Shown here in pieces: positions 1 through 64,000 of a DNA stretch of 64,000 nt. Source of the DNA: Macrostomum lignano (Eukaryota). The position numbers and the translations under genes were made by a program. Below the pieces are notes generated by a model. The model was not told where the DNA came from. It made no database searches and was given only the letters and a program-made list of their open reading frames with translations. How positions within the stretch are numbered: the first letter of the stretch is position 1; every line of letters begins with the position of its first letter. The stretch covers positions 1 to 64,000 of the forward strand of contig NIVC01001888.1 of NCBI GenBank assembly GCA_002269645.1, written 5' to 3'.

Positions 1-98
1 GTCTCTCACCTGTCTCTCACCCTGTCTCTCACCCTGTCTCTCACCCAGTCTCTCAGCTTGTCTCTCACCAGTCTCTCAGCTTGTCTCTCACCCTGTCT
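1..98. repeat. 12-bp satellite (TGTCTCTCACCC and variants), left flank of the retrotransposon; continues off the window
   Basis: Same unit and variants (AGTCTCTCAGCT, TGTCTCTCACC) as the 5999-8078 array. Confidence 0.95.
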
Positions 99-192
99 TG
101 ACTTACTGACTTAGCTGCAGGGCTGTCCGGAGGGGACACAGCGGGAAGGCGCGGGCGCCCATTCCGCTAGTCCCTGAACGGCCGACGCGTCG

Positions 193-3100
193 CTATGGAC
201 GGAGGGTTGGCGCCGCCCAGGGAGGTCCCCCAGTGTCGCCAGCAGCTATGGTGCTCTCTGGAAAGGAGAGTTCAGCCCTGCGGGTGGCCCGAAGGTAGCG
301 CATGAGCTGATTAAAGTTTTCGGGTTTGCACGCTTCAGTAATAGATGTGTGTGGCCCGAGGTAAGTGAGTCTGGCCCGCGTGAAGGCGGGACAGATGCTG
401 ACGAAATGCTCAGCGGTTTCGTCACCTGAGTTGCAGAAACTACAGGTGGCGTTGGTGGCGTTGCCCTGCAGGTACTGGTGCCTGGAGAAGCAGCCGTGAC
501 CAGAGAGGGTCATGGTGGCAGCCCGGATGTCTCTGCGCGAGAGGCGCAAGAGGAGCTTCCGGAGCTGGTGAGAGGGCTGAGGGACAGCGCCTCTGGATTG
601 CCTGCAGTTCGTGCGGTTCGCCCAAGTCGAGCGGTGCTGAGTCCTGATCCACGCTTTGATGCGCGAGTCGATGACACAGCCAGGAATCGGGACAAGAGGT
701 TCGGGGCCGAGAGAGGAGCCGGAGGCACCAACTTTTGCAAGGGTGTCAGCCAACTCATTTCCTCGGATCCCCACATGCCCCGGAACCCACTTAAGGGTAA
801 TTTTGTTGGCGGAACCCAACACATTGAGGAGTTTGATACAGTCAAGGACTGTAGCAGAGTTGGTGCTGCAGCCACTGATGGCGTGCAAGGCAGCTTGGCT
901 GTCCGAATGGAAAATGATGTTCTTACCAGTAACGCCAGTGGCGAGAAGCTCTGCAGTGCAGGAGCTGATGGCCAGAACTTCATTTTGGAAAACACTGGAG
1001 TTGACCCCAGTGTATTGAGCGTGGGTAGCGATGACCCTCCCGTTCAGAAAGATTCCAACACCAAAGCCGGTGTTGGCTGACTGCTTAGAACCGTCGGTGT
1101 AGCAATGAAGCTCACCAGGGTTCCAATGGTCATTGATGTTATCGCGCGAGTCGATAGCTACGGAGTAGCGCTGTCTCAGGTTGAGCGTTGAGGCAATGCC
1201 ATCGGTGAAGACGCGATTGGCCTGACACTCGTTGAGAAAGTTGAGGCACAGATCGCTATGCGGGACAAGGTTCCGCTTAGCAGGTGCTCTCATGTAAATG
1301 AATTTGACGCCGGCATCAATTAGACGCCGCGTCGTTCTAGCCGCCTCACCCCTGATGAAGAGGTCAAGAGGCGGAAGATTAAGAAAGGCCCCCATGCCAG
1401 CAAAGGGCGTGGACCTGGTGGCGTTGCAGATGAGCCTACACGCTCTGCCTTGGATCGTGTTGAGCAGGTCTGCATGGCTTTTGACCTGGGTAGCGCTAAC
1501 CCAGACAACAGAGGCGTACGTAATGGCAGGTCTAACTACGGAAGTATAGATCCACCAAAGCCGCTTTGGGGATAGACCCCAAGAAGTGCCAAGTGCTCGT
1601 CGGAGCTGGGCCAGGATGGCTGAGGCACGCTTAGCTTTTGCTTTCACGTGGAAGGACCAGTTGAGCCGGTGGTCAAGTGTGACCCCGAGACATCTGGTCT
1701 GGTGCGCGAAGGCAATATCTCTGCCGTAGAGCTGCAGAGGACGTATGTTCCAGCGTAGTCTGCTGGTAAACATAATGGCAACGGTTTTGGGCTCAGAGAG
1801 TTCCAAACCATTGTCATTGGCCCAGGATTCTGCTTTGCGGATAAAGCTCTGCATCAGATCCCTGAGCGTGCTGGGAGACGGTCCTGCCACAATGGCCGTG
1901 ACGTCATCAGCATACCCGACTTTGAAGACGGGGTCAGGTCGGGAGTCACTCAGAAGAGCGTCCATGACCAGGTTCCAGAGCGTCGGGGTGAGGACTCCGC
2001 CTTGGGGTCCACCCTTACAGACTCTGGTGGAGGCAGTTTGCCCAAGAAGTTGGGCAGTGACCGTACGGTTGGAGATCATGTACATGATCCACCGTATGAG
2101 GGTAGCATGAGCTTTGCGATTTTGAAGGGCCCTCTGAAACGCTTCAAAGATAACGTTGTCGAAGGCGCCAACAATGTCAAGAAAGAGAGCCAGGGCGTAA
2201 CCGTCACCCAGTACCGCCCGTTCAATCTTTTCGACAATCGCATGCAGGGCGCTGTCAGTCGACCTCCCGGTACGGAAGGCGTGCTGATTATTGCTGAGGG
2301 GCATCGCTGTCAGCTCGCAGGAGAGCAGCCGCCAGAGAATAAGCCTCTCAGTGAGCTTAAGCATTGCTGACGTTAAGCTAATTGGCCGGAAGGCCTTGAC
2401 GCTTTGGTAGTCACCCTTCCCAGGTTTGGGAATAAAGACTACTCGAGCTTCAGTCCAGCTTTTGGGAACGTATCCCAGCTGGATAGAGGCCCGCATAAGA
2501 TTGCGGGTGAGTCTCAGGAACGAGGGTATCTTGGCTGCTTCACGAAGGAGAACAGGGTAGATACCATCAGGTCCAGGAGATTTGAAGGGTTTGAAGGTTC
2601 TGACCGCACGAGCGATTAGGTCTTCAGTGACAATGCCCGCCGCTAGGGTGGCTCCATCCATCGAATGGTTGGGCTCCGGTCTAGCAGTAGGTACCCTCGG
2701 GAAGAATGTGCTAAGCATATGCTGAAGCACTTCTTCAGGGTCTTTAGTAAGAGAGCCATCATCTTTTTTGATCATGGCTAATTTGGACATTTTGTCCATT
2801 GTAAGGGCCTTGACAAGCCTAGAAGTAGGTCTGTCTTGATCCAATTCATTGCAGAATTGGCGCCACTTACATTCCTTGGCCTTGCGCACTTCAGATTTGA
2901 AATTGCGGGAGGCTTGCCGGAAAAGCTCCATGTCCTCCGGGTTTCCGGTCTTCATGGCACGGCGATGAAGGCTTTTGGCCTTCCGCCTGAGTTTCCCCAG
3001 CTCCGGGTTCCACCACGGCGCCGAGGTCTTGCCTCTGTAGGCGCGAGCAGGACAAGCCGCTTCGTAGGCTGCAATAATGCAACCTGTCAGCGTCTCAGCC

Positions 3101-3933
3101 ATATGATCCACATCCTCGCAGGTCTCAATCGGACGTAAGTCCGTGAGTTCCTGCAGGTGCAGATCAAGGGCAGCCTTGTAGGCCGCCCAATCAGTGTTGC
3201 GGATATTGCGTCTCCAAGTGATCGGAGACTGGGTTTTAGTGTCCGCGATATTAAAGGCGATAAAGCAGTGGTCAGACAGGGAGGGCTCCTCAGACCAGAC
3301 TCTCCACTCCTTGACTCTGTCAAAGAGTCTTGGGGTAACGAGTGTGGCGTCGAGGACCTCGGTCCATCTGCCATTATTAAAGGTAGGAGTGCTGCCGCGG
3401 TTGCAGAGCATGAGGTTTGTGTTAGAGATGAGGGCCAGAAGCTCCTCTCCTCTAGTGTTGGTATCTTTGCTGCCCCAGTGCTTGTGGTGCGCGTTGAGGT
3501 CGCCCCCTAAGCACAGCTCAGCGTTCTGGGACTCGCAGTACTGCGCAAGGCGCAGTAAACTCTCGGGAGCAGGGTCTCTGTCGCCTGGGATATAAACCGA
3601 GGCAACAAGACACGTACGCGGAGAGAAATGATTAGATTGGATGACGCAAAGGTCTCCATCAGAGAGATCAGTCCTCAGCCAAGCCTGGAGATGGCTAGCA
3701 GCGAGGATAGCCGCTCTAGGGCGGCTGTTCCCCGGGCCACACACATAAAAATCAGAGTAGCCAGAGGGAATGTTGGGCAACTTACCGTTGCGCATCCAGG
3801 GTTCCTGGATCAGGATGAGGCCTGGCCTGTACAGCTCAGCAATCTTCATCAGATTTACTGACGCAGATACGCAATGCTGTAAATTTATTTGCAGACAGAA
3901 TGTCGCTCCTTTGGCAGCGTGGAGCTTAGTCAT
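193..3933 (-). CDS. LINE ORF2 polyprotein, 1246 aa: APE endonuclease, reverse transcriptase, RNase H, C-terminal CCHC knuckle
   Basis: APE motifs QINLQH, IQEPW, GDLNAHH, SLSDH. RT motifs KSPGPDGI, FRPISL, PQGGVLTP, YADD. RNase H motifs YTDGSK, QNEV, SDSQAAL, WVPGHVGIRGNELAD. CSFC-x8-H-x4-C knuckle. ATG at 3933, no stops. Confidence 0.96.
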   Translation of the reverse strand: MTKLHAAKGATFCLQINLQHCVSASVNLMKIAELYRPGLILIQEPWMRNGKLPNIPSGYSDFYVCGPGNSRPRAAILAASHLQAWLRTDLSDGDLCVIQSNHFSPRTCLVASVYIPGDRDPAPESLLRLAQYCESQNAELCLGGDLNAHHKHWGSKDTNTRGEELLALISNTNLMLCNRGSTPTFNNGRWTEVLDATLVTPRLFDRVKEWRVWSEEPSLSDHCFIAFNIADTKTQSPITWRRNIRNTDWAAYKAALDLHLQELTDLRPIETCEDVDHMAETLTGCIIAAYEAACPARAYRGKTSAPWWNPELGKLRRKAKSLHRRAMKTGNPEDMELFRQASRNFKSEVRKAKECKWRQFCNELDQDRPTSRLVKALTMDKMSKLAMIKKDDGSLTKDPEEVLQHMLSTFFPRVPTARPEPNHSMDGATLAAGIVTEDLIARAVRTFKPFKSPGPDGIYPVLLREAAKIPSFLRLTRNLMRASIQLGYVPKSWTEARVVFIPKPGKGDYQSVKAFRPISLTSAMLKLTERLILWRLLSCELTAMPLSNNQHAFRTGRSTDSALHAIVEKIERAVLGDGYALALFLDIVGAFDNVIFEAFQRALQNRKAHATLIRWIMYMISNRTVTAQLLGQTASTRVCKGGPQGGVLTPTLWNLVMDALLSDSRPDPVFKVGYADDVTAIVAGPSPSTLRDLMQSFIRKAESWANDNGLELSEPKTVAIMFTSRLRWNIRPLQLYGRDIAFAHQTRCLGVTLDHRLNWSFHVKAKAKRASAILAQLRRALGTSWGLSPKRLWWIYTSVVRPAITYASVVWVSATQVKSHADLLNTIQGRACRLICNATRSTPFAGMGAFLNLPPLDLFIRGEAARTTRRLIDAGVKFIYMRAPAKRNLVPHSDLCLNFLNECQANRVFTDGIASTLNLRQRYSVAIDSRDNINDHWNPGELHCYTDGSKQSANTGFGVGIFLNGRVIATHAQYTGVNSSVFQNEVLAISSCTAELLATGVTGKNIIFHSDSQAALHAISGCSTNSATVLDCIKLLNVLGSANKITLKWVPGHVGIRGNELADTLAKVGASGSSLGPEPLVPIPGCVIDSRIKAWIRTQHRSTWANRTNCRQSRGAVPQPSHQLRKLLLRLSRRDIRAATMTLSGHGCFSRHQYLQGNATNATCSFCNSGDETAEHFVSICPAFTRARLTYLGPHTSITEACKPENFNQLMRYLRATRRAELSFPESTIAAGDTGGPPWAAPTLRP

Positions 3934-4270
3934 ACTGTATTAAATGCAATATCTGGCTAGAGCCCAGGGCATCAAGGAGACTTGGACAACAGATCGTCCT
4001 CGTCCCAGGCCGCTGGGGCTTGACTGGGAGATGGGAGTTGGTCGACGTCCATGGCCTCCTCACCCCACCGGCCCCCCAGCAGACTCCTCAGGCTCCGATG
4101 ACAGGATGGAGGAAGCTTCCTCACCTGCATCTTTACCTTCAGACCCCACCAAGGTGGCCGAGGAGAGCTCGGATTCCGAAGACCCGGCCTCGTCCTCAAC
4201 TCCTTCTCCGACTGGCAGGTTTGGTTCCCGGGGCTCGGCCGGAGCCGTTACCGCGGTCGCCGAACTGCTG

Positions 4271-5476
4271 CTAGCAGAGGGGCGAGATGCAGCTTTGGCT
4301 TTGGGATCGGCTTGCGCCTTTTCTTTGGGCCTTAGACTGCGCCCCGCTCTTGCCGGAGATGCCGGGGTTGGCAGTAGCCTTCCCTTTGGCAGACTTTCCT
4401 CGGCGCAACTTGAGCTTGAGGGCACCCAGCTGGAAAGAGGATCCATTAGGGTACCGACTCGCCCAAGTGCTGGAAAGGCCGAGGACAATTGAGTTGCCCG
4501 TCTCCCCCCTGCGGACTTTACGGTGATACACCAGTCCACTAGCAGGGAGGTCGGGGTTCAGACGCAGTAGGACCCGGCGAATAACGTCTGGTCCAGCTGC
4601 GGTGCTCTTAGCAGGGACGAAAACCACATAGGGTATCGTCTTTGGACGCTGGCCCTCGCGAAGAAAAAGAGCTCCGCCAAGGTCAGCATCCAAGGAGACC
4701 GTCGGTAGCCGCTGGAGCAGCCGCCGAGCGTCCTCCTCGCTGCTAGGAGCAATAAGAACGAATGTGCTTCGCAGCACCATCCGCTCAACGCCGATGGAGA
4801 TTCCCTCCTCGACAGTCAGCTCAATCAGATAGGAGTCAACAGCACTCCACACTTTTTGAAGCTGATCAGTGGTCCAGTCCTGGTCGCGACCTTGGATGAT
4901 CACTCCCGGGATTTTGGCCTTGGCCTTCGCCGCAAAGGTAGCTCCCGAAGGAACCTCCTTGTTGGCAGTGGCCATTTGTTGCGCCGTGGTTTCGGCCTCA
5001 GCAGCCGCGGCAGCAGCTCCAGGGAGCGCCGCCGCTGAACTACTGGAGCTTCCACCGGCCGGCCCGCCTGGTTGCCTTGGGACTCCAGTCGCTTCAGCAT
5101 CCATGGTGGACGCCGCCGCTTTGGCCCCCGCAGCTCCCTTCTTGGCCTGCCTTTTGGCGCGTTGTTTAGCGCGTTTGCGCTCAAGCCGAGCCCGCTGAGC
5201 TTCATCGGATCTGCCAGATTTGGCCGGTCCTTTAGGCTCAGAGCTCGCGGTTCCCTTAGATCCACCAGCGGAGCTGGCAGGTCTTAGGGTATTTTGAGTT
5301 TGGTAGCTCTGGTCGGATCTGCCAGCAGAGCCAGCCGGTCCTTCCTTTGCCACAGTTGAATCAGTCGGTTGGGATCTGCCAGCAGGGCCGGCCGGTCCTT
5401 CGGACTGAGGTTGGGGTTTAGAAGGGTCCCCATCCCTAGAAATAGCTTGTTTATCCATAGTCGGCTCGAAGGCCAT
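4271..5476 (-). CDS. LINE ORF1 (putative nucleic-acid chaperone), ~401 aa from the first ATG
   Basis: Upstream of ORF2 on the same strand. Low-complexity basic N-terminus (KRAKQRAKRQAKK) then a globular region. The ORF track starts at a GTG (5533); first ATG is 5476. No CCHC knuckle recognised. Confidence 0.75.
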   Translation of the reverse strand: MAFEPTMDKQAISRDGDPSKPQPQSEGPAGPAGRSQPTDSTVAKEGPAGSAGRSDQSYQTQNTLRPASSAGGSKGTASSEPKGPAKSGRSDEAQRARLERKRAKQRAKRQAKKGAAGAKAAASTMDAEATGVPRQPGGPAGGSSSSSAAALPGAAAAAAEAETTAQQMATANKEVPSGATFAAKAKAKIPGVIIQGRDQDWTTDQLQKVWSAVDSYLIELTVEEGISIGVERMVLRSTFVLIAPSSEEDARRLLQRLPTVSLDADLGGALFLREGQRPKTIPYVVFVPAKSTAAGPDVIRRVLLRLNPDLPASGLVYHRKVRRGETGNSIVLGLSSTWASRYPNGSSFQLGALKLKLRRGKSAKGKATANPGISGKSGAQSKAQRKGASRSQSQSCISPLC

Positions 5477-5998
5477 GATAAAAGGTTGGTGGGCTACCCT
5501 CAAAGGGGCGCGGTACCCACCCGGCCGCTCCACCTGACCGGGCAGTAGGCCAATAGCACCCTCAAGGCTGGCCCGACACCAGGAGGGGGACCGCTTGCGA
5601 CCGGACTACTCCCCGGCCTTCCAGCCCATCGGCACGGTCAACACCTTAGGCATTAGAGAGTACGTTGAGCAGTACCACGGCCTGCAGGTTGGCGAGCCAG
5701 ACCCGCATACCCAAATTCGGCCGAAGCCACTGGATAGGGTCGCCAGCGCCGGAGCCCAGTCTGTCCAGCAGCCCTAGGGACTGCCTTGAACACACGCGGG
5801 GACGAGTACCCTGGGTCGACTTGCGAGACAGCGTGGGGGGGGGGTCTGCGGCTGCCAGAGGCAAATAGAGGGTGCAGACCTCCCACCAGCCTTGACCTGC
5901 TGAAGATAGGGGCAGGCGTGAAGCATCGCAGACCTTAGCCCATGGGCCTAGTCTGTCTCATACTTCACTGGCATGCTGAATACGCCTTCGCGTGCCCA

Positions 5999-8078
5999 CT
6001 CACCCTGTCTCTCACCCAGTCTCTCAGCTTGTCTCTCACCCTGTCTCTCAGCTTGTCTCTCACCCTGTCTCTCACCTTGTCTCTCACCTGTCTCTCACCC
6101 TGTCTCTTACCCAGTCTCTCACCTGTCTCTCACCCTGTCTCTCACCCAGTCTCTCAGCTTGTCTCTCACCCTGTCTCTCAGCTTGTCTCTCACCCTGTCT
6201 CTCACCCTGTCTCTCACCCTGTCTCTCACCTGTCTCTCACCCTGTCTCTCACCCAGTCTCTCAGCTTGTCTCTCACCCTGTCTCTCACCCAGTCTCTCAG
6301 CTTGTCTCTCACCCTGTCTCTCAGCTTGTCTCTCACCCTGTCTCTCACCTTGTCTCTCACCTGTCTCTCACCCTGTCTCTCACCCTGTCTCTCAGCTTGT
6401 CTCTCACTTGTCTCTCACCTGTCTCTCACCCTGTCTCTCACCCTGTCTCTCAGCTTGTCTCTCACTTGTCTCTCACCTGTCTCTCACCCTGTCTCTTACC
6501 CAGTCTCTCACCTGTCTCTCACCCTGTCTCTCACCCAGTCTCTCAACTGTCTCTCACCCTGTCTCTCACCCTGTCTCTCAGCTTGTCTCTCACTTGTCTC
6601 TCACCTGTCTCTCACCCTGTCTCTCACCCTGTCTCTCACCCTGTCTCTCACCCTGTCTCTCACCCTGTCTCTCACCCTGTCTCTCACCTGTCTCTCACCC
6701 TGTCTCTCACCCAGTCTCTCAGCTTGTCTCTCACCCTGTCTCTTACCCAGTCTCTCAGCTTGTCTCTCACCCTGTCTCTCAGCTTGTCTCTCACCCTGTC
6801 TCTCAGCTTGTCTCTCACCCTGTCTCTCAGCTTGTCTCTCACCCTGTCTCTCAGCTTGTCTCTCACCCTGTCTCTCACCCTATCTCTCACCCTATCTCTC
6901 ACCCTATCTCTCACCCTGTCTCTCACCCAGTCTCTCAGCTTGTCTCTCACCTGTCTCTCACCTGTCTCTCACCCTGTCTCTCACCCTGTCTCTCAGCTTG
7001 TCTCTCACCCTGTCTCTCACCCTGTCTCTCACCCAGTCTCTCAGCTTGTCTCTCACCCTGTCTCTCAGCTTGTCTCTCACCCTGTCTCTCACCCTGTCTC
7101 TCACCCTGTCTCTCACCTGTCTCTCACCCTGTCTCTCACCCAGTCTCTCAGCTTGTCTCTCACCCTGTCTCTCACCCAGTCTCTCAGCTTGTCTCTCACC
7201 CTGTCTCTCAGCTTGTCTCTCACCCTGTCTCTCACCTTGTCTCTCACCTGTCTCTCACCCTGTCTCTCACCCTGTCTCTCAGCTTGTCTCTCACTTGTCT
7301 CTCACCTGTCTCTCACCCTGTCTCTCACCCTGTCTCTCAGCTTGTCTCTCACTTGTCTCTCACCTGTCTCTCACCCTGTCTCTTACCCAGTCTCTCACCT
7401 GTCTCTCACCCTGTCTCTCACCCAGTCTCTCAACTGTCTCTCACCCTGTCTCTCACCCTGTCTCTCAGCTTGTCTCTCACTTGTCTCTCACCTGTCTCTC
7501 ACCCTGTCTCTCACCCTGTCTCTCACCCTGTCTCTCACCCTGTCTCTCACCCTGTCTCTCACCCTGTCTCTCACCTGTCTCTCACCCTGTCTCTCACCCA
7601 GTCTCTCAGCTTGTCTCTCACCCTGTCTCTTACCCAGTCTCTCAGCTTGTCTCTCACCCTGTCTCTCAGCTTGTCTCTCACCCTGTCTCTCAGCTTGTCT
7701 CTCACCCTGTCTCTCAGCTTGTCTCTCACCCTGTCTCTCAGCTTGTCTCTCACCCTGTCTCTCACCCTATCTCTCACCCTATCTCTCACCCTATCTCTCA
7801 CCCTGTCTCTCACCCAGTCTCTCAGCTTGTCTCTCACCTGTCTCTCACCTGTCTCTCACCCTGTCTCTCACCCTGTCTCTCAGCTTGTCTCTCACCCTGT
7901 CTCTCACCCTGTCTCTCACCCTGTCTCTCAGCTTGTCTCTCACCCTGTCTCTCACCCTATCTCTCACCCTATCTCTCACCCTATCTCTCACCCTGTCTCT
8001 CACGCAGTCTCTCACCCTATCTCTCACTCTGTCTCTCACCCTATCTCTCACTCTGTCTCCCACCCAGTCTCTCACCCA
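5999..8078. repeat. 12-bp satellite array with an ~887-bp internal higher-order duplication
   Basis: TGTCTCTCACCC units. Identical ORF-track segments at 6684-6950 and 7571-7837 give the 887-bp offset. Confidence 0.95.
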
Positions 8079-9201
8079 GGCCTTATACCTGGATTAAAAA
8101 ATTTAAAATCAACACACTCGTAAGTAAAAACGTCACTTCAGTCAGGCAGAAACTTGCAAAAAGAATTATTTTATAAAAAAATTTTCCCAGGTGCAACTGA
8201 GAGCGCAGCTGTAGCGACTGCTTACCTGTGTCCCCTATTCACTTTTCAGCCCTTTACCCAGCCGCAAACCTCGCCGTGCAAGGCCTTCTAAAAGCAATAG
8301 GGTCATTGCTAGCAGCTGCTGCGCTGTGCCCTGCATTCGCCCTCCCGAAGCAGGCGTGGCTGCTCAAAGCGAGATCAATAGGAGCCAGGCAATGCAGTTC
8401 GCCCACTTAGCGCTCTCGATTTCACTTTCAAAGCTTAAAGGCGGTGAAGTGAAACCAAAAACTCTTGCAACAACTCCAGCAGTTTCTCTGGCGCTTATTT
8501 CCCCATGGCAACCTGGCGCCAGGGCTGTAAAAGTTGTGATTTCACAATGCTAAAATGCGTGCTTTCTGAACGCATTCCGAACTGGCTTGTAGTTCTGGCA
8601 TTTGGCAATGCAACCATGGACGCCCTGGTACAACCTTGGGGGTTGGCCATCACGGGTGTGAATAGCACGACAAGCCCCAAATGAAGGAGCCGAATCCGTA
8701 TGCGCGCTATTACAAGTATTACAAGAGTCACATGAGCACACTGGAGTTACAGAGAAGCTCAGTAAGTTTACAGAGGCTTTTATACCGACTGCCAGGCAAT
8801 CCAAAGTAATTCTAATGCGCTGCAATACAAGTGCATATATATATATGCGTATTTCACAACTCGCGACTCCGTCGTTGCCACAAAATACACAGGCCGCTCA
8901 CCAACCGATGGCGGCGACCTTCGTCTCTCTCGCTCTCTGTCTCGACTCCAAATAAAAACGATCCGCCCGCATCCGGTCCAGCGGCATCCCGCAGCTCCCA
9001 TCCGCCCCCGGGGCTTTCAGATTAGGGAGATGAAATGCGAGCCGTCTGCTGCACTCAATGCAGGCCCTGCGGGGGGTCGCGCCCGGCTCTTGATAGCTAT
9101 GGAGCATGGCGTGCGCTGTGCCAGCTGAGTCGCTCCACATCCTCCTCTGCTCCCCCACTCGCGACAAGCATAGCCAAGGGGGGCTGGCGTTCCATTGCGA
9201 A

Positions 9202-12764
<3,563 letters not shown>

Positions 12765-13186
12765 CAAGTTTCCTTGTCTAGATGCCCAGCAGTGCAACAC
12801 GAGAAAGCAACGACAGGCTGCATAATGTAAAAGGAGACCGCGGTGCTGCAGGGATAAATTAATTTGCATAAAATTAGCTATCAGAAGAGAGATGATCAGC
12901 TTCCAATCTCGTGTCCTCACATGGAAGCAGGACAGTTGACAGACCGATGCGAGCTATGAGAAGCATTTCCAGCAGTTAAAGTACATTTCATTAGAAATAT
13001 TTAACAGCTTAATATAGCTCGTAGTTTAGGTGTCCAGTCTAGTTGATGCAGACTATGCTACTGAATCCGAAAAACTAGTAGTAAATAGCGGACTTCAATG
13101 CACTGCAGCCTTCAACTACGAGTATATAGTCTATAGATTTGTAATATCATGTCCGTTTTAATAGCTGAATGGTGAATTCGCAAACT

Positions 13187-13812
13187 AGAGAGGAGAGAGG
13201 AAAGAGGAGAGAGGGAAGTGGAGAAAGGAGCGGAGAGAGGAGAGGAGAGAGGAGAGGGGAGAGAGGAGAGGAGAGAGGAGAGAGGAGAGTGGAGAAAGGA
13301 GCGGAGAGAGGAGAGGAGAGAGGAGAGAGGAGAGGAGAGAGGAGAGTGGAGAGTGGAGAAAGGAGCAGAGAGAGGAGAGGAGAGAGGAGGGAGGATATAA
13401 GAGAGGAGGGGAGAGGAGAGGAGAAAGGAGAGGGGAGAGGAGAGAGGTGAGAAGAGAGGAGAGTGGAGAAAGGAGCGGAGAGAGGAGAGGAGAGAGGAGA
13501 GGGAGAGGAGAGAGGTGAGAAGAGAGTAGAGTGGAGAAAGGAGCGGAGAGAGGAGAGGAGAGAGGAGAGAGGAGAGGAGAGAGGAGAGGGAGAGGAGAGA
13601 GGTGAGGAGAGAGGAGAGTGGAGAGTGGAGAAAGGAGCGGAGAGAGGAAAGGAGGGTAGGGAGAGGAGAGGAGCGTAGGGAGAGGAGAGGAGGGTAGGGA
13701 GAGGAAAGGAGGGTAGGGAGAGGAAAGGAGGGTAGGGAGAGGAGAGGAGTGTAGGGAGAGGAGAGGAGGGTAGGGAGAGGAGAGGAGGGAAGGGAGAGGA
13801 GAGAGAAGAGAA
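13187..13812. repeat. Polypurine GAGAG/GGAGA low-complexity tract
   Basis: Almost pure G/A on the + strand with recurring GGAGAAAGGAGCGGAGA blocks. Confidence 0.9.
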
Positions 13813-14180
13813 GCACACTGTCAACTGCACTCACAACAATCAGCTTTCATTACCGTATGAAACGAGAAACGGCAGTATTATTAAATTATCGACTGTTATT
13901 TTCATTTTATGTTTCTCTCACTTGCTGGCGAAGCTGCAAGCCTGCAATCTGTGTAGCGAGTCGAGCAGCTCTGGGTGGAACAGAACAAAATGCTTGTAGC
14001 GTTCTGCTAGTCAAGCCAGCAGGCCACGCAGCCAGCAGATCAAGTAGCTATTCGAATTTCTGCTTGTTCAAGAAGCCCCTGCTGCAGCCAAACTGTGCAT
14101 TGCGACGTCAAGGAGATTTAAATACAGAATTTAGAGTGAAAAAAATTTCAAAAACTTTTAAGCACGTCTCAGAACATCTC

Positions 14181-14940
14181 AGACAGGGTGAGAGACAGGG
14201 TGAGAGACAGGGTGACAGACAGGGTGAGAGACAGGGTGAGAGACAGGGTGACAGACAGGATGAGAGGACAGGGTGAGAGACAGGGTGACAGACAGGGTGA
14301 GAGACAGGGTGACAGACAGGGTGAGAGACAGGGTGAGAGACAGGGTGAGAGGACAGGGTGAGAGGCAGGGTGAGAGACAGGGTGAGAGACAGGGTGAGAG
14401 ACAGGGTTAGGGACAGGGTGAGAGACAGGGTGAGAGACAGGGTGAGAGACAGGGTGAGAGGACAGGGTGAGAGGCAGGGTGAGAGACAGGGTGAGAGACA
14501 GGGTGAGAGACAGGGTGAGAGACAGGGTGAGAGATAGGTGTGAGAGACAGGGTGAGAGACAGGGTGAGAGACAGGGTGAGAGATAGGGTGAGAGACAGGG
14601 TAAGAGGCAGGGTGAGAGACAGGTGAGAGACAGGGTGAGAGACAGGGTGAGAGAGAGGGTGACAGACAGGGTGAGAGACAGGGTGAGAGATAGGTGTGAG
14701 AGACAGGGTGAGAGACAGGGTGAGAGACAGGGTGAGAGGACAGGGTGAGAGACAGGGTGAGAGGCAGGGTGAGAGACAGGGTGAGAGACAGGGTGAGAGA
14801 CAGGGTGAGAGACAGAGTGAGAGATAGGTGTGAGAGACAGGGTGAGAGACAGGGTGAGAGACAGGGTGAGAGATAGGGTGAGAGACAGGGGGACAGACAG
14901 GGTGAGAGGCAGGAGTGAGAGGCTGGGTGAGACAGATAGA
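14181..14940. repeat. 12-bp satellite (AGAGACAGGGTG), same family as 1-8078 but inverted
   Basis: Unit is the reverse complement of CACCCTGTCTCT. Confidence 0.92.
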
Positions 14941-15314
14941 GACACACCGTATAAGAGTTAAAGGCAACTCCAGATAGCAGATCCGTGGTACTCGTAGGCC
15001 TGCTTGGTTCCTTCACTTTCTTGGATATTAATTTCAAGATGTAGAAAAATATGGAAAAGGAAATGTAATATTGCACCCCACAGACACTGAGACAGGGTAT
15101 GCGAATGAGTGAGTTCATCTCTGTTTAACATTGTAAACAGTGATTCAGTGCGACACTGACTGTTGACAAAGTTTTTTTTCGGATGCATAGACTGTGGTGC
15201 TGGCTATAATGTAGGCAACCTTTCCGCTTGGAATCTACTTTTTTGTAGCCAGCTTAGTGTGCATGCCGACTGGCTCCGGTGGATACCGCAGAGCCACAGG
15301 GGGAGAAGGAAAAG

Positions 15315-16262
15315 AAGGCAGGAAGGGAGAGACAGAAGGGAAGACAGGAAGGGAAGACAGAAGGGAAGACAGGAAGGGAAGACAGAAGGGAAGACAGGAA
15401 GGGAAGACAGGAAGGGAAGACAGGAAGGGAAGACAGGAAAGGAAGACAGGAAGGGAAGACAGGAAGGGAAGACAGGAAGGGAAGACAGGAAGGGAGAGAC
15501 AGGAAGGGAGAGACAGGAAGGGAGAGACAGGAAGGGAGAGACAGGAAGGGAGAGACAGGAAGGGAGAGACAGGAAGGGAGAGACAGGAAGAGAAGGCAGG
15601 AAGGGAGAGACAGGAAGAGAAGGCAGGAAGGGAGAGACAGAAGGGAAGACAGGAAGGGAGAGGCAGGAAGAGAAGGCAGGAAGGGAGAGACAGAAGGGAA
15701 GACAGGAAGGGAGAGACAGGAAGGGAGAGACAGGAAGGGAGAGGCAGGAAGAGAAGGCAGGAAGGGAGAGACAGAAGGGAAGACAGGAAGGGAGAGGCAG
15801 GAAGGGAGAGGCCGGAAGGGAGAGACAGAAGGGAAGACAGGAAGGGAAGACAGGAAGGGAGAGACAGGAAGGGAGAGACAGGAAGGGAGAGACAGGAAGG
15901 GAGAGGCAGGAAGAGAAGGCAGGAAGGGAGAGACAGGAAGGGAGAGGCAGGAAGAGAAGGCAGGAAGGGAGAGACAGGAAGGGAGAGGCAGGAAGAGAAG
16001 GCAGGAAGGGAGAGACAGGAAGGGAGAGACAGGAAGGGAGAGGCAGGAAGGGAGAGGCAGGAAGGGAGAGACAGAAGGGAAGACAGGAAGGGAGAGACAG
16101 GAAGGGAGAGACAGGAAGGGAGAGGCAGGAAGGGAGAGGCAGGAAGGGAGAGACAGAAGGGAAGACAGGAAGGGAGAGACAGGAAGGGAGAGACAGGAAG
16201 GGAGAGGCAGGAAGGGAGAGGCAGGAAGGGAGAGACAGAAGGGAAGACAGGAAGGGAAGACA
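15315..16262. repeat. 14-bp purine-rich minisatellite (GGAAGGGAGAGACA and variants)
   Basis: Direct reading. Confidence 0.92.
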
Positions 16263-16496
16263 TGTAGACTGAAAGAGACGGAAGAAATGACGCGGGAGGG
16301 AAACAGAGGGAGAGATCTACTAAAAATGAGGGTAGGAAGAGTGACAGAAGTTCGTACGCGGATTTAGACAGCATGCAGTGTTTCTATATAGCTCATCAAA
16401 TCTATAGTTGTCAGGATTACTTCAAGAGACCATTTGACGCCATTCCCCCGCTGCTAGTTCAAACTCTAACTAAAAGAAGCCCATGCTTTCCGCTAG

Positions 16497-16538
16497 CCAA
16501 TCAGAGGGATTCCAGCTTAAAGTACAAGCCATTATAAA
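16497..16538 (+). promoter_or_regulatory. Candidate core promoter of the ankyrin gene (CCAAT + TATAAA)
   Basis: CCAAT at 16497-16501 and TATAAA at 16533-16538, ~50 bp upstream of the ATG at 16587. Confidence 0.45.
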
Positions 16539-16586
16539 GTATCGCTAACGCTGAATGACGCCACCAGACGGACAAGACTGTGAGAA

Positions 16587-16925
16587 ATGCCGGCAGACTC
16601 GGAGCTCAGGCGGCAGCGGCTGTTTGAAGCCATTCGGGGCGGCGATCTTCGATCAGTTCGTCGACAGCTGATTGGCGCGGCGGCCAGACGGGATCTCGAC
16701 AGTTTCATCGACGAGGACGGAGCGACACCGCTGATGGCAGCTTGCGCGATCGGGCACCTGGCGATGGTGAAGCTGCTGGTCAGGCTGGGCGCCAGTGTCA
16801 GCACCTGCGACAGCATTGGCTGGGACCCGGTGACCACCGCCTGCTGGCATCATCAGCCGCGTGTGCTGGAGTTCCTGCTAGCGGTCAGGCGGCTGCAGCA
16901 CGCTCGAGACAGGCGCTACGCTTGA
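16587..16925 (+). CDS. Small ankyrin-repeat protein, 112 aa
   Basis: G-x-TPL-x2-A-x3-GH-x3-V-x2-LL-x2-GA (DGATPLMAACAIGHLAMVKLLVRLGAS), a second repeat (IGWDPVTTACWHHQPRVLEFLL) and an N-cap (LFEAIRGGDL). GC-rich coding style. May have further exons. Confidence 0.8.
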   Translation: MPADSELRRQRLFEAIRGGDLRSVRRQLIGAAARRDLDSFIDEDGATPLMAACAIGHLAMVKLLVRLGASVSTCDSIGWDPVTTACWHHQPRVLEFLLAVRRLQHARDRRYA

Positions 16926-16977
16926 GGACTGCGCGTTGGGACTTGGCTTGAATTTCACTACAGAGATGCACTTCAAG

Positions 16978-17330
16978 GAAGGGTGCTGAAGGATTGCGGG
17001 AAGGTGCTGAATGACCGGGGAAAGGGTGCTGAATGACCGGGGGAGGGTGCTGAATGATCGGGGGAGGGTGCTGAATGATCGGGGGAGGGTGCTGAATGAT
17101 CGGGGAGGGTGCTGAATGACCGGGGGAGGGTGCTGAATGACCCGGGGAGGGTGCTGAATGATCGGGGAGGGTGCTGAATGACCGGGGGAGGGTGCTGAAT
17201 GATCGGGGGAGGGTGCTGAAGGATCGGGCGAAGGTGATGAAGGATTGGAAGGATTAAGGAGGGTGCTGAAGGAGTAGGGAGGGTGCTGAATGATTGGGGG
17301 AGGGTGCTGAATGATCGGGGGAGGGTGCTG
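16978..17330. repeat. 21-bp minisatellite (GGGGGAGGGTGCTGAATGATC)
   Basis: Direct reading. Confidence 0.9.
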
Positions 17331-17934
17331 CAGGGTTGGGTGGTTTCCATTGAAGTGAGGACCGAAAATGCAGCCGTATTACACGTGAATGCTTGGAATG
17401 TACATGCCTATCCATCTCAAAGCTCTTTAACGCCACGTATACTTTTTAAAACAATTTTCATTGCAATATCGTTTCGAGCATACGCCCAATTACATTTATG
17501 TCTACTTTTTTATTACAAACTAATCTGTCTGCATGCGATGTCAGTCTGCTGCACTGCACATGCGCCATTCTGCACGCGCTGCATTATCTGATGAAAAATC
17601 GCCTAATGCAGGCAATTACGCTTGTACTTTAATGAAAGTGCACTATTTTAGTATTGGTTGCCATCAGGTACATGTATATACTGTTTGAATTTTACCTGAT
17701 GAATTTGCCATCAGGTAATAAATGAATATACTGCTTGAATTTTAAACAAACAAGAAAACGAATTCATAAATAATTGCCTGTCACTTTCTTGAGGGACAGG
17801 TGAGTACCTTCAGTGATTGCGTTAATTTCTATCGAGGGACCGCGGAGTCTAACCATTTGACTACCGAACGTAACCCTGACCAAAGCCTAAGCTAAACCTT
17901 ATATTACACTGTAAATCAAATTCCTAAACCCGTA

Positions 17935-18885
17935 CCTGAATTCCTAAACTCATAACAAAATTCCTAAACCCAGACCTAAACCCAAACCCGGACCTAAACC
18001 CAGACCTAGACCCAAAGCCTAATTTCTAAACTCAAACCCAGACCTAAACCCAAAGCCTAATTTCTAAACTCAAACCCAGACCTAAACCCAAAGCCTAATT
18101 TCTAAACTCAAACCCAGACCTAAACCCAAAGCCTAATTTCTAAACTCAAACCCAGACCTAAACCCAAAGCCTAATTTCTAAACTCAAACCCAGACCTAAA
18201 CCCAAAGCCTAATTTCTAAACTCAAACCCAGACCTAAACCCAAAGCCTAATTTCTAAACTCAAACCCAGACCTAAACCCAAAGCCTAATTTCTAAACCCA
18301 AACCCAGACCTAAACCCAAACCCGGACCTAAACCCAGACCTAAACCCAAACCCGGACCTAAACCCAGACCTAAACCCAAACCCGGACCTAAACCCAGACC
18401 TAAACCCAAACCCAGACCTAAACCCAAACCCAGACCTAAACCCAAACCCAGACCTAAACCCAAACCCAGACCTAAACCCTAACCCAGACCTAAACCCAAA
18501 CCCAGACCTAAACCCAAACCCAGACCTAAACCCTAACCCAGACCTAAACCTAAACCCAGACCTAAACCCAAACCCAGACCTAAACCCAAACCCAGACCTA
18601 AACCCTAACCCAGACCTAAACCCAAACCCAGACCTAAACCCAAACCCAGACCTAAACCCAAAGCCTAATTTCTAAACCCAGACCTAAATCATAATTCCTA
18701 ATTCCAAACCTTACGAGTATATAGATATATATATATCATAGTATTAAACCCAAACCTAAACCCATACCTAAAGCCATATCTAAAATCATATCTAAACCCT
18801 AAACTAAATCCAAACCTAAATCTTATTCCTAAACCGAAACCTGAACCCAAGCTTAAACCCTAATTCCTAATCCAAACCTAAACCC
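17935..18885. repeat. Degenerate telomere-like hexamer array (AAACCC/TAACCC) organised as 38-bp and 18-bp units
   Basis: CTAAACCCAAAGCCTAATTTCTAAACTCAAACCCAGAC repeats followed by CTAAACCCAAACCCAGAC repeats. Confidence 0.85.
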
Positions 18886-20659
18886 AAAAAATTGACAAGC
18901 CAAATTACGCGCACCTGATGCACTACCCCTCTCAAATACATGTGATGCAATGGAGACCATCATGGGTTTAAAGAGGGTCAAGGCGGTCAGAGAACCCAGG
19001 AAACAACAGAAGTCTCTGTCTACGGTGCTAAAAGCCAAAAATAACACAGAATCTCGCCTGCGGCGCTAAAATTTCAATTGAAATTCTACATTGATTTGAG
19101 CCATCTTTGACCCTCAGTTTATCAGGTATCAGACAGTGCCTTCTTGGAATCTCGCATGTGAAACTGGAGAGTCAAAAAATTAGGTCAACAAGTCCGGCCC
19201 TCAGCTGTAACTGCGTCAGAATCACAATGCGACTGCGTGCCATCCCCAGAACAGCGGCAGTGCGGTTGCACTAAAGACCAAGTCTCATTCTAAAGCGACC
19301 TCGCTTTGCACTGCAGACGCAAAAAACTTCAACTGCCCCCCCCCCCGTTGCTTGAGCCGAACGATAAGCGTGCAGCTGTGCGACTATAATCAGTTTTATT
19401 TGGAATGCACAATTTTCACGATGCTACTGACATATTAATATCATCAGCAAATAAAAGACACGAATTAATAAATTGATTCTCAATATCAGTTCTCTTATCG
19501 AAACTCAGAGGAAAAAATGTAAGTTTATCAAGTTGTAAGGGGGCGTAGCCTTTGTGGAGCCTAGCGCAGGCTCTGGTGTGCCAGCGGCCCAGGCTCGATT
19601 CCAAGTGCAGTCACATTAATTTGGGGCTGAATTGGAATCTCGGCTTGGCTCTGCTCGTGCAATTAACGGCCTTGAGGCCCAACCCCAAGGCACAGTGAAG
19701 TGTACATGCCTAAAGATAAATACTCGTAAAATAAGGGCCGCTGTACACTCCTGTGTGAGTGAGTGCCTGTGCGTATGACTGCGTACGTATCCGCGCGCTT
19801 GTATGCCTGCTCAGGGGAGTCGGCGGAATGGGCAGCAATGCCTCTCGCAGGTTGTGTGACAATGTCGCACAGGATGGCGCCAAGAATAGGATGCACCAAA
19901 GATACTAGAATAACTGGATGGGTCACTCAGGCACATATACTTAGTAAAACAGCTTTCTACTTTCAGTTCAGTAGCAAAGAAGAAAACATACGCTATTTTA
20001 TAAAAATAAAGCCAGCTCAAATGACCTTGAGTTTAGAAGTTTAGAAGCCCAAGCTTGCAGGCGTAAATAGCTTCCTAATTGGTTCAGCAGTGATGTACAT
20101 TAGCCAGTCCACTGAAATGTACATGGCAGCTTTAGACTGGAATTCCGAGAAAGGCAATAAAAATTGTGGTGCGCGGAGGAGGGGGCTAGCGTGGAAAGGC
20201 GCGGTTGGAGGGTTTAAGCTGGGGTAAGAGCCAATAAATGAGCCTTGGCTTTAAAAATACATTAAAATGCTTCTGTTTAACTACTACTGAACTGAAAATA
20301 GCTTACACGCAAATGTGCTGAGTGGTCCATCTAGTTATTCTAGTATCTGTGGGATGCACACAGCCACCTTGCCTCTAATAAAAAATTATCAAGCTTTAAG
20401 TCGCAAAAATTTCATGTTAAGTTTTCAGCAATCACTTAATATTTATTAAATGCACTAACAATCAGCAGTTAGTTAAAAGCATTCAAGCTCAAGTCAGCAA
20501 GCCGATACAGTTGCTATGTACACACACAGGTGAATACGTCACAGATGAATGCCTGCAACATCTTTTAGATAGCCAAAAGTTACGACACAGCCGTGAAGTA
20601 GACCGAGACTGATCCGAACACACACAGGCAGACTTGAGGCAGACACACGTACAAAAAGA

Positions 20660-21064
20660 CACTACGGACAGAGATAGGCAGACACAAACATTATGGACGG
20701 AGACAGACAGACAGAGGTACAGAAAGAGACAGACAGACAGACAGAAGTACAGAAAGAGACAGACAGACAGACAGAGACAGACAGGCAGGACAGATAGGAC
20801 AGAGACAGGCAGACAGAGACAGGCAAGACAGACAGAGACAGGCAGACAGGACAGAGACAGGCAGGACAGAGACAGACAGGCAGGACAGACAGGACAGAGA
20901 CAGGCAAACAGACAGAGACAGGCAGACAGGCAAGACAGACAGAGACAGACAGACAGGACAGAGACAGGCAGACAGACAGAGACAGGCAGACAGACAGAGA
21001 CAGGCAGACAGGCAGACAGGCAGGAAAGACAGGCAGGACAGGCAGGACAGAGACAGGCAGACAG
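20660..21064. repeat. (GACA)/(GGCAGACA)-type degenerate microsatellite directly 3' of the SNAPC1 stop
   Basis: Direct reading. Confidence 0.85.
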
Positions 21065-21067
21065 GCC

Positions 21068-22439
21068 TCATTCGTTGTCCCCAGCGGGCCCGGCGCCGTC
21101 GCCATCCCCCGCGGGCAGCCCGGCCCACCTGTCGCAGGCCCGCTCGACCCGCTCAGTCGCCAGTTCGTCGACGACGCGCAAAGCTGGTGCGTCAGCCGCT
21201 AGCGGCGTCTTCAAAGCGACGTACTGGGCCAGCAGGGCGCGCATGGTCTCGAGGCGCTCCTCGCCCAGCAGACAGCGAAGCGGCTCGCGGTCCCCGGCGA
21301 GTCGCCTGCGAGCCTCCTCGGCGGCCGAGCAGAGCGGAGGCGGGGCGCTGGGGTAGCAGGGCAGCGGCTGGGCGCACAGCTGGAAGGCGCCGCGCAGCTG
21401 CAGGTAGCGCAGACAGTAAAGAGCGTCGCAGTGGCCCTCCTGGCAGAGCTGCTGGCGCAGTTCGGACAGGCGCTGCCACTGGGAGAGGCTCAGGCGGATT
21501 AGCGTGTTCACCTGTGTAAATTAAGTCATTAATCCAAATTCCCTTAATATTATTAAGTAAATAATAGTAGTTCATGTTAAAATACCAGGTTGTGATTTGA
21601 TCAACTTAGATACTCAAATTATAGAATTCTAAATATAATTCCCAGGTCCCCAATCTACATCCTTAACCTGGATCTAAATTCCAGATCCTCATGAAATTAC
21701 ATTGAGGATCTGGGATTCTGATTGAGGATCAGGGATTTTGATTGGGGATCTGAATTTTGATTGAGGATCTGGGATTTTGATTGGGGATCTGAGATTTTGA
21801 TTGGGGATCTGGGATTTTGATTGGGGATCTGAGATTTTGATTGGGGATCTGGGATTTTGATTGGGGATCAGGCATTTTGATTGGATATCTGTGATTTGAG
21901 ACCCCAAGAGAGAATCCTACGCAATAAAATATCAGTGAAAACATTATAAAGAGCCGTCATCTTGCCGGAGAACTCACCATTGGCGCCAGCTGTACATAGT
22001 AGGCGTACATCAGATACAGGGCACCAATTCGCAGCAGTGTAGAGTAGGGCGGCTGGCTATACAGAGCCAGGAGATGGAACAGGCATTGGGAAAAGTCCAG
22101 CAGCTCCTCCACGCTGCCGCGGCCTCGGCACAGTTCGGCCATGCCTCGTTGGGTAAACAGGGCGCCGAAAGCGGCGAATCTGGCCACGCCGGCCTCCGAG
22201 AAGGCGCGCAAAAAGCTGTCAATGTCTTCTTGAAGACCGGCAGCGGGATGTTGCTGTTGCTGCTCCTGCTGCAAAGATTGATCCACCCGCTCTCTCACCG
22301 CCTGTTTATCCGTGGCATGACGGCGCATTCGGCTAGCGGCCGTAATCAAGTCGTCCTCGTCGATAGAAGAGTCTGTGGAGGCGGCTGCATAGTCGGGATC
22401 GCTGCTTCCGCCAGTCGGGTCTGCGTCTGCTGATGCCAT
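21068..22439 (-). CDS. SNAPC1: snRNA-activating protein complex subunit 1 (SNAP43), 301 aa; exons 22439-21978 and 21511-21068
   Basis: [28 protein letters not shown]...[22 protein letters not shown]|[15 protein letters not shown]...[18 protein letters not shown] resembles the conserved SNAPC1 N-terminal domain (human GLQTDCEALLSRFQETDSVRFEDF...LPPYTFQIRVGALYLLYGLY...KIRVALKDW...HFDAAYIFRKL, from memory). Phase-0 intron ATG|GTGAGT ... ACACAG|GTG. Confidence 0.88.
21705..21895. repeat. 20-bp minisatellite (TTGATTGGGGATCTGGGATT) in the SNAPC1 intron
   Basis: Direct reading. Confidence 0.85.
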
Positions 22440-22524
22440 CGCCAGAGCAGAGCCAAACTGGAAGGCGTATCAATACTGACTTTACATGCTGGCGTATGGA
22501 CAGCGTGCGTGTTGTTTGCGGAAA

Positions 22525-22870
22525 CATCCTGGAGGCTGGGGAGATCATAAAGGACACATCCTGGACCTGGTGGTTGGGGACATTATAAAGGACACATCCA
22601 GGAGGCTGGAGACATCATAAAGGACACATCCTGGAGGCTGGGACATCATGGAGAACACATCCTGGAAGCTGGGGACATCAAGAAGGACACATCCTGGAGG
22701 CTGGGACATCATGAAGGACACATCCTGGAGGCTGGGACATCAAGAAGGACACACTATGAAGGCTGGAGGACATGAAGGACACACTATGAAGTCTAGATGA
22801 CATCACAAAGGACACATTCTGGAGACTAAAAGACATCATGAAGGATACACTCCAGGGGCTGAAAGACATG
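22525..22870. repeat. ~31-bp minisatellite (GGACACATCCTGGAGGCTGGGACATCATGAA) just upstream of SNAPC1
   Basis: Direct reading, diverged units. Confidence 0.8.
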
Positions 22871-25153
22871 AAGAAGTCATTTATTGTTTTAGGTATTTAT
22901 TAATATAAGTCATCCAAGGCTAAATTGTCTCTTTTAATAAAACTATTATTGCTATATTGTAATGACTTCCCAATTCCCATATATTATTAGTTTATAATTA
23001 TAAGCTAGTTTATTTTGAACATTGAATTGGTTCATTCTGCTTAGTCTAACTTTTTTTATTGATTTATTGATCTCTACCCTAACTTTAGCCCTAGTACAGT
23101 TTTTGAAATTATAGAAGCTAATCTCTCTATTTGACTTTAAAAATATATACTTGGTCTATTTATAAATTGGTATTATTTTATTTTATTTGTAAAAATTTGA
23201 CCAAATATAATTAATATAATAGACAATTGAAAATGAAAGTTTAGGCCATTTTGTATATTTAATATTGATTTAAAATGATTATGGAAAACTATAAATTTTA
23301 TACTATACATTGATTTTTTGATTCCTAAACCTTAAATGAAAAAAGCCATAACAAGCTTGTAAAACATAGTTGTCATAAAACAATAAATAAAAATTACAAA
23401 CTTTTCATTTGACCTATTAGTATTCATTATCTAATGCAAATATGAGGTGGAAGGCCTTTTTGTTTCAATAGATGGAATAGCAGCAAAGATTTTGCGCTGC
23501 TTTGCGTATATATTTATATTACAAATAGCGCGAGATTATTGAGGGACCTAGGGAGGTGCACACATGTGGCGTGGCATGATTGGCTACACAAACCCCCCTG
23601 GCTTAGCAAGCCAGCTAGCGCGGTACACCACCATCCCACCTCAGCTAGAAAGAGGTTGGCGGGGGGTTTCTAGTGCAGCTACACTGGTGCTGCCAGTTGC
23701 ATAGTCTGGCTGCCACAAATATATCTTATAACAATAAGATAGGGATTATAGGCCTACTTATAGTCAAACATAAAAAAATGCATATATATATAATTTTTGA
23801 GCTTATTTGATAGAAACCAAATGAATTACAATTGCTCCTATCTCTAACATTAGTCAGTGATAACAAATAGGCCTAAACTGATATAAAAATATTATATTAT
23901 ACATGAGTCAATTAAAATATAAAAGAATGACCATTGTTCTAAAACCATTATATTTTTTATATTGCACTGTATATTTATTTTAACCAATATCAATACTTTA
24001 AAAGAACTAAGGGTATAAGTCCAGTCGAAAGGCCAAATATTGACTTAATATCTTAAGCATTTAAATATTGAAACTTGGAATGATCTCACACTTTCATTCA
24101 ATAAAATAGTTTGACTTCAAATTGATGCTTACAAAACAATTCTACAATTTTCCATAGTAAAACAAACATTGACAAATGTATATACATTTAAAAGCATAGG
24201 GCTAATGTGACATGGCCCTAAGGCCAATATCAATATGGTATGGTCTATGATCTAGTCTATGAAAATATGGCAAAGGTGGCTTTGATATGATATTAGGCCT
24301 AGTCTGTGATCTAAACCAAAGCACCTTGGCCCACATAAAATAAAAGTTTTGTAACATGCATGGCATGAGCAACATTCTATTCAATGCATATATAAAGAGT
24401 TTTTGTAGCATCACTTTTTCTACTGGATAAAGATAGATCTAGGCCTAGCCGCCTAGCACACTACTATCCACATTTATTGTTTTTTGACTTTGAATGAAAA
24501 GTACTGAACTCTATTTGGCTATCCTACACTTTCAGTTTAGTTTAGTTTTTAGTTTATAGCTCCTTCTTGGTATATAAACATATGTGCACCCCCCCCCCGA
24601 TTTACACCAGCTGTGCGAGTGTGCGACTTGCTTTTTGACCAAAAATGCAACTTACCTATGAAAGTAATGTCTTCTTTGAGTCCCAAAATCTTCCAAGAAG
24701 TGTATTAAAAGTTATTAAACCTATTAAATGTTTATTTATGTCTTATTTTTTATTATTTTTTACGCGAATTATGAACCTCAAAGTGTATTAAACTTTGCAA
24801 AACATTTATCATAATTTTTTTAATGTTATATTTGTTTTACCGACTCATTTCACTAATGCGAAGCTTTCGGTCCTCTGTTAACTCGATCTGCTCTTTGAAT
24901 ATTTTCGTGCTCATGTAAATCCGATTTGGTCATGTGGGCTATGGTTTTGGAGTGTTACATGTATGTATCATGAGCAGATTATGGAGTGTATCATCACGAA
25001 TTGTAGGGAGTATCCTGAGCTGATTACACATATATAGGCCGGGTTTATCAGGGGAGGGTGTATCAGGAAGTGAACTGTGGGGATCTCTGTTTCGAAGTCT
25101 AAATATATGGCTTAATATATAACCGTTAAAAATGTTTCCCACTTTCTTCACAG

Positions 25154-25550
25154 CCCGAAGGTAGCTGCTGGCGAGGAACCGCTTTCCATTGTGAAGTTAT
25201 CCTGCAGCTAGAGAATAATCATGGTACCTGGGGCAGTACATGTACCTACGGCAGCAGGCTGAGGCCAACAGCAGAACGAGCTCGAGATCCAATTATAGCA
25301 GCAGCTTGAAACTCGATCAACACATCAGCTCTGCACTCTCAACACCTTAGCTCTGCACTCTCAACACCTCAGCTCTGCACTCTTAACACCTCAGCTCTAC
25401 GCTCTCAATACCTCAGCAGCTCTGCACTCTCCGTTGTAATGCATAATTAAAAGTCTCGTATAGAACGCTTAATTTTGTTTCAAGCACTTAACAATTTTGC
25501 TTTAAAATTTCATCAAGTGAAAATCAATGGAAAATAATATATTCAATAAG
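25154..25550 (+). pseudogene. Degenerate nanos last-exon relic lacking the zinc fingers, with a homologous 3' UTR
   Basis: TTCACAG|CCCGAAGGTAGCTGCTGGCGAGGAACCGCTTTCCATTGTGAAG matches 35042-35088. CTCAGCTCTGCACTCTCAAC, TGTAATGCA, TTTGCTTTAAAATT and AATATATTCAATAAG match 35950-36140. Contains indels and stops; the ZF-coding segment is absent. Confidence 0.75.
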
Positions 25551-25984
25551 CGGGTTCTGCAATTACGAGTAGAGATCGGAGCGAAGAAGGCGGAAAGGAA
25601 CGGAGTCTCAATCTCATCCACCTCTCCAGTCTCATCCCATCAGTCTCACTTTTTAATGTGACAGAAGGCCCGCCAGACTTACAGACGCGGCGCAAGGACG
25701 CAACCGGTTCGTGGAGTGAACTCAGATCCTCCCCGAGATTCCCCACCGCAGCTCTCGAGGCCTCAGCCAATGGCGGCAGCGCTGCGGCAAAACTCAAAGC
25801 GCTCAGTAGCGAGTTGCGGGGCCATAAATCACAGGTGGGCAGCCGCTTTGACAAACAGCAGCTCACATCCCGCACGATCTGCAGGTGTGGACTCTTAGCT
25901 TTCTTTTCCTCATTTTTAGCAACTTGTCTACCAGTTCAGTCTCAGTTACAACAGGTTTCAGACATGCAGAGCAGCTTGTCACAC

Positions 25985-26710
25985 AGATTGGCAGAGGGGG
26001 TGGGGGATCAGCAGGGGGTCAGATTAGCAGAGGGTTGCGGATTGGCAGAGGGTGAGAAGGGGTGGATTGGCAGAGGAGGCGGATTGGCAGAGGTTGCGGA
26101 TTGGCAGAGGGTGAGAAGGGGTGGATTGGCAGAGGAGGCGGATTGGCAGAGGGGGCGGATTGGCAGAGAGGCGGATTGGCAGAGGAGGTGGCGGATTGGC
26201 AGAGGGAGCGGATTGGCAGAGGGGGCGGATTGGCAGAAGGGCAGATTGGCATTAGCAGAGCGGGGGGGGGCGGATTGGCAGAGGGTTGCGGATTGGCAGA
26301 GGGTGAGAAGGGGCGGTTTGGCATAGGGGGCGGATTGGCAGAGGAGGCGGATTGGCAGAGGGGGCGGATTGGCAGAGGGGTCAGATTGGCAGAGGGGGCG
26401 GATTGGCAGAGGAGGCGGATTGGCAGAGGGTGAGAAGGGGCGGATTGGCCGAGGGGGCGGATTGGCAGAGGGGCGGATTGGCAGAGAGGCGGATTGGCAG
26501 AGGGGGCGGCGATTGGCAGAGGGGCAGATTGGCATTAGCAGGGGGGGGGGGGCGTATTGGCAGAGGGGGCGAATTGGCAGAGGAGGCGGATTGGCAGAGG
26601 GGCGGATTGGCAGAGGGGCAGATTATCAAAATCGGTGGCAGCAAACGAAAGTTCTGCCAATCCGCCCCCTCTGCCAATCCGCCCCTTCATCCAATCCACC
26701 CCCTCTGCCA
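25985..26710. repeat. ~18-bp GC-box/CCAAT minisatellite (GGCGGATTGGCAGAGGGG); counterpart at 49022-49375
   Basis: Each unit carries ATTGG and usually GGGGCGG. Two inverted units at 26655-26715. Confidence 0.9.
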
Positions 26711-27107
26711 ATCCGCCGCTCTCATATTGACCTTACCTCTGATGTGAGAAACTGAGAAATGCAGAGGAAAATAAATCATTTCACTGTCAGATCTTCGGGT
26801 GTCGCGAAGCAAGTTGAAGCAAGGCTTAGAATTGGACAGGACCACCCATGGAGAGGGACAATGGGAATGACAGCTTTTGGCTCCGCTTCTGCATTCTTCC
26901 ACTCTGACTTCCCTCTCACTCACCTTCAAATGAAACAGTAAAGCTCAGACAAGGACTTCTAGAGCTAGCGCCATGCTATTTTGCACCTGAGCTATTTTTA
27001 GGAGTCCCCGGCTCAGATCATGGGGTCCCACCTGGTGTTAACAACGCCGGCGATCTTCACTTAAAAATGTAAAGAAACCGAAAAGCCTATTCTGGCTCCT
27101 CTCTACC

Positions 27108-27678
27108 TCTCCCTCTCCCTCTCTCTTCCTCTCCTTCTCCCTCTCCCTCTCCCTCTCCTTCTCCCTCTCCATCTCCCTCTTCCTCTCCCTCCCTTCTCTC
27201 TCTCCCTCTTCTCCCTCTCCCTCTCCCTCTCCTTCTCCCTCTCCATCTCCCTCTTCCTCTCCCTCCCTTCTCTCTCTCCCTCTCTCTTCCTCTCCCTCTC
27301 CCTCTCTTCACCCTCTCCCTCTCTCTTCCTCTCCTTTTCCCCCTCCCTCTTCATCTCCCTCTTCCTCTCCCTCTCCCTCTCCCTCTCCCTCTCTCTCCCT
27401 CTTCCTCTCTCTTCCTCTCCCTCTCCCTCTCTTCACCCTCTCCCTCTCTCTTCCTCTCCTTCTCCCTCTCCCTCTCCCTCTCCTTCTCCCTCTCCATCTC
27501 CCTCTTCCTCTCCCTCCCTTCTCTCTCTCCCTCTTCTCCCTCTCCCTCTCTCTTCCTCTCCTTTTCCCCCTCCCTCTTCATCTCCCTCTTCCTCTCCTTC
27601 TCCCTCACCCCCTCTCTCTCCCTCTCCCTCTCTTCTTCCTCTCCCTCTCCCTCTCTTCACCCTCTCCCTCTCCCTCCC
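27108..27678. repeat. Polypyrimidine (CTCTCC)n tract; shorter counterpart at 48410-48630
   Basis: Direct reading. Confidence 0.9.
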
Positions 27679-28544
27679 CATGCAACACAAAACCTCGAAC
27701 TTTCACTTCTCTCCCTCAGCTGCCCTCACCCAATTCAAATCTCACTGCTCCTCAGGCCGGCATGGCAACTCCCAGATCGCTCGAGTCGCTCCAGCAGCCG
27801 CAGACACCTGGGCTGGTCGAGAGGCGACCGCGAATTCCCGCTTGGAAACCGCTTGGCAACGGAGAGCCGTCTCCAGCTGCAGCCAGCCTGCGGCCTCTCA
27901 ACCCCGCTACCCTCAACCTTTAAGTCCACCTGGAAGTCGAGCCTTCAAACCGGTTCAAAAACCTAGAGCTGCCCTTAGCAACCGCCGCAGACCCACCTGT
28001 GGAGTCTCAACTCGACTGATTCTAAAAATAGCACAGCCGGCAGTGCAGGCGTCCTTGAACCTCACGCAAGGAGCAAGGACCCGAATAACTCTTGGTCTGT
28101 CCTTGCGGAACCTCAGCCACTGAGGCCCATCCCTCTCTGTAATATCCCAAGCTTTATTTAGCGTTAATTTCAGTCTTAAAACAAGCGCTGCATCTTTTTA
28201 ATGAATTCAACAAAATTTAGCAAAGATAATTGCATAGGAAATATTTACTAAGGCTTTGTACAAAGCAGCATATTGAGTTTATTTTATCCTACTTATATTA
28301 ACTGAATGTAATTACAAGTGGGCAAAAATTACTGGTTGTTATACTTTTAAAGTCATGCAGCTGAGCAAGAAAGTTGCGGTTATTTGCTTTGAAAATTACA
28401 AGCAGACAACTACAGAATCGTGTAACTCATGCAAAATTGAAGATGTAAGAAGCGATTCGGAAACAGTTTGGCCTTAAATGTGCAATCGAAATATTTTATG
28501 CGATGCGCCGATGGGAAATCAATTCAGAAGAGAGGCAAAAGCAA

Positions 28545-28765
28545 AGGGGTCAAGGGAGTCAGTGGGGTCAAGGGGAGTCAGTAGGGTCAAGGGCATTCAG
28601 TGGGGTCAAGGGAGTCAGTGGGGTCAAGGGGAGTCAGTGGGGTCAAGGGAGTCAGTGGGGTCAAGGGGAGTCAGTAGGGTCAAGGGCATTCAGTGGGGTC
28701 AAGGGAGTCAGTGGGGTCAAGGGGATTCAGTGGGGTCAAGGGGAGTTAGTGGGGTCAAGGAGGGT
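28545..28765. repeat. 18-19-bp minisatellite (GGGGTCAAGGGAGTCAGT); counterpart at 47215-47565
   Basis: Direct reading. Confidence 0.85.
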
Positions 28766-28940
28766 TAGTGGAATAAAGGTCAGCGATGCAATTGAGGATT
28801 ACAAGTACTTGGTACATTTTTTGTAAACAAAAATGAGCGCATCCGACGTCCTTAGTTCGATTCGCGTGCTATGTAACAATAAGGCAACAGTAATAGTAAC
28901 TTTTTCAACTCAAATCCCAATTTTTTAGAGGCCTTCTCTA

Positions 28941-29115
28941 GGGGTGTCCTGGGGTGCCGCTGTCTTGGGTGTCCTGGGGTGCCGCTGTCTTGGGTGTCCT
29001 GGGGTGCCGCTGTCTTGGGTGTCCTGGGGTGCCGCTGTCTTGGGTGTCCTGGGGTGCCGCTGTCTTGGGTGTCCTGGGGTGCCGCTGTCTTGGGTGTCCT
29101 GGGGTGCCGCTGTCT
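28941..29115. repeat. 25-bp repeat x7 in the TZF-1 3' region (x2 in arm 2 at ~47005-47055)
   Basis: GGGGTGCCGCTGTCTTGGGTGTCCT units. Confidence 0.9.
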
Positions 29116-29339
29116 CTTCGGGTGTCTTCCATGTTCAGTGCAGAAAGGCGCATCGGCGGCCGAACCTGCAGTGCCCGAGCTGAAGGCCAGGCAAGGCACG
29201 GTGCGGTACAGTGGGTGTCGAACCACCGACCTCAGCTCGGATTTTCCGTGGGCGAACCGGCACTTCGGACCGTAAGGACAGCTGCCGCTCTCCTGCGATG
29301 GCGATTTCGGTGGGCCATGAGTATGACCGGGCTGAGGCT

Positions 29340-29900
29340 ATCTATGACCCATGCCTGGCCTATGATGCCCATGACCTATAATATCATGACCTATGCCTGG
29401 CCTATGATGCCCATGACCTAATATCTATGACCTATACCTGGCCTATGATGCCCATGACCTATAATATCATGACCTATGCCTCGCCTATGATGCCCATGAC
29501 CTAATATCTAAGATCTATACCTGGCCTATGATGCCCATGACCTAATATCTATGACCTATACCTGGCCTATGATGTCCATGACCTAAAATCTATGACCTAT
29601 ACCTGGCCTATGATGTCCATGACCTATAATATCATGACCTATGCCTGGCCTATGATGCCCATGACCTAATATCTATGACCTATACCTGGCCTATGATGCC
29701 CATGACCTATAATATCATGACCTATGCCTGGCCTATGATGCCCATGACCTAATATCTAAGATCTATACCTGGCCTATGATGCCCATGACCTAATATCTAT
29801 GACCTATACCTGGCCTATGATGCCCATGACCTATATTTGGCATTTGATGCCCATGACCTATAATATCGTGACCTATACTACCAATTACTTATAATACTTA
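29340..29900. repeat. ~41-bp TGACCT-containing minisatellite in TZF-1 intron 2 (counterpart 46400-46790)
   Basis: TGACCTATACCTGGCCTATGATGCCCATGACCTAATATCTA-type units. Confidence 0.85.
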
Positions 29901-30509
29901 TGACCTATACTTTCTATGACTACTAGCCTCTCCGACGACCAATCCATATGACCACTGTATTCCAACCCATTTATATGACCATCAATCCATATGAGCATCA
30001 ATCTCGATGAGCACCCACTTCTATGACCATAAATCTCAATAACCAGAAGCCACTATGACGATCAATATCTATGTCCATCACACCATACGACCACGAATTT
30101 TTATGACAATCCTGTGACCATCAGCCTCCATGACCATCAATCCATGACTACGAATCGTTATGACCCATTAGTCTGTGGCTCTCAGACCCTATGACCATTA
30201 AACCCTATGCTTTACCAAAGCATTTCTATAAGCCAAGATGCAGTCTACTTCGCACTCACAGAGTAGTTCAGGCAGAGCTCTGTTTTGTACTTCTCAGTGT
30301 CCAAGTCTCTTCTCCTTGAGCCCTCCTGTTCCTCCATCAGCAGGTCGCTGACCAGCCGGTCGATGAGGCAGAAAGTGTCTTCGTCCGTGATGACACTGGC
30401 TTGCTCTGAAATATGAAATTTGGATGATGATTGTCTGGGATTATTGGCTGAGTTCTAATGTGTTGGGTATGTTGTAAACATGTGTTGTGACTCCAGACTT
30501 GATGTGTTT

Positions 30510-31300
30510 TGAATGTGTGCTGAATGCGTACTGAATGTGTGCTGAATGTGTGCTGAATGCGTGCTGAATGTGTTCTGAATGTGTGCTGAATGTGTGCTGA
30601 ATGTGTGCTGAATGCGTACTGAATGTGTGCTGAATGTGTGCTGAATGCGTGCTGAATGTGTTCTGAATGTGTGCTGAATGTGTGCTGAATGTGTGCTGAA
30701 TGCGTACTGAATGTGTACTGAATGTGTACTGAATGTGTACTGAATGTGTACTGAATGTGTGCTGAATGCGTATTGAATGTGTACTGAATGTGTACTGAAT
30801 GTGTTCTGAATATGTTCTGAATGTGTGCTGAATGTGTGCTGAATGTGTGCTGAATGTGTGCTGAATGTGTGCTGAATGTGTGCTGAATGTGTGCTAAATG
30901 TGTACTGAATGTGTGCTGAATGTGTTCTGAATGTGTTCTGAATGTGTGCTGAATGTGTGCTGAATGTGTGTAGATGTGTTCTGAATGTGTGCTGAATGTG
31001 TGCTGAAAGCGTGCTGAATGTGTTCTGAATGTGTGCTGAATGTGTGTAGATGTGTTCTGAATGTGTTCTGAATGTGTGCTGAATGTGTGCTGAATGTGTG
31101 CTGAACGTGTTCTGAATGTGTGCTGAATGTGTGCTGAATGTGTGCTGAATGTGTGCTGAATGTGTACTAAATGTGTGCTGAATGTGTGCTGAATGTGTAC
31201 TGAATGTGTGCTGAATGTGTGCTGAATGTGTGCTGAATGTGTGCTGAATGTGTGCTGAATGTGTACTAAATGTGTGCTGAATGCGTACTGAATCTGTAAT
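30510..31300. repeat. 11-bp minisatellite (TGTGTGCTGAA) in TZF-1 intron 1 (counterpart 44960-45590)
   Basis: Direct reading. Confidence 0.92.
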
Positions 31301-31695
31301 AAATGGGTGCTAAATGTGCAATAAATTCAATGAGCTGTCAATCAAAAATCCAGGTGTAGCAGAAATTTGCTTACCTTCGCTCAGTCGCTGCTCTCCATAG
31401 GCGGTCAATCCGGAACTGGAACTGCAGCTGCTCATGGCTGGCTATCAAAATTGCTGAGCTGTGGTGAAAAGTTGAGTAGTGAGTTCGGATGATTTTCAGT
31501 TTCAAGCCGCACAGATCCTCAGGCCGCTTTTATCGCCTTTGAAGGGAGGGGACGCCTCCTGAGCCAATGGGAGAAGCATGGAGAACCTCCGGGCCCCTTG
31601 AACCCCTCCCTCACCTTAGCGAATGGGAATCGCCCAGTTTCGAGCAAGCTTTGGGGTGAATAAATCTTGTATAGAAACTGGTGGCTGAGTGAAAA

Positions 31696-32180
31696 TCCGC
31701 CCCTCTGACACTCCTCAATCCGCCCCTCTGACACTCCTCAATCCGCCCCTCTGACACTCCTCAATCCGCCCCTCTGACACTCCTCAATCCGCCCCTCTGA
31801 CACTCCTTAATCCGCCCCTCTGACACTCCTCAATCCGCACCTCTGACACTCCTCAATCCGCCCCTCTGACATTCCTCAATCCGCCCCTCTGACACTCCTC
31901 AATCCGCCCCTCTGACACTCCTCAATCCGCACCTCTGACATTCCTCAATCCGCCCCTCTGACACTCCTCAATCTGCCCCTCTAAAACTCAATCCGCCCCT
32001 ATGACACTCCTCAATCCGCCCCTATGACACTCCTCAATCCGCCCCTCTGACACTCCTCAATCCGCCCCTATGACACTCCTCAATCCGCCACTCCGACACT
32101 CCTCAATCCGCCCCTCTGACACTCCTCAATCGGCCCCTCTAAAACTCAATCCGCCCCTATGACACTCCCCAATCCGCCCC
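31696..32180. repeat. 23-bp GC-box VNTR (AATCCGCCCCTCTGACACTCCTC), ~21 units, upstream of TZF-1
   Basis: About 5 units at the arm-2 position 44275-44395. Confidence 0.9.
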
Positions 32181-32711
32181 AGTTTCCGAATTCGAGTCCG
32201 GGAAACAAAAGGGCGGCTCGGGAAATCCCACCAGACTTTGAGATGCCGTGCAGGGAAGCAGCAGGCAAAGCGTGGGCGGCCAGCATTTCGTGCGGGGGAC
32301 TCGCACTGATCCTCCACAACCGCAACCTCAGCCAGGACTCAACCCCCGCAGATCCCCGCAGACTCCGGCTGCCTGTCTGCGGTCGGCCTCAGCTCCGACC
32401 TGCGAGCTCTCAAAGCCAATGGCGGAGCGCTGCGGCAAAACTCAAAGTGCTCAGTAGCGAGATGCGGAGCCATAAATCACAGGTGGGCAGCACAAACAGC
32501 AGCTCACACCTCACACCAGCTGCCTGCGTGGAATCAAAGCCTGGGCTTGCAAGCTGTCTGTAGGGTGGTGCATGTACTTTTAAACTCACCGCTTACAGTT
32601 GATCAAACACTAAACTACTAAAGTTTAGTTGAGTTGGTTTTGCTGGGCTTTGGTCTTTGTTGGAATTGGAAAACTAACAGCTGTGTGAATTAGCTTTTTG
32701 GGTTCATGTCA

Positions 32712-33118
32712 TTCAAATTGAGGTTCAGGTCATTCAGATTGAGGTTCAGGTCATTCAGATTGAGGTTCAGGTCATTCAGATTGAGGTTCAGGTCATTCAG
32801 ATTGAGGTTCAGGTCATTCAGATTGAGGTTCAGGTCATTCAGATTGAGGTTCAGGTCATTCAGATTGAGGCTCAGGTCATTCAGATTGAGTTTCAGGTCA
32901 TTCAGATTGAGGCTCAGGTCATTCAGATTGAGTTTCAGGTCATTCAGATTGAGTTTCAGGTCATTCAGATTGAGGTTCAGGTCATTCAGATTGAGGTTCA
33001 GGTCATTCAGATTGAGGCTCAGGTCATTCAGATTGAGTTTCAGGTCATTCAGATTGAGGTTCAGGTCATTCAGATTGAGGCTCAGGTCATTGAGATTGAG
33101 GTTCAGGTCATTCAGATT
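32712..33118. repeat. 21-bp minisatellite (GATTGAGGTTCAGGTCATTCA); absent from arm 2
   Basis: Direct reading. Confidence 0.93.
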
Positions 33119-33499
33119 GTGGCTTATAGGTATAGCTCGTAACCGTATTTTACAGAAGAAAATCAATTGGATTTAAACTGCGCAGGACCACCCATTGGGA
33201 AAGACAATGGGAATGACAGCTTTTGGCTCCGCTTCTGAATTCTTCACTCTGACTTCTCTCTCTCTCAGTCTCTCTCTCTTAGTCTCTCTCTCGCAACAAC
33301 CACCCCACCATGCGCACTGAAGAGGGGACGCCAAGCGTACACACAAACAAGGGGGTGCAAGGCACACGACTAACCCTAACACCCTCTAATAGAATTGGGG
33401 AGGTCAGATCATGGAGTCCCGGTGTTAACCAAGCCAGCATGCTTTACTTTAAAATGTAAAGAAAATGAAAATCCCTTCTGACTCTCCTCTCCCTGGCCC

Positions 33500-33900
33500 T
33501 CTCGCTTTCCCTCTCCTCTCCGCCCCTCTCCGCCCCTCTCCACCCCTCTCCGCCGCTCTCCGCTCCTCTCCGCCCCTCTCCACCCCTCTCCGCCCTCTCC
33601 GCTCCTCTCCGCCTCTCTCCGCTCCTCTCCGCCCTTCTCCGCTCCTCTCCGCCCCTCTCCGCTCCTCTCCGCCCCTCTCCGCTCCTCTCCGCCCCTCTCC
33701 GCCCTTCTCCGCTCCTCTCCGCCCCTCTCCGCCCTTCTCCGCCCCTCTCCGCCCCTCTCCTCTCCTCTCCGCCCCTCTCCGGCCCTCTCAGGCCCTCTCC
33801 GGCCCTCTATGCCTCTCTCCACCTCTCTCCGTCCCTCTCCGCCCCTCGCTGTCCCTCTCCGGCCCACTCCGCCTCTCTCCGCCCCTCTCCGCCCCTCACC
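33500..33900. repeat. 10-bp (GCCCCTCTCC)n array; related arrays at 40400-41085 and 43232-43960
   Basis: Direct reading. Confidence 0.9.
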
Positions 33901-34636
33901 GCGCTTTAAACAACTCCAATCTCCTCTCCTCTCTCTCAATCTCCCTTTCGCTCCTCAGGCCGGCATGGCAACTCCCAGATCGCTCGAGTCGCTCCAGCAG
34001 CCGCAGCCACCTGGGCTGGCCGAGAGGCGACCGCGAATTCCCGCTTGGAAACCGCTTGGCAACGGAGAGCCGTCTCCAGCTGCAGCCAGCCTGCGGCCTC
34101 TCAGCTCCGTCACCCCCTTCCCAATCCGAGTCTCGTTTGGTTGCTGGGGCCATGGGAGTTGGGAGACGGCCTGGAGACGCGTCAGTCTGAGATGGCCAGT
34201 CGAGTCCACCTGTGTAAAGCTGAGTTCTCGGCATCTCAACATTTCAAGATGGAATTGTATAAATGTATGCTAAAAATCAGGATTCTTTTTAAGTTTCAAG
34301 CTGCATAAATACTGAACTCCTGCTCAAGAAACTCAATTGTCAGTTGTGAAGAAAATATTCAGCTTTAAAATGAGAGAAAGACTGTGAAAACTGTGAAAAC
34401 TTTGAACTGGCCTCGACTGTCACTGCCATGCAGTATTCTGTCTCCACCCTCTGTCTCCACCCCCAGTGAAAGCGCGTCAGCCAATAGCAGGCCGCCTCAC
34501 ACCCACAGGTGAAGATGATTGTCCGCATGGAGTATATTAGAGTGAATAATTTCTCAGATCTCAGGCAGACTAATTCCAATTCTAGGCTAACTGAAATCCG
34601 CAACCTACAGCTTCACCCAGCTTCTCTGCCTCATCA

Positions 34637-35943
34637 ATGCAGCCGTCAAGGAATCGCAGCTTCATTGGCCTGAGGTGAGTTCTGAGAGCAGGTTTGAGTA
34701 CAGGTGTCAGATTTATGCATATATACTGACAATTAATCGCATCACTTCCTATTTTTTGCGTGTGTTGTGTAGTTTTACCACTTTTAAATATAAGCCCGGC
34801 CCTTTCTCTCTCTCACTTCTCTCCTATTCTATCTCTCCTATCTCGCTCTTCCAATTTTACGACCGATTAAAACTTCCACTGTCCGCCTGTTGCTAAATTT
34901 AGCTGTGTTAGCTCATTCTTTGTTATTTGTCCCACTAGTAATTGGACAACAGGGCATGCTTTTGAGACCTACTTAGCTCAGCAGTGTATAACCTCCCTGC
35001 CGTCCTGATCAAGCCTAAATATAAAACTTCCCTGCACTCTCTTCACAGCCCGCGGGTAGCTGGAGAGGAACCGCTTCCCATTGTGAAGCACATTCTGCAG
35101 CTGCAGAATCGGTACCTGCAGTACCTGCGGCAGCAGACTAACACCCAGCAGCAGCACCAGCTCGACACCCAGCAGCAGCACCAGCTCGAGACCCAGCAGC
35201 AGCTCCAGCTCGACACCCAGCAGCAGCACCAGCTCGAGACCCAGCAGCAGCTCCAGCTCGAGACCCAGCAGCAGCTCAAGCTCGAGACCCAGCAGCAGCT
35301 CCAGCTCGAGACCCAGCAGCAGCTCCAGCTCGAGACCCAGCAGCAGCTCCAGCTCGAGACCCAGCAGCAGCTCCAGCTCGAGACCCAGCAGCAGCACCAT
35401 TTCGAGACCCAGCAGCAACTCCAGCTCGAGACCCAGCAGCAGCTCAAGCTCGAGACCCAGCAGCAGCTCCAGCTCGAGACCCAGCAGCAGCTCCAGCTCG
35501 AGACCCAGCAGCAGCTCCAGCTCGAGACCCAGCAGCAGCTCCAGCTCGAGACCCAGCAGCAGCACCATTTCGAGACCCAGCAGCAACTCCAGCTCGAGAC
35601 CCAGCAGCAGCTCAAGCTCGAGACCCAGCAGCAGCTCCAGCTCCAGTTCCAGCCCGCTGCCGCCCCGCTGCCCAACGCCGGCCTGCAGCGCGCGGTGCTC
35701 GCCAGGAACGCCAGCCGGCCGCGCCGCCCCGTCTTCTGCGTCTTCTGCCGCAAGAACGGCGAGCCGGAGGCCTTCAGCAGCGGCCACACCCTGAAGGACG
35801 GCAACGGCAGCGTCGCCTGCCCGGTGCTCAGCCGCTTCACCTGCCCGCTGTGCGGCGCCACCGGCGGCAGCGCCCACACCGTGAAATACTGCCCGCTGGG
35901 CACCGGCCACGGCTGCGGCCGCAGGAAACTGACAGGACAGTGA
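34637..35943 (+). CDS. nanos: Nanos (nanos-A), ~310 aa from the ATG at 34637; exons 34637-34674 and 35049-35943; further 5' exons possible
   Basis: C-terminal FCVFCRKNGEPEAFSSGHTLKDGNGSVACPVLSRFTCPLCGATGGSAHTVKYCP is the Nanos double CCHC finger. Phase-2 intron CTGAG|GTGAGT ... TTCACAG|C keeps frame. ~21 LETQQQLQ repeats precede the finger. The start codon is tentative. Confidence 0.9.
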
Positions 35944-37524
35944 CAGCCCTGCACTCTCAGCACCTCTTAACACCTCACTCTTAACCTGCACTCTTAACAC
36001 CTCAGCTCTGCATGCACTCTCAACTGTAATGCAAACCAACTATAAGTAAAAATTTGCAATACTTAATTTTGTTTTCTGCAACCAACCTTTGCTTTAAAAT
36101 TAAAATTAATAAATAATAAAGGAAAAGAATATATTCAATAAGTAAGTCAATAAGAGCAATTATTGTATGTCTGCAATCGGTCAATTTGCCACATAATTGT
36201 ATAGTTCGCCTCTTGTTTTGTCTGAAAGTAATTTTAGGACTTTGTTTAATGAGTATACCGGTGTTCATCGTCCTGAGTTCGAGTTCTTGATGGCAGACAG
36301 ACTCAGTCGTTAGACTCTAACGTATTGCGCTATTCGAGATATTCGGCTTTCAATTCAATCAAAGAATCTAAAAATAAAGGTACATATGCGCTTCAGAAAG
36401 CAGGAACTTCTATTAATAACCAGTTGGGATATACAATCGAATTCTTTCAGTTGAACTGAAAACTGCAGTAGAGAGAAACACAAGAGCATCGGGAATCTGT
36501 GCGGTGATGGGGAATCTCGGGGAGGATCTGTCTGAGTCCTCGCCACCAACCGCTGATAGAAATCTCTGGCAACCACGAAATATTGAGCCGTAAACGTTTG
36601 CTGGGAATAGAAATATTGAAGCCCATTATAACTTGCTCTATACCAGATACTAGACTAACTACGAGTAGATAGGCCACTCAGCACACTTGCGTGTAAGCTA
36701 CTTTTAGTTCAGTAGTAAGTTAAACTGAAGCATTTTAATGTATTTTTAAAGACAGGCTTTTACCCCCTAAACTTAAACCCTCAAACTCCCCCTACCTCTA
36801 CCCCCCCGCCCGCCGCCAAAATTTTATTACCTTCCTCGGTGGTTCCAGCCTAAATCTGCCTTGTACATTTCAGTGGACTGGCTAATGTACATTATGGCTG
36901 AACCAATTAGCAAGCTGTTTTCTTTTGCAAGCTTGGGCTTCTAAATTTATCAAAGTCATTTCATCTGCCTTTATTCTATAAAATAGCTTGTGTATTATTC
37001 TTTATTGGTATACTGACTTAAAGTTGAAAGCTGTTTTACTAAGTATACATTATGCTTGAGTGCCCCAATCTAGTCATTTGCTCTATACTAATCTCATTTC
37101 CCTTTCCCACAGAACCTGCACGCTTTTAAGTGCCGAGAATGAAAAAAAAACTATAATTAGGATTTTGGTTTCATGTAACAAGTTTACCATAAGCACTATT
37201 CACTCTGACACAACAGTACACTGACACAACAGCACACTGACACAACAACACACTGACACATACATAACTCGCAACAGAAATATCCACCAGTTCTGTCCTG
37301 TGCATTAACATGGCTCACTATTCTAGAGAAAAGAAATTTTTAGAAACTGCGGTTGCTAAGCTAAGCCTTTTCGAACCGATTTGAGGCTGGGGTGGCGGAG
37401 CTGAGAGGCCTCTGGCTAGCTGCAGCTGGGGAAAGCTCTCCGTTGCCAGGCGGTTTCCAAGCGGCAACTTTGGTTGGCCTCTCGGCCCAGGTGGCTGCGT
37501 GAATGCTGTGTTAGGCTTCTCAAT

Positions 37525-37640
37525 TTCTATTGGTTAAAATTTGCTGACGCGCAGTCTCAGCTGTTCCCATTGGCTGAGAAAGCTTGCAATGACCGCCGAG
37601 CCCCCCCCCCCCCCGAGGCCTTCGATGGGACTATAAAATG
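37525..37640 (+). promoter_or_regulatory. Candidate promoter of TZF-3 (two ATTGG boxes, C-tract, TATAAAA)
   Basis: TTCCCATTGGCTG...CCCC...TATAAAA resembles the TZF-2 upstream region TTCTCCCATTGGCTC...CCCCTCCCC...GATAAAAG at 44700-44750. Confidence 0.45.
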
Positions 37641-37899
37641 TTTATATTATTCTAATCTAACCGAATTCAAGCAGCACAAAACTGAAACTCCGTAATTATT
37701 TAGTTTACAATCGTAATTTCGATTAAATAAAATAATCTGCGTAGGAACCATCACCGGCTGAAGCGCCCAATACTTACTTAGCTCGTATCAAGAAGAATCT
37801 AACCGAATTCAAGCCAACCTCGATTTTAACAGTTAACTGGAGCATTGTCAGCCAATATGGCAAGTTATATATCCTGACTGTCTTTAGGCTTCCTGACCC

Positions 37900-38417
37900 T
37901 GACATACCTCTATAGATCCTGGCACACCTCTATAGATCCTGACACACCTCTATAGATCCTGGCACACCTCTATAGATCCTGACACACCTCTATAGATCCT
38001 GGCACCTCTCTTCTCTAAGATTCTGACACACCTCTATAGATCCTGGCACCTCTCTTCTCTATAGATTCTGACACATCTCTATAGATCCTGGCACCTCTCT
38101 ATAGATTCTGACACACCTCTATAGATCCTGGCACCTCTCTATAGATCGTGACACACCTCTATAGATCGTGACACACCTCTTTAGATCGTGACACACCTCT
38201 ATAGATCGTGACACAACTCTATAGATCGTGACACACCTCTATAGATCGTGACACACCTCTATAGATCGTGACACACCTCTATAGATCGTGACACACCTCT
38301 ATAGATCGTGACACACCTCTTTAGATCGTGACACACCTCTATAGATCGTGACACACCTCTATAGATCGTGACACACCTCTATAGATCGTGACACACCTCT
38401 ATAGATCGTGACACACA
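37900..38417. repeat. 20-bp minisatellite (ATAGATCGTGACACACCTCT)
   Basis: Direct reading. Confidence 0.92.
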
Positions 38418-38557
38418 TTTACAGATGCTGACGCAAAGAAATGGACGCCATTAGATACCCTGCTTGCTATTTTCAAGCCATAAAAATCAATAAAGCAGTC
38501 TAGAATCATACCACCAATGCATTAATTTTGTAAACCACTCTCAACTCCAAATTTCAG

Positions 38558-40008
38558 TCCACCTCTCCAAGCACTCCATCAACCGAAGCAGGCAGCCCCT
38601 GTATAGGCTCAGCTTCCAGTGCCGCAGTTTCAGCCGGACTGAAATTTAAAACAGAGTTGTGCCGGAACTTCGAAGTGAGTCCTACACAGCTCTGCTGCTC
38701 TTGCTGCTTTATTTTCGTAAAACCGCCATCTGACACCCCACCCACAACCTGCCCCTATCCTCTCTGACACCCCCAAAATCTGCCCCTATCCTCTCTGACA
38801 CCCCCAATCTGCCCCTATCCTCTCTGACACCCCAATCTGCCCCTATCCTCTCTGCCACTCCCACAATCTGCCCCTATCCTCTCTGACACCCCCAAAATCT
38901 GCCCCTATCCTCTCTGACACCCCCAATCTGCCCCTATCCTCTCTGACACCCCCAATCTGCCCCTATCCTCTCTGCCACTCCCACAATCTGCCCCTATCCT
39001 CTCTGCCACTCCCACAATCTGCCCCTATCCTCTCTGACACCCCCAATCTGCCCCTATCCTCTCTAACACCCCACAATCTGCCCCTATCCTCTCTAACACC
39101 CCACAATCTGCCCCTATCCTCTCTGACACCCCACAACCTGCCCCTAATCCTCTCTGACACCCCACAATCTGGCCCTAATCCTCTCTGCCACTCCCACAAT
39201 CTGGCACCTAATCCTCTCTGGCACCCCCACAATCTGGCACCTAATCCTCTCTGGCACCCCCACAATCTGCCCCTAATCCTCTCTGGCACCCCACAATCTG
39301 CCCTAATCCTCTCTGCCACTCCCACAATCTGGCACCTAATCCTCTCTGGCACCCTCACAATCTGGCACCTAATCCTCTCTGGCACCCCCACAATCTGGCA
39401 CCTAATCCTCTCTGGCACCCCCACAATCTGCCCCTAATCCTCTCTGGCACCCCCACAATCTGCCCCTAATCCTCTCTGATGGGGTCCCTTGACAAGTCCC
39501 CATCCGCCCCTGACAAGTCCCAATCCGCCCCTGACAAGTCCCCATCCGCCCCTGACAAGTCCCAATCCGCCCCTGACAAGTCCCCATCCGCCCCTGACAA
39601 GTCACCATCCGCCCCTGACAAGTCCCCATCCGCCCCTGACAAGTCACCATCCGCCCCTGACAAGTCCCCATCCGCCCCTGACAAGTCACCATCCGCCCCT
39701 GACAAGTCACCATCCGCCCCTGACAAGTCACCATCCGCCCCTGGCAAGTCACCATCCGCCCCTGGCAAGTCACCATCCGCCCCTGACAAGTCACCATCCG
39801 CCCCTGACAAGTCACCAGCCGCATCCACCCCGCACTCCCGCAGCTCAGCGGCAGCTGCCCTTTTGCCAACCGGTGCCAATTCGCCCACGGCCCCGAGGAG
39901 CTGCGAGGCCGGCCCGACCGGCACTGGCTGTACAAAACGGAGCCCTGCCGCGCTTTCCATGGCGAAGGACTCTGCCGGTACGGCGGCCGCTGTCATTTTC
40001 TACACTGA
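38558..40008 (+). CDS. Third, diverged TIS11/ZFP36-like tandem CCCH gene (TZF-3); exons 38558-38674 and 39844-40008; first exon(s) not resolved
   Basis: TTTCAG|STSPSTP...GLKFKTELCRNFE|GTGAGT ... CCGCAG|LSGSCPFANRCQFAHGPEELRGRPDRHWLYKTEPCRAFHGEGLCRYGGRCHFLH*. Two C-x8-C-x5-C-x3-H fingers with (F/Y)KTE(L/P) lead-ins. Same intron position as TZF-1/2. Confidence 0.9.
38745..39817. repeat. Two adjacent minisatellites in the TZF-3 intron: ~29-bp (CTGCCCCTATCCTCTCTGACACCCCAAT) then 21-bp (CCATCCGCCCCTGACAAGTCA)
   Basis: Direct reading; switch at ~39480. Confidence 0.9.
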
Positions 40009-40399
40009 TTGACTTATGTGCATAGTTGTATGTATGTTTGTATTTATGTGTATATACGTCCATATGCTTAAAAATACAGACTTTACAGACTTATTTAAAA
40101 AATAATCCAACATATACTCAATTCCCGTTAAATTCTATTTAACTGACTTATTTTCTTGAAAATCAAATTTTCATACTGCGGTGAAGCTGATAAACTAAGA
40201 AGAGAATGCAACAAGGGAGGAAATAGGAGAGGAAATGGCGGGAGGCAACTTAGCGTCGGTTCGATATTCGGTGCCGCTCAGCTTAAGCTATTCGCCTCAC
40301 TTATTGTACTCATGTTTCTCTGTACTCGTGCTTTGAAATCTGTGACAATGAATTCATAGATGGGTGGACCTTTTTTCTAAACCTTTCTGCAAAGTCTCC

Positions 40400-41085
40400 G
40401 TCTCATTCTCCGCTCCTCTCCGATCCCTTCGCCCGCTCTGCCCCTCTCCGCCCCTCTCCGTTCCTCTCCGCCCCTCTCCGTTCCTCTCCGCTCCTCTCCG
40501 CTCCTCTCCGCCCCTCTCAGCCACTCTCCGCCCCTCTCAGCCACTCTCCGCCCCTCTCAGCCACTTTCCGCCCTCTCCGCCCCTCTCCGCCACTCTCCGC
40601 TCCTCTCCGCCCCTCTCCGCCACTCTCCACCCTCTCCGCCCCTCTCAGCCACTCTCCGCCCCTCTCAGCCACTCTCCGCCCCTCTCAGCCACTTTCCGCC
40701 CTCTCCGCTCCTCTCCGCCCCTCTCCGCCACTCTCCGCTCCTCTCCGCCACTCTCCACCCCTCTCCGCCCCTCTCCGCTCCTCTCCGCCCCTCTCCGCCA
40801 CTCTCCACCCCTCTCCGCCCCTCTCAGCCACTCTCCGCCCCTCTCAGCCACTCTCCGCCCCTCTCAGCCACTTTCCGCCCTCTCCGCCCCTCTCCGCCAC
40901 TCTCCGCTCCTCTCCGCCACTCTCCACCCCTCTCCGCCCCTCTCCGCTCCTCTCCGTCCCTCTCCGCCACTCTCCAACCCTCTCCGCCCCTCTCAGCCAC
41001 TCTCAGCCACTCTCCGCCCCTCTCCGCCACTCTCCGCTCCTCTCCGCCCCTCTCCGCCCCTCCCCGTCCTCTCTGCTCCTCTCCA
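40400..41085. repeat. 10-bp (GCCCCTCTCC)-family array in the spacer
   Basis: Direct reading. Confidence 0.9.
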
Positions 41086-41124
41086 GAAAAAATCAGAAGG
41101 GTGGGGACGGGAGAGGAGAGCAGG

Positions 41125-41387
41125 AGAGAGTGACAGGGTGAGAGAGAGTGACAGGGGGAAAGAGAGTGACAGGCCGGGAGAGAGTGACAGGCCGGGAGAG
41201 AGTGACAGGCCGGGAGAGAGTGACAGGGGCCGGGAGAGAGTGACAGGCCGGGAGAGAGTGACAGGCCGGGAGAGAGTGACAGAGGCCGGGAGAGAGTGAC
41301 AGGGGCCGGGAGAGAGTGACAGGCCAGGAGAGAGTGACAGGCTGGGAGAGAGTGACAGGGCGGAAGAGAGTGACAGGCCGGGAGAGA
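41125..41387. repeat. 18-20-bp minisatellite (GGGAGAGAGTGACAGGCC)
   Basis: Direct reading. Confidence 0.88.
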
Positions 41388-42243
41388 GGAAAATCGCGGA
41401 GGTGCGATCAGGAAATGTAAGGTTTTTTTTGGAAGCAGTTCTTGAGGTGCTTTGTGAAGCTGCTGTGTTAAACGACTTATAGTCCTCGGTCGGGGTCAGT
41501 CAGTCAGTCAGTCAGGCTGGGCCTCAAAGCAGGCTTCACAGCAGGGTTTCTCAGTTTTTTATTGTCTGTTTAACAGCAATTATTTATGCTTCCTTGACCT
41601 TATTCGCTGAGGAGCGAAGATTTGCGCTCACCTACGATATGAGCTGGAGACCATACGTACCCTCGTATATCGTTTGAGTCCAACTCGGTTGCTTGCCAAG
41701 CGGTGACCGCGGTGACCCAGCTGTGAGCTGCAGTCAGCAAAGCCGACCAGCCGAAGCGGTGAAGTCCGATCTGCAGCAGCTTGAGACACCTGGGATGCTC
41801 AGGTTGGCTCAGCTCTCCAAGTGTTCGTAACAGCCCAGTTCGAGTTGTGCTGATTCGCCATGGCAACTAGCGGGAATGCAGAGCTCGGGGCCGAGACCAG
41901 GTGGGCCCGGCAGCGGAATGAAAGCAACTGGCTGCCCCCCTCAATTTCACTTTGAGTCCGTCTGCCATCAAAAACTGGAACTTTGGAATTCGAACTCAGG
42001 ACGATCAATATTCTCATCAACTAGAGTTCTAAAGGAACCACATCACAAGCGTGTTCGACAAAGTGATGGATTGCAACTAATTTCATAACTTGTTAATTGA
42101 TTATATATTATACTCGTAATTTTCTAATTAGTGTTTATTTAATAAAATTTTAAAGCAAAGATTACGAGTAGTTACAGAACACAAAACTAGGCATTCCATA
42201 TTTTATGTGGTTAGTTTGTATTACAATTGAGAGTGCAGGGCTG

Positions 42244-42853
42244 TCACTGTCCTGTCAGTTTCCTGCGGCCGCAGCCGTGGCCGGTGCCCAGCGGGCAGTA
42301 TTTCACGGTGTGGGCGCTGCCGCCGGTGGCGCCGCACAGCGGGCAGGTGAAGCGGCTGAGCACCGGGCAGGCGACGCTGCCGTTGCCGTCCTTCAGGGTG
42401 TGGCCGCTGCTGAAGGCCTCCGGCTCGCCGTTCTTGCGGCAGAAGACGCAGAAGACGGGGCGGCGCGGCCGGCTGGCGTTCCTGGCGAGCACCGCGCGCT
42501 GCAGGGCGGCGTTGGGCAGCGGGGCGGCAGCGGGCTGGAACTGGAGCTGGAGCTGCTGCTGGGTCTCGAGCTGGAGCTGCTGCTGGGTCTTGAGCTGGTG
42601 CTGCTGCTGGGTCTCGAGCTGGAGCTGCTGCTGGGTCTCGAGCTAGAGCTGCTGCTGGGTCTCGAGCTGGAGCTGCTGCTGGGTCTCGAGCTTGAGCTGC
42701 TGCTGGGTCTCGAGCTGGAGCTGCTGCTGGGTCTCGAGCTGGAGCTGCTGCTGGGTTTCGAGCTGGAGCTGCTGCTGGGTCTCGAGCTGGAGCTGCTGCT
42801 GGGTGTCAGTCTGCTGCCGCAGGTACTGCAGGTACCGATTCTGCAGCTGCAGA
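42244..42853 (-). pseudogene. nanos: nanos-B: intact zinc-finger segment, but start exon and acceptor deleted and an in-frame TAG in the Q-rich repeat
   Basis: ZF region essentially identical to nanos-A. CAG>TAG at 42645-42643. Junction GCTAAAAA-TC-TGCAGCTG at ~42853 joins the equivalents of 34278 and 35096. Confidence 0.85.
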
Positions 42854-43231
42854 TTTTTAGCATACATTTATAAAATTCCATCTTGAAATGTTTCGATGCC
42901 GAGAACTCAGCTTTACACAGGTGGACTCGACTGGGCATCTCAGACCGACGCGTCTCCAGGCCGTCTCCCAACTCCCATGGCCCCAGCAACCAAACGAGAC
43001 TCGGATTGGGAAGGGGGGTGACGGAGCTGAGAGGCCGCAGGCTGGCTGCAGCTGGAGACGGCTCTCCGTTGCCAAGCGGTTTCCAAGCGGGAATTTGCGG
43101 TTGCCTCTCGGCCAGCCCAGGTGGCTGCGGCTGCTGGAGCGACTCGAGCGATCTGGGAGTTGCCATGCCGGCCTGAGGAGCGAAAGGGAGATTGAGAGAG
43201 AGGAGAGGAGATTGGAGTTGTTGAAAGCGCG

Positions 43232-43960
43232 GTGAGGGGCGGAGAGGGGCGGAGAGAGGCGGAGAGGGCCGGAGAGGAGCGGAGAGGGGCGGAGAGGGGC
43301 GGAGAGGGGCGGAGAGAGGCGGAGAAAGGCGGAGAGGGGCGGAGAGCGGCGGAGAGAGGCGGAGAGGGCCGGAGAGGGGCGGAGAGGGGCGGAGAGCGGC
43401 GGAGAGAGGCGGAGAGGGCCGGAGAGGGGCGGAGAGGGCCGGAGAGGGGCGGAGAGGGGCGGAGAGGGGCGGAGAGGGGCGGAGAGGGGCGGAGAGGGGC
43501 GGAGAGGGGCAGAGAGGGGCAGAGAGGGGCGGTGAGGGGCGGAGAGCGGCGGAGAGAGGCGGAGAGGGCCGGAGAGGGCCGGAGAGGGGCGGAGAGCGGC
43601 GGAGAGAGGCGGAGAGAGGCGGAGAGGGGCGGAGAGGGGCGGAGAGGGGCGGAGAGAGGCGGAGAGGGCCGGAGAGGGGCGGAGAGGGGCGGAGAGGGGC
43701 GGAGAGGGCCGGAGAGAGGCGGAGAGGGCCGGAGAGGGGCGGAGAGCGGCGGAGTGAGGCGGAGAGGAGCGGAGAGAGGCGGAGAGGGCCGGAGATGGGC
43801 GGAGAGGGCCGGAGAGGGGCGGAGAGAGGCGGAGAGGGCCGGAGAGGGGCGGAGAGGGGCGGAGAGGGGCGGAGAGGGCCGGAGAGGGGCGGAGAGCGGC
43901 GGAGAGAGGCGGAGAGGGCCGGAGAGGGGCGGAGAGCGGCGAAGAGGGGCGGAGAGGAGC
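43232..43960. repeat. (GGAGAGGGGC)n array, expanded counterpart of 33500-33900
   Basis: Direct reading. Confidence 0.92.
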
Positions 43961-44840
43961 GGCGAGGTAGAGGTTGAGGTAGAAAGGCGAGGGAAAGCGA
44001 GAGGGCGAGGGAGAGGAGATGAAGAGGTAGAGTCAGAAGGGATTTTCAGTTTCTTGACATTTTGAAGTGAGCTGGCTGCTCTCCAAAGCAGCCGGAGTCT
44101 GTGGGGATCTGCGGTGGGGAGTCCTGGCTGGGGTTGCAGTGGGGAGGATCAGTGCGAGTTCCCCGCACGAAATGCTGGCCGCCCACGCTTTGCCTGCTGC
44201 TTCCCTGCACGGCGTCTCAAAGTCTTGTGGGGATTTCCGAGCCGCCCTTTTTTCCCGGACTCGAATTCGGAAACTGGGGTGGATTGAGGAGTGTCAGAGG
44301 GGCGGATTGAGGAGTGTCAGAGGGGCGGATTGGGGAGTGTCAGAGGGGCGGATTGAAGAGCGTCAGAGGGGCGGGTTGAGGACTGTCAGAGTGACACGAA
44401 GTGTGTCAGAGTGAATTCCCCAAATCCATTTTAGGAAATAGTTTCATAGCTTCGTTTTCATTTGATTCATGGTGTCATCGTGTCATTTCCTTAATTTTGC
44501 TTTCTGCTGCCTTTTCGCAATGCTTTGCCTTTCCTTATGAGAGGGGGTCATCAGACCGGGATGTCTTTTCTCCAGAAAGTTAAGCATTGATTTTCACTCA
44601 GCCACCAGTTTCTATACAAGATTTATTCACCCCAAAGCTTGCTCGATCCCCATTCGCTAAGGTGAGGGAGGGGTTCAAGGGGCCCGGAGGTTCTCCTTGC
44701 TTCTCCCATTGGCTCACGAGGCGTCCCCTCCCCTCAAAGGCGATAAAAGCGGCCTGAGGATCTGTGCGGCTTGAAACTGAAAATCATCCGAACTCACTAC
44801 TCAACTTTTCACCACAGCTTAGCAATTTTGATAGCCAGCC

Positions 44841-46983
44841 ATGAGCAGCTGCAGTTCCAGTTCCGGATTGACCGCCTATGGAGAGCTGCGACTGAGCGAA
44901 GGTACGCAAATTTCTGCTGCACCTGGCTTCTTGATTGACAGCTCATTGAATTTATTGCACATTCAGCACACATTCAGCACACATTCAGCACACATTCAGT
45001 ACGCATTCAGCACACATTCAGTACACATTCAGCACACATTCAGCACACATTCAGAACACATTCAGCACACATTCAGCACACATTCAGAACACATTTAGCA
45101 CACATTCAGCACACATTCAGTACGCATTCAGCACACATTCAGCACACATTCAGCACACATTCAGCACACATTCAGTACGCATTCAGCACACATTCAGTAC
45201 ACATTCAGCACACATTCAGCACACATTCAGAACACATTCAGCACACATTCAGCACACATTCAGCACACATTCAGCACACATTCAGCACACATTCAGAACA
45301 CATTCAGCACACATTCAGCACACATTCAGAACACCTTCAGCACACATTCAGCACGCATTCAGCACACATTCAGCACACATTCAGCACACATTCAGCACAC
45401 ATTCAGCATACATTCAGAATGCATTCAGATTCAGAACATATCTACACACTCAGAACACATCTACAGACATTCAGAACACATTCAGTACGCATTCAGCACA
45501 CATTCAGTACACATTCAGTACACATTCAGTACGCATTCAGCACGCATTCAGCACACATTCAGCACACATTCAGCACACATTCAGAACACATCAAGTCTGT
45601 AGTCACAACACATGTTTACAACATACCCAACACATTAGAACTCAGCCAATAATCCCAAACAATCATCATCCAAATTTCATATTTCAGAGCAAGCCAGTGT
45701 CATCACGGACGAAGACACTTTCTGCCTCATCGACCGGCTGGTCAGCGACCTGCTGCTGGAGGAACAGGAGGGCTCAAGGAGAAGAGACTTGGACACTGAG
45801 AAGTACAAAACAGAAATCTGCCTGAACTACTCTGTGAGTGCGAAGTAGACTGTGCATCTTGGCTTATAGAAATGCATTGGTAAAGCATAGGGTTTAATGG
45901 TCATAGGGTCTGAGATCCACAGATTGATGTGTCATAAGGATTCGTAGTCATGGACTAATGGTCATGGAGGCTGATGGTCACAGGATTGTCATAAAAATTC
46001 GTGGTCGTATGGTGTGATGGACATAGATATTGATCGTCATAGTGGCTTCTGGTTATTGAGATTTATGGTCATAGAAGTGGGTGCTCATCGAGATTGATGC
46101 TCATTGCTCGAGGTTGATGGATTGATGGTCATATGGATGGGTTGCAATACAGTGATGGTTATATAGATGGGTTGCAATACAGTGATGGTCATATAGATGG
46201 GTTGCAATACAGTGATGGTCATATAGATGGGTTGCAATACAGTGATGGTCATATAGATGGGTTGCAGTACAGTGATGGTCATAAAGATGGGTTGCAGTAC
46301 AGTGATGGTCATAAAGATGGGTTGCAATACAGTGATGGTCATATAGATGGGTTGCAATACAGTGATGGTCATATAGATGGGTTGCAATACAGTGATGGTA
46401 TAGCCAGGTATAGGTCATAGATATTAGGTCATGGGCATCATAGGCCAGGTATAGATCATAGATTTTAGGTCATGGGCATCAAAGCCAGGTATAGGTCATA
46501 GATATAAGGTCATGGGCATCATAGACCAGGTATAGGTCATAGATATTAGGTCATGGGCATCATATTCCAGGTATAGGTCATAGATATTAGGTCATGGACA
46601 TCATAGGCCAGGTATAGGTCATGGACGTCATAGGCCAGGTATAGGTCATGATATTATAGGCCATTTGCATCATAGGCCAGGTATAGGTCATAGACATTAG
46701 GTCATGGGCATCATAGGCCAGGTATAGGTCATAGATATTAGGTCATGGGCATCATAGGCCAGGCATAGGTCATAGATAGCCTCAGCCCGGTCATACTCAT
46801 GGCCCACCGAAATCGCCATCGCAGGAGAGCGGCAGCTGTCCTTACGGTCCGAAGTGCCGGTTCGCCCACGGCAAATCCGAGCTGAGGTCGGTGGTTCGAC
46901 ACCCACTGTACCGCACCGTGCCTTGCCTGGCCTTCAGCTCGGGGCACTGCAGGTTCGGCCGCCGATGCGCCTTTCTGCACTGA
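44841..46983 (+). CDS. TIS11/ZFP36-like tandem CCCH zinc-finger protein (TZF-2), 121 aa, intact; exons 44841-44901, 45688-45833, 46825-46983
   Basis: [122 protein letters not shown]-x8-C-x5-C-x3-H, 18-aa linker, C-x7-C-x5-C-x3-H. Exon lengths 61+146+159 = 366. Confidence 0.9.
46137..46400. repeat. 30-bp repeat x9 (GATGGGTTGCAATACAGTGATGGTCATATA) in TZF-2 intron 2
   Basis: Present as a single diverged monomer in arm 1 (~29945-29980). Confidence 0.9.
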
Positions 46984-49964
46984 ACATAGAAGACACCCGA
47001 AGAGACAGCGGCACCCCAGGACACCCAAGACAGCGGCACCCCAGGACACCCCAAAAGAAGGCCTTTAAAAAATTATGATTTGAGTTGAAAAGTTACTATT
47101 ACTGTTGCCTTATTGTTACATACTACGCGAATCGAACTAAGGACGTCGGATGCGCTCATTTTTGTTTACAAAAAATGTACAAAGTACTTGTAATCCTCAA
47201 TTGCATCGCTCACCTTTACTCCACTGACCCTCCTTGACCCTACTGACCCTCCTTGACTCCACTGACTCCCCTTGACCCTAATGACTCCCCTTGACCCCAC
47301 TGATCCCTTGACCCCACTGACTCCCTTTGACCCCACTGAATCCAATGACTCCCCTTGACCCCACTGACTCCCTTTGACCCCACTGAATCCAATGACTCCC
47401 CTTGACCCCACTGACTCCCTTTGACCCCACTGAATCCCCTTGACCCCACTGATCCCTTGACCCCACTGACTCCCTTTGACCCCACTGAATCCCCTTGACT
47501 CCACTGACTCCCTTTGACCCCACTGAATCCAATGACTCCCCTTGACCCACTGATCTTTTGACCCCTTTGCTTTTGCCTCTCTTCTGAATTGAATTTTCCC
47601 ATCGGCGCATCGCTTAAAATATTTTTGATTGCACATTTAAGGCCAAACTGTTTCCGAATCGCTTCTTACATCTTCGATTTTGCATGAGTTACACAGTTCT
47701 GTAGTTGTCTGTCTGTAATTTTTAAAGCAAATAACCGCAACTTTCTTGCTAAGCTGCATGACTTTAAAAGTATAACAACCAGTAATTTTTGCCCATTTGT
47801 AATTACATTCAGTTAATATAAGTAGGATAAAATAAACTCAATATGCTGCTTTGTACAGACCCTTAGTAAATATTTTCTATGCAATTATCTTTGCTAAATT
47901 TTGTTGAATTCATTAAAAAGATGCAGCGCTTGTTTTAAGACTGAAATTAACGCTAAATAAAGCTTGGGATATTACACGGAGGGATGGGCCTCAGTGGCTG
48001 AGGGTCCGCAAGGACAGACCAAGCGTGAGGTTCAAGGACGCCTGCACTGCCGGCTGTGCTATTTTTAGAATCAGTCGAGTTGAGACTCCACAGGTGGGTC
48101 TGCGGCGGTTGCTAAGGGCAGCTCTAGGTTTTCGAACCGGTTTGAAGGCTCGACTTCCAGGTGGACTTAAAGGTTGAGGGCAGCGGGGTTGAGAGGCCGC
48201 AGGCTGGCTGCAGCTGGAGACGACTCTCCGTTGCCAAGCGGTTTCCAAGCGGGAATTCGCGGTCGCCTCTTGGCCAGCCCAGGTGGCTGCGGTTGCTGGA
48301 GCGACTCGAGCGATCTGGGAGTTGCCATGCCGGCCTGAGGAGCTGTGAGATTTGAACTGGGTGAGGGCAGCTGAGGGAGAGAAGTGAAAGTTCGAGGTTT
48401 TGTGTTGCATGGGGAGGGAGAGGGAGAGGGAGAGGGTGAGGGAGAAGGAGAGAGAGGGAGAGGGAGAGGGAGAGGGAGAGGGTGAGGGAGAAGGAGAGAG
48501 AGGGAGAGGGAGAGGGAGAGGGTGAGGGAGAGGGAGAGGGAGAAGGAGAGGGAGAGGGAGAGGGAGAGGGAGAGGGAGAGGGAGAGGGAGAGGGAGAGGG
48601 TGAGGGAGAAGGAGAGAGAGGGAGAGGTAGAGATAGGTAGAGAGGAGCCAGAATAGGCTTTTCGGTTTCTTTACATTTTCAAGTGAAGATCGCTGGCGTT
48701 GTTAACACCAGGTGGGATTCCATGATCTGAGCCGGGGACTCCTAAAAATAGCTCAGGTGCAAAATAGCATGGCGCTAGCTCTAGAAGTCCTTGTCTGAGC
48801 TTTACTATTTCATTTGAAGGTGAGTGAGAGGGAAGTCAGAGTGTTAGAATTCAGAAGCGGAGCCAAAATCTCATTCCCATTGTCCCTCTCCATGGGTTGT
48901 CCTGTCCAATTCCTTGCCTTGCTTCAACTTGCTTCGCGACACCCGAAGATCTGACAGTGAAATGATTTATTTTCCTCTGCATTTCTCAGGTTCTCGCATC
49001 AGCTGTAAGGTCAATATGAGAGCGGCGGATTGGCAGAGGGGCGGATTGGCAGAGGGGCGGATTGGCAGAGGGGCGGATTGGCAGAGGGGGCGGATTGGAT
49101 GAAGGGGCGGATTGGATGAAGGGGCGGATTGGCAGAGGGGGCGGATTGGATGAAGGGGCGGATTGGCAGAGGGGGCGGATTGGATGAAGGCGCGGATTGG
49201 CAGAGGGGCGGATTGGCAGGGGGCGGATTGGCAGAGGGGCGGATTGGCAGAGGGGCGGATTGGCAGAGGGGGCGGATTGGCAAAGGGGGCGGATTGGATG
49301 AAGGGGCGGATTGGCAGAGGGGCGGATTGGATGAAGGGGCGTATTGGCAGGGGGCGGATTGGCAGAGGGGCAGATTGTCAAAATCGGTGGCAGCAAACGA
49401 AAGTTCTGCCAATCTGTGTGACAAGCTGCTCTGCATGTCTGAAACCTGCTGTAACTGAGACTGAACTGGTAGACAAGTTGCTAAAAATGAGGAAAAGAAA
49501 GCTAAGAGTCCACACACGCAGCTCGTGCGGGATGTGAGCTGCTGTTTGTCAAAGCGGCTGCCCACCTGTGATTTATGGCCCCGCAACTCGCTACTGAGCG
49601 CTTTGAGTTTTGCCGCAGCGCTGCCGCCATTGGCTGAGGCCTCGAGAGCTGCGGTGGGGAATCTCGGGGAGGATCTGAGTTCACTCCACGAACCGGTTGC
49701 GTCCCTGCGCCGTCTGTAAGTCTGGCGGGCCTTCCCGAGCTGTCACATTAAAAATATCCCTATGCATGTTTGCTATAAATTGTTTTAAACTGCAAATCGC
49801 CGCAGAAATTGCTTAAAATCCAAAACCGGTGTCAAGAGAGGAACTATGTAGAAGAAAATGGAGCTGAATTTAGTAACAGTCGAAAAAGATTTCACAGGTG
49901 GGTCAGCGTTTGTTGCTAAGTGTAGCACTGGGGTTTTGAGGACCAAAGCAAGAGGGAAGCAGAG

Positions 49965-50280
49965 AGAGGTGTATGAGACTGAGACAGGTGAGATAAGACT
50001 GAGAGAGGTGAGATGAGACTGAGAGAGGTGAGATGAGAGACTGAGAGAGATGAGATGAGACTGAGATGAGACTGAGAGAGGTGAGATGAGAGACTGAGAG
50101 AGATGAGATGAGACTGAGATGAGACTGAGATAGGTGAGATGAGACTGAGAGAGATGAGATGAGACTGAGATGAGACTGAGATAGGTGAGATGAGACTGAG
50201 ATAGGTAAGTTGAGGCTGAGAGAGGTGAGATGAGACTAAGACGGGTAAGTTGAGGCTGAGAGAGGTGAGATGAGACTAGG
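49965..50280. repeat. GAGAT/GAGAC-based 15-20-bp minisatellite
   Basis: Direct reading. Confidence 0.85.
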
Positions 50281-50667
50281 AAAAGTTAAATAAGATGAGG
50301 TTCAGAAGCGAGAGTTGGTATTAAGTGCCCAGCAAGCCGGTGCCCATTATCCAGACAAACCAGACCCATAAGTCTTAGAGCGAGTTATGGGACACGCTGT
50401 CTCTGCAAGAATTCGATGTACTTTGGAGTCAAAGCTTGGCATTCATTGGCATGGGTGGTCCAGTTTGATTCTACTGGTACGGAAAGGAAAACTCAAACAG
50501 CATTCATTGTATGTGGCAGTCCTTTAGCTTGACTGGGTGAAATGATTTATGGCCGGCCAATAGATCATTGTGACCTCAGCGGGAAGGACACAAGTCTTTG
50601 TTCTGTGGTTAAGAAAAAATTAGGTTTCCAACACGCATTTCAATCAGTATTAAACATAAGAATGTAA

Positions 50668-51293
50668 AGGAGAGGAGAGGAGAGGAGAGGAGAGGAGAGG
50701 AGAGGAGAGGAGAGGAGAGGAGAGGAGAGGAGAGGAGAGGAGAGGAGAGGAGAGGAGAGGAGAGGAGAGGAGAGGAGAGGAGAGGAGAGGAGAGGAGAGG
50801 AGAGGAGAGGAGAGGAGAGGAGAGGAGAGGAGAGGAGAGGAGAGGAGAGGAGAGGAGAGGAGAGGAGAGGAGAGGAGAGGAGAGGAGAGAGGGAGAGGAG
50901 AGGAGAGGAGAGGAGAGGAGAGGAGAGGAGAGGAGAGGAGAGGAGAGGAGAGGAGAGGAGAGGAGAGGAGAGGAGAGGAGAGGAGAGGAGAGGAGAGGAG
51001 AGGAGAGGAGAGGAGAGGAGAGGAGAGGAGAGGAGAGGAGAGGAGAGGAGAGGAGAGGAGAGGAGAGGAGAGGAGAGGAGAGGAGAGAGAGGAGAGGAGA
51101 GGAGAGAGAGAGGAGAGGAGAGGAGAGGAGAGGAGAGGAGAGGAGAGGAGAGGAGAGGAGAGAGAGGAGAGAGAGGAGAGGAGAGGAGAGGAGAGGAGAG
51201 GAGAGGAGAGGAGAGGAGAGGAGAGGAGAGGAGAGGAGAGGAGAGGAGAGGAGAGGAGAGGAGAGGAGAGGAGAGGAGAGGAGAGGAGAGGAG
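50668..51293. repeat. (GAGAG)n pentanucleotide microsatellite
   Basis: Direct reading. Confidence 0.97.
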
Positions 51294-51574
51294 ATGGATA
51301 GGATAGGAGAGGATATTTCTTAAGCCAGTAAATACTTTGGTGGGGGAGTGAGTTGTGTAGACGGGTTTGGCGGTTGGTTTTGTCATGAAGTAGCACACAT
51401 TAGCTGTTTATGCCCCAGCACTAACATTCAACATGCATTCTACTTGCAGTAGAGCCCTTGGAGATTTTGAATTAAGGAGCTTGCAAAAATCACTTTAATG
51501 CAGCCCTTTCCCCCTTGGCTCGTATCCCCCTAGCCATTATCCGCCATCCGACTCAGGATCCACGTCATTATCGG

Positions 51575-51696
51575 CCCCAGTACCCGCTCCAATATCTACC
51601 CCAGTACCCGCTCCAATATCTACCCCAGTACCCGCTCCAATATCTACCCCAGTACCCGCTCCAATATCTACCCCAGTACCCGCTCCAATATCTACC
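51575..51696. repeat. 24-bp repeat x5 (CCCCAGTACCCGCTCCAATATCTA)
   Basis: Five identical units. Confidence 0.92.
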
Positions 51697-52170
51697 AAGA
51701 TAAAGATAAAATCCAAGATAAAAAATTCCATAGTGACGTATAGGAACAGAATGAGCAACCAACTGTCGGCGCGACCGCTGACTCAACAGTTTTTTGCCAA
51801 CTGGTTATTAGGAGAAGAGGTGACACAAAATCGACGTGGGTCTCCAGTCTCCCATCTCTTCCCGCAGTTGAACTTTGGTGGGTGGGATTCGATCGCTCAT
51901 CTTAGGTGAAATGCAGTAGCTGAACCCCCCCCCCCCCGAGCAACCAATCCTAGGGAGTCTCCTCATCCTTGACTTTCCTGGCTACCCCCCCCCCCCAGCT
52001 CATCGCTAGGGTCCTCATCCTCCTTTCCAGTGAAGCTCAGGTTGAGGGCCCACTAATTAATCCTTGCTTTCTGTGTGCCTAGCGATCGAGTGAAAGTTGA
52101 CAATTTTACTCGCACAGGTGAATGCAGGTGACATAGAAAAACTTATAAAGATACTTTCAAACAAATCCGG

Positions 52171-53100
52171 TATAAACACAAAGCGAGCTCCGAGATAAAC
52201 ACAAAGCGAGCTCCGAGATAAACACAAAGCGAGCTCCGAGATAAACACAAAGCGAGCTCCGAGATAAACACAAGGCGAGCTCCGAGATAAACACAAAGCG
52301 AGCTCCGAGATAAACACAAGGCGAGCTCCGAGATAAACACAAAGCGAGCTCCGAGGTAAACACAAAGCGAGCTCTGAGATAAACACAAAGCGAGCTCCGA
52401 GATAAACACAAAGCGAGCTCCGAGATAAACGCAAAGCGAGCTCCGAGATAAACACAAAGCGAGCTCCGAGGTAAACACAAAGCGAGCTCTGAGATAAACA
52501 CAAAGAGAGCTCCGAGATAAACACAAAGCGAGCTCCGAGATAAACGCAAAGCGAGCTCCGAGATAAACGCAAAGCGAGCTCCGAGATAAACGCAAAGCGA
52601 GCTCCGAGATAAACGCAAAGCGAGCTCTGAGATAAATACAAAGCGAGCTCCGAGATAAACACAAAGCGAGCTCCGAGGTAAACACAAAGAGAGCTCTGAG
52701 ATAAACACAAAGCGAGCTCCGAGATAAACGCAAAGCGAGCTCCGAGATAAACACAAAGCGAGCTCCGAGATAAACACAAAGCGAGCTCCGAGATAAACAC
52801 AAAGTGAGCTCCGAGATAAACACAAAGCGAGCTCCGAGATAAACGCAAAGCGAGCTCCGAGATAAACACAAAGCGAGCTCCGAGATAAACACAAAGCGAG
52901 CTCCGAGATAAACGCAAAGCGAGCTCTGAGATAAACACAAAGCGAGCTCCGAGATAAACACAAAGCGAGCTCCGAGATAAACACAAAGCGAGCTCCGAGA
53001 TAAACACAAAGCGAGCTCCGAGATAAACGCAAAGCGAGCTCCGAGATAAACACAAAGCGAGCTCCGAGATAAACACAAAGCGAGCTTCGAGATAAACGCA
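52171..53100. repeat. 23-bp minisatellite, ~40 units (AAGCGAGCTCCGAGATAAACACA), ending ~80 bp before the sHSP ATG
   Basis: Head-to-tail, no spacers. Confidence 0.95.
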
Positions 53101-53178
53101 TCAAGGCCAAGAACGAGACTAAAAAAGAAAACAAAGACACAAAGAGCCGCAGGAACAAAGACGGCTCCAATCTCCAAG

Positions 53179-53901
53179 ATGGCCTGCAGGCCTACCCGAG
53201 CGTTCGCGAAGCTCCGCGCCGACTGCGTGTACCGCGAGGGCGACGGTCCTCGCCGCGACGAAGTCGGAGTCGGCAGCGGCAGCAGCGGCATCGCCGGCAG
53301 CCGCGTGCGCTGGTCGCGCGAGATTTTTCTGCCCGGCTTCGCGCCGCAGGACATCGCAGTTCGCCGGGTCGACGGGCGGTTCGCGGTCAGCGCCAAGGCC
53401 GTGTCCTCGGTTGACCCGGAGCTCGTCGCACTGATTCGTCGAAGCCTCCAACTGCCCGACGATGTCGATGAGGACAGCCTCGTCTGCTGGCTGGAGGGCG
53501 ACGTTCTTGAACTGCGCGCCGGGTACAGGAGAGCGGCGGCGGCGGCGGCTGCTAGCGACGATGACGGCGAGCCAGCGGGGGCTGAAGCCATCGACGGCCG
53601 ACTTGTCGGCTCCCGCTGGGTGCTCGAACTGCCTCTGCCAGCCGAGTTTCAACCGGCCGACGTGATCGTGACAGTCGACGACGACAGCGGCAACGGTCTG
53701 ACGGTGCTGGCCAGTCGGGGCCGACGAACCAGGCGAGAGTTCGAGAGGCGAGTCCGGGCACCGGCGGGGGTGCCGCTTGACCGATTGGTCTGCCGGCTGC
53801 GGCAGCCCGGCGTCCTGCGGCTGGAGGCGCCGCGCGGTCACGACGGCGAAGATGCCGGAGGCGACGAGGAAGGCGGCGGCGGCAGATGTCGCTGCTGCTG
53901 A
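53179..53901 (+). CDS. Small heat-shock (HSP20) protein with two alpha-crystallin domains, 240 aa, intronless
   Basis: Domain 1: IFLPGFAPQDIAVRRVDGRFAVSAK...IRRSLQLPDDVDEDSLVCWLEGDVLELRA. Domain 2: LELPLPAEFQPADVIVTVDD..GLTVLA...REFERRVRAPAGVPLDRLVCRLRQPGVLRLEAP (F-x-R-x3-LP and L-x2-GVL-x-LEAP signatures). Confidence 0.85.
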   Translation: MACRPTRAFAKLRADCVYREGDGPRRDEVGVGSGSSGIAGSRVRWSREIFLPGFAPQDIAVRRVDGRFAVSAKAVSSVDPELVALIRRSLQLPDDVDEDSLVCWLEGDVLELRAGYRRAAAAAAASDDDGEPAGAEAIDGRLVGSRWVLELPLPAEFQPADVIVTVDDDSGNGLTVLASRGRRTRREFERRVRAPAGVPLDRLVCRLRQPGVLRLEAPRGHDGEDAGGDEEGGGGRCRCC

Positions 53902-54007
53902 GTCGGAGTGTCGATGGCTGCTCTGGATCAGACAAAAGTACACTGCGAACTTGGGCTCGATGGGCGCGCTTTTTTCATCATCTGGTTCTCTTTTAGAGGC
54001 CATCCTC

Positions 54008-54930
54008 CCTCTGATCCTCTTGACAGCATGTCATTCCCCATCTGATCCTCTTGACAGCATGTCATTCCCCATCTGATCCTCTTGACAGCATGTCATTCCC
54101 CATCTGATCCCCTTGACAGCATGTCATTCCCCATCTGATCCCTTTGACAGCATGTCATTCCCCATCTGATCCCCTTGACAGCATGTCATTCCCCATCTGA
54201 TCCCCTTGACAGCATGTCATTCCCCATCTGATCCTCTTGACAGCATGTCATTCCCCATCTGATCCCCTTGACAGCATGTCATTCCCCATCTGATCCTCTT
54301 GACAGCATGTCATTCCCCATCTGATCCTCTTGACAGCATGTCATTCCCCATCTGATCCCCTTGACAGCATGTCATTCCCCATCTGATCCTCTTGACAGCA
54401 TATCATTCCCCATCTGATCCTCTTGACAGCATGTCATTCCCCATCTGATCCCCTTGACAGCATGTAAATCCCCATCTGATCCCATTGACAGCATGTCATT
54501 CCCCATCTGATCCTCTTGACAGCATGTCATTCCCCATCTGATCCCCTTGACAGCATGTAATTCCCCATCTGATCCCCTTGACAGCATGTAATTCCCCATC
54601 TGATCCCCTTGACAGCATGTCATTCCCCATCTGATCCTCTTGACAGCATGTCATTCCCATCTGATCCCCTTGACAGCATGTAATTCCCCATCTGATCCCC
54701 TTGACAGCATGTCATTCCCCATCTGATCCCCTTGAAAGCATGTCATTCGATCTGATCCTCTTGACAGCATGTCATTCCCCATCTGATCCCCTTGACAGCA
54801 TGTAATTCCCTATCTGATCCCCTTGACAGCATGTCATTCCCCATCTGATCCCCTTGACAGCATGTCATTCCCCATCTGATCCTCTTGACAGCATGTCATT
54901 CCCCGTCTGATCCCTTTGACAGCATGTAAT
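54008..54930. repeat. 31-bp minisatellite, ~30 units (CTGATCCTCTTGACAGCATGTCATTCCCCAT)
   Basis: Direct reading. Confidence 0.95.
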
Positions 54931-55299
54931 TCTCCCCTTTGATTAAACTTAACACTGAGTAGCAAATGCTGATATTTCTACTTACAAGTAGACAAAGTGG
55001 CGTATTCTAAAATATAAACATTATAAAAAACTTTATGAAAGAGAACTACCGAACCTTAGAACAACGGTATGATGATTAATAGATGTTTATTGTGCTGTTC
55101 AAATCGATAATTGCGTTGAAAAAAGGTAAATTTGATTCAATATGAATGATTCCATGAATAGTAGGTACAATATTGTCGCGTACAAGTACATGTAAGGACT
55201 CACAATCACAAAAGAAGAAATCGAAGCAGAAAAAGAGAAACAAAAGAAATCGCAACAATGATTGGAGAGAATTACAAAATGACTTTTTCATCTTGTTAA

Positions 55300-58200
55300 T
55301 TAGTTATTTTGAAGGCAATTTCTGACGTTCGACATTGCCGGACAATGGAATGACCGATGGAACAGTCTGCTGTGCTGCAGGGCCAGATGAACTCTGTAAT
55401 TTGTAATGATATGAGAAATTCTCAATGCTAACTCAGTCACAGAGTTCTACACTTCTACACTCGTATGGGTCACTGCTATTCCCAGTGGGTCACTGCTATC
55501 CCCAGTGTGTCACTGCTTTTCCCAGTGGGTCACTGCTATCCCCAGTGTGTCACTGCTATCCCCAGTGGGTCACTGCTATCCCCAGTGGGTCACTGCTACT
55601 CCCAGTGGGTCACTGCTACTCCCAGTGGGTCACTGCTACTCCCAGTGGGTCACTGCTATCCCCAGTGGGTCACTGCTATCCCCAGTGGGTCACTGCTACT
55701 CCCAGTGGGTCATTGCTACTCCCAGTGGGTCACTGCTACTCCCAGTGGGTCACTGCTACTCCCAGTGGGTCACTGCTACTCCCAGTGGGTCATTGCTACT
55801 CCCAGTGGGTCACTGCTATGATGAGACCCTAGATTGGATCGCACACCCAGAATGAACCGGTTAAACTCACTGACCAGCAGATTAAGTACGGGGAAATGCG
55901 AGACAAACAGGCGATTGATGCATTATTGATGCTGCCCGATTGTCCCATGTTTTAAAAGCAAAGCAGAGCAGACACATGTAGTATCTGTCACCGTCTGACA
56001 GGTACCTTCCACCGTCTGACAGGTACCTTCCACCATCTGACAGGTACCTTCCACCGTCTGACAGGTACCTTATACCATCTGACAGGTACCTTCCACCGTT
56101 TGACAGGTACCTTCCACGGTCTGACAGGTACCTATCACCGTCTGACAGATACCTATCAACATCTGACAGGTACCTTTCATCGTCTGATAGGTACCTTCCA
56201 TCGTCTGACAGATACCTTCCATCGTCTGACAGATACCTTCCATCGTCTGACAGGTACCTTCCATCGTCTGACAGATACCTTCCATCGTCTGACAGGTACC
56301 TCCTACCATCTGACAGGTACCTCTTACCGTCTGACAGGTACATATTACCGTCTGACAGGTGCCTCCAACCGTCTGACAGGTACCTCCAACCGTCTGACAG
56401 GTACCTCCAACCGTCTGACAGGTACCTCCAACCGTCTGACAGGGTATATACCATTAAGTCCCATGCGACCTGGCAATCCTCTTATTTAAAAGTGGCATCA
56501 ATAACATATAGAAAGATTCTTCTGTTCTTCTAAAAGCAGGCAAAACTAGCCTGATTGGCAAGCAATGGGCTCACCTGTTCCGCAGATTCAGATATTTGTG
56601 CGCCCGCAGCTCCAGCAGGGCCGGCCTCTCAACCCCGCAGTGGGCCTGACAACAATAGTTTTTTATTGGAGAATTTATTGCTTTGTTTGGCGATAAATTT
56701 TTTTATTAAACAGAAATCATTTTCGTTTGAGCAGAATTTATGAAGCTGGCTCAGTCAGCTGACTGCAGCCAGAGGGAGGCTGTGAAATCTTCCAAGTTTG
56801 GGAACTTTTCAGCTCTCATAACCATCCAGCTGTACAAATATTTCTCACAGCTCGATATTGCACAGTCTGACAGACTCCTCAAACTATTTGACAGACTCAT
56901 CAAACTGTCTGACAGACTCCATCAAACTATCTGACAGAGTCATCAAACAGTCTGACAGACTCCTCAAACTATTTGACAGACTCATCAAACTGTCTGACAG
57001 ACTCCATCAAACTATCTGATAGACTCATCAAAATATCTGGCAGACTCATCAAAGTATCTGACAGACTCATCAAAATATCTGATAGACTCATCAAAATATC
57101 TGACAGACTCATCAAAATATCTGACAGACTCATCAAACTATCTGACAGACTCCATCAAAATATCTGACAGACTCCATCAAAGTATCTGACAGACTCCATC
57201 AAAATATCTGACAGACTCAAGTTGCCCAATCTGACAGGCCAGCTAGACAAAGAAAGCAATGAGAGACCAACTCACCTGAGCAAATGCTAAGAACAGGGCC
57301 TGTGTGGGTGAGTAGCCCACCGTAGGCAGGCTGAGTTGCCGCCCCGAGTCCGCCGAGTGCAGCCTGTAGGCCTCCGCTGCCACCTGCAGTCCAAGGATGG
57401 ACGCGGCGGCGGAATTCACCGGGGCCCTGCGGCTTTCGGTCTGACCGGGGAGCAGCTGCGGAAATGGTTGAATTGAAATGATCGAGTGACATTGGGTAAT
57501 GGGACATTTGCATAGAGTGACATTTGCATAGAGTGACATTGCATAGAGTGACATTGCATAGAGTGACATTGCATAGAGTGACATTGCATAGAGTGACATT
57601 GGAAAGAGTGACATTGGGTAATGGGACATTTGCATAGAGTGACATTGCATAGAGTGACATTGCATAGAGTGACATTGCATAGAGTGACATTGCATAGAAT
57701 GACATTGGAAAGAGTGACATTGGGTAATGGGACATTTGCATAGAGTGACATTGCATAGAGTAAGAGTAAGAGTAAGAGTGGAGTAAGAGTGACATTGCAT
57801 AGAGTGACATTGCATAGAGTGACATTGGAAAGAGTGACATTGGGTAATGGGACATTTGCATAGAGTGACATTGCATAGAGTGACATTGGAAAGAGTGACA
57901 TTGGATGGAGGGATATTGAATGGAGTGACATTGGATGGAGTGACATTTGCATAGAGTGACATTGCATAGAGTGACATTGGATGGAGTGAAATTGGATGAA
58001 GTGACATTAAATGGAGTGAAATTGGATGGAGTTAGATTGGATGGAGTGACTTTGCATTGATTGACATTGGATAGAGTGACATTGGATAGAGTGACAGGGG
58101 ATAGAGTGACAGGGGATGGAGTGACATTGAAAATAGAGTGACATAGAATAGAGCGACATTTGATGAAGTGACGTTTGATAGAGTGACATTGAACAGAGTG

Positions 58201-61200
58201 AAATAACGCGGAGTTTGAGCGCACAGTATGAGCGTAATAATATTTGGTATTTATTAATTGAAATTAGCTTTACATTTCGTGATGTGATTTCGTGTTCCGC
58301 ATTCATAACTCTTCTATCTTATTAATATAATTCCTAGATGTATCGCGCGGCAAAACTCAAAGTTAATTAACTGGGCAGAGTTTCCCAGCCTAGCCAAACC
58401 TGAAGCAGCCTGTGTTTGAGACAGTTCTCATCCTCCTGAGTCAGGATTGACAACTTCTGGTCGGCTTTCAGTCCGTTGGCGTCCCAGTTTGAGCCTAAAA
58501 AGTTGTTATAATTGGGTTATATCTCTGAATAATCAATCCAAGATAAGAAGGAAGAAAACTGAGGATGAAGGAAAAATATTGGGGTAAGAAAGAATAAGGG
58601 AGAATCAGAGGGTAGATGGGAGAATTATGGGGTGTCAGGGAGAGTCATGGGGTGTCAGGGAGAAGCATGGGGTGTCAGGGAGAGTCATGGGGTGTCAGGG
58701 AGAAGCATGGGGTGTCAGAGGAGAGTCATGGGGTGTCAGGGAGAGTCATTGGGTGTCAGGGGAGAGTCATGGGGTGTCAGGGAGAGTCATGGGGTGTCAG
58801 GGAGAGTCATGGGGTGTCAGGGAGAGTCATTGGGTGTCAGGGGAGAGTCATGGGGTGTCAGGGAGAGTCATGGGGTGTCAGGGAGAGTCATGGGGTGTCA
58901 GGGAGAAGCATGGGGTGTCAGGGAGAAGCATGGAGTGTCAGGGAGAGTCATTGGGTGTCAGGGGAGAGTCATGGGATGTCAGGGAGAGTCATGGGGTGTC
59001 AGGGAGAGTCATGGGGTGTCAGGGAGAAGCATGGGGTGTCAGGGAGAAGCATGGGGTGTCAGGGAGAAGCATGGGGTGTCATGGAGAGTCATGGGGTGTC
59101 AGGGAGAAGCATGGGGTGTCAGGGAGAAGCATGGGGTGTCAGGGAGAAGCATGGGGTGTCAGGGAGAAGCATGGGGTGTCAGGGAGAAGCATGGGGTGTC
59201 ATGGAGAGTCATGGGGTGTCAGGGAGAAGCATGGGGTGTCAGGGAGAAGCATGGGGTGTCAGGGAGAGTCATGGGGTGTCAGGGAGAAGCATGGGGTGTC
59301 AGAGGAGAGTAATTGGGTGTCAGGGAGAGTCATTGGGTGTCAGGGGAGAGTCATGGGGTGTCAGGGAGAGTCATGGGGTGTCAGGGAGAGTCATGGGGTG
59401 TCAGGGAGAAGCATGGGGTGTCAGGGAGAAGCATGGGGTGTCAGGGAGAAGCATGGGGTGTCAGGGAGAAGCATGGGTGTCAGGGAGAAGCATGGGTGTC
59501 AGGGAGAGTTATGGGGTGTCAGGGAGAAGCATGGGGTGTCAGGGAGACGCATGGGGCGTCAGGGAGAAGCATGGGGTGTCAGGGAGAACTATCGGTTGCC
59601 AGGGAGAATCGCTGGCTGTCAGGGAGACTCGCTGGCTGTCAGGGAGAATCGCTGGCTGTCAGGGAGAATCGCTGGCTGTCAGGGAGAATTGTTGGTGCCA
59701 GGGAGAATCATCGGGTGTCAGGGAGAATTGTTGGTGCCAGGGAGAATCATCGGGTGTCAGGGAGAATGCCATTTGCCTATATTTAACTGGGCCAAAACGA
59801 TATAATATTTTTAATTGGCCTGATGTGGCCTGGATCTCAGCTCAATTCCCAGTTAATTTAGTTCCTGAATTGGGAGCACCATGGAGAGAGAAGCTGAGAC
59901 GAGACGAGATGAGCAGAGCTTAATTCACCTGTCAATCTGTCATTCAGCCCTACCTTTTCCACCTTTACAGTATATCTAGACTTAACACTAGACTTAGAGT
60001 ATATATAGACTTAACACTATGCACGCATTGCTCATGCAGATACGCTTGCTTGGAGAAAGAAGTTATTATAGTTTAATTGATTAAAAATATTTCAGTTATG
60101 CAAATCCTAACGTTAACTTTTAAGGATCAAGAAGGGATTTTATTTTAGGGGATTGAGAAGGGATTGCACTTGAGAGGATCGGGAAGGGATTGTACTTTAG
60201 AGGATCGGGAAGGGATTGTACTTTAGAAGATAGGGAAAGGATTGTACTTTAGAAGATAGGGAAAGGATTGTACTAAAGAGGATCGTGAAGGGATTGTACT
60301 TTAGAGGATCGGGAAGGGATTGTACTTTAGAGGATCGGAAAAGGATTGTACTTTAGAAGATAGGGAAAGTATTGTACTTAAGAGGATCAGGAAGGGATTG
60401 TACTTTAGAGGATCGGAAAGGGATTGTACTTTAGAGGATCGGGAAAGGATTGTACTTTAGAAGATAGGGAAAGGATTGTACTTAAGAGGATCGGGAAGGG
60501 ATTGTACTTTAGAGGATCGGGAAGGGATTGTACTTTAGAGGATCGGGAAAGGATTGTACTTTAGAGGATCCGGAAGGGATTGTACTTTAGAGGATCGGGA
60601 AAGGATTGTACTAAAGAGGATCGGGAAGGGATTGTACTTTAGAGGATCGGGAAAGAATTGTACTTTAGGGGAACTAGACACAAGTCAGAGTCTCACCAAT
60701 GGTATCTGTACTCTTGACCATTTCGGTTGCCAAAGCTGTACCGATAAAACCGAATTTCAGATAACTGCAGTGCCAATCAAGATTATGAAAGTTGATAAAT
60801 TTATATTTGGTCGATCAGCATTCAGTGATAATCAGAAGCAACTCACAAAGGCATCATGTTGTTGGCCAGGTGGAACGGCCACTGAAGGAAAGCTGCTGGT
60901 AGAACTGTAATTTGTTTTTTAAGTAGAGAGAGCTGAGTTTAAATTTTGCAATTGATGAGGCAGAGTTGAGATGTGATTGCAAACGTGTGAGATTGAGATC
61001 GGTGAGATTGAGATCGTGTGAGATTGAGATCGGGTAGAATGAGATTGAGTGAGATTGAGATAGGTGAGATTGAGATCGGGTGAGATTGAGATCGGGTGCG
61101 ATTGAGATCGGGTGAGATTGAGATCGGGTGAGATTCAGATCAGTGAGACTGGGATCGGGTGAGATTGAGATCGGGTGATATTGAGATCGGATGAGATTGA

Positions 61201-63127
61201 GATCGGGTGAGAAACGATACAATACATAGGATGAGACTAGATCGATATATCCTGGATAGAAACCCCCGATGACTCACCCACTGTATTCTCAGCATATCTG
61301 TAACTGGGATACACAGTCGTAATGTCCACAGTTTCTCTGCAATAAATATCAGATAAAAATAGAAAGAAAAATTTTGTGAGGCTACAAAATGTAGTGCACA
61401 GCAATATAACTGCTCAGGCATACTCAAAAATGCTCTGGCTGTCCATGTCGATGCTCTGCCTCAGCCGGCGCTGCAACAGACTCGTCAGATTGACAACCAT
61501 GCTGAGAACCGAGCTTGATGGGCTGACATTCCACTGAGCACGTTGTCCGGGGGTTGGGTGATTGGTTAGCTGTTGCTAAAATGCTCATTTTTATTAACTA
61601 GAAATATAGTATTGGTGTGCCAATCTTAGAACGCTGGAACTTAAGCAGCTCCTTGGAGGTTTATGCATCAACATGTTGGTATTTTAAGCACCTGGGTAGT
61701 TTAAGCACCTGGGTAGTTTAAGCACCTTGGTAGTTAAAGCACCTTGGTAGTTTAAGCACCTTGGTAGTTTAAGCACCTTGGTAGTTTAAGCACCTTGGTA
61801 GTTTAAGCACCTTGGTAGTTTAAGCACCTTGGTAGTTTAAGCACCTTGGTAGTTTAAGCACCTTGGTAGTTTAAGCACCTTGGTAGTTTAAGCACCTTGG
61901 TAGTTTAAGCACCTTGGTAGTTTAAGCACCTTGGTAGTTTAAGCACCTGGGTAGTTTAAGCACCTTGGTAGTTTAAGCACCTTGGTAGTTTAAGCACCTT
62001 GGTAGTTTAAGCACCTTGGTAGTTTAAGCACCTTGGTAGTTTAAGCACCTTGGTAGTTTAAGCACCTTGGTAGTTTAAGCACCTTGGTAGTTTAAGCACC
62101 TTGGTAGTTTAAGCACCTTGGTAGTTTAAGCACCTTGGTAGTTTAAGCACCTTGGTAGTTTAAGCACCTTGGTAGTTTAAGCACCTGGGTAGCTTAAGGA
62201 TTTGAGAAGTTTAACGCAAACAAGTAACCAGGGTAGTTCAAGTGCCAGAGAAGATGGAAGGACTGAACATATAATTAAATCACTCACTTCCGAGAAATAC
62301 CGATTGAGGAAGTCATCAGCCATTTGAGTCTTGCTGAAGCCAATTAAGAATCGCATTTTGTTAATCTGAAGTAAGATTTATGTGGGGAATTATTTGAAAT
62401 TCTGGACATAAATTAGAAAATTTGGACATGAATTTGGATAGCTCACCTTGTCTGTTATTTTCTCAATCACCTGAGGATTCAGATTGCTTCGATTTCTTGC
62501 AATATTCACGAACGCCTTCCTGAGATACGGCACGATTGTGCTCGATATCTGAAATTGGGGGAATTCAAAGGCTTGACTTATTCATTTCCAAAGCCACTGG
62601 AAGGTACACCAAAAATATTAGTGAGAGAACGCTAACATCTTCAAAAAAGCACTGAAGCTACAGAAACCAGAAAGCAGCGGAAACTTCAACAGAAATAGAA
62701 GAAGAAATAACCATGGCAAAAAACTACAAAAGCTGTGAAAGCCTGATAATAAGTAATAGGAAGAAACAGAAATAAAAAAATCAGAATTGGAGTAACAAGA
62801 GGAACAGAAAGCAACAAAAGCAGCAGAAAGCAACAAAAGCAGCAGAAAGCAACAAAAGCAGCAGAAAGCAACAAAAGCAGCAGAAAGCAACGGAGCGAGC
62901 AGTAAGGCCTCACCAGCTCCAGCCGCAGGCGGTGCCCCAGCTCCTTATGGTAGGCGGCGTTCAAGCCGGGCCCGGTCAGCAGGCGCAGGCAGGGCAGCCA
63001 GAACTCCTCAGCCAGTTCCTGGCCCAGCCTGCGCGCCCGGTACGCCTGCAGGTGGCGCCTCGATGGCGCCGAGTAGAACGGCGCGAACTTGTAGATGACG
63101 CAGAACTCCAGAAATTTTCTCAAATCG
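55300..63127 (-). CDS. Neprilysin/endothelin-converting-enzyme (peptidase M13) family homologue, predicted non-catalytic; 3' part only. Exons 63127-62914, 62548-62447, 62365-62288, 61575-61424, 61336-61278, 60904-60847, 60764-60697, 58494-58400, 57455-57276, 56645-56575, 55393-55300
   Basis: Eleven GT-AG exons splice in frame and follow the M13 order: DLRKFLEF...WLPCL, LRKAF...KINKMRFLIGF, YRYAENTVVLPAAFLQWPF, KFGFIGTALATEMVKSTDTIG, ENCL, LGLQVAAEAY, LSLPTVGYSPTQALFLAFAQAHCG, RVHLALQHSRLFHRSFHCP...NC. The 5' exons lie beyond the window. Confidence 0.85.
55462..55820. repeat. 20-bp intronic minisatellite (CCCAGTGGGTCACTGCTACT)
   Basis: Direct reading. Confidence 0.92.
55985..56442. repeat. 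21-bp intronic minisatellite (CCATCGTCTGACAGGTACCTT)
   Basis: Direct reading. Confidence 0.92.
56865..57217. repeat. 21-22-bp intronic minisatellite (ATCTGACAGACTCATCAAAAT)
   Basis: Direct reading. Confidence 0.9.
57484..58200. repeat. 15-16-bp intronic minisatellite (GAGTGACATTGCATA)
   Basis: Direct reading. Confidence 0.9.
58625..59765. repeat. 20-bp intronic minisatellite (GGGGTGTCAGGGAGAGTCAT)
   Basis: Direct reading. Confidence 0.92.
60155..60668. repeat. 26-bp intronic minisatellite (GGGAAGGGATTGTACTTTAGAGGATC)
   Basis: Direct reading. Confidence 0.9.
60975..61212. repeat. 16-bp intronic minisatellite (GAGATTGAGATCGGGT)
   Basis: Direct reading. Confidence 0.85.
61685..62195. repeat. 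17-bp intronic minisatellite (TTAAGCACCTTGGTAGT), ~30 near-identical units
   Basis: Direct reading. Confidence 0.95.
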
Positions 63128-63239
63128 CTGTTTTGGTAGGTAAGAAGCGGCTCTTTCTTGTTACTCTACGAGTATATACTCTATACTAAAAGTACTCGAT
63201 ACTCTTGTAGTCTCTCAACTCACCCCGTCTCAAAATTGA

Positions 63240-64000
63240 TTCTCATTTCATCTCACCCCATCTCATCCCATCTCACCCCATCTCATCCCTTCTCATCCCA
63301 TCTCATCCTGTCTCATCCCATATCATCCTGTCTCATCCCATATCATCCTGTCTCATCCCTTCTCATCCCATCTCATCCTGTCTCATCCTATATCATCCTG
63401 TCTCATCCCTTCTCATCCCATCTCATCCCTTCTCATCCCATCTCATCCTGTCTCATCCTATATCATCCTGTCTCATCCTATATCATCCTGTCTCATCCTA
63501 TATCATCCTGTCTCATCCTATATCACCCTGTCTCATCCTATATCATCCTGTCTCATCCCACATCATCCTGTCTCATCCCATCTTATCCCATCTCATCCCG
63601 TCTCATCCCATCTCATCCCTTCTCATCTCATCTCATCCTGTCTCATCCTATATCATCCTGTCTCATCCTATATCATCCTGTCTCATCCTATATCACCCTG
63701 TCTCATCCTATATCATCCTGTCTCATCCTATATCATCCTGTCTCATCCTATATCATCCTGTCTCATCCTATATCACCCTGTCTCATCCTATATCATCCTG
63801 TCTCATCCTATATCATCCTGTCTCATCCTATATCATCCTGTCTCATCCCATATCATCCTGTCTCATCCCATCTTATCCCATCTCATCCCGTCTCATCCCA
63901 TCTCATCCCAATTAATCCCGTCTCATCCCACCCCATTTCCTCCCATCTCATCCCATCTCATCCCATCTATCTTATCACATCTCATCCCAATGCATCCCGT
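63240..64000. repeat. 5-bp-based (TCTCA/TCCCA) intronic array; runs off the window
   Basis: Direct reading. Confidence 0.9.

Follow-up and report, generated by a model that had tools for sequence, protein, structure and literature searches.

The 64,000-nucleotide stretch of Macrostomum lignano DNA analysed here (positions 1 to 64,000 of contig NIVC01001888.1, forward strand; the window) holds a large palindrome. Each of its arms carries two RNA-regulator genes of germline type, arranged head to head: a three-exon gene for a TIS11-like zinc-finger protein (TZF), facing outward, and a nanos gene, facing inward. Inverted blastn blocks, chained, form an anti-diagonal series of nine in which arm 1 (25664-35959) and arm 2 (49734-42228) are collinear and inverted, and the series is broken by minisatellites of unequal length and by a few indels; the 24-kb palindrome of the initial annotation is therefore real. 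The coordinates just given bound the parts of high identity. Weaker inverted homology (~64-80%) extends inward past the arms, with 36013-36305 matching 42237-41953, and the unique spacer is accordingly placed at ~36306-41952. Measured between these inner homology ends it comes to 5.65 kb, much as first estimated (~5.6 kb). It contains a third TZF gene, and its two halves, when compared with each other, show no inverted homology, shared minisatellites aside.

Tandem repeats make up 46% of the window, and minisatellite accounts for about half of each arm; arm 2 is shorter than arm 1 because its minisatellites are smaller and because it has sustained deletions. In the aligned non-tandem sequence the two arms differ by substitution at 63 of 2755 sites (2.29%), with 7 indels of a single base over 2.8 kb. 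Neither an Rfam nor a tRNA scan of the window gave any hit, so that a recurring 160-bp element belongs to no known RNA family. A literature search turned up nothing published on a Macrostomum palindrome or on this nanos/TZF gene pair.

In arm 1 the TZF gene lies on the minus strand. A CCAAT-like box (CCCATTGGCTCA, 31571-31560) and a TATA-like box (GGCGATAAAAGCGG, 31537-31524) precede it, are mirrored in arm 2 at 44705-44716 and 44739-44752, and are kept in all four arms that can be compared (the second pair is introduced below); judged by their motifs, they would be promoter-like elements. Exon 1 (31375-31435, ATG at 31435-31433) encodes 20 residues plus 1 nt and ends at a GTAAGC donor, and an in-phase exon 1 with its ATG is likewise present in all four arms. 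Exon 2 (30260-30405, 146 nt, with a TTTCAG acceptor and a GTGAGT donor) ends within finger 1, in the sequence KYKTELCLNYS. Exon 3 (29135-29292) has lost one nucleotide from a G-run that reads CCC at 29174-29176 on the plus strand; the resulting frameshift removes finger 2, and the frame continues to a TAA at 28852-28854 (215 aa). The arm 2 gene, on the plus strand, consists of exon 1 at 44841-44901 (ATG at 44841), exon 2 at 45688-45833 (146 nt) and exon 3 at 46825-46983, where the G-run is GGGG (46938-46941), finger 2 has the form C-x7-C-x5-C-x3-H and a TGA stands at 46981-46983. Its spliced ORF is open, with 121 aa and both fingers. It has private changes of its own, at donor position +4 of exon 1 (GTACGC, for the GTAAGC of the other three arms) and in the YKTELC lead-in, where an L to I change gives KYKTEIC. 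All of this bears out what had been said of the two TZF copies: one frameshifted, the other open, three base differences in exon 2, and the KTELC/KTEIC distinction between them. An ATG in exon 2 of arm 1 (30337-30335) was considered as the true start, lost in arm 2, and rejected: it results from a CTG to ATG change private to this arm, and the conserved ATG exon upstream also excludes it.

Pfam recognises two zf-CCCH fingers in the encoded protein, and among solved structures TIS11d and TTP match it best (E ~1e-20); the relatives found in a word-indexed protein search were at most 53% identical. Finger spacing is x8-x5-x3 for finger 1 and x7-x5-x3 for finger 2 in all four arms. The lead-ins are KYKTELC and then a degenerate LYRTVPC, and the linker between fingers has 18 residues.

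The spacer TZF gene (37857-40008, plus strand) is a paralog of greater age that shares 45% identity with the arm TZF. Its identity can be read off directly: it is 99% identical to, and of the same length as, M. lignano PAA68905.1 / BOX15_Mlig028414g1. The annotated ATG, at 37857-37859 (CCAATATG, followed by GCAAGT), is placed on an upstream micro-exon with that GCAAGT donor and may be genuine; the other exons are 38558-38674 and 39844-40008, and the product has 94 aa. Both fingers are canonical x8-x5-x3, with lead-ins KFKTELC and then LYKTEPC and a linker of 19 residues.

Arm 1 nanos occupies 35101-35943 on the plus strand, in an ORF that is open from 34984 to a stop at 35941-35943; that nanos is open in this arm had been proposed originally. 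The coding sequence includes a minisatellite (35143-35643) of ~19-21 units of 24 bp, each encoding LETQQQLQ, followed by a CCHC-CCHC finger (35728-35900). The zinc finger regions of the two arms (35728-35940, plus strand; 42459-42247, minus strand) are identical in protein sequence. Pfam zf-nanos (PF05741) scores 85 bits, where the cut-off is 27, the match to zebrafish 3ALR has E = 3e-19, and a regular expression run on the translation finds C-x2-C-x12-H-x10-C and then C-x2-C-x7-H-x4-C at the C-terminus. Against M. lignano UniRef entries the finger shows 90-95% identity, which, with the match of the spacer TZF, points to M. lignano or a very close relative. A vertebrate with programmed DNA elimination, suspected at first for the minisatellite load and the GC-rich codons, was dropped in view of the M. 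lignano matches, a literature search on it having yielded nothing of relevance. A word-indexed protein search with nanos returned no matches, nor did an exact look-up of the arm 1 ORF in public assemblies.

Arm 2 nanos (42244-42846, minus strand) has the same acceptor motif as arm 1 and ~11 repeat units. Two lesions in it are plain to see, and both had been reported before: a CAG to TAG change at 42643-42645, and the absence of sequence at the 5' end. The latter is an 815-bp segment (34279-35093, plus strand) that lies directly 5' of the nanos acceptor in arm 1 and is missing from arm 2 as a clean indel, with the junction at ~42852/42853. That it might instead be an insertion in arm 1 was considered and rejected on three outgroups that retain either a junction of the arm 1 type or some of the segment, namely the left remnant (25140-25196), the paralog model P0017 and arm 2 of the second palindrome copy (a 13-bp relic); the 5' indel is thus an arm 2 deletion. 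The NAGLQ/NAALQ difference between the two nanos copies was confirmed as well. Outside arm 1, at 25140-25560 on the plus strand, is a degenerate third nanos remnant that keeps the 5' region and the 3' flank and has its finger region deleted. Three things had been overlooked in the initial annotation: this remnant, the spacer TZF gene and the fact that arm 1 nanos has no ATG.

The N-terminal side of the nanos protein is unusual. Vertebrate Nanos carries a NOT1-interacting motif of the F-x-x-W-x-D-Y type, and a six-frame scan of the whole window found no such N-terminal motif; since the motif is not universal outside vertebrates, the gene is still admissible as a member of the family. The arm 1 ORF of nanos, moreover, is free of ATG throughout, and the 4.5-5 kb upstream of it contain no in-phase ATG exon: scans there yielded only weak GC-donor candidates inside a dispersed repeat. 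In M. lignano 30% of genes receive a spliced leader by trans-splicing, at acceptors of the form [T/C]TNCAG, and the leader has ATG at its 3' end (PMC8629364). At arm 1 nanos the first in-frame motifs of this kind would give exon starts at 35101 and 35107, both in phase 0. The AUG of a flatworm leader is able to initiate translation, according to Cheng et al. 2006 as cited in PMC9851317, and arm 1 nanos resembles the leader-AUG mRNAs described there in being an ATG-less ORF directly behind an in-frame [T/C]TNCAG, a likeness at the level of sequence. The leader AUG would supply the start codon that the gene lacks, and arm 1 nanos may be translated in this way. To some extent the in-frame acceptors at nanos simply follow from its use of CAG for glutamine. 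An operon of nanos with the spacer TZF was considered and rejected, the gap of 2.6 kb (~2.1 kb without repeats) exceeding the published 1-kb criterion.

The palindrome occurs a second time, as a non-identical copy called L001, on Mlig_3_7 contig NIVC01001363.1. This copy is collinear with window 28546-47051 across arm 1, spacer and arm 2, so that four arms can be compared: W1 and W2 of the window, L1 and L2 of L001. Between window and L001, substitutions amount to 0.98% in arm 1, 1.86% in the spacer and 2.87% in arm 2 (Fisher, arm 1 vs arm 2, p = 5e-5). In the four-arm set (1681 sites) the pairwise difference is 1.07% for W1-L1, 2.44% for W1-W2 and 2.14% for L1-L2. Changes private to one arm number 25 in W2 and 20 in L2, with 8 each in W1 and L1 (binomial p = 3e-4). 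Arm 2 is changing ~2.5-3 times faster than arm 1, and is doing so in both loci. Arm 1 could be slow because its two copies exchanged sequence more recently, rather than through selection.

The informative sites in this set number nine: seven unite orthologous arms, one unites the arms within a locus, and one follows the third pattern. Since seven of the nine unite orthologous arms, the palindrome should have existed before the window and L001 split. (Five of the seven are clustered at 32318-32358 and possibly represent one event.) The duplication had been called recent because its exons differ at few bases; the few differences stand, but with a palindrome that predates the split the recent date drawn from them has to be qualified. 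Evidence of conversion from arm to arm is confined to the nanos finger block, and elsewhere the arms within a locus are not closer to each other than orthologous arms are. The block itself is near-identical in W1, W2 and L1, with 0 differences between W2 and L1, for which reason W2 nanos is perhaps recently converted or constrained, and not clearly an old pseudogene.

That the palindrome might be an artefact of assembly, whether two haplotypes or homeologs wrongly joined in opposite orientations or a chimeric long read, has to be considered, because M. lignano assemblies are redundant and difficult (PMC10468722) and because the divergence of the arms, ~2%, is like that between window and L001. 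We give this explanation next to no credence. The succession of arm 1, spacer and arm 2 recurs in the non-identical L001 and again under an older gene model, P0015, which spans arm 2, spacer and arm 1; the arms are structurally unlike each other and have arm-specific variants that are common to the two loci; the spacer is unique over its 5.65 kb and contains an annotated gene; and the inverted homology at the inner ends fades gradually, with no abrupt junction.

The initial annotation had seen in the window a case of complementary inactivation after a recent duplication, with the sole working nanos in arm 1 and the sole working TZF in arm 2, and with selection keeping both arms. If that were true, here would be a natural case of reciprocal gene loss holding a palindrome in place. 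The window does combine a frameshifted arm 1 TZF with a truncated arm 2 nanos, and its arms have diverged less in coding sequence (0.78%) than in non-coding sequence (2.73%; Fisher p = 0.002). However, the TZF frameshift is found in only one of the four arms, and in a homopolymer: the exon 3 G-run is GGG in window arm 1 and GGGG in the other three, each of which (window arm 2 and both arms of L001) has an intact 121-aa ORF. In the window the missing G would reflect either an error in the consensus or an allele of very recent origin. In arm 1 of L001 nanos and TZF are both open, so that the genome has a complete set on one arm, and the claim that a functional set needs both arms is not borne out. 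Further nanos paralogs (P0016 and P0017) also count against complementary loss, as does the state of the arm 2 TZF, with its weakened donor and its substitution in the lead-in. Finally, the whole of arm 2 evolves faster, the reverse of what its preservation for the TZF would predict. Taken as an account of this locus, complementary loss is improbable.

The best explanation, and we think probably the correct one, is a real inverted duplication whose redundant arm 2 is decaying asymmetrically, together with one young or artefactual lesion in arm 1, rather than fixed complementary loss. The palindrome would predate the split of the window from L001, the two being alleles, homeologs or paralogs in a hidden polyploid, and after that split the arms would have diverged mostly independently and unequally. 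Arm 1 would have been conserved with both ORFs open, save for the single private G-run deletion in the window TZF, and arm 2 nanos would have been damaged independently in each of the two loci. Nanos is indeed open in W1 and L1, and the lesions of L2 nanos, seen directly, are of its own kind: another stop than that of W2, a frameshifting duplication, two substitutions in the finger and another deletion junction. It is the retention of both genes intact on one arm of L001 that makes this one-sided decay and not a set that needs both arms. Arm 1 would then be the functional arm, and its genes putatively act in the germline. The overall pattern would be the ordinary asymmetric decay of duplicates.

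A bleaker alternative is that the genes of all four arms are dead or were never expressed, that the spacer TZF is the sole functional gene, and that the arm 1 ORFs are open merely because they are young. The spacer TZF (PAA68905.1) is the only gene called in the annotated 22-kb copy; nanos is without an ATG of its own and without the conserved N-terminal motif; the arm TZF has the non-canonical x7 spacing and degenerate lead-in of finger 2 in all arms; and its coding changes among the four arms, by a rough hand count, are 6 non-synonymous to 4 synonymous. Yet conservation is significantly higher in arm 1 than in either the spacer or arm 2, and three of the four arms have kept the promoter-like motifs of the TZF, its ATG, both of its splice junctions and the 121-aa ORF. 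The nanos ORF contains more than 100 CAG codons, each of them one step from TAG, and is nevertheless open in both arm 1 copies, with a perfect CCHC-CCHC; the absence of a start codon would be accounted for by the leader AUG. We regard the death of all the arm genes as unlikely, though it deserves to be kept in mind.

A more speculative proposal takes the window lesions as real and fixed. The four arms would then capture duplicates being resolved divergently in a young polyploid: the window would keep nanos in arm 1 and TZF in arm 2, and L001 would keep both in arm 1. With an in-frame trans-splice acceptor in every 24-bp nanos unit, leader AUGs could start translation past the arm 2 stop, the "nonsense" allele would still be productive, and nanos isoforms with a Q-repeat of tunable length would result. 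We consider this combination a long shot. The locus as such carries two cautions for the reading of flatworm ORFs: lack of an ATG does not count as evidence for a pseudogene, and a stop that lies upstream of in-frame acceptors does not prove a null allele. Under the preferred reading, asymmetric decay of arm 2, the locus retains its value as a sequence-resolved case of a redundant palindrome arm decaying in a hidden polyploid, and the analysis provides a corrected map of a nanos/TZF cluster (three-exon arm TZF, start-less nanos and annotated spacer TZF) in a flatworm model for germline and stem-cell work.

Large inverted repeats with a unique spacer, germline-type genes and structural variation through deletions within arms are familiar from mammalian sex chromosomes (human Y P1-P8, VCY; PMC6790999). 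The arms of those palindromes are >99.9% identical, whereas those of the flatworm palindrome are 2.3% diverged, show little ongoing conversion (7:1:1 in the informative sites), are half minisatellite and include one that is decaying; the host, moreover, is a hermaphrodite without sex chromosomes. Reciprocal gene loss after whole-genome duplication offers another parallel, with a duplicated two-gene unit, copy-specific lesions and a recently polyploid genome (PMC10468722). It differs in that the lesion in the good arm of the flatworm locus is private and putative, and in that the loss is not complementary at the level of the genome, L001 arm 1 having retained both genes.

Like the Nanos family at large (zebrafish 3ALR, Drosophila 5KL1), the flatworm protein has a complete CCHC-CCHC pair at its C-terminus. 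It departs from that family in its N-terminal half, a Q-rich repeat of 8 residues encoded by a minisatellite of variable length, and in having no genomic ATG and no NOT1 motif found. The TIS11/TTP (ZFP36) family has two C-x8-C-x5-C-x3-H fingers, each preceded by an (R/K)YKTELC lead-in, with 18 residues between them. The TZF proteins share with it two CCCH fingers and a YKTELC-type lead-in, and in the arm protein these fingers are joined by the 18-residue linker. They differ in being very short (121 aa for the arm protein, 94 aa for the spacer protein) and in the intron that splits finger 1; in the arm protein finger 2 also differs, in its x7 spacing and degenerate lead-in. In both, the last His of finger 2 is the final residue, so that they lack the C-terminal CNOT1-binding motif and would not recruit NOT1 through it. 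With their paired fingers, the arm and spacer proteins may bind RNA as TTP does.

Self-comparison of the window joins 25664-35959 to 49734-42228 by one collinear chain of nine anti-diagonal blocks, from which the limits of the palindrome proposed in the initial annotation (25650-49754) deviate by at most 20 bases. Tandem repeat makes up 46% of the window, the region being extraordinarily rich in minisatellites, and the gaps in the chain are mostly repeat arrays whose length differs between the arms. With tandem repeats masked, the arms differ at 63 of 2755 aligned bases (2.29%), and they do so more in non-coding (2.73%) than in coding sequence (0.78%; Fisher p = 0.002). The high-identity arms end inwardly 16 bases past the nanos stop codon; from there a weaker inverted homology declines from ~80% to ~60% over ~350 bases on each side, the removal of which leaves a unique spacer of ~5.65 kb, close to the ~5.6 kb first estimated.

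Hidden polyploidy, a whole-genome duplication of recent date and redundant assemblies are all on record for M. lignano (PMC10468722). The palindrome is present a second time as L001, which lies in the Mlig_3_7 assembly (contig NIVC01001363.1, 36589-58947; the locus of the annotated protein PAA68905.1) and is collinear with window 28546-47051 across arm 1, spacer and arm 2. Real substitutions separate it from the window: arm 1 differs by 0.98%, the spacer by 1.86% and arm 2 by 2.87%, so that L001 is another allele, homeolog or paralog and not the same DNA. That a non-identical copy has the same layout disposes of the palindrome as an assembly mis-join; the palindrome predates the split between the two loci.

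In both arms nanos occupies the spacer-side end and points inward. Its C-terminal finger pair is canonical (Pfam zf-nanos, 85 bits; zebrafish Nanos is the nearest among solved structures) and both arms encode the same finger protein. Three proteins, 90-95% identical to this finger, came out of an exhaustive HMMER search; all are M. lignano entries and frame-hopping gene models that match the window piecewise at 93-100% identity. One of them, P0015, which is on the minus strand, takes in arm 2 TZF (the TIS11-like tandem CCCH zinc-finger gene), arm 2 nanos and the spacer, in that order, and continues into arm 1. The N-terminal half of nanos is encoded by a 24-bp minisatellite (8-residue unit LETQQQLQ) and is in effect a length-variable Q-rich domain within an RNA-binding protein. 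The repeat is in frame in both arms of both loci at variable copy number (~19-21 and ~11 units at window 35143-35643 and 42544-42804; ~12 and ~18 units at L001 ~7480-7750 and ~16340-16800). The lesions first reported for arm 2 nanos are there: 815 bases present in arm 1 (34279-35093) are absent, and a CAG codon inside the repeat has become TAG (42643-42645). A further point missed at first is that the 319-codon ORF of the "open" arm 1 nanos contains no ATG at all. A third nanos copy, a degenerate remnant previously overlooked, lies directly outside arm 1 (25140-25560).

The arm TZF gene lies outward of nanos on the opposite strand and has three exons with canonical junctions, its ATG exon 1 being preceded by a CCAAT-like and a TATA-like box; exons, junctions, promoter-like boxes and ATG exon are kept in every arm examined. 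The spliced arm 2 product (121 aa) is nearest in sequence to TIS11d and TTP (E ~1e-20), with x7 spacing in finger 2 (x8 in the family) and a degenerate lead-in; it stops at the last histidine and is therefore without the family's NOT1-binding tail. Arm 1 TZF is indeed frameshifted (CCC at 29174-29176 versus GGGG in arm 2) and reads on to 28852, yielding 215 aa.

Comparison of four arms (W1 and W2 of the window, L1 and L2 of L001) bears on what these lesions mean. The G-run is GGG in W1 alone and GGGG in W2, L1 and L2, and the L1 and L2 TZF genes each splice to an intact 121-aa ORF. The in-frame ATG of W1 TZF exon 2 is likewise private to W1; W2 TZF has private changes of its own, at intron 1 donor +4 (GTAAGC to GTACGC) and in the KTELC lead-in. 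Nanos is open in W1 and L1. The L2 gene is disrupted by another stop (QYL*YL), by a duplication that shifts the frame and by two substitutions in the finger, and its deletion differs as well: a 13-base piece of the 815-bp segment, absent from W2, is kept, and both arm 2 copies therefore lost the segment independently.

Thus the palindrome and its lesions stand as first described, while their interpretation as reciprocal inactivation, with one functional set needing both arms, is supported only in part: on arm 1 of L001 neither gene is broken, and there are further nanos paralogs (P0016, P0017), so that the need for both arms is unsupported. The sole arm 1 lesion is private to the window and affects a single base of a homopolymer; the 2.8 kb of arm sequence that align contain seven single-base indels, of which it is one. 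The lesion is therefore a very young allele or else an error of the consensus.

Over 1681 unique sites common to the four arms, divergence is 1.07% for W1-L1, 2.44% for W1-W2, 2.14% for L1-L2 and 2.80% for W2-L2. Seven informative sites group orthologous arms, five of them clustered within 40 bases, and one site supports each of the two alternative groupings. Private changes number 25 in W2 and 20 in L2 versus eight each in W1 and L1 (p = 3e-4). Arm 1 is conserved and arm 2 is decaying, although arm 1 could owe its slower evolution to exchange between the loci rather than to selection. The arms are not homogenised in general; the exception is the nanos finger block, whose 0-1 differences among W1, W2 and L1, versus ~7 expected (Poisson p = 0.003), suggest either a local conversion or a W2 copy that was under constraint until recently. 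The locus is a gene-bearing inverted segmental duplication in asymmetric decay in a polyploid genome.

In M. lignano about 30% of genes receive a trans-spliced leader whose last three bases are ATG, and the acceptors have the form [T/C]TNCAG (PMC8629364); the terminal AUG of a flatworm leader can act as initiator (Cheng et al. 2006, as cited in PMC9851317). In nanos the first acceptor motifs past the ORF-opening stop would start exons at 35101 and 35107, both in frame, and no in-phase ATG exon was found within 4.5-5 kb upstream; the most economical model is therefore that the leader AUG would supply the start. CAG codons account for part of these in-frame acceptor motifs, and the motif recurs in frame in nearly every repeat unit, at least six times beyond the arm 2 stop, which is therefore not certainly null.

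The spacer holds a third TZF gene, unseen in the initial annotation (plus strand, exons 38558-38674 and 39844-40008). Its identity to the arm TZF is only 45%, and the spacing is canonical in both fingers. A model consisting of Met, the exon behind TTTCAG|38558 and the second exon gives 94 aa; the annotated PAA68905.1 (BOX15_Mlig028414g1), also 94 aa, is 99% identical to it. The annotated start is a lone ATG (37857-37859) followed by GCAAGT (37857-37865; L001 10001-10009), ~0.7 kb from the acceptor in the window and ~1.6 kb in L001, with a 20-mer minisatellite of differing length between. Either this micro-exon with its GC-AG intron is real, or the annotation has mapped the leader AUG to this genomic position; in both cases the acceptor is the predicted one. 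The spacer TZF is the gene of the locus with outside support; it is the only gene recorded in the annotated copy, and the arm genes may be unexpressed.

A conserved element of ~110-160 bp (core CCGCTTGGAAACCGCTTGGCAACGGAGAGC…CAGCTGCAGCCAGCC), with no match in Rfam, has five copies, two per arm and one in the spacer: 27750-27910 and 33950-34110 on the plus strand, 37389-37499, 43015-43170 and 48180-48343 on the minus strand. In each arm one copy lies upstream of nanos; that of the spacer precedes the spacer TZF by ~1 kb, in opposite orientation. A regulatory module and a short dispersed repeat are both conceivable. Another short dispersed element, with the translation …AAAKLK[A/V]LSSE[L/M]R[G/S]HKSQVGS…, is found near the outer end of each arm (25770-25840, 49565-49630) and once inside arm 1 (32400-32500). 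Older M. lignano gene models (P0012, P0016) splice it to nanos, a join that ab initio prediction may have created artificially.

Elsewhere in the window lies an apparently intact non-LTR retrotransposon (196-5605, minus strand). Pfam finds endonuclease, reverse transcriptase and RNase H domains in its 1248-codon ORF2 and no match in the 444-codon ORF1 that precedes it. Flanking gene fragments comprise two SNAPC1-like exons (21071-22469, minus), an ankyrin-repeat exon (16584-16922, plus) and an ORF weakly matching HSP20/alpha-crystallin (53050-53898, plus). A pure (TATC)n microsatellite (9202-12764; 892 units, 3.5 kb) is flanked by inverted copies of a 12-mer satellite (5999-8077 and 14181-14932), and these therefore form a second, satellite-only inverted arrangement around the array.

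What the first reader, a model, noticed from the sequence alone, without database searches (positions are those of the whole stretch)
38558..40008. Hidden third TZF paralogue in the palindrome spacer, not shown by the ORF track
Seen: two exons (117 and 165 nt) separated by a minisatellite-filled intron encode KFKTELCRNFE|LSGSCPFANRCQFAHGPEELRGRPDRHWLYKTEPCRAFHGEGLCRYGGRCHFLH*. It is far more diverged from TZF-1/2 than they are from each other, yet keeps the intron position and the stop right after the last His. Both fingers have canonical x8-x5-x3 spacing, whereas TZF-2 finger 2 is x7 with a YRTVP lead-in. Inference: an older duplication, and possibly a different RNA specificity between paralogues.
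Basis: seen in the sequence. Interest (0 to 1): 0.7.

Follow-up and report, generated by a model that had tools for sequence, protein, structure and literature searches.

The report
Small tandem zinc-finger gene, already annotated
The stretch is a real, intact, three-exon gene of the flatworm Macrostomum lignano that encodes a 94-residue RNA-binding protein of the tristetraprolin (ZFP36/TIS11) type; the same gene model is already in GenBank as a hypothetical protein, so it is ordinary.

Summary
Exon 38558-38674 and exon 39844-40008 have good splice sites and join in frame. Together they encode two C-x8-C-x5-C-x3-H fingers, and the stop codon follows the last His directly. The domain matches Pfam zf-CCCH (8.7e-17) and the solved TIS11d (1.3e-20) and TTP (3.2e-18) tandem zinc-finger domains.

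The window is Macrostomum lignano or a very close relative. A second copy of the locus, GenBank NIVC01001363.1, already carries this gene as BOX15_Mlig028414g1 (94 aa, 99% identical).

An upstream exon ends in the start codon (ATG 37857-37859) and is followed by a GC-AG intron. The gene therefore has three exons, not two.

It lies in the 6.3-kb spacer of a palindrome whose arms each carry a 121-aa paralogue, TZF-1 and TZF-2. I built those two gene models here; they have no match in the protein database searched.

Against TZF-2, synonymous sites are near saturation (dS about 1.3, dN about 0.36). The split is therefore old and the domain has been under constraint.

The protein is little more than the RNA-binding domain. 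It probably binds AU-rich RNA but has no canonical domain for recruiting a deadenylase. Function and RNA specificity are untested.

The parts
37565..37638 (+). Putative core promoter of TZF-3: an inverted CCAAT-box 11-mer TCCCATTGGCT (37565-37575) and TATAAAA (37632-37638)
   Evidence: The 11-mer occurs only three times in the 64-kb window. Each copy lies upstream of one TZF gene and in that gene's orientation: 37565 (+), 44704 (+) and 31562 (-). The TATAAA box lies 225 nt before the ATG and is conserved in L001. The promoter role is inferred, not shown.
37665..37859 (+). Exon 1: 5' UTR plus the start codon only (ATG 37857-37859). The 5' end is inferred as about 30 nt after the TATA box.
   Evidence: The annotated CDS of P0001 starts at L001:10001 with ATG|GCAAGT. 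The identical 19-mer GTCAGCCAATATGGCAAGT is at window 37847-37865. No other ATG lies between 37638 and 37857, and an in-frame TAA lies 27 nt upstream, in both copies.
37860..38557 (+). Intron 1 (698 nt, GC-AG: donor GCAAGT, acceptor TTTCAG), holding a 20-nt minisatellite at 37900-38416
   Evidence: The donor matches the GC-donor consensus.
38558..38674 (+). Exon 2 (117 nt): a Ser/Thr/Pro/Ala-rich tail plus the KFKTEL lead-in and the first Cys of finger 1
   Evidence: It differs by 1 nt (E11G) from the annotated copy.
38675..39843 (+). Intron 2 (1169 nt, GT-AG, phase 0), holding 31-nt and 21-nt minisatellites
39844..40008 (+). Exon 3, coding part (165 nt): the rest of finger 1, a 19-residue linker, finger 2, and TGA directly after the last His
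   Evidence: It has one synonymous difference from the annotated copy.
40009..40100 (+). Start of the 3' UTR, with a UAUUUAU heptamer at 40041-40047. The poly(A) site is not determined.
   Evidence: The heptamer is conserved in L001 at 12395. The two copies diverge beyond about 40098.
44841..46983 (+). TZF-2 (right arm), a model built here: exon 1 coding part 44841-44901, exon 2 45688-45833, exon 3 46825-46983; 121 aa
   Evidence: The exon phases fit (61 nt + 146 nt + 159 nt).
29135..31435 (-). TZF-1 (left arm), the mirror of TZF-2: exon 1 31435-31375, exon 2 30405-30260, exon 3 29292-29135. In this window a 1-nt deletion in a G run (29174-29176) shifts the frame of finger 2.
25664..35959 (.). 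Left arm of the palindrome
42228..49734 (.). Right arm of the palindrome

Best explanation
TZF-3 is an intact three-exon nuclear gene of Macrostomum lignano or a very close relative. It is the window's copy of the annotated gene BOX15_Mlig028414g1.

Exon 1 is a 5' UTR that ends exactly in the start codon. A GC-AG intron and a GT-AG intron, both filled with minisatellites, are then removed. The mRNA encodes a 94-residue protein: a disordered 29-residue Ser/Thr/Pro/Ala tail followed by one tandem CCCH zinc-finger domain of the ZFP36/TTP/TIS11 type, ending at the last zinc ligand.

Shown here: the reading frame, the splice sites, the domain identity, the public gene model, the position in the palindrome spacer, and the old split from the arm paralogues TZF-1/2 under constraint.

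Inferred: the domain binds single-stranded AU-rich RNA of the UAUUUAU type as TIS11d does, because all eight zinc ligands, both lead-in motifs and the four aromatic positions aligned with TIS11d are kept. The protein has no sequence after the domain, so it lacks the C-terminal RLP(I/V)F-type motif that hits P0003, P0006, P0007 and P0147 carry. It probably cannot recruit CCR4-NOT in the canonical way. It would then act as an occupier or competitor at AU-rich sites, or through another partner, rather than as a classical decay activator.

I put about 0.85 on the gene model and family. I put about 0.4 on the binds-but-does-not-recruit mechanism.
For: Frame, splice sites and finger spacing.

Domain identity: Pfam zf-CCCH twice, E=8.7e-17. 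PDB sequence matches over the whole domain: 9Y10 6.7e-21, TIS11d 1RGO 1.3e-20, TTP 1M9O 3.2e-18.

Structure: in the AlphaFold model the two fingers have pLDDT about 80 and residues 1-29 are below 50. The best Foldseek match is 1RGO at E=1.4e-8, then POS-1.

Nearest relatives: among 1.84 billion cluster representatives, the named ones among the ten high-identity hits I looked up are ZFP36 and ZFP36L1-like proteins of fishes and a rodent, and a rotifer protein.

Public model: P0001, 94 aa, 99% identical, on NIVC01001363.1, with the same three TZF genes in the same order and orientation. That annotation derives from RNA-seq (PMC5730564).

Start codon: the exon-1 ATG, its GC donor, an upstream stretch free of other ATGs, an in-frame stop and a TATA box are all conserved in both copies.

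Constraint: dN 0.36 against dS 1.32 versus TZF-2. There is no non-synonymous change in the TZF domain between the two TZF-3 copies.
Against: I could reach no transcript reads, so splicing in this exact copy is inferred from the annotation of a 93-97% identical copy.

No expression or functional data were found.

The linker is 19 residues, against the 18 seen in the TIS11d and 9Y10 alignments. That could change the spacing of the RNA half-sites.

The first lead-in is KFKTEL and the second is LYKTEP, not (R/K)YKTEL.

The two TZF-3 copies differ at only 2 of 282 coding sites, against about 2% substitutions in the flanks. Recent selection cannot be tested with so few differences.

Lack of CCR4-NOT recruitment is argued only from the absence of sequence.
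Confidence: 0.8

Rival explanations
1. The start codon comes from the spliced leader rather than from cis exon 1. The M. lignano 35-nt SL ends in ATG. If it is trans-spliced to the acceptor at 38557/38558, it gives ATG|TCC ACC..., which is exactly the same 94-aa protein. Both routes may be used.
For: The SL sequence ends in ATG, and the top motif at trans-splice acceptors is [T/C]TNCAG (PMC8629364). The exon 2 acceptor is TTTCAG, and exon 2 starts on a codon boundary. All reported flatworm SLs carry a 3' ATG that can potentially serve as a start codon (PMC12582326, citing Cheng et al. 2006). ATG 37857 is the nearest upstream ATG followed by GT or GC.
Against: The GenBank model comes from genome-guided StringTie assembly of STAR end-to-end alignments with SL sequence trimmed, so its ATG must lie in a genomic exon supported by reads. 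The donor is a full GCAAGT consensus rather than a bare GC. A TATA box, an ATG-free leader and an in-frame stop fit a real 5' exon. An upstream cis donor normally favours cis-splicing (Conrad et al. 1993, as cited in PMC8629364).
Confidence: 0.2
2. TZF-3 is not a local duplicate of TZF-1/2. It is a separate ZFP36-family gene that happens to lie between them.
For: Over the domain it is 59% identical to TZF-2, but 61% to TIS11d and 65-67% to a rotifer protein and a fish ZFP36. The N-terminal parts show no similarity. Beyond one shared 11-mer, the promoter/exon-1 DNA alignment is not significant (19 of 500 shuffles reach the local score).
Against: The two gene types share the three-exon plan. They share the phase-0 intron at the same residue of finger 1 and the stop directly after the last His. 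They share L-Y-x-T-x-P before finger 2 and SGSCP in finger 1. The 11-mer TCCCATTGGCT is found only upstream of the three genes. A 110-nt element lies upstream of all three in gene orientation. The genes lie within 7 kb of each other.
Confidence: 0.12
3. TZF-3 is a decaying or untranslated copy, and the public model is an annotation by-product.
For: It is very short (94 aa). The first coding exon holds only ATG. The intron donor is non-canonical (GC). No publication or expression table mentions it. The neighbouring TZF-1 carries a frameshift in this window.
Against: The ORF, all splice sites and all eight zinc ligands are intact in two copies of the locus. dN/dS is about 0.27 against TZF-2, with synonymous sites near saturation. 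The model derives from transcripts.
Confidence: 0.08

Closest known systems
ZFP36 / tristetraprolin / TIS11 family (TIS11d TZF-RNA structure 1RGO; TTP 1M9O)
   Same: Two C-x8-C-x5-C-x3-H fingers, each with a YKTEL-like lead-in. The aromatic residues after the second and third Cys of each finger are kept. The domain is 58-67% identical across its whole length.
   Different: The protein is only 94 aa and ends at the last His. It has no N-terminal activation domain and no C-terminal RLP(I/V)F-type motif. The linker is 19 residues, not 18. The lead-ins are KFKTEL and LYKTEP. An intron lies inside finger 1.
BOX15_Mlig028414g1, hypothetical protein / C3H1-type domain-containing protein, Macrostomum lignano (GenBank assembly GCA_002269645.1, contig NIVC01001363.1)
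   Same: It is the same gene: 94 aa, 93 of 94 residues identical, with the same exons, the same palindrome context and the same three TZF genes.
   Different: One residue differs (E11 here, G11 there), plus one synonymous change. The flanks are 91-97% identical, with minisatellite length differences and an indel of about 200 nt after 40098. This is a second copy, allele or assembly of the locus.
TZF-1/TZF-2 of the same palindrome (121 aa, model built here)
   Same: The same three-exon plan, intron phase and position, stop after the last His, and L-Y-x-T-x-P before finger 2. A CCAAT 11-mer and a 110-nt element lie upstream.
   Different: In TZF-1/2, exon 1 encodes 20 residues rather than Met alone. 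The N-terminus is acidic and unrelated. Finger 2 is C-x7-C, the linker is 18 residues, and domain identity to TZF-3 is 59%.
C. elegans germline TZF proteins (POS-1 6NZL, MEX-5 6PMG)
   Same: They are small CCCH TZF regulators that bind RNA without a ZFP36-type decay domain. POS-1 is the second-best structural match.
   Different: Sequence similarity is much lower (E=3.4e-12 against 1e-20). The finger spacing and lead-ins differ.

Membership tests
ZFP36/TTP/TIS11 tandem zinc-finger family | Two CCCH fingers, each C-x8-C-x5-C-x3-H | tested here: met
   CRNFELSGSCPFANRCQFAH and CRAFHGEGLCRYGGRCHFLH.
ZFP36/TTP/TIS11 tandem zinc-finger family | Significant similarity over the whole TZF domain to solved family members | tested here: met
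   1RGO E=1.3e-20 and 1M9O E=3.2e-18, query residues 30-94. Foldseek against 1RGO E=1.4e-8.
ZFP36/TTP/TIS11 tandem zinc-finger family | Exactly 18 residues between the His of finger 1 and the first Cys of finger 2 | tested here: not met
   There are 19 residues (GPEELRGRPDRHWLYKTEP). HMMER places a one-residue gap in both 1RGO and 9Y10. TZF-2 has 18.
ZFP36/TTP/TIS11 tandem zinc-finger family | (R/K)YKTEL lead-in before each finger | tested here: inconclusive
   KFKTEL (Y to F) and LYKTEP (K to L, L to P). K-T-E is kept in both.
ZFP36/TTP/TIS11 tandem zinc-finger family | Aromatic residues after Cys2 and Cys3 of each finger, which stack on RNA bases in TIS11d (from my own knowledge of 1RGO) | tested here: met
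   CPF...CQF in finger 1 and CRY...CHF in finger 2 align with CKY...CQF and CPY...CHF of TIS11d.
ZFP36/TTP/TIS11 tandem zinc-finger family | C-terminal conserved motif (RLPIF-type, CNOT1 binding) and N-terminal effector region | tested here: not met
   The stop codon follows the last His. The motif is visible in hits P0003, P0006, P0007 and P0147 but has no counterpart here.
ZFP36/TTP/TIS11 tandem zinc-finger family | Binding to UAUUUAU-type AU-rich RNA | not testable with these tools
   Needs EMSA or Bind-n-Seq.
Flatworm genes whose start codon is the spliced-leader AUG | An acceptor of the [T/C]TNCAG type, with the first exon base in frame with the SL ATG | tested here: met
   TTTCAG|TCC gives M-S-T-S... 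with the SL ...GCATG.
Flatworm genes whose start codon is the spliced-leader AUG | SL-bearing reads at the acceptor, and no cis donor upstream | tested here: not met
   A cis donor, ATG|GCAAGT, exists and is the one used in the public model. SL reads could not be examined.

The most novel reading that the evidence does not exclude
TZF-3 is a natural domain-only version of a ZFP36-type protein. It occupies AU-rich sites without recruiting a deadenylase, so it opposes full-length family members. Its Met can be supplied equally by a cis exon that ends in ATG or by the spliced leader's ATG, which would give two promoter-independent routes to the same protein. The palindrome arms carry a diverged pair (C-x7-C in finger 2) with a different RNA preference.
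Probability: 0.1. Interest if true: 0.5.

Novelty: new member of a known kind. Interest (0 to 1): 0.22.

Why it matters
The direct value is modest. The work confirms a gene model, explains where its start codon comes from, and gives first models for the two unannotated arm paralogues.

If followed up, a 94-residue protein that is little more than a tristetraprolin-type RNA-binding domain could serve as a natural probe. It would show what that domain does without its decay-activating regions, in a flatworm that is open to transgenesis and RNAi.

The three-gene palindrome is also a compact case for studying arm-to-arm homogenisation against divergence in the spacer.

Tried and rejected
- Expression and literature: the gene identifier is absent from the full-text library and from the supplements of two M. 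lignano expression papers. No paper links Macrostomum with a CCCH TZF gene or with this palindrome.
- Protein search with TZF-2 (100 aa): no hit. TZF-1/2 therefore could not be compared with a public model.
- Exhaustive representative search: the top of the list is dominated by long multi-finger proteins with summed scores. P0001 is alone in its 50% cluster, so no orthologue from another species was recovered.
- Homology of TZF-3 exon 1 with TZF-1/2 exon 1: a MAFFT alignment suggested that the ancestral ATG and donor are mutated in TZF-3. Shuffle controls did not support this. The local score was reached by 19 of 500 shuffles, and the global score of 32 fell within the shuffle maximum of 33.5. 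I dropped the idea and kept only the shared 11-mer.
- Recent selection from the two TZF-3 copies: 2 coding differences in 282 nt, against about 2% substitutions in the flanks, is too few to test.
- Rfam scan of 25000-50000: nothing.
- An aligner artefact placing a leftover SL ATG: considered, and judged unlikely given the annotation method and the full GC-donor consensus.

Full report
**1. What is there**

- Exon 38558-38674 (117 nt) is preceded by aatttcag and followed by gtgagt.
- Exon 39844-40008 (165 nt) is preceded by ccgcag and ends in TGA directly after the last His.
- The joined frame gives STSPSTPSTEAGSPCIGSASSAAVSAGLKFKTELCRNFE|LSGSCPFANRCQFAHGPEELRGRPDRHWLYKTEPCRAFHGEGLCRYGGRCHFLH*.
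- The 1169-nt intron holds a 31-nt array (38741-39479) and a 21-nt array (39486-39822).
- Pfam scores the peptide as two zf-CCCH domains, E=8.7e-17.

A six-frame motif scan and tblastn find three TZF loci in the window and no more:
- 29.1-30.3 kb on the minus strand (TZF-1);
- 38.6-40.0 kb on the plus strand (TZF-3);
- 45.8-47.0 kb on the plus strand (TZF-2).

**2. Organism and prior knowledge**

The spliced peptide hits one near-identical protein, P0001: 94 aa, 99% identity, full coverage. It is 'hypothetical protein BOX15_Mlig028414g1 [Macrostomum lignano]', which UniRef calls a C3H1-type domain-containing protein.

Its contig is NIVC01001363.1 of GCA_002269645.1. That contig carries the same arrangement as the window: TZF-1 on the minus strand, TZF-3 and TZF-2 on the plus strand, and inverted arms. 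Identity to the window is about 91-97% in unique sequence.

The window is therefore M. lignano or a very close relative (lineage). It holds a second copy, allele or assembly of a locus that is already annotated. Finding the palindrome in two separate sequences argues against an assembly artefact.

**3. The missing start codon**

P0001 begins M-STSPS. Its CDS starts at L001:10001 with ATG followed at once by GCAAGT. The 19-mer GTCAGCCAATATGGCAAGT is identical in the window at 37847-37865. TZF-3 therefore has three exons:
- exon 1, from about 37665 to 37859, contributes only the ATG (37857-37859);
- intron 1, 37860-38557, is a GC-AG intron holding a 20-nt minisatellite;

Several features, present in both copies, support a real 5' exon:
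- a TATAAAA box lies 225 nt upstream of the ATG;
- no other ATG lies between that box and the start codon;
- an in-frame TAA lies 27 nt upstream of the ATG;
- the donor matches the full GC-donor consensus.

The GenBank annotation was made from RNA-seq with STAR, StringTie, TBONE and TransDecoder, after trimming spliced-leader sequence (PMC5730564). The model therefore implies spliced reads. I could not inspect the reads myself.

**4. A second possible route to the same protein**

The 35-nt M. lignano spliced leader ends in ATG, and trans-splice acceptors favour [T/C]TNCAG (PMC8629364). The exon 2 acceptor is TTTCAG, and exon 2 begins on a codon boundary. Trans-splicing there would encode the identical 94-aa protein. 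All reported flatworm spliced leaders carry a 3' ATG that can potentially provide a start codon (PMC12582326). I rank this route as a rival or an additional path, because a cis donor exists and is the one used in the public model.

**5. Family**

Sequence search of solved structures gives 9Y10 6.7e-21, TIS11d (1RGO) 1.3e-20, TTP (1M9O) 3.2e-18 and POS-1 (6NZL) 3.4e-12. All cover residues 30-94.

An AlphaFold model built on 14 sequences has pLDDT about 80 for the two fingers and below 50 for residues 1-29. Its best Foldseek match is 1RGO at E=1.4e-8.

The exhaustive search of 1.84 billion representatives finds 9347 relatives at E up to 0.001, but none within 50% identity over the full length. 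Ten high-identity hits were looked up. Those that carry a name are ZFP36 and ZFP36L1-like proteins of fishes and a rodent, and an Adineta protein.

The protein departs from the canonical family in four ways:
- the linker has 19 residues rather than 18;
- the lead-ins are KFKTEL and LYKTEP;
- no sequence follows the last His, so the RLP(I/V)F-type C-terminal motif seen in P0003, P0006, P0007 and P0147 is absent;
- an intron lies inside finger 1.

**6. The paralogues and the palindrome**

The arms run about 25664-35959 and 42228-49734 at 88-98% identity. The spacer is 35960-42227, and TZF-3 lies in it.

I built a model for TZF-2:
- exon 1 coding part 44841-44901, [20 protein letters not shown] plus one base, donor GTACGC;
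- exon 2 at 45688-45833;
- exon 3 at 46825-46983;
- 121 aa in all, and the exon phases fit.

TZF-1 is its mirror image: 31435-31375, 30405-30260 and 29292-29135.

All four TZF-1/2 copies in the window and L001 keep the reading frame, with one exception. The window's TZF-1 has lost one G from a GGGG run (29174-29176, against 46941-46944 in TZF-2). That shifts finger 2 out of frame. It could be a real lesion or a homopolymer error.

TZF-1/2 gave no hit in the protein database. No gene other than P0001 is called within 10 kb in L001. In public data, then, TZF-3 is the visible gene and the arm copies are the hidden ones.

**7. Age and constraint**

Over 63 aligned codons, TZF-3 and TZF-2 are 59% identical in protein and 63% in DNA. 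Nei-Gojobori estimates are dS 1.32 and dN 0.36. By contrast, the TZF-1/2 exons differ by only about 1-2%. The split is old, and the domain has been constrained since.

TZF-3 is no closer to TZF-2 than to vertebrate ZFP36 domains (61-67%). The case for a local duplication therefore rests on shared structure:
- the three-exon plan;
- the phase-0 intron at the same residue of finger 1;
- the stop directly after the last His;
- L-Y-x-T-x-P before finger 2, and SGSCP in finger 1;
- the 11-mer TCCCATTGGCT, found only three times in 64 kb, each time upstream of one TZF gene in that gene's orientation;
- a 110-nt element upstream of all three genes.

A wider promoter alignment is not significant.

**8. 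Mechanism**

Shown: the gene structure, the domain identity and the context.

Inferred: the domain binds AU-rich single-stranded RNA as TIS11d does. Because it has no effector regions, the protein more likely occupies or competes for such sites, or works through another partner, than activates decay. The 19-residue linker in TZF-3 and the C-x7-C second finger with LYRTVP in TZF-1/2 are reasonable grounds to suspect different site preferences. Nothing here tests that.

**9. Verdict**

The gene model is already public, and the protein belongs to a well-known family. Interest is low to moderate.

Noticed in passing
window 29174-29176 (minus-strand gene TZF-1), compare 46941-46944: The left-arm paralogue has GGG where the right arm and both copies in L001 have GGGG. 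This shifts the frame of finger 2. It is either a real pseudogenising deletion or a homopolymer sequencing error.
   Followed up: partly
window 44841-46983 (+) and 31435-29135 (-): TZF-1/2 have a conserved 61-nt first coding exon, giving a 121-aa protein. That protein had no match in the 5.8-billion-sequence protein database, and no gene is called for it on the GenBank contig.
   Followed up: yes
window 37389-37499 (+), 43015-43129 (+), 34116-34002 (-), 48183-48291 (+), 27912-27799 (-): A 110-115-nt element (GGTGGCGGAGCTGAGAGGCC...CCCAGGTGGCTGCG) occurs five times at 80-84% identity. One copy lies upstream of each TZF gene in that gene's orientation, and one lies in each outer arm. It is better conserved than the coding sequence, so it may be a dispersed repeat or a regulatory module. 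It has no Rfam match.
   Followed up: partly
window 37565, 44704 (+) and 31562 (-): The 11-mer TCCCATTGGCT (an inverted CCAAT box) occurs only three times in the window. Each copy lies 137-292 nt upstream of a TZF start codon.
   Followed up: partly
window 40041-40047; L001 12395: A UAUUUAU heptamer, the core site of TTP-type proteins, sits in TZF-3's own 3' UTR and is kept in both copies. It could allow autoregulation, or it could be chance in AT-rich sequence.
   Followed up: no
window about 40099-40298: About 200 nt just downstream of TZF-3 has no counterpart in the GenBank copy, where the flanking sequences are adjacent. This is an indel in or near the 3' UTR.
   Followed up: no
window 193-3933 (-): An intact 1246-aa ORF of a non-LTR retrotransposon, with endonuclease, reverse transcriptase and RNase H domains.
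   Followed up: no
window 5999-8077, 9202-12764, 14181-14932: A 3.5-kb (TATC)n microsatellite is flanked by 12-nt minisatellite arrays that are reverse complements of each other (CTCACCCTGTCT and AGACAGGGTGAG). This is a second inverted arrangement in the window.
   Followed up: no
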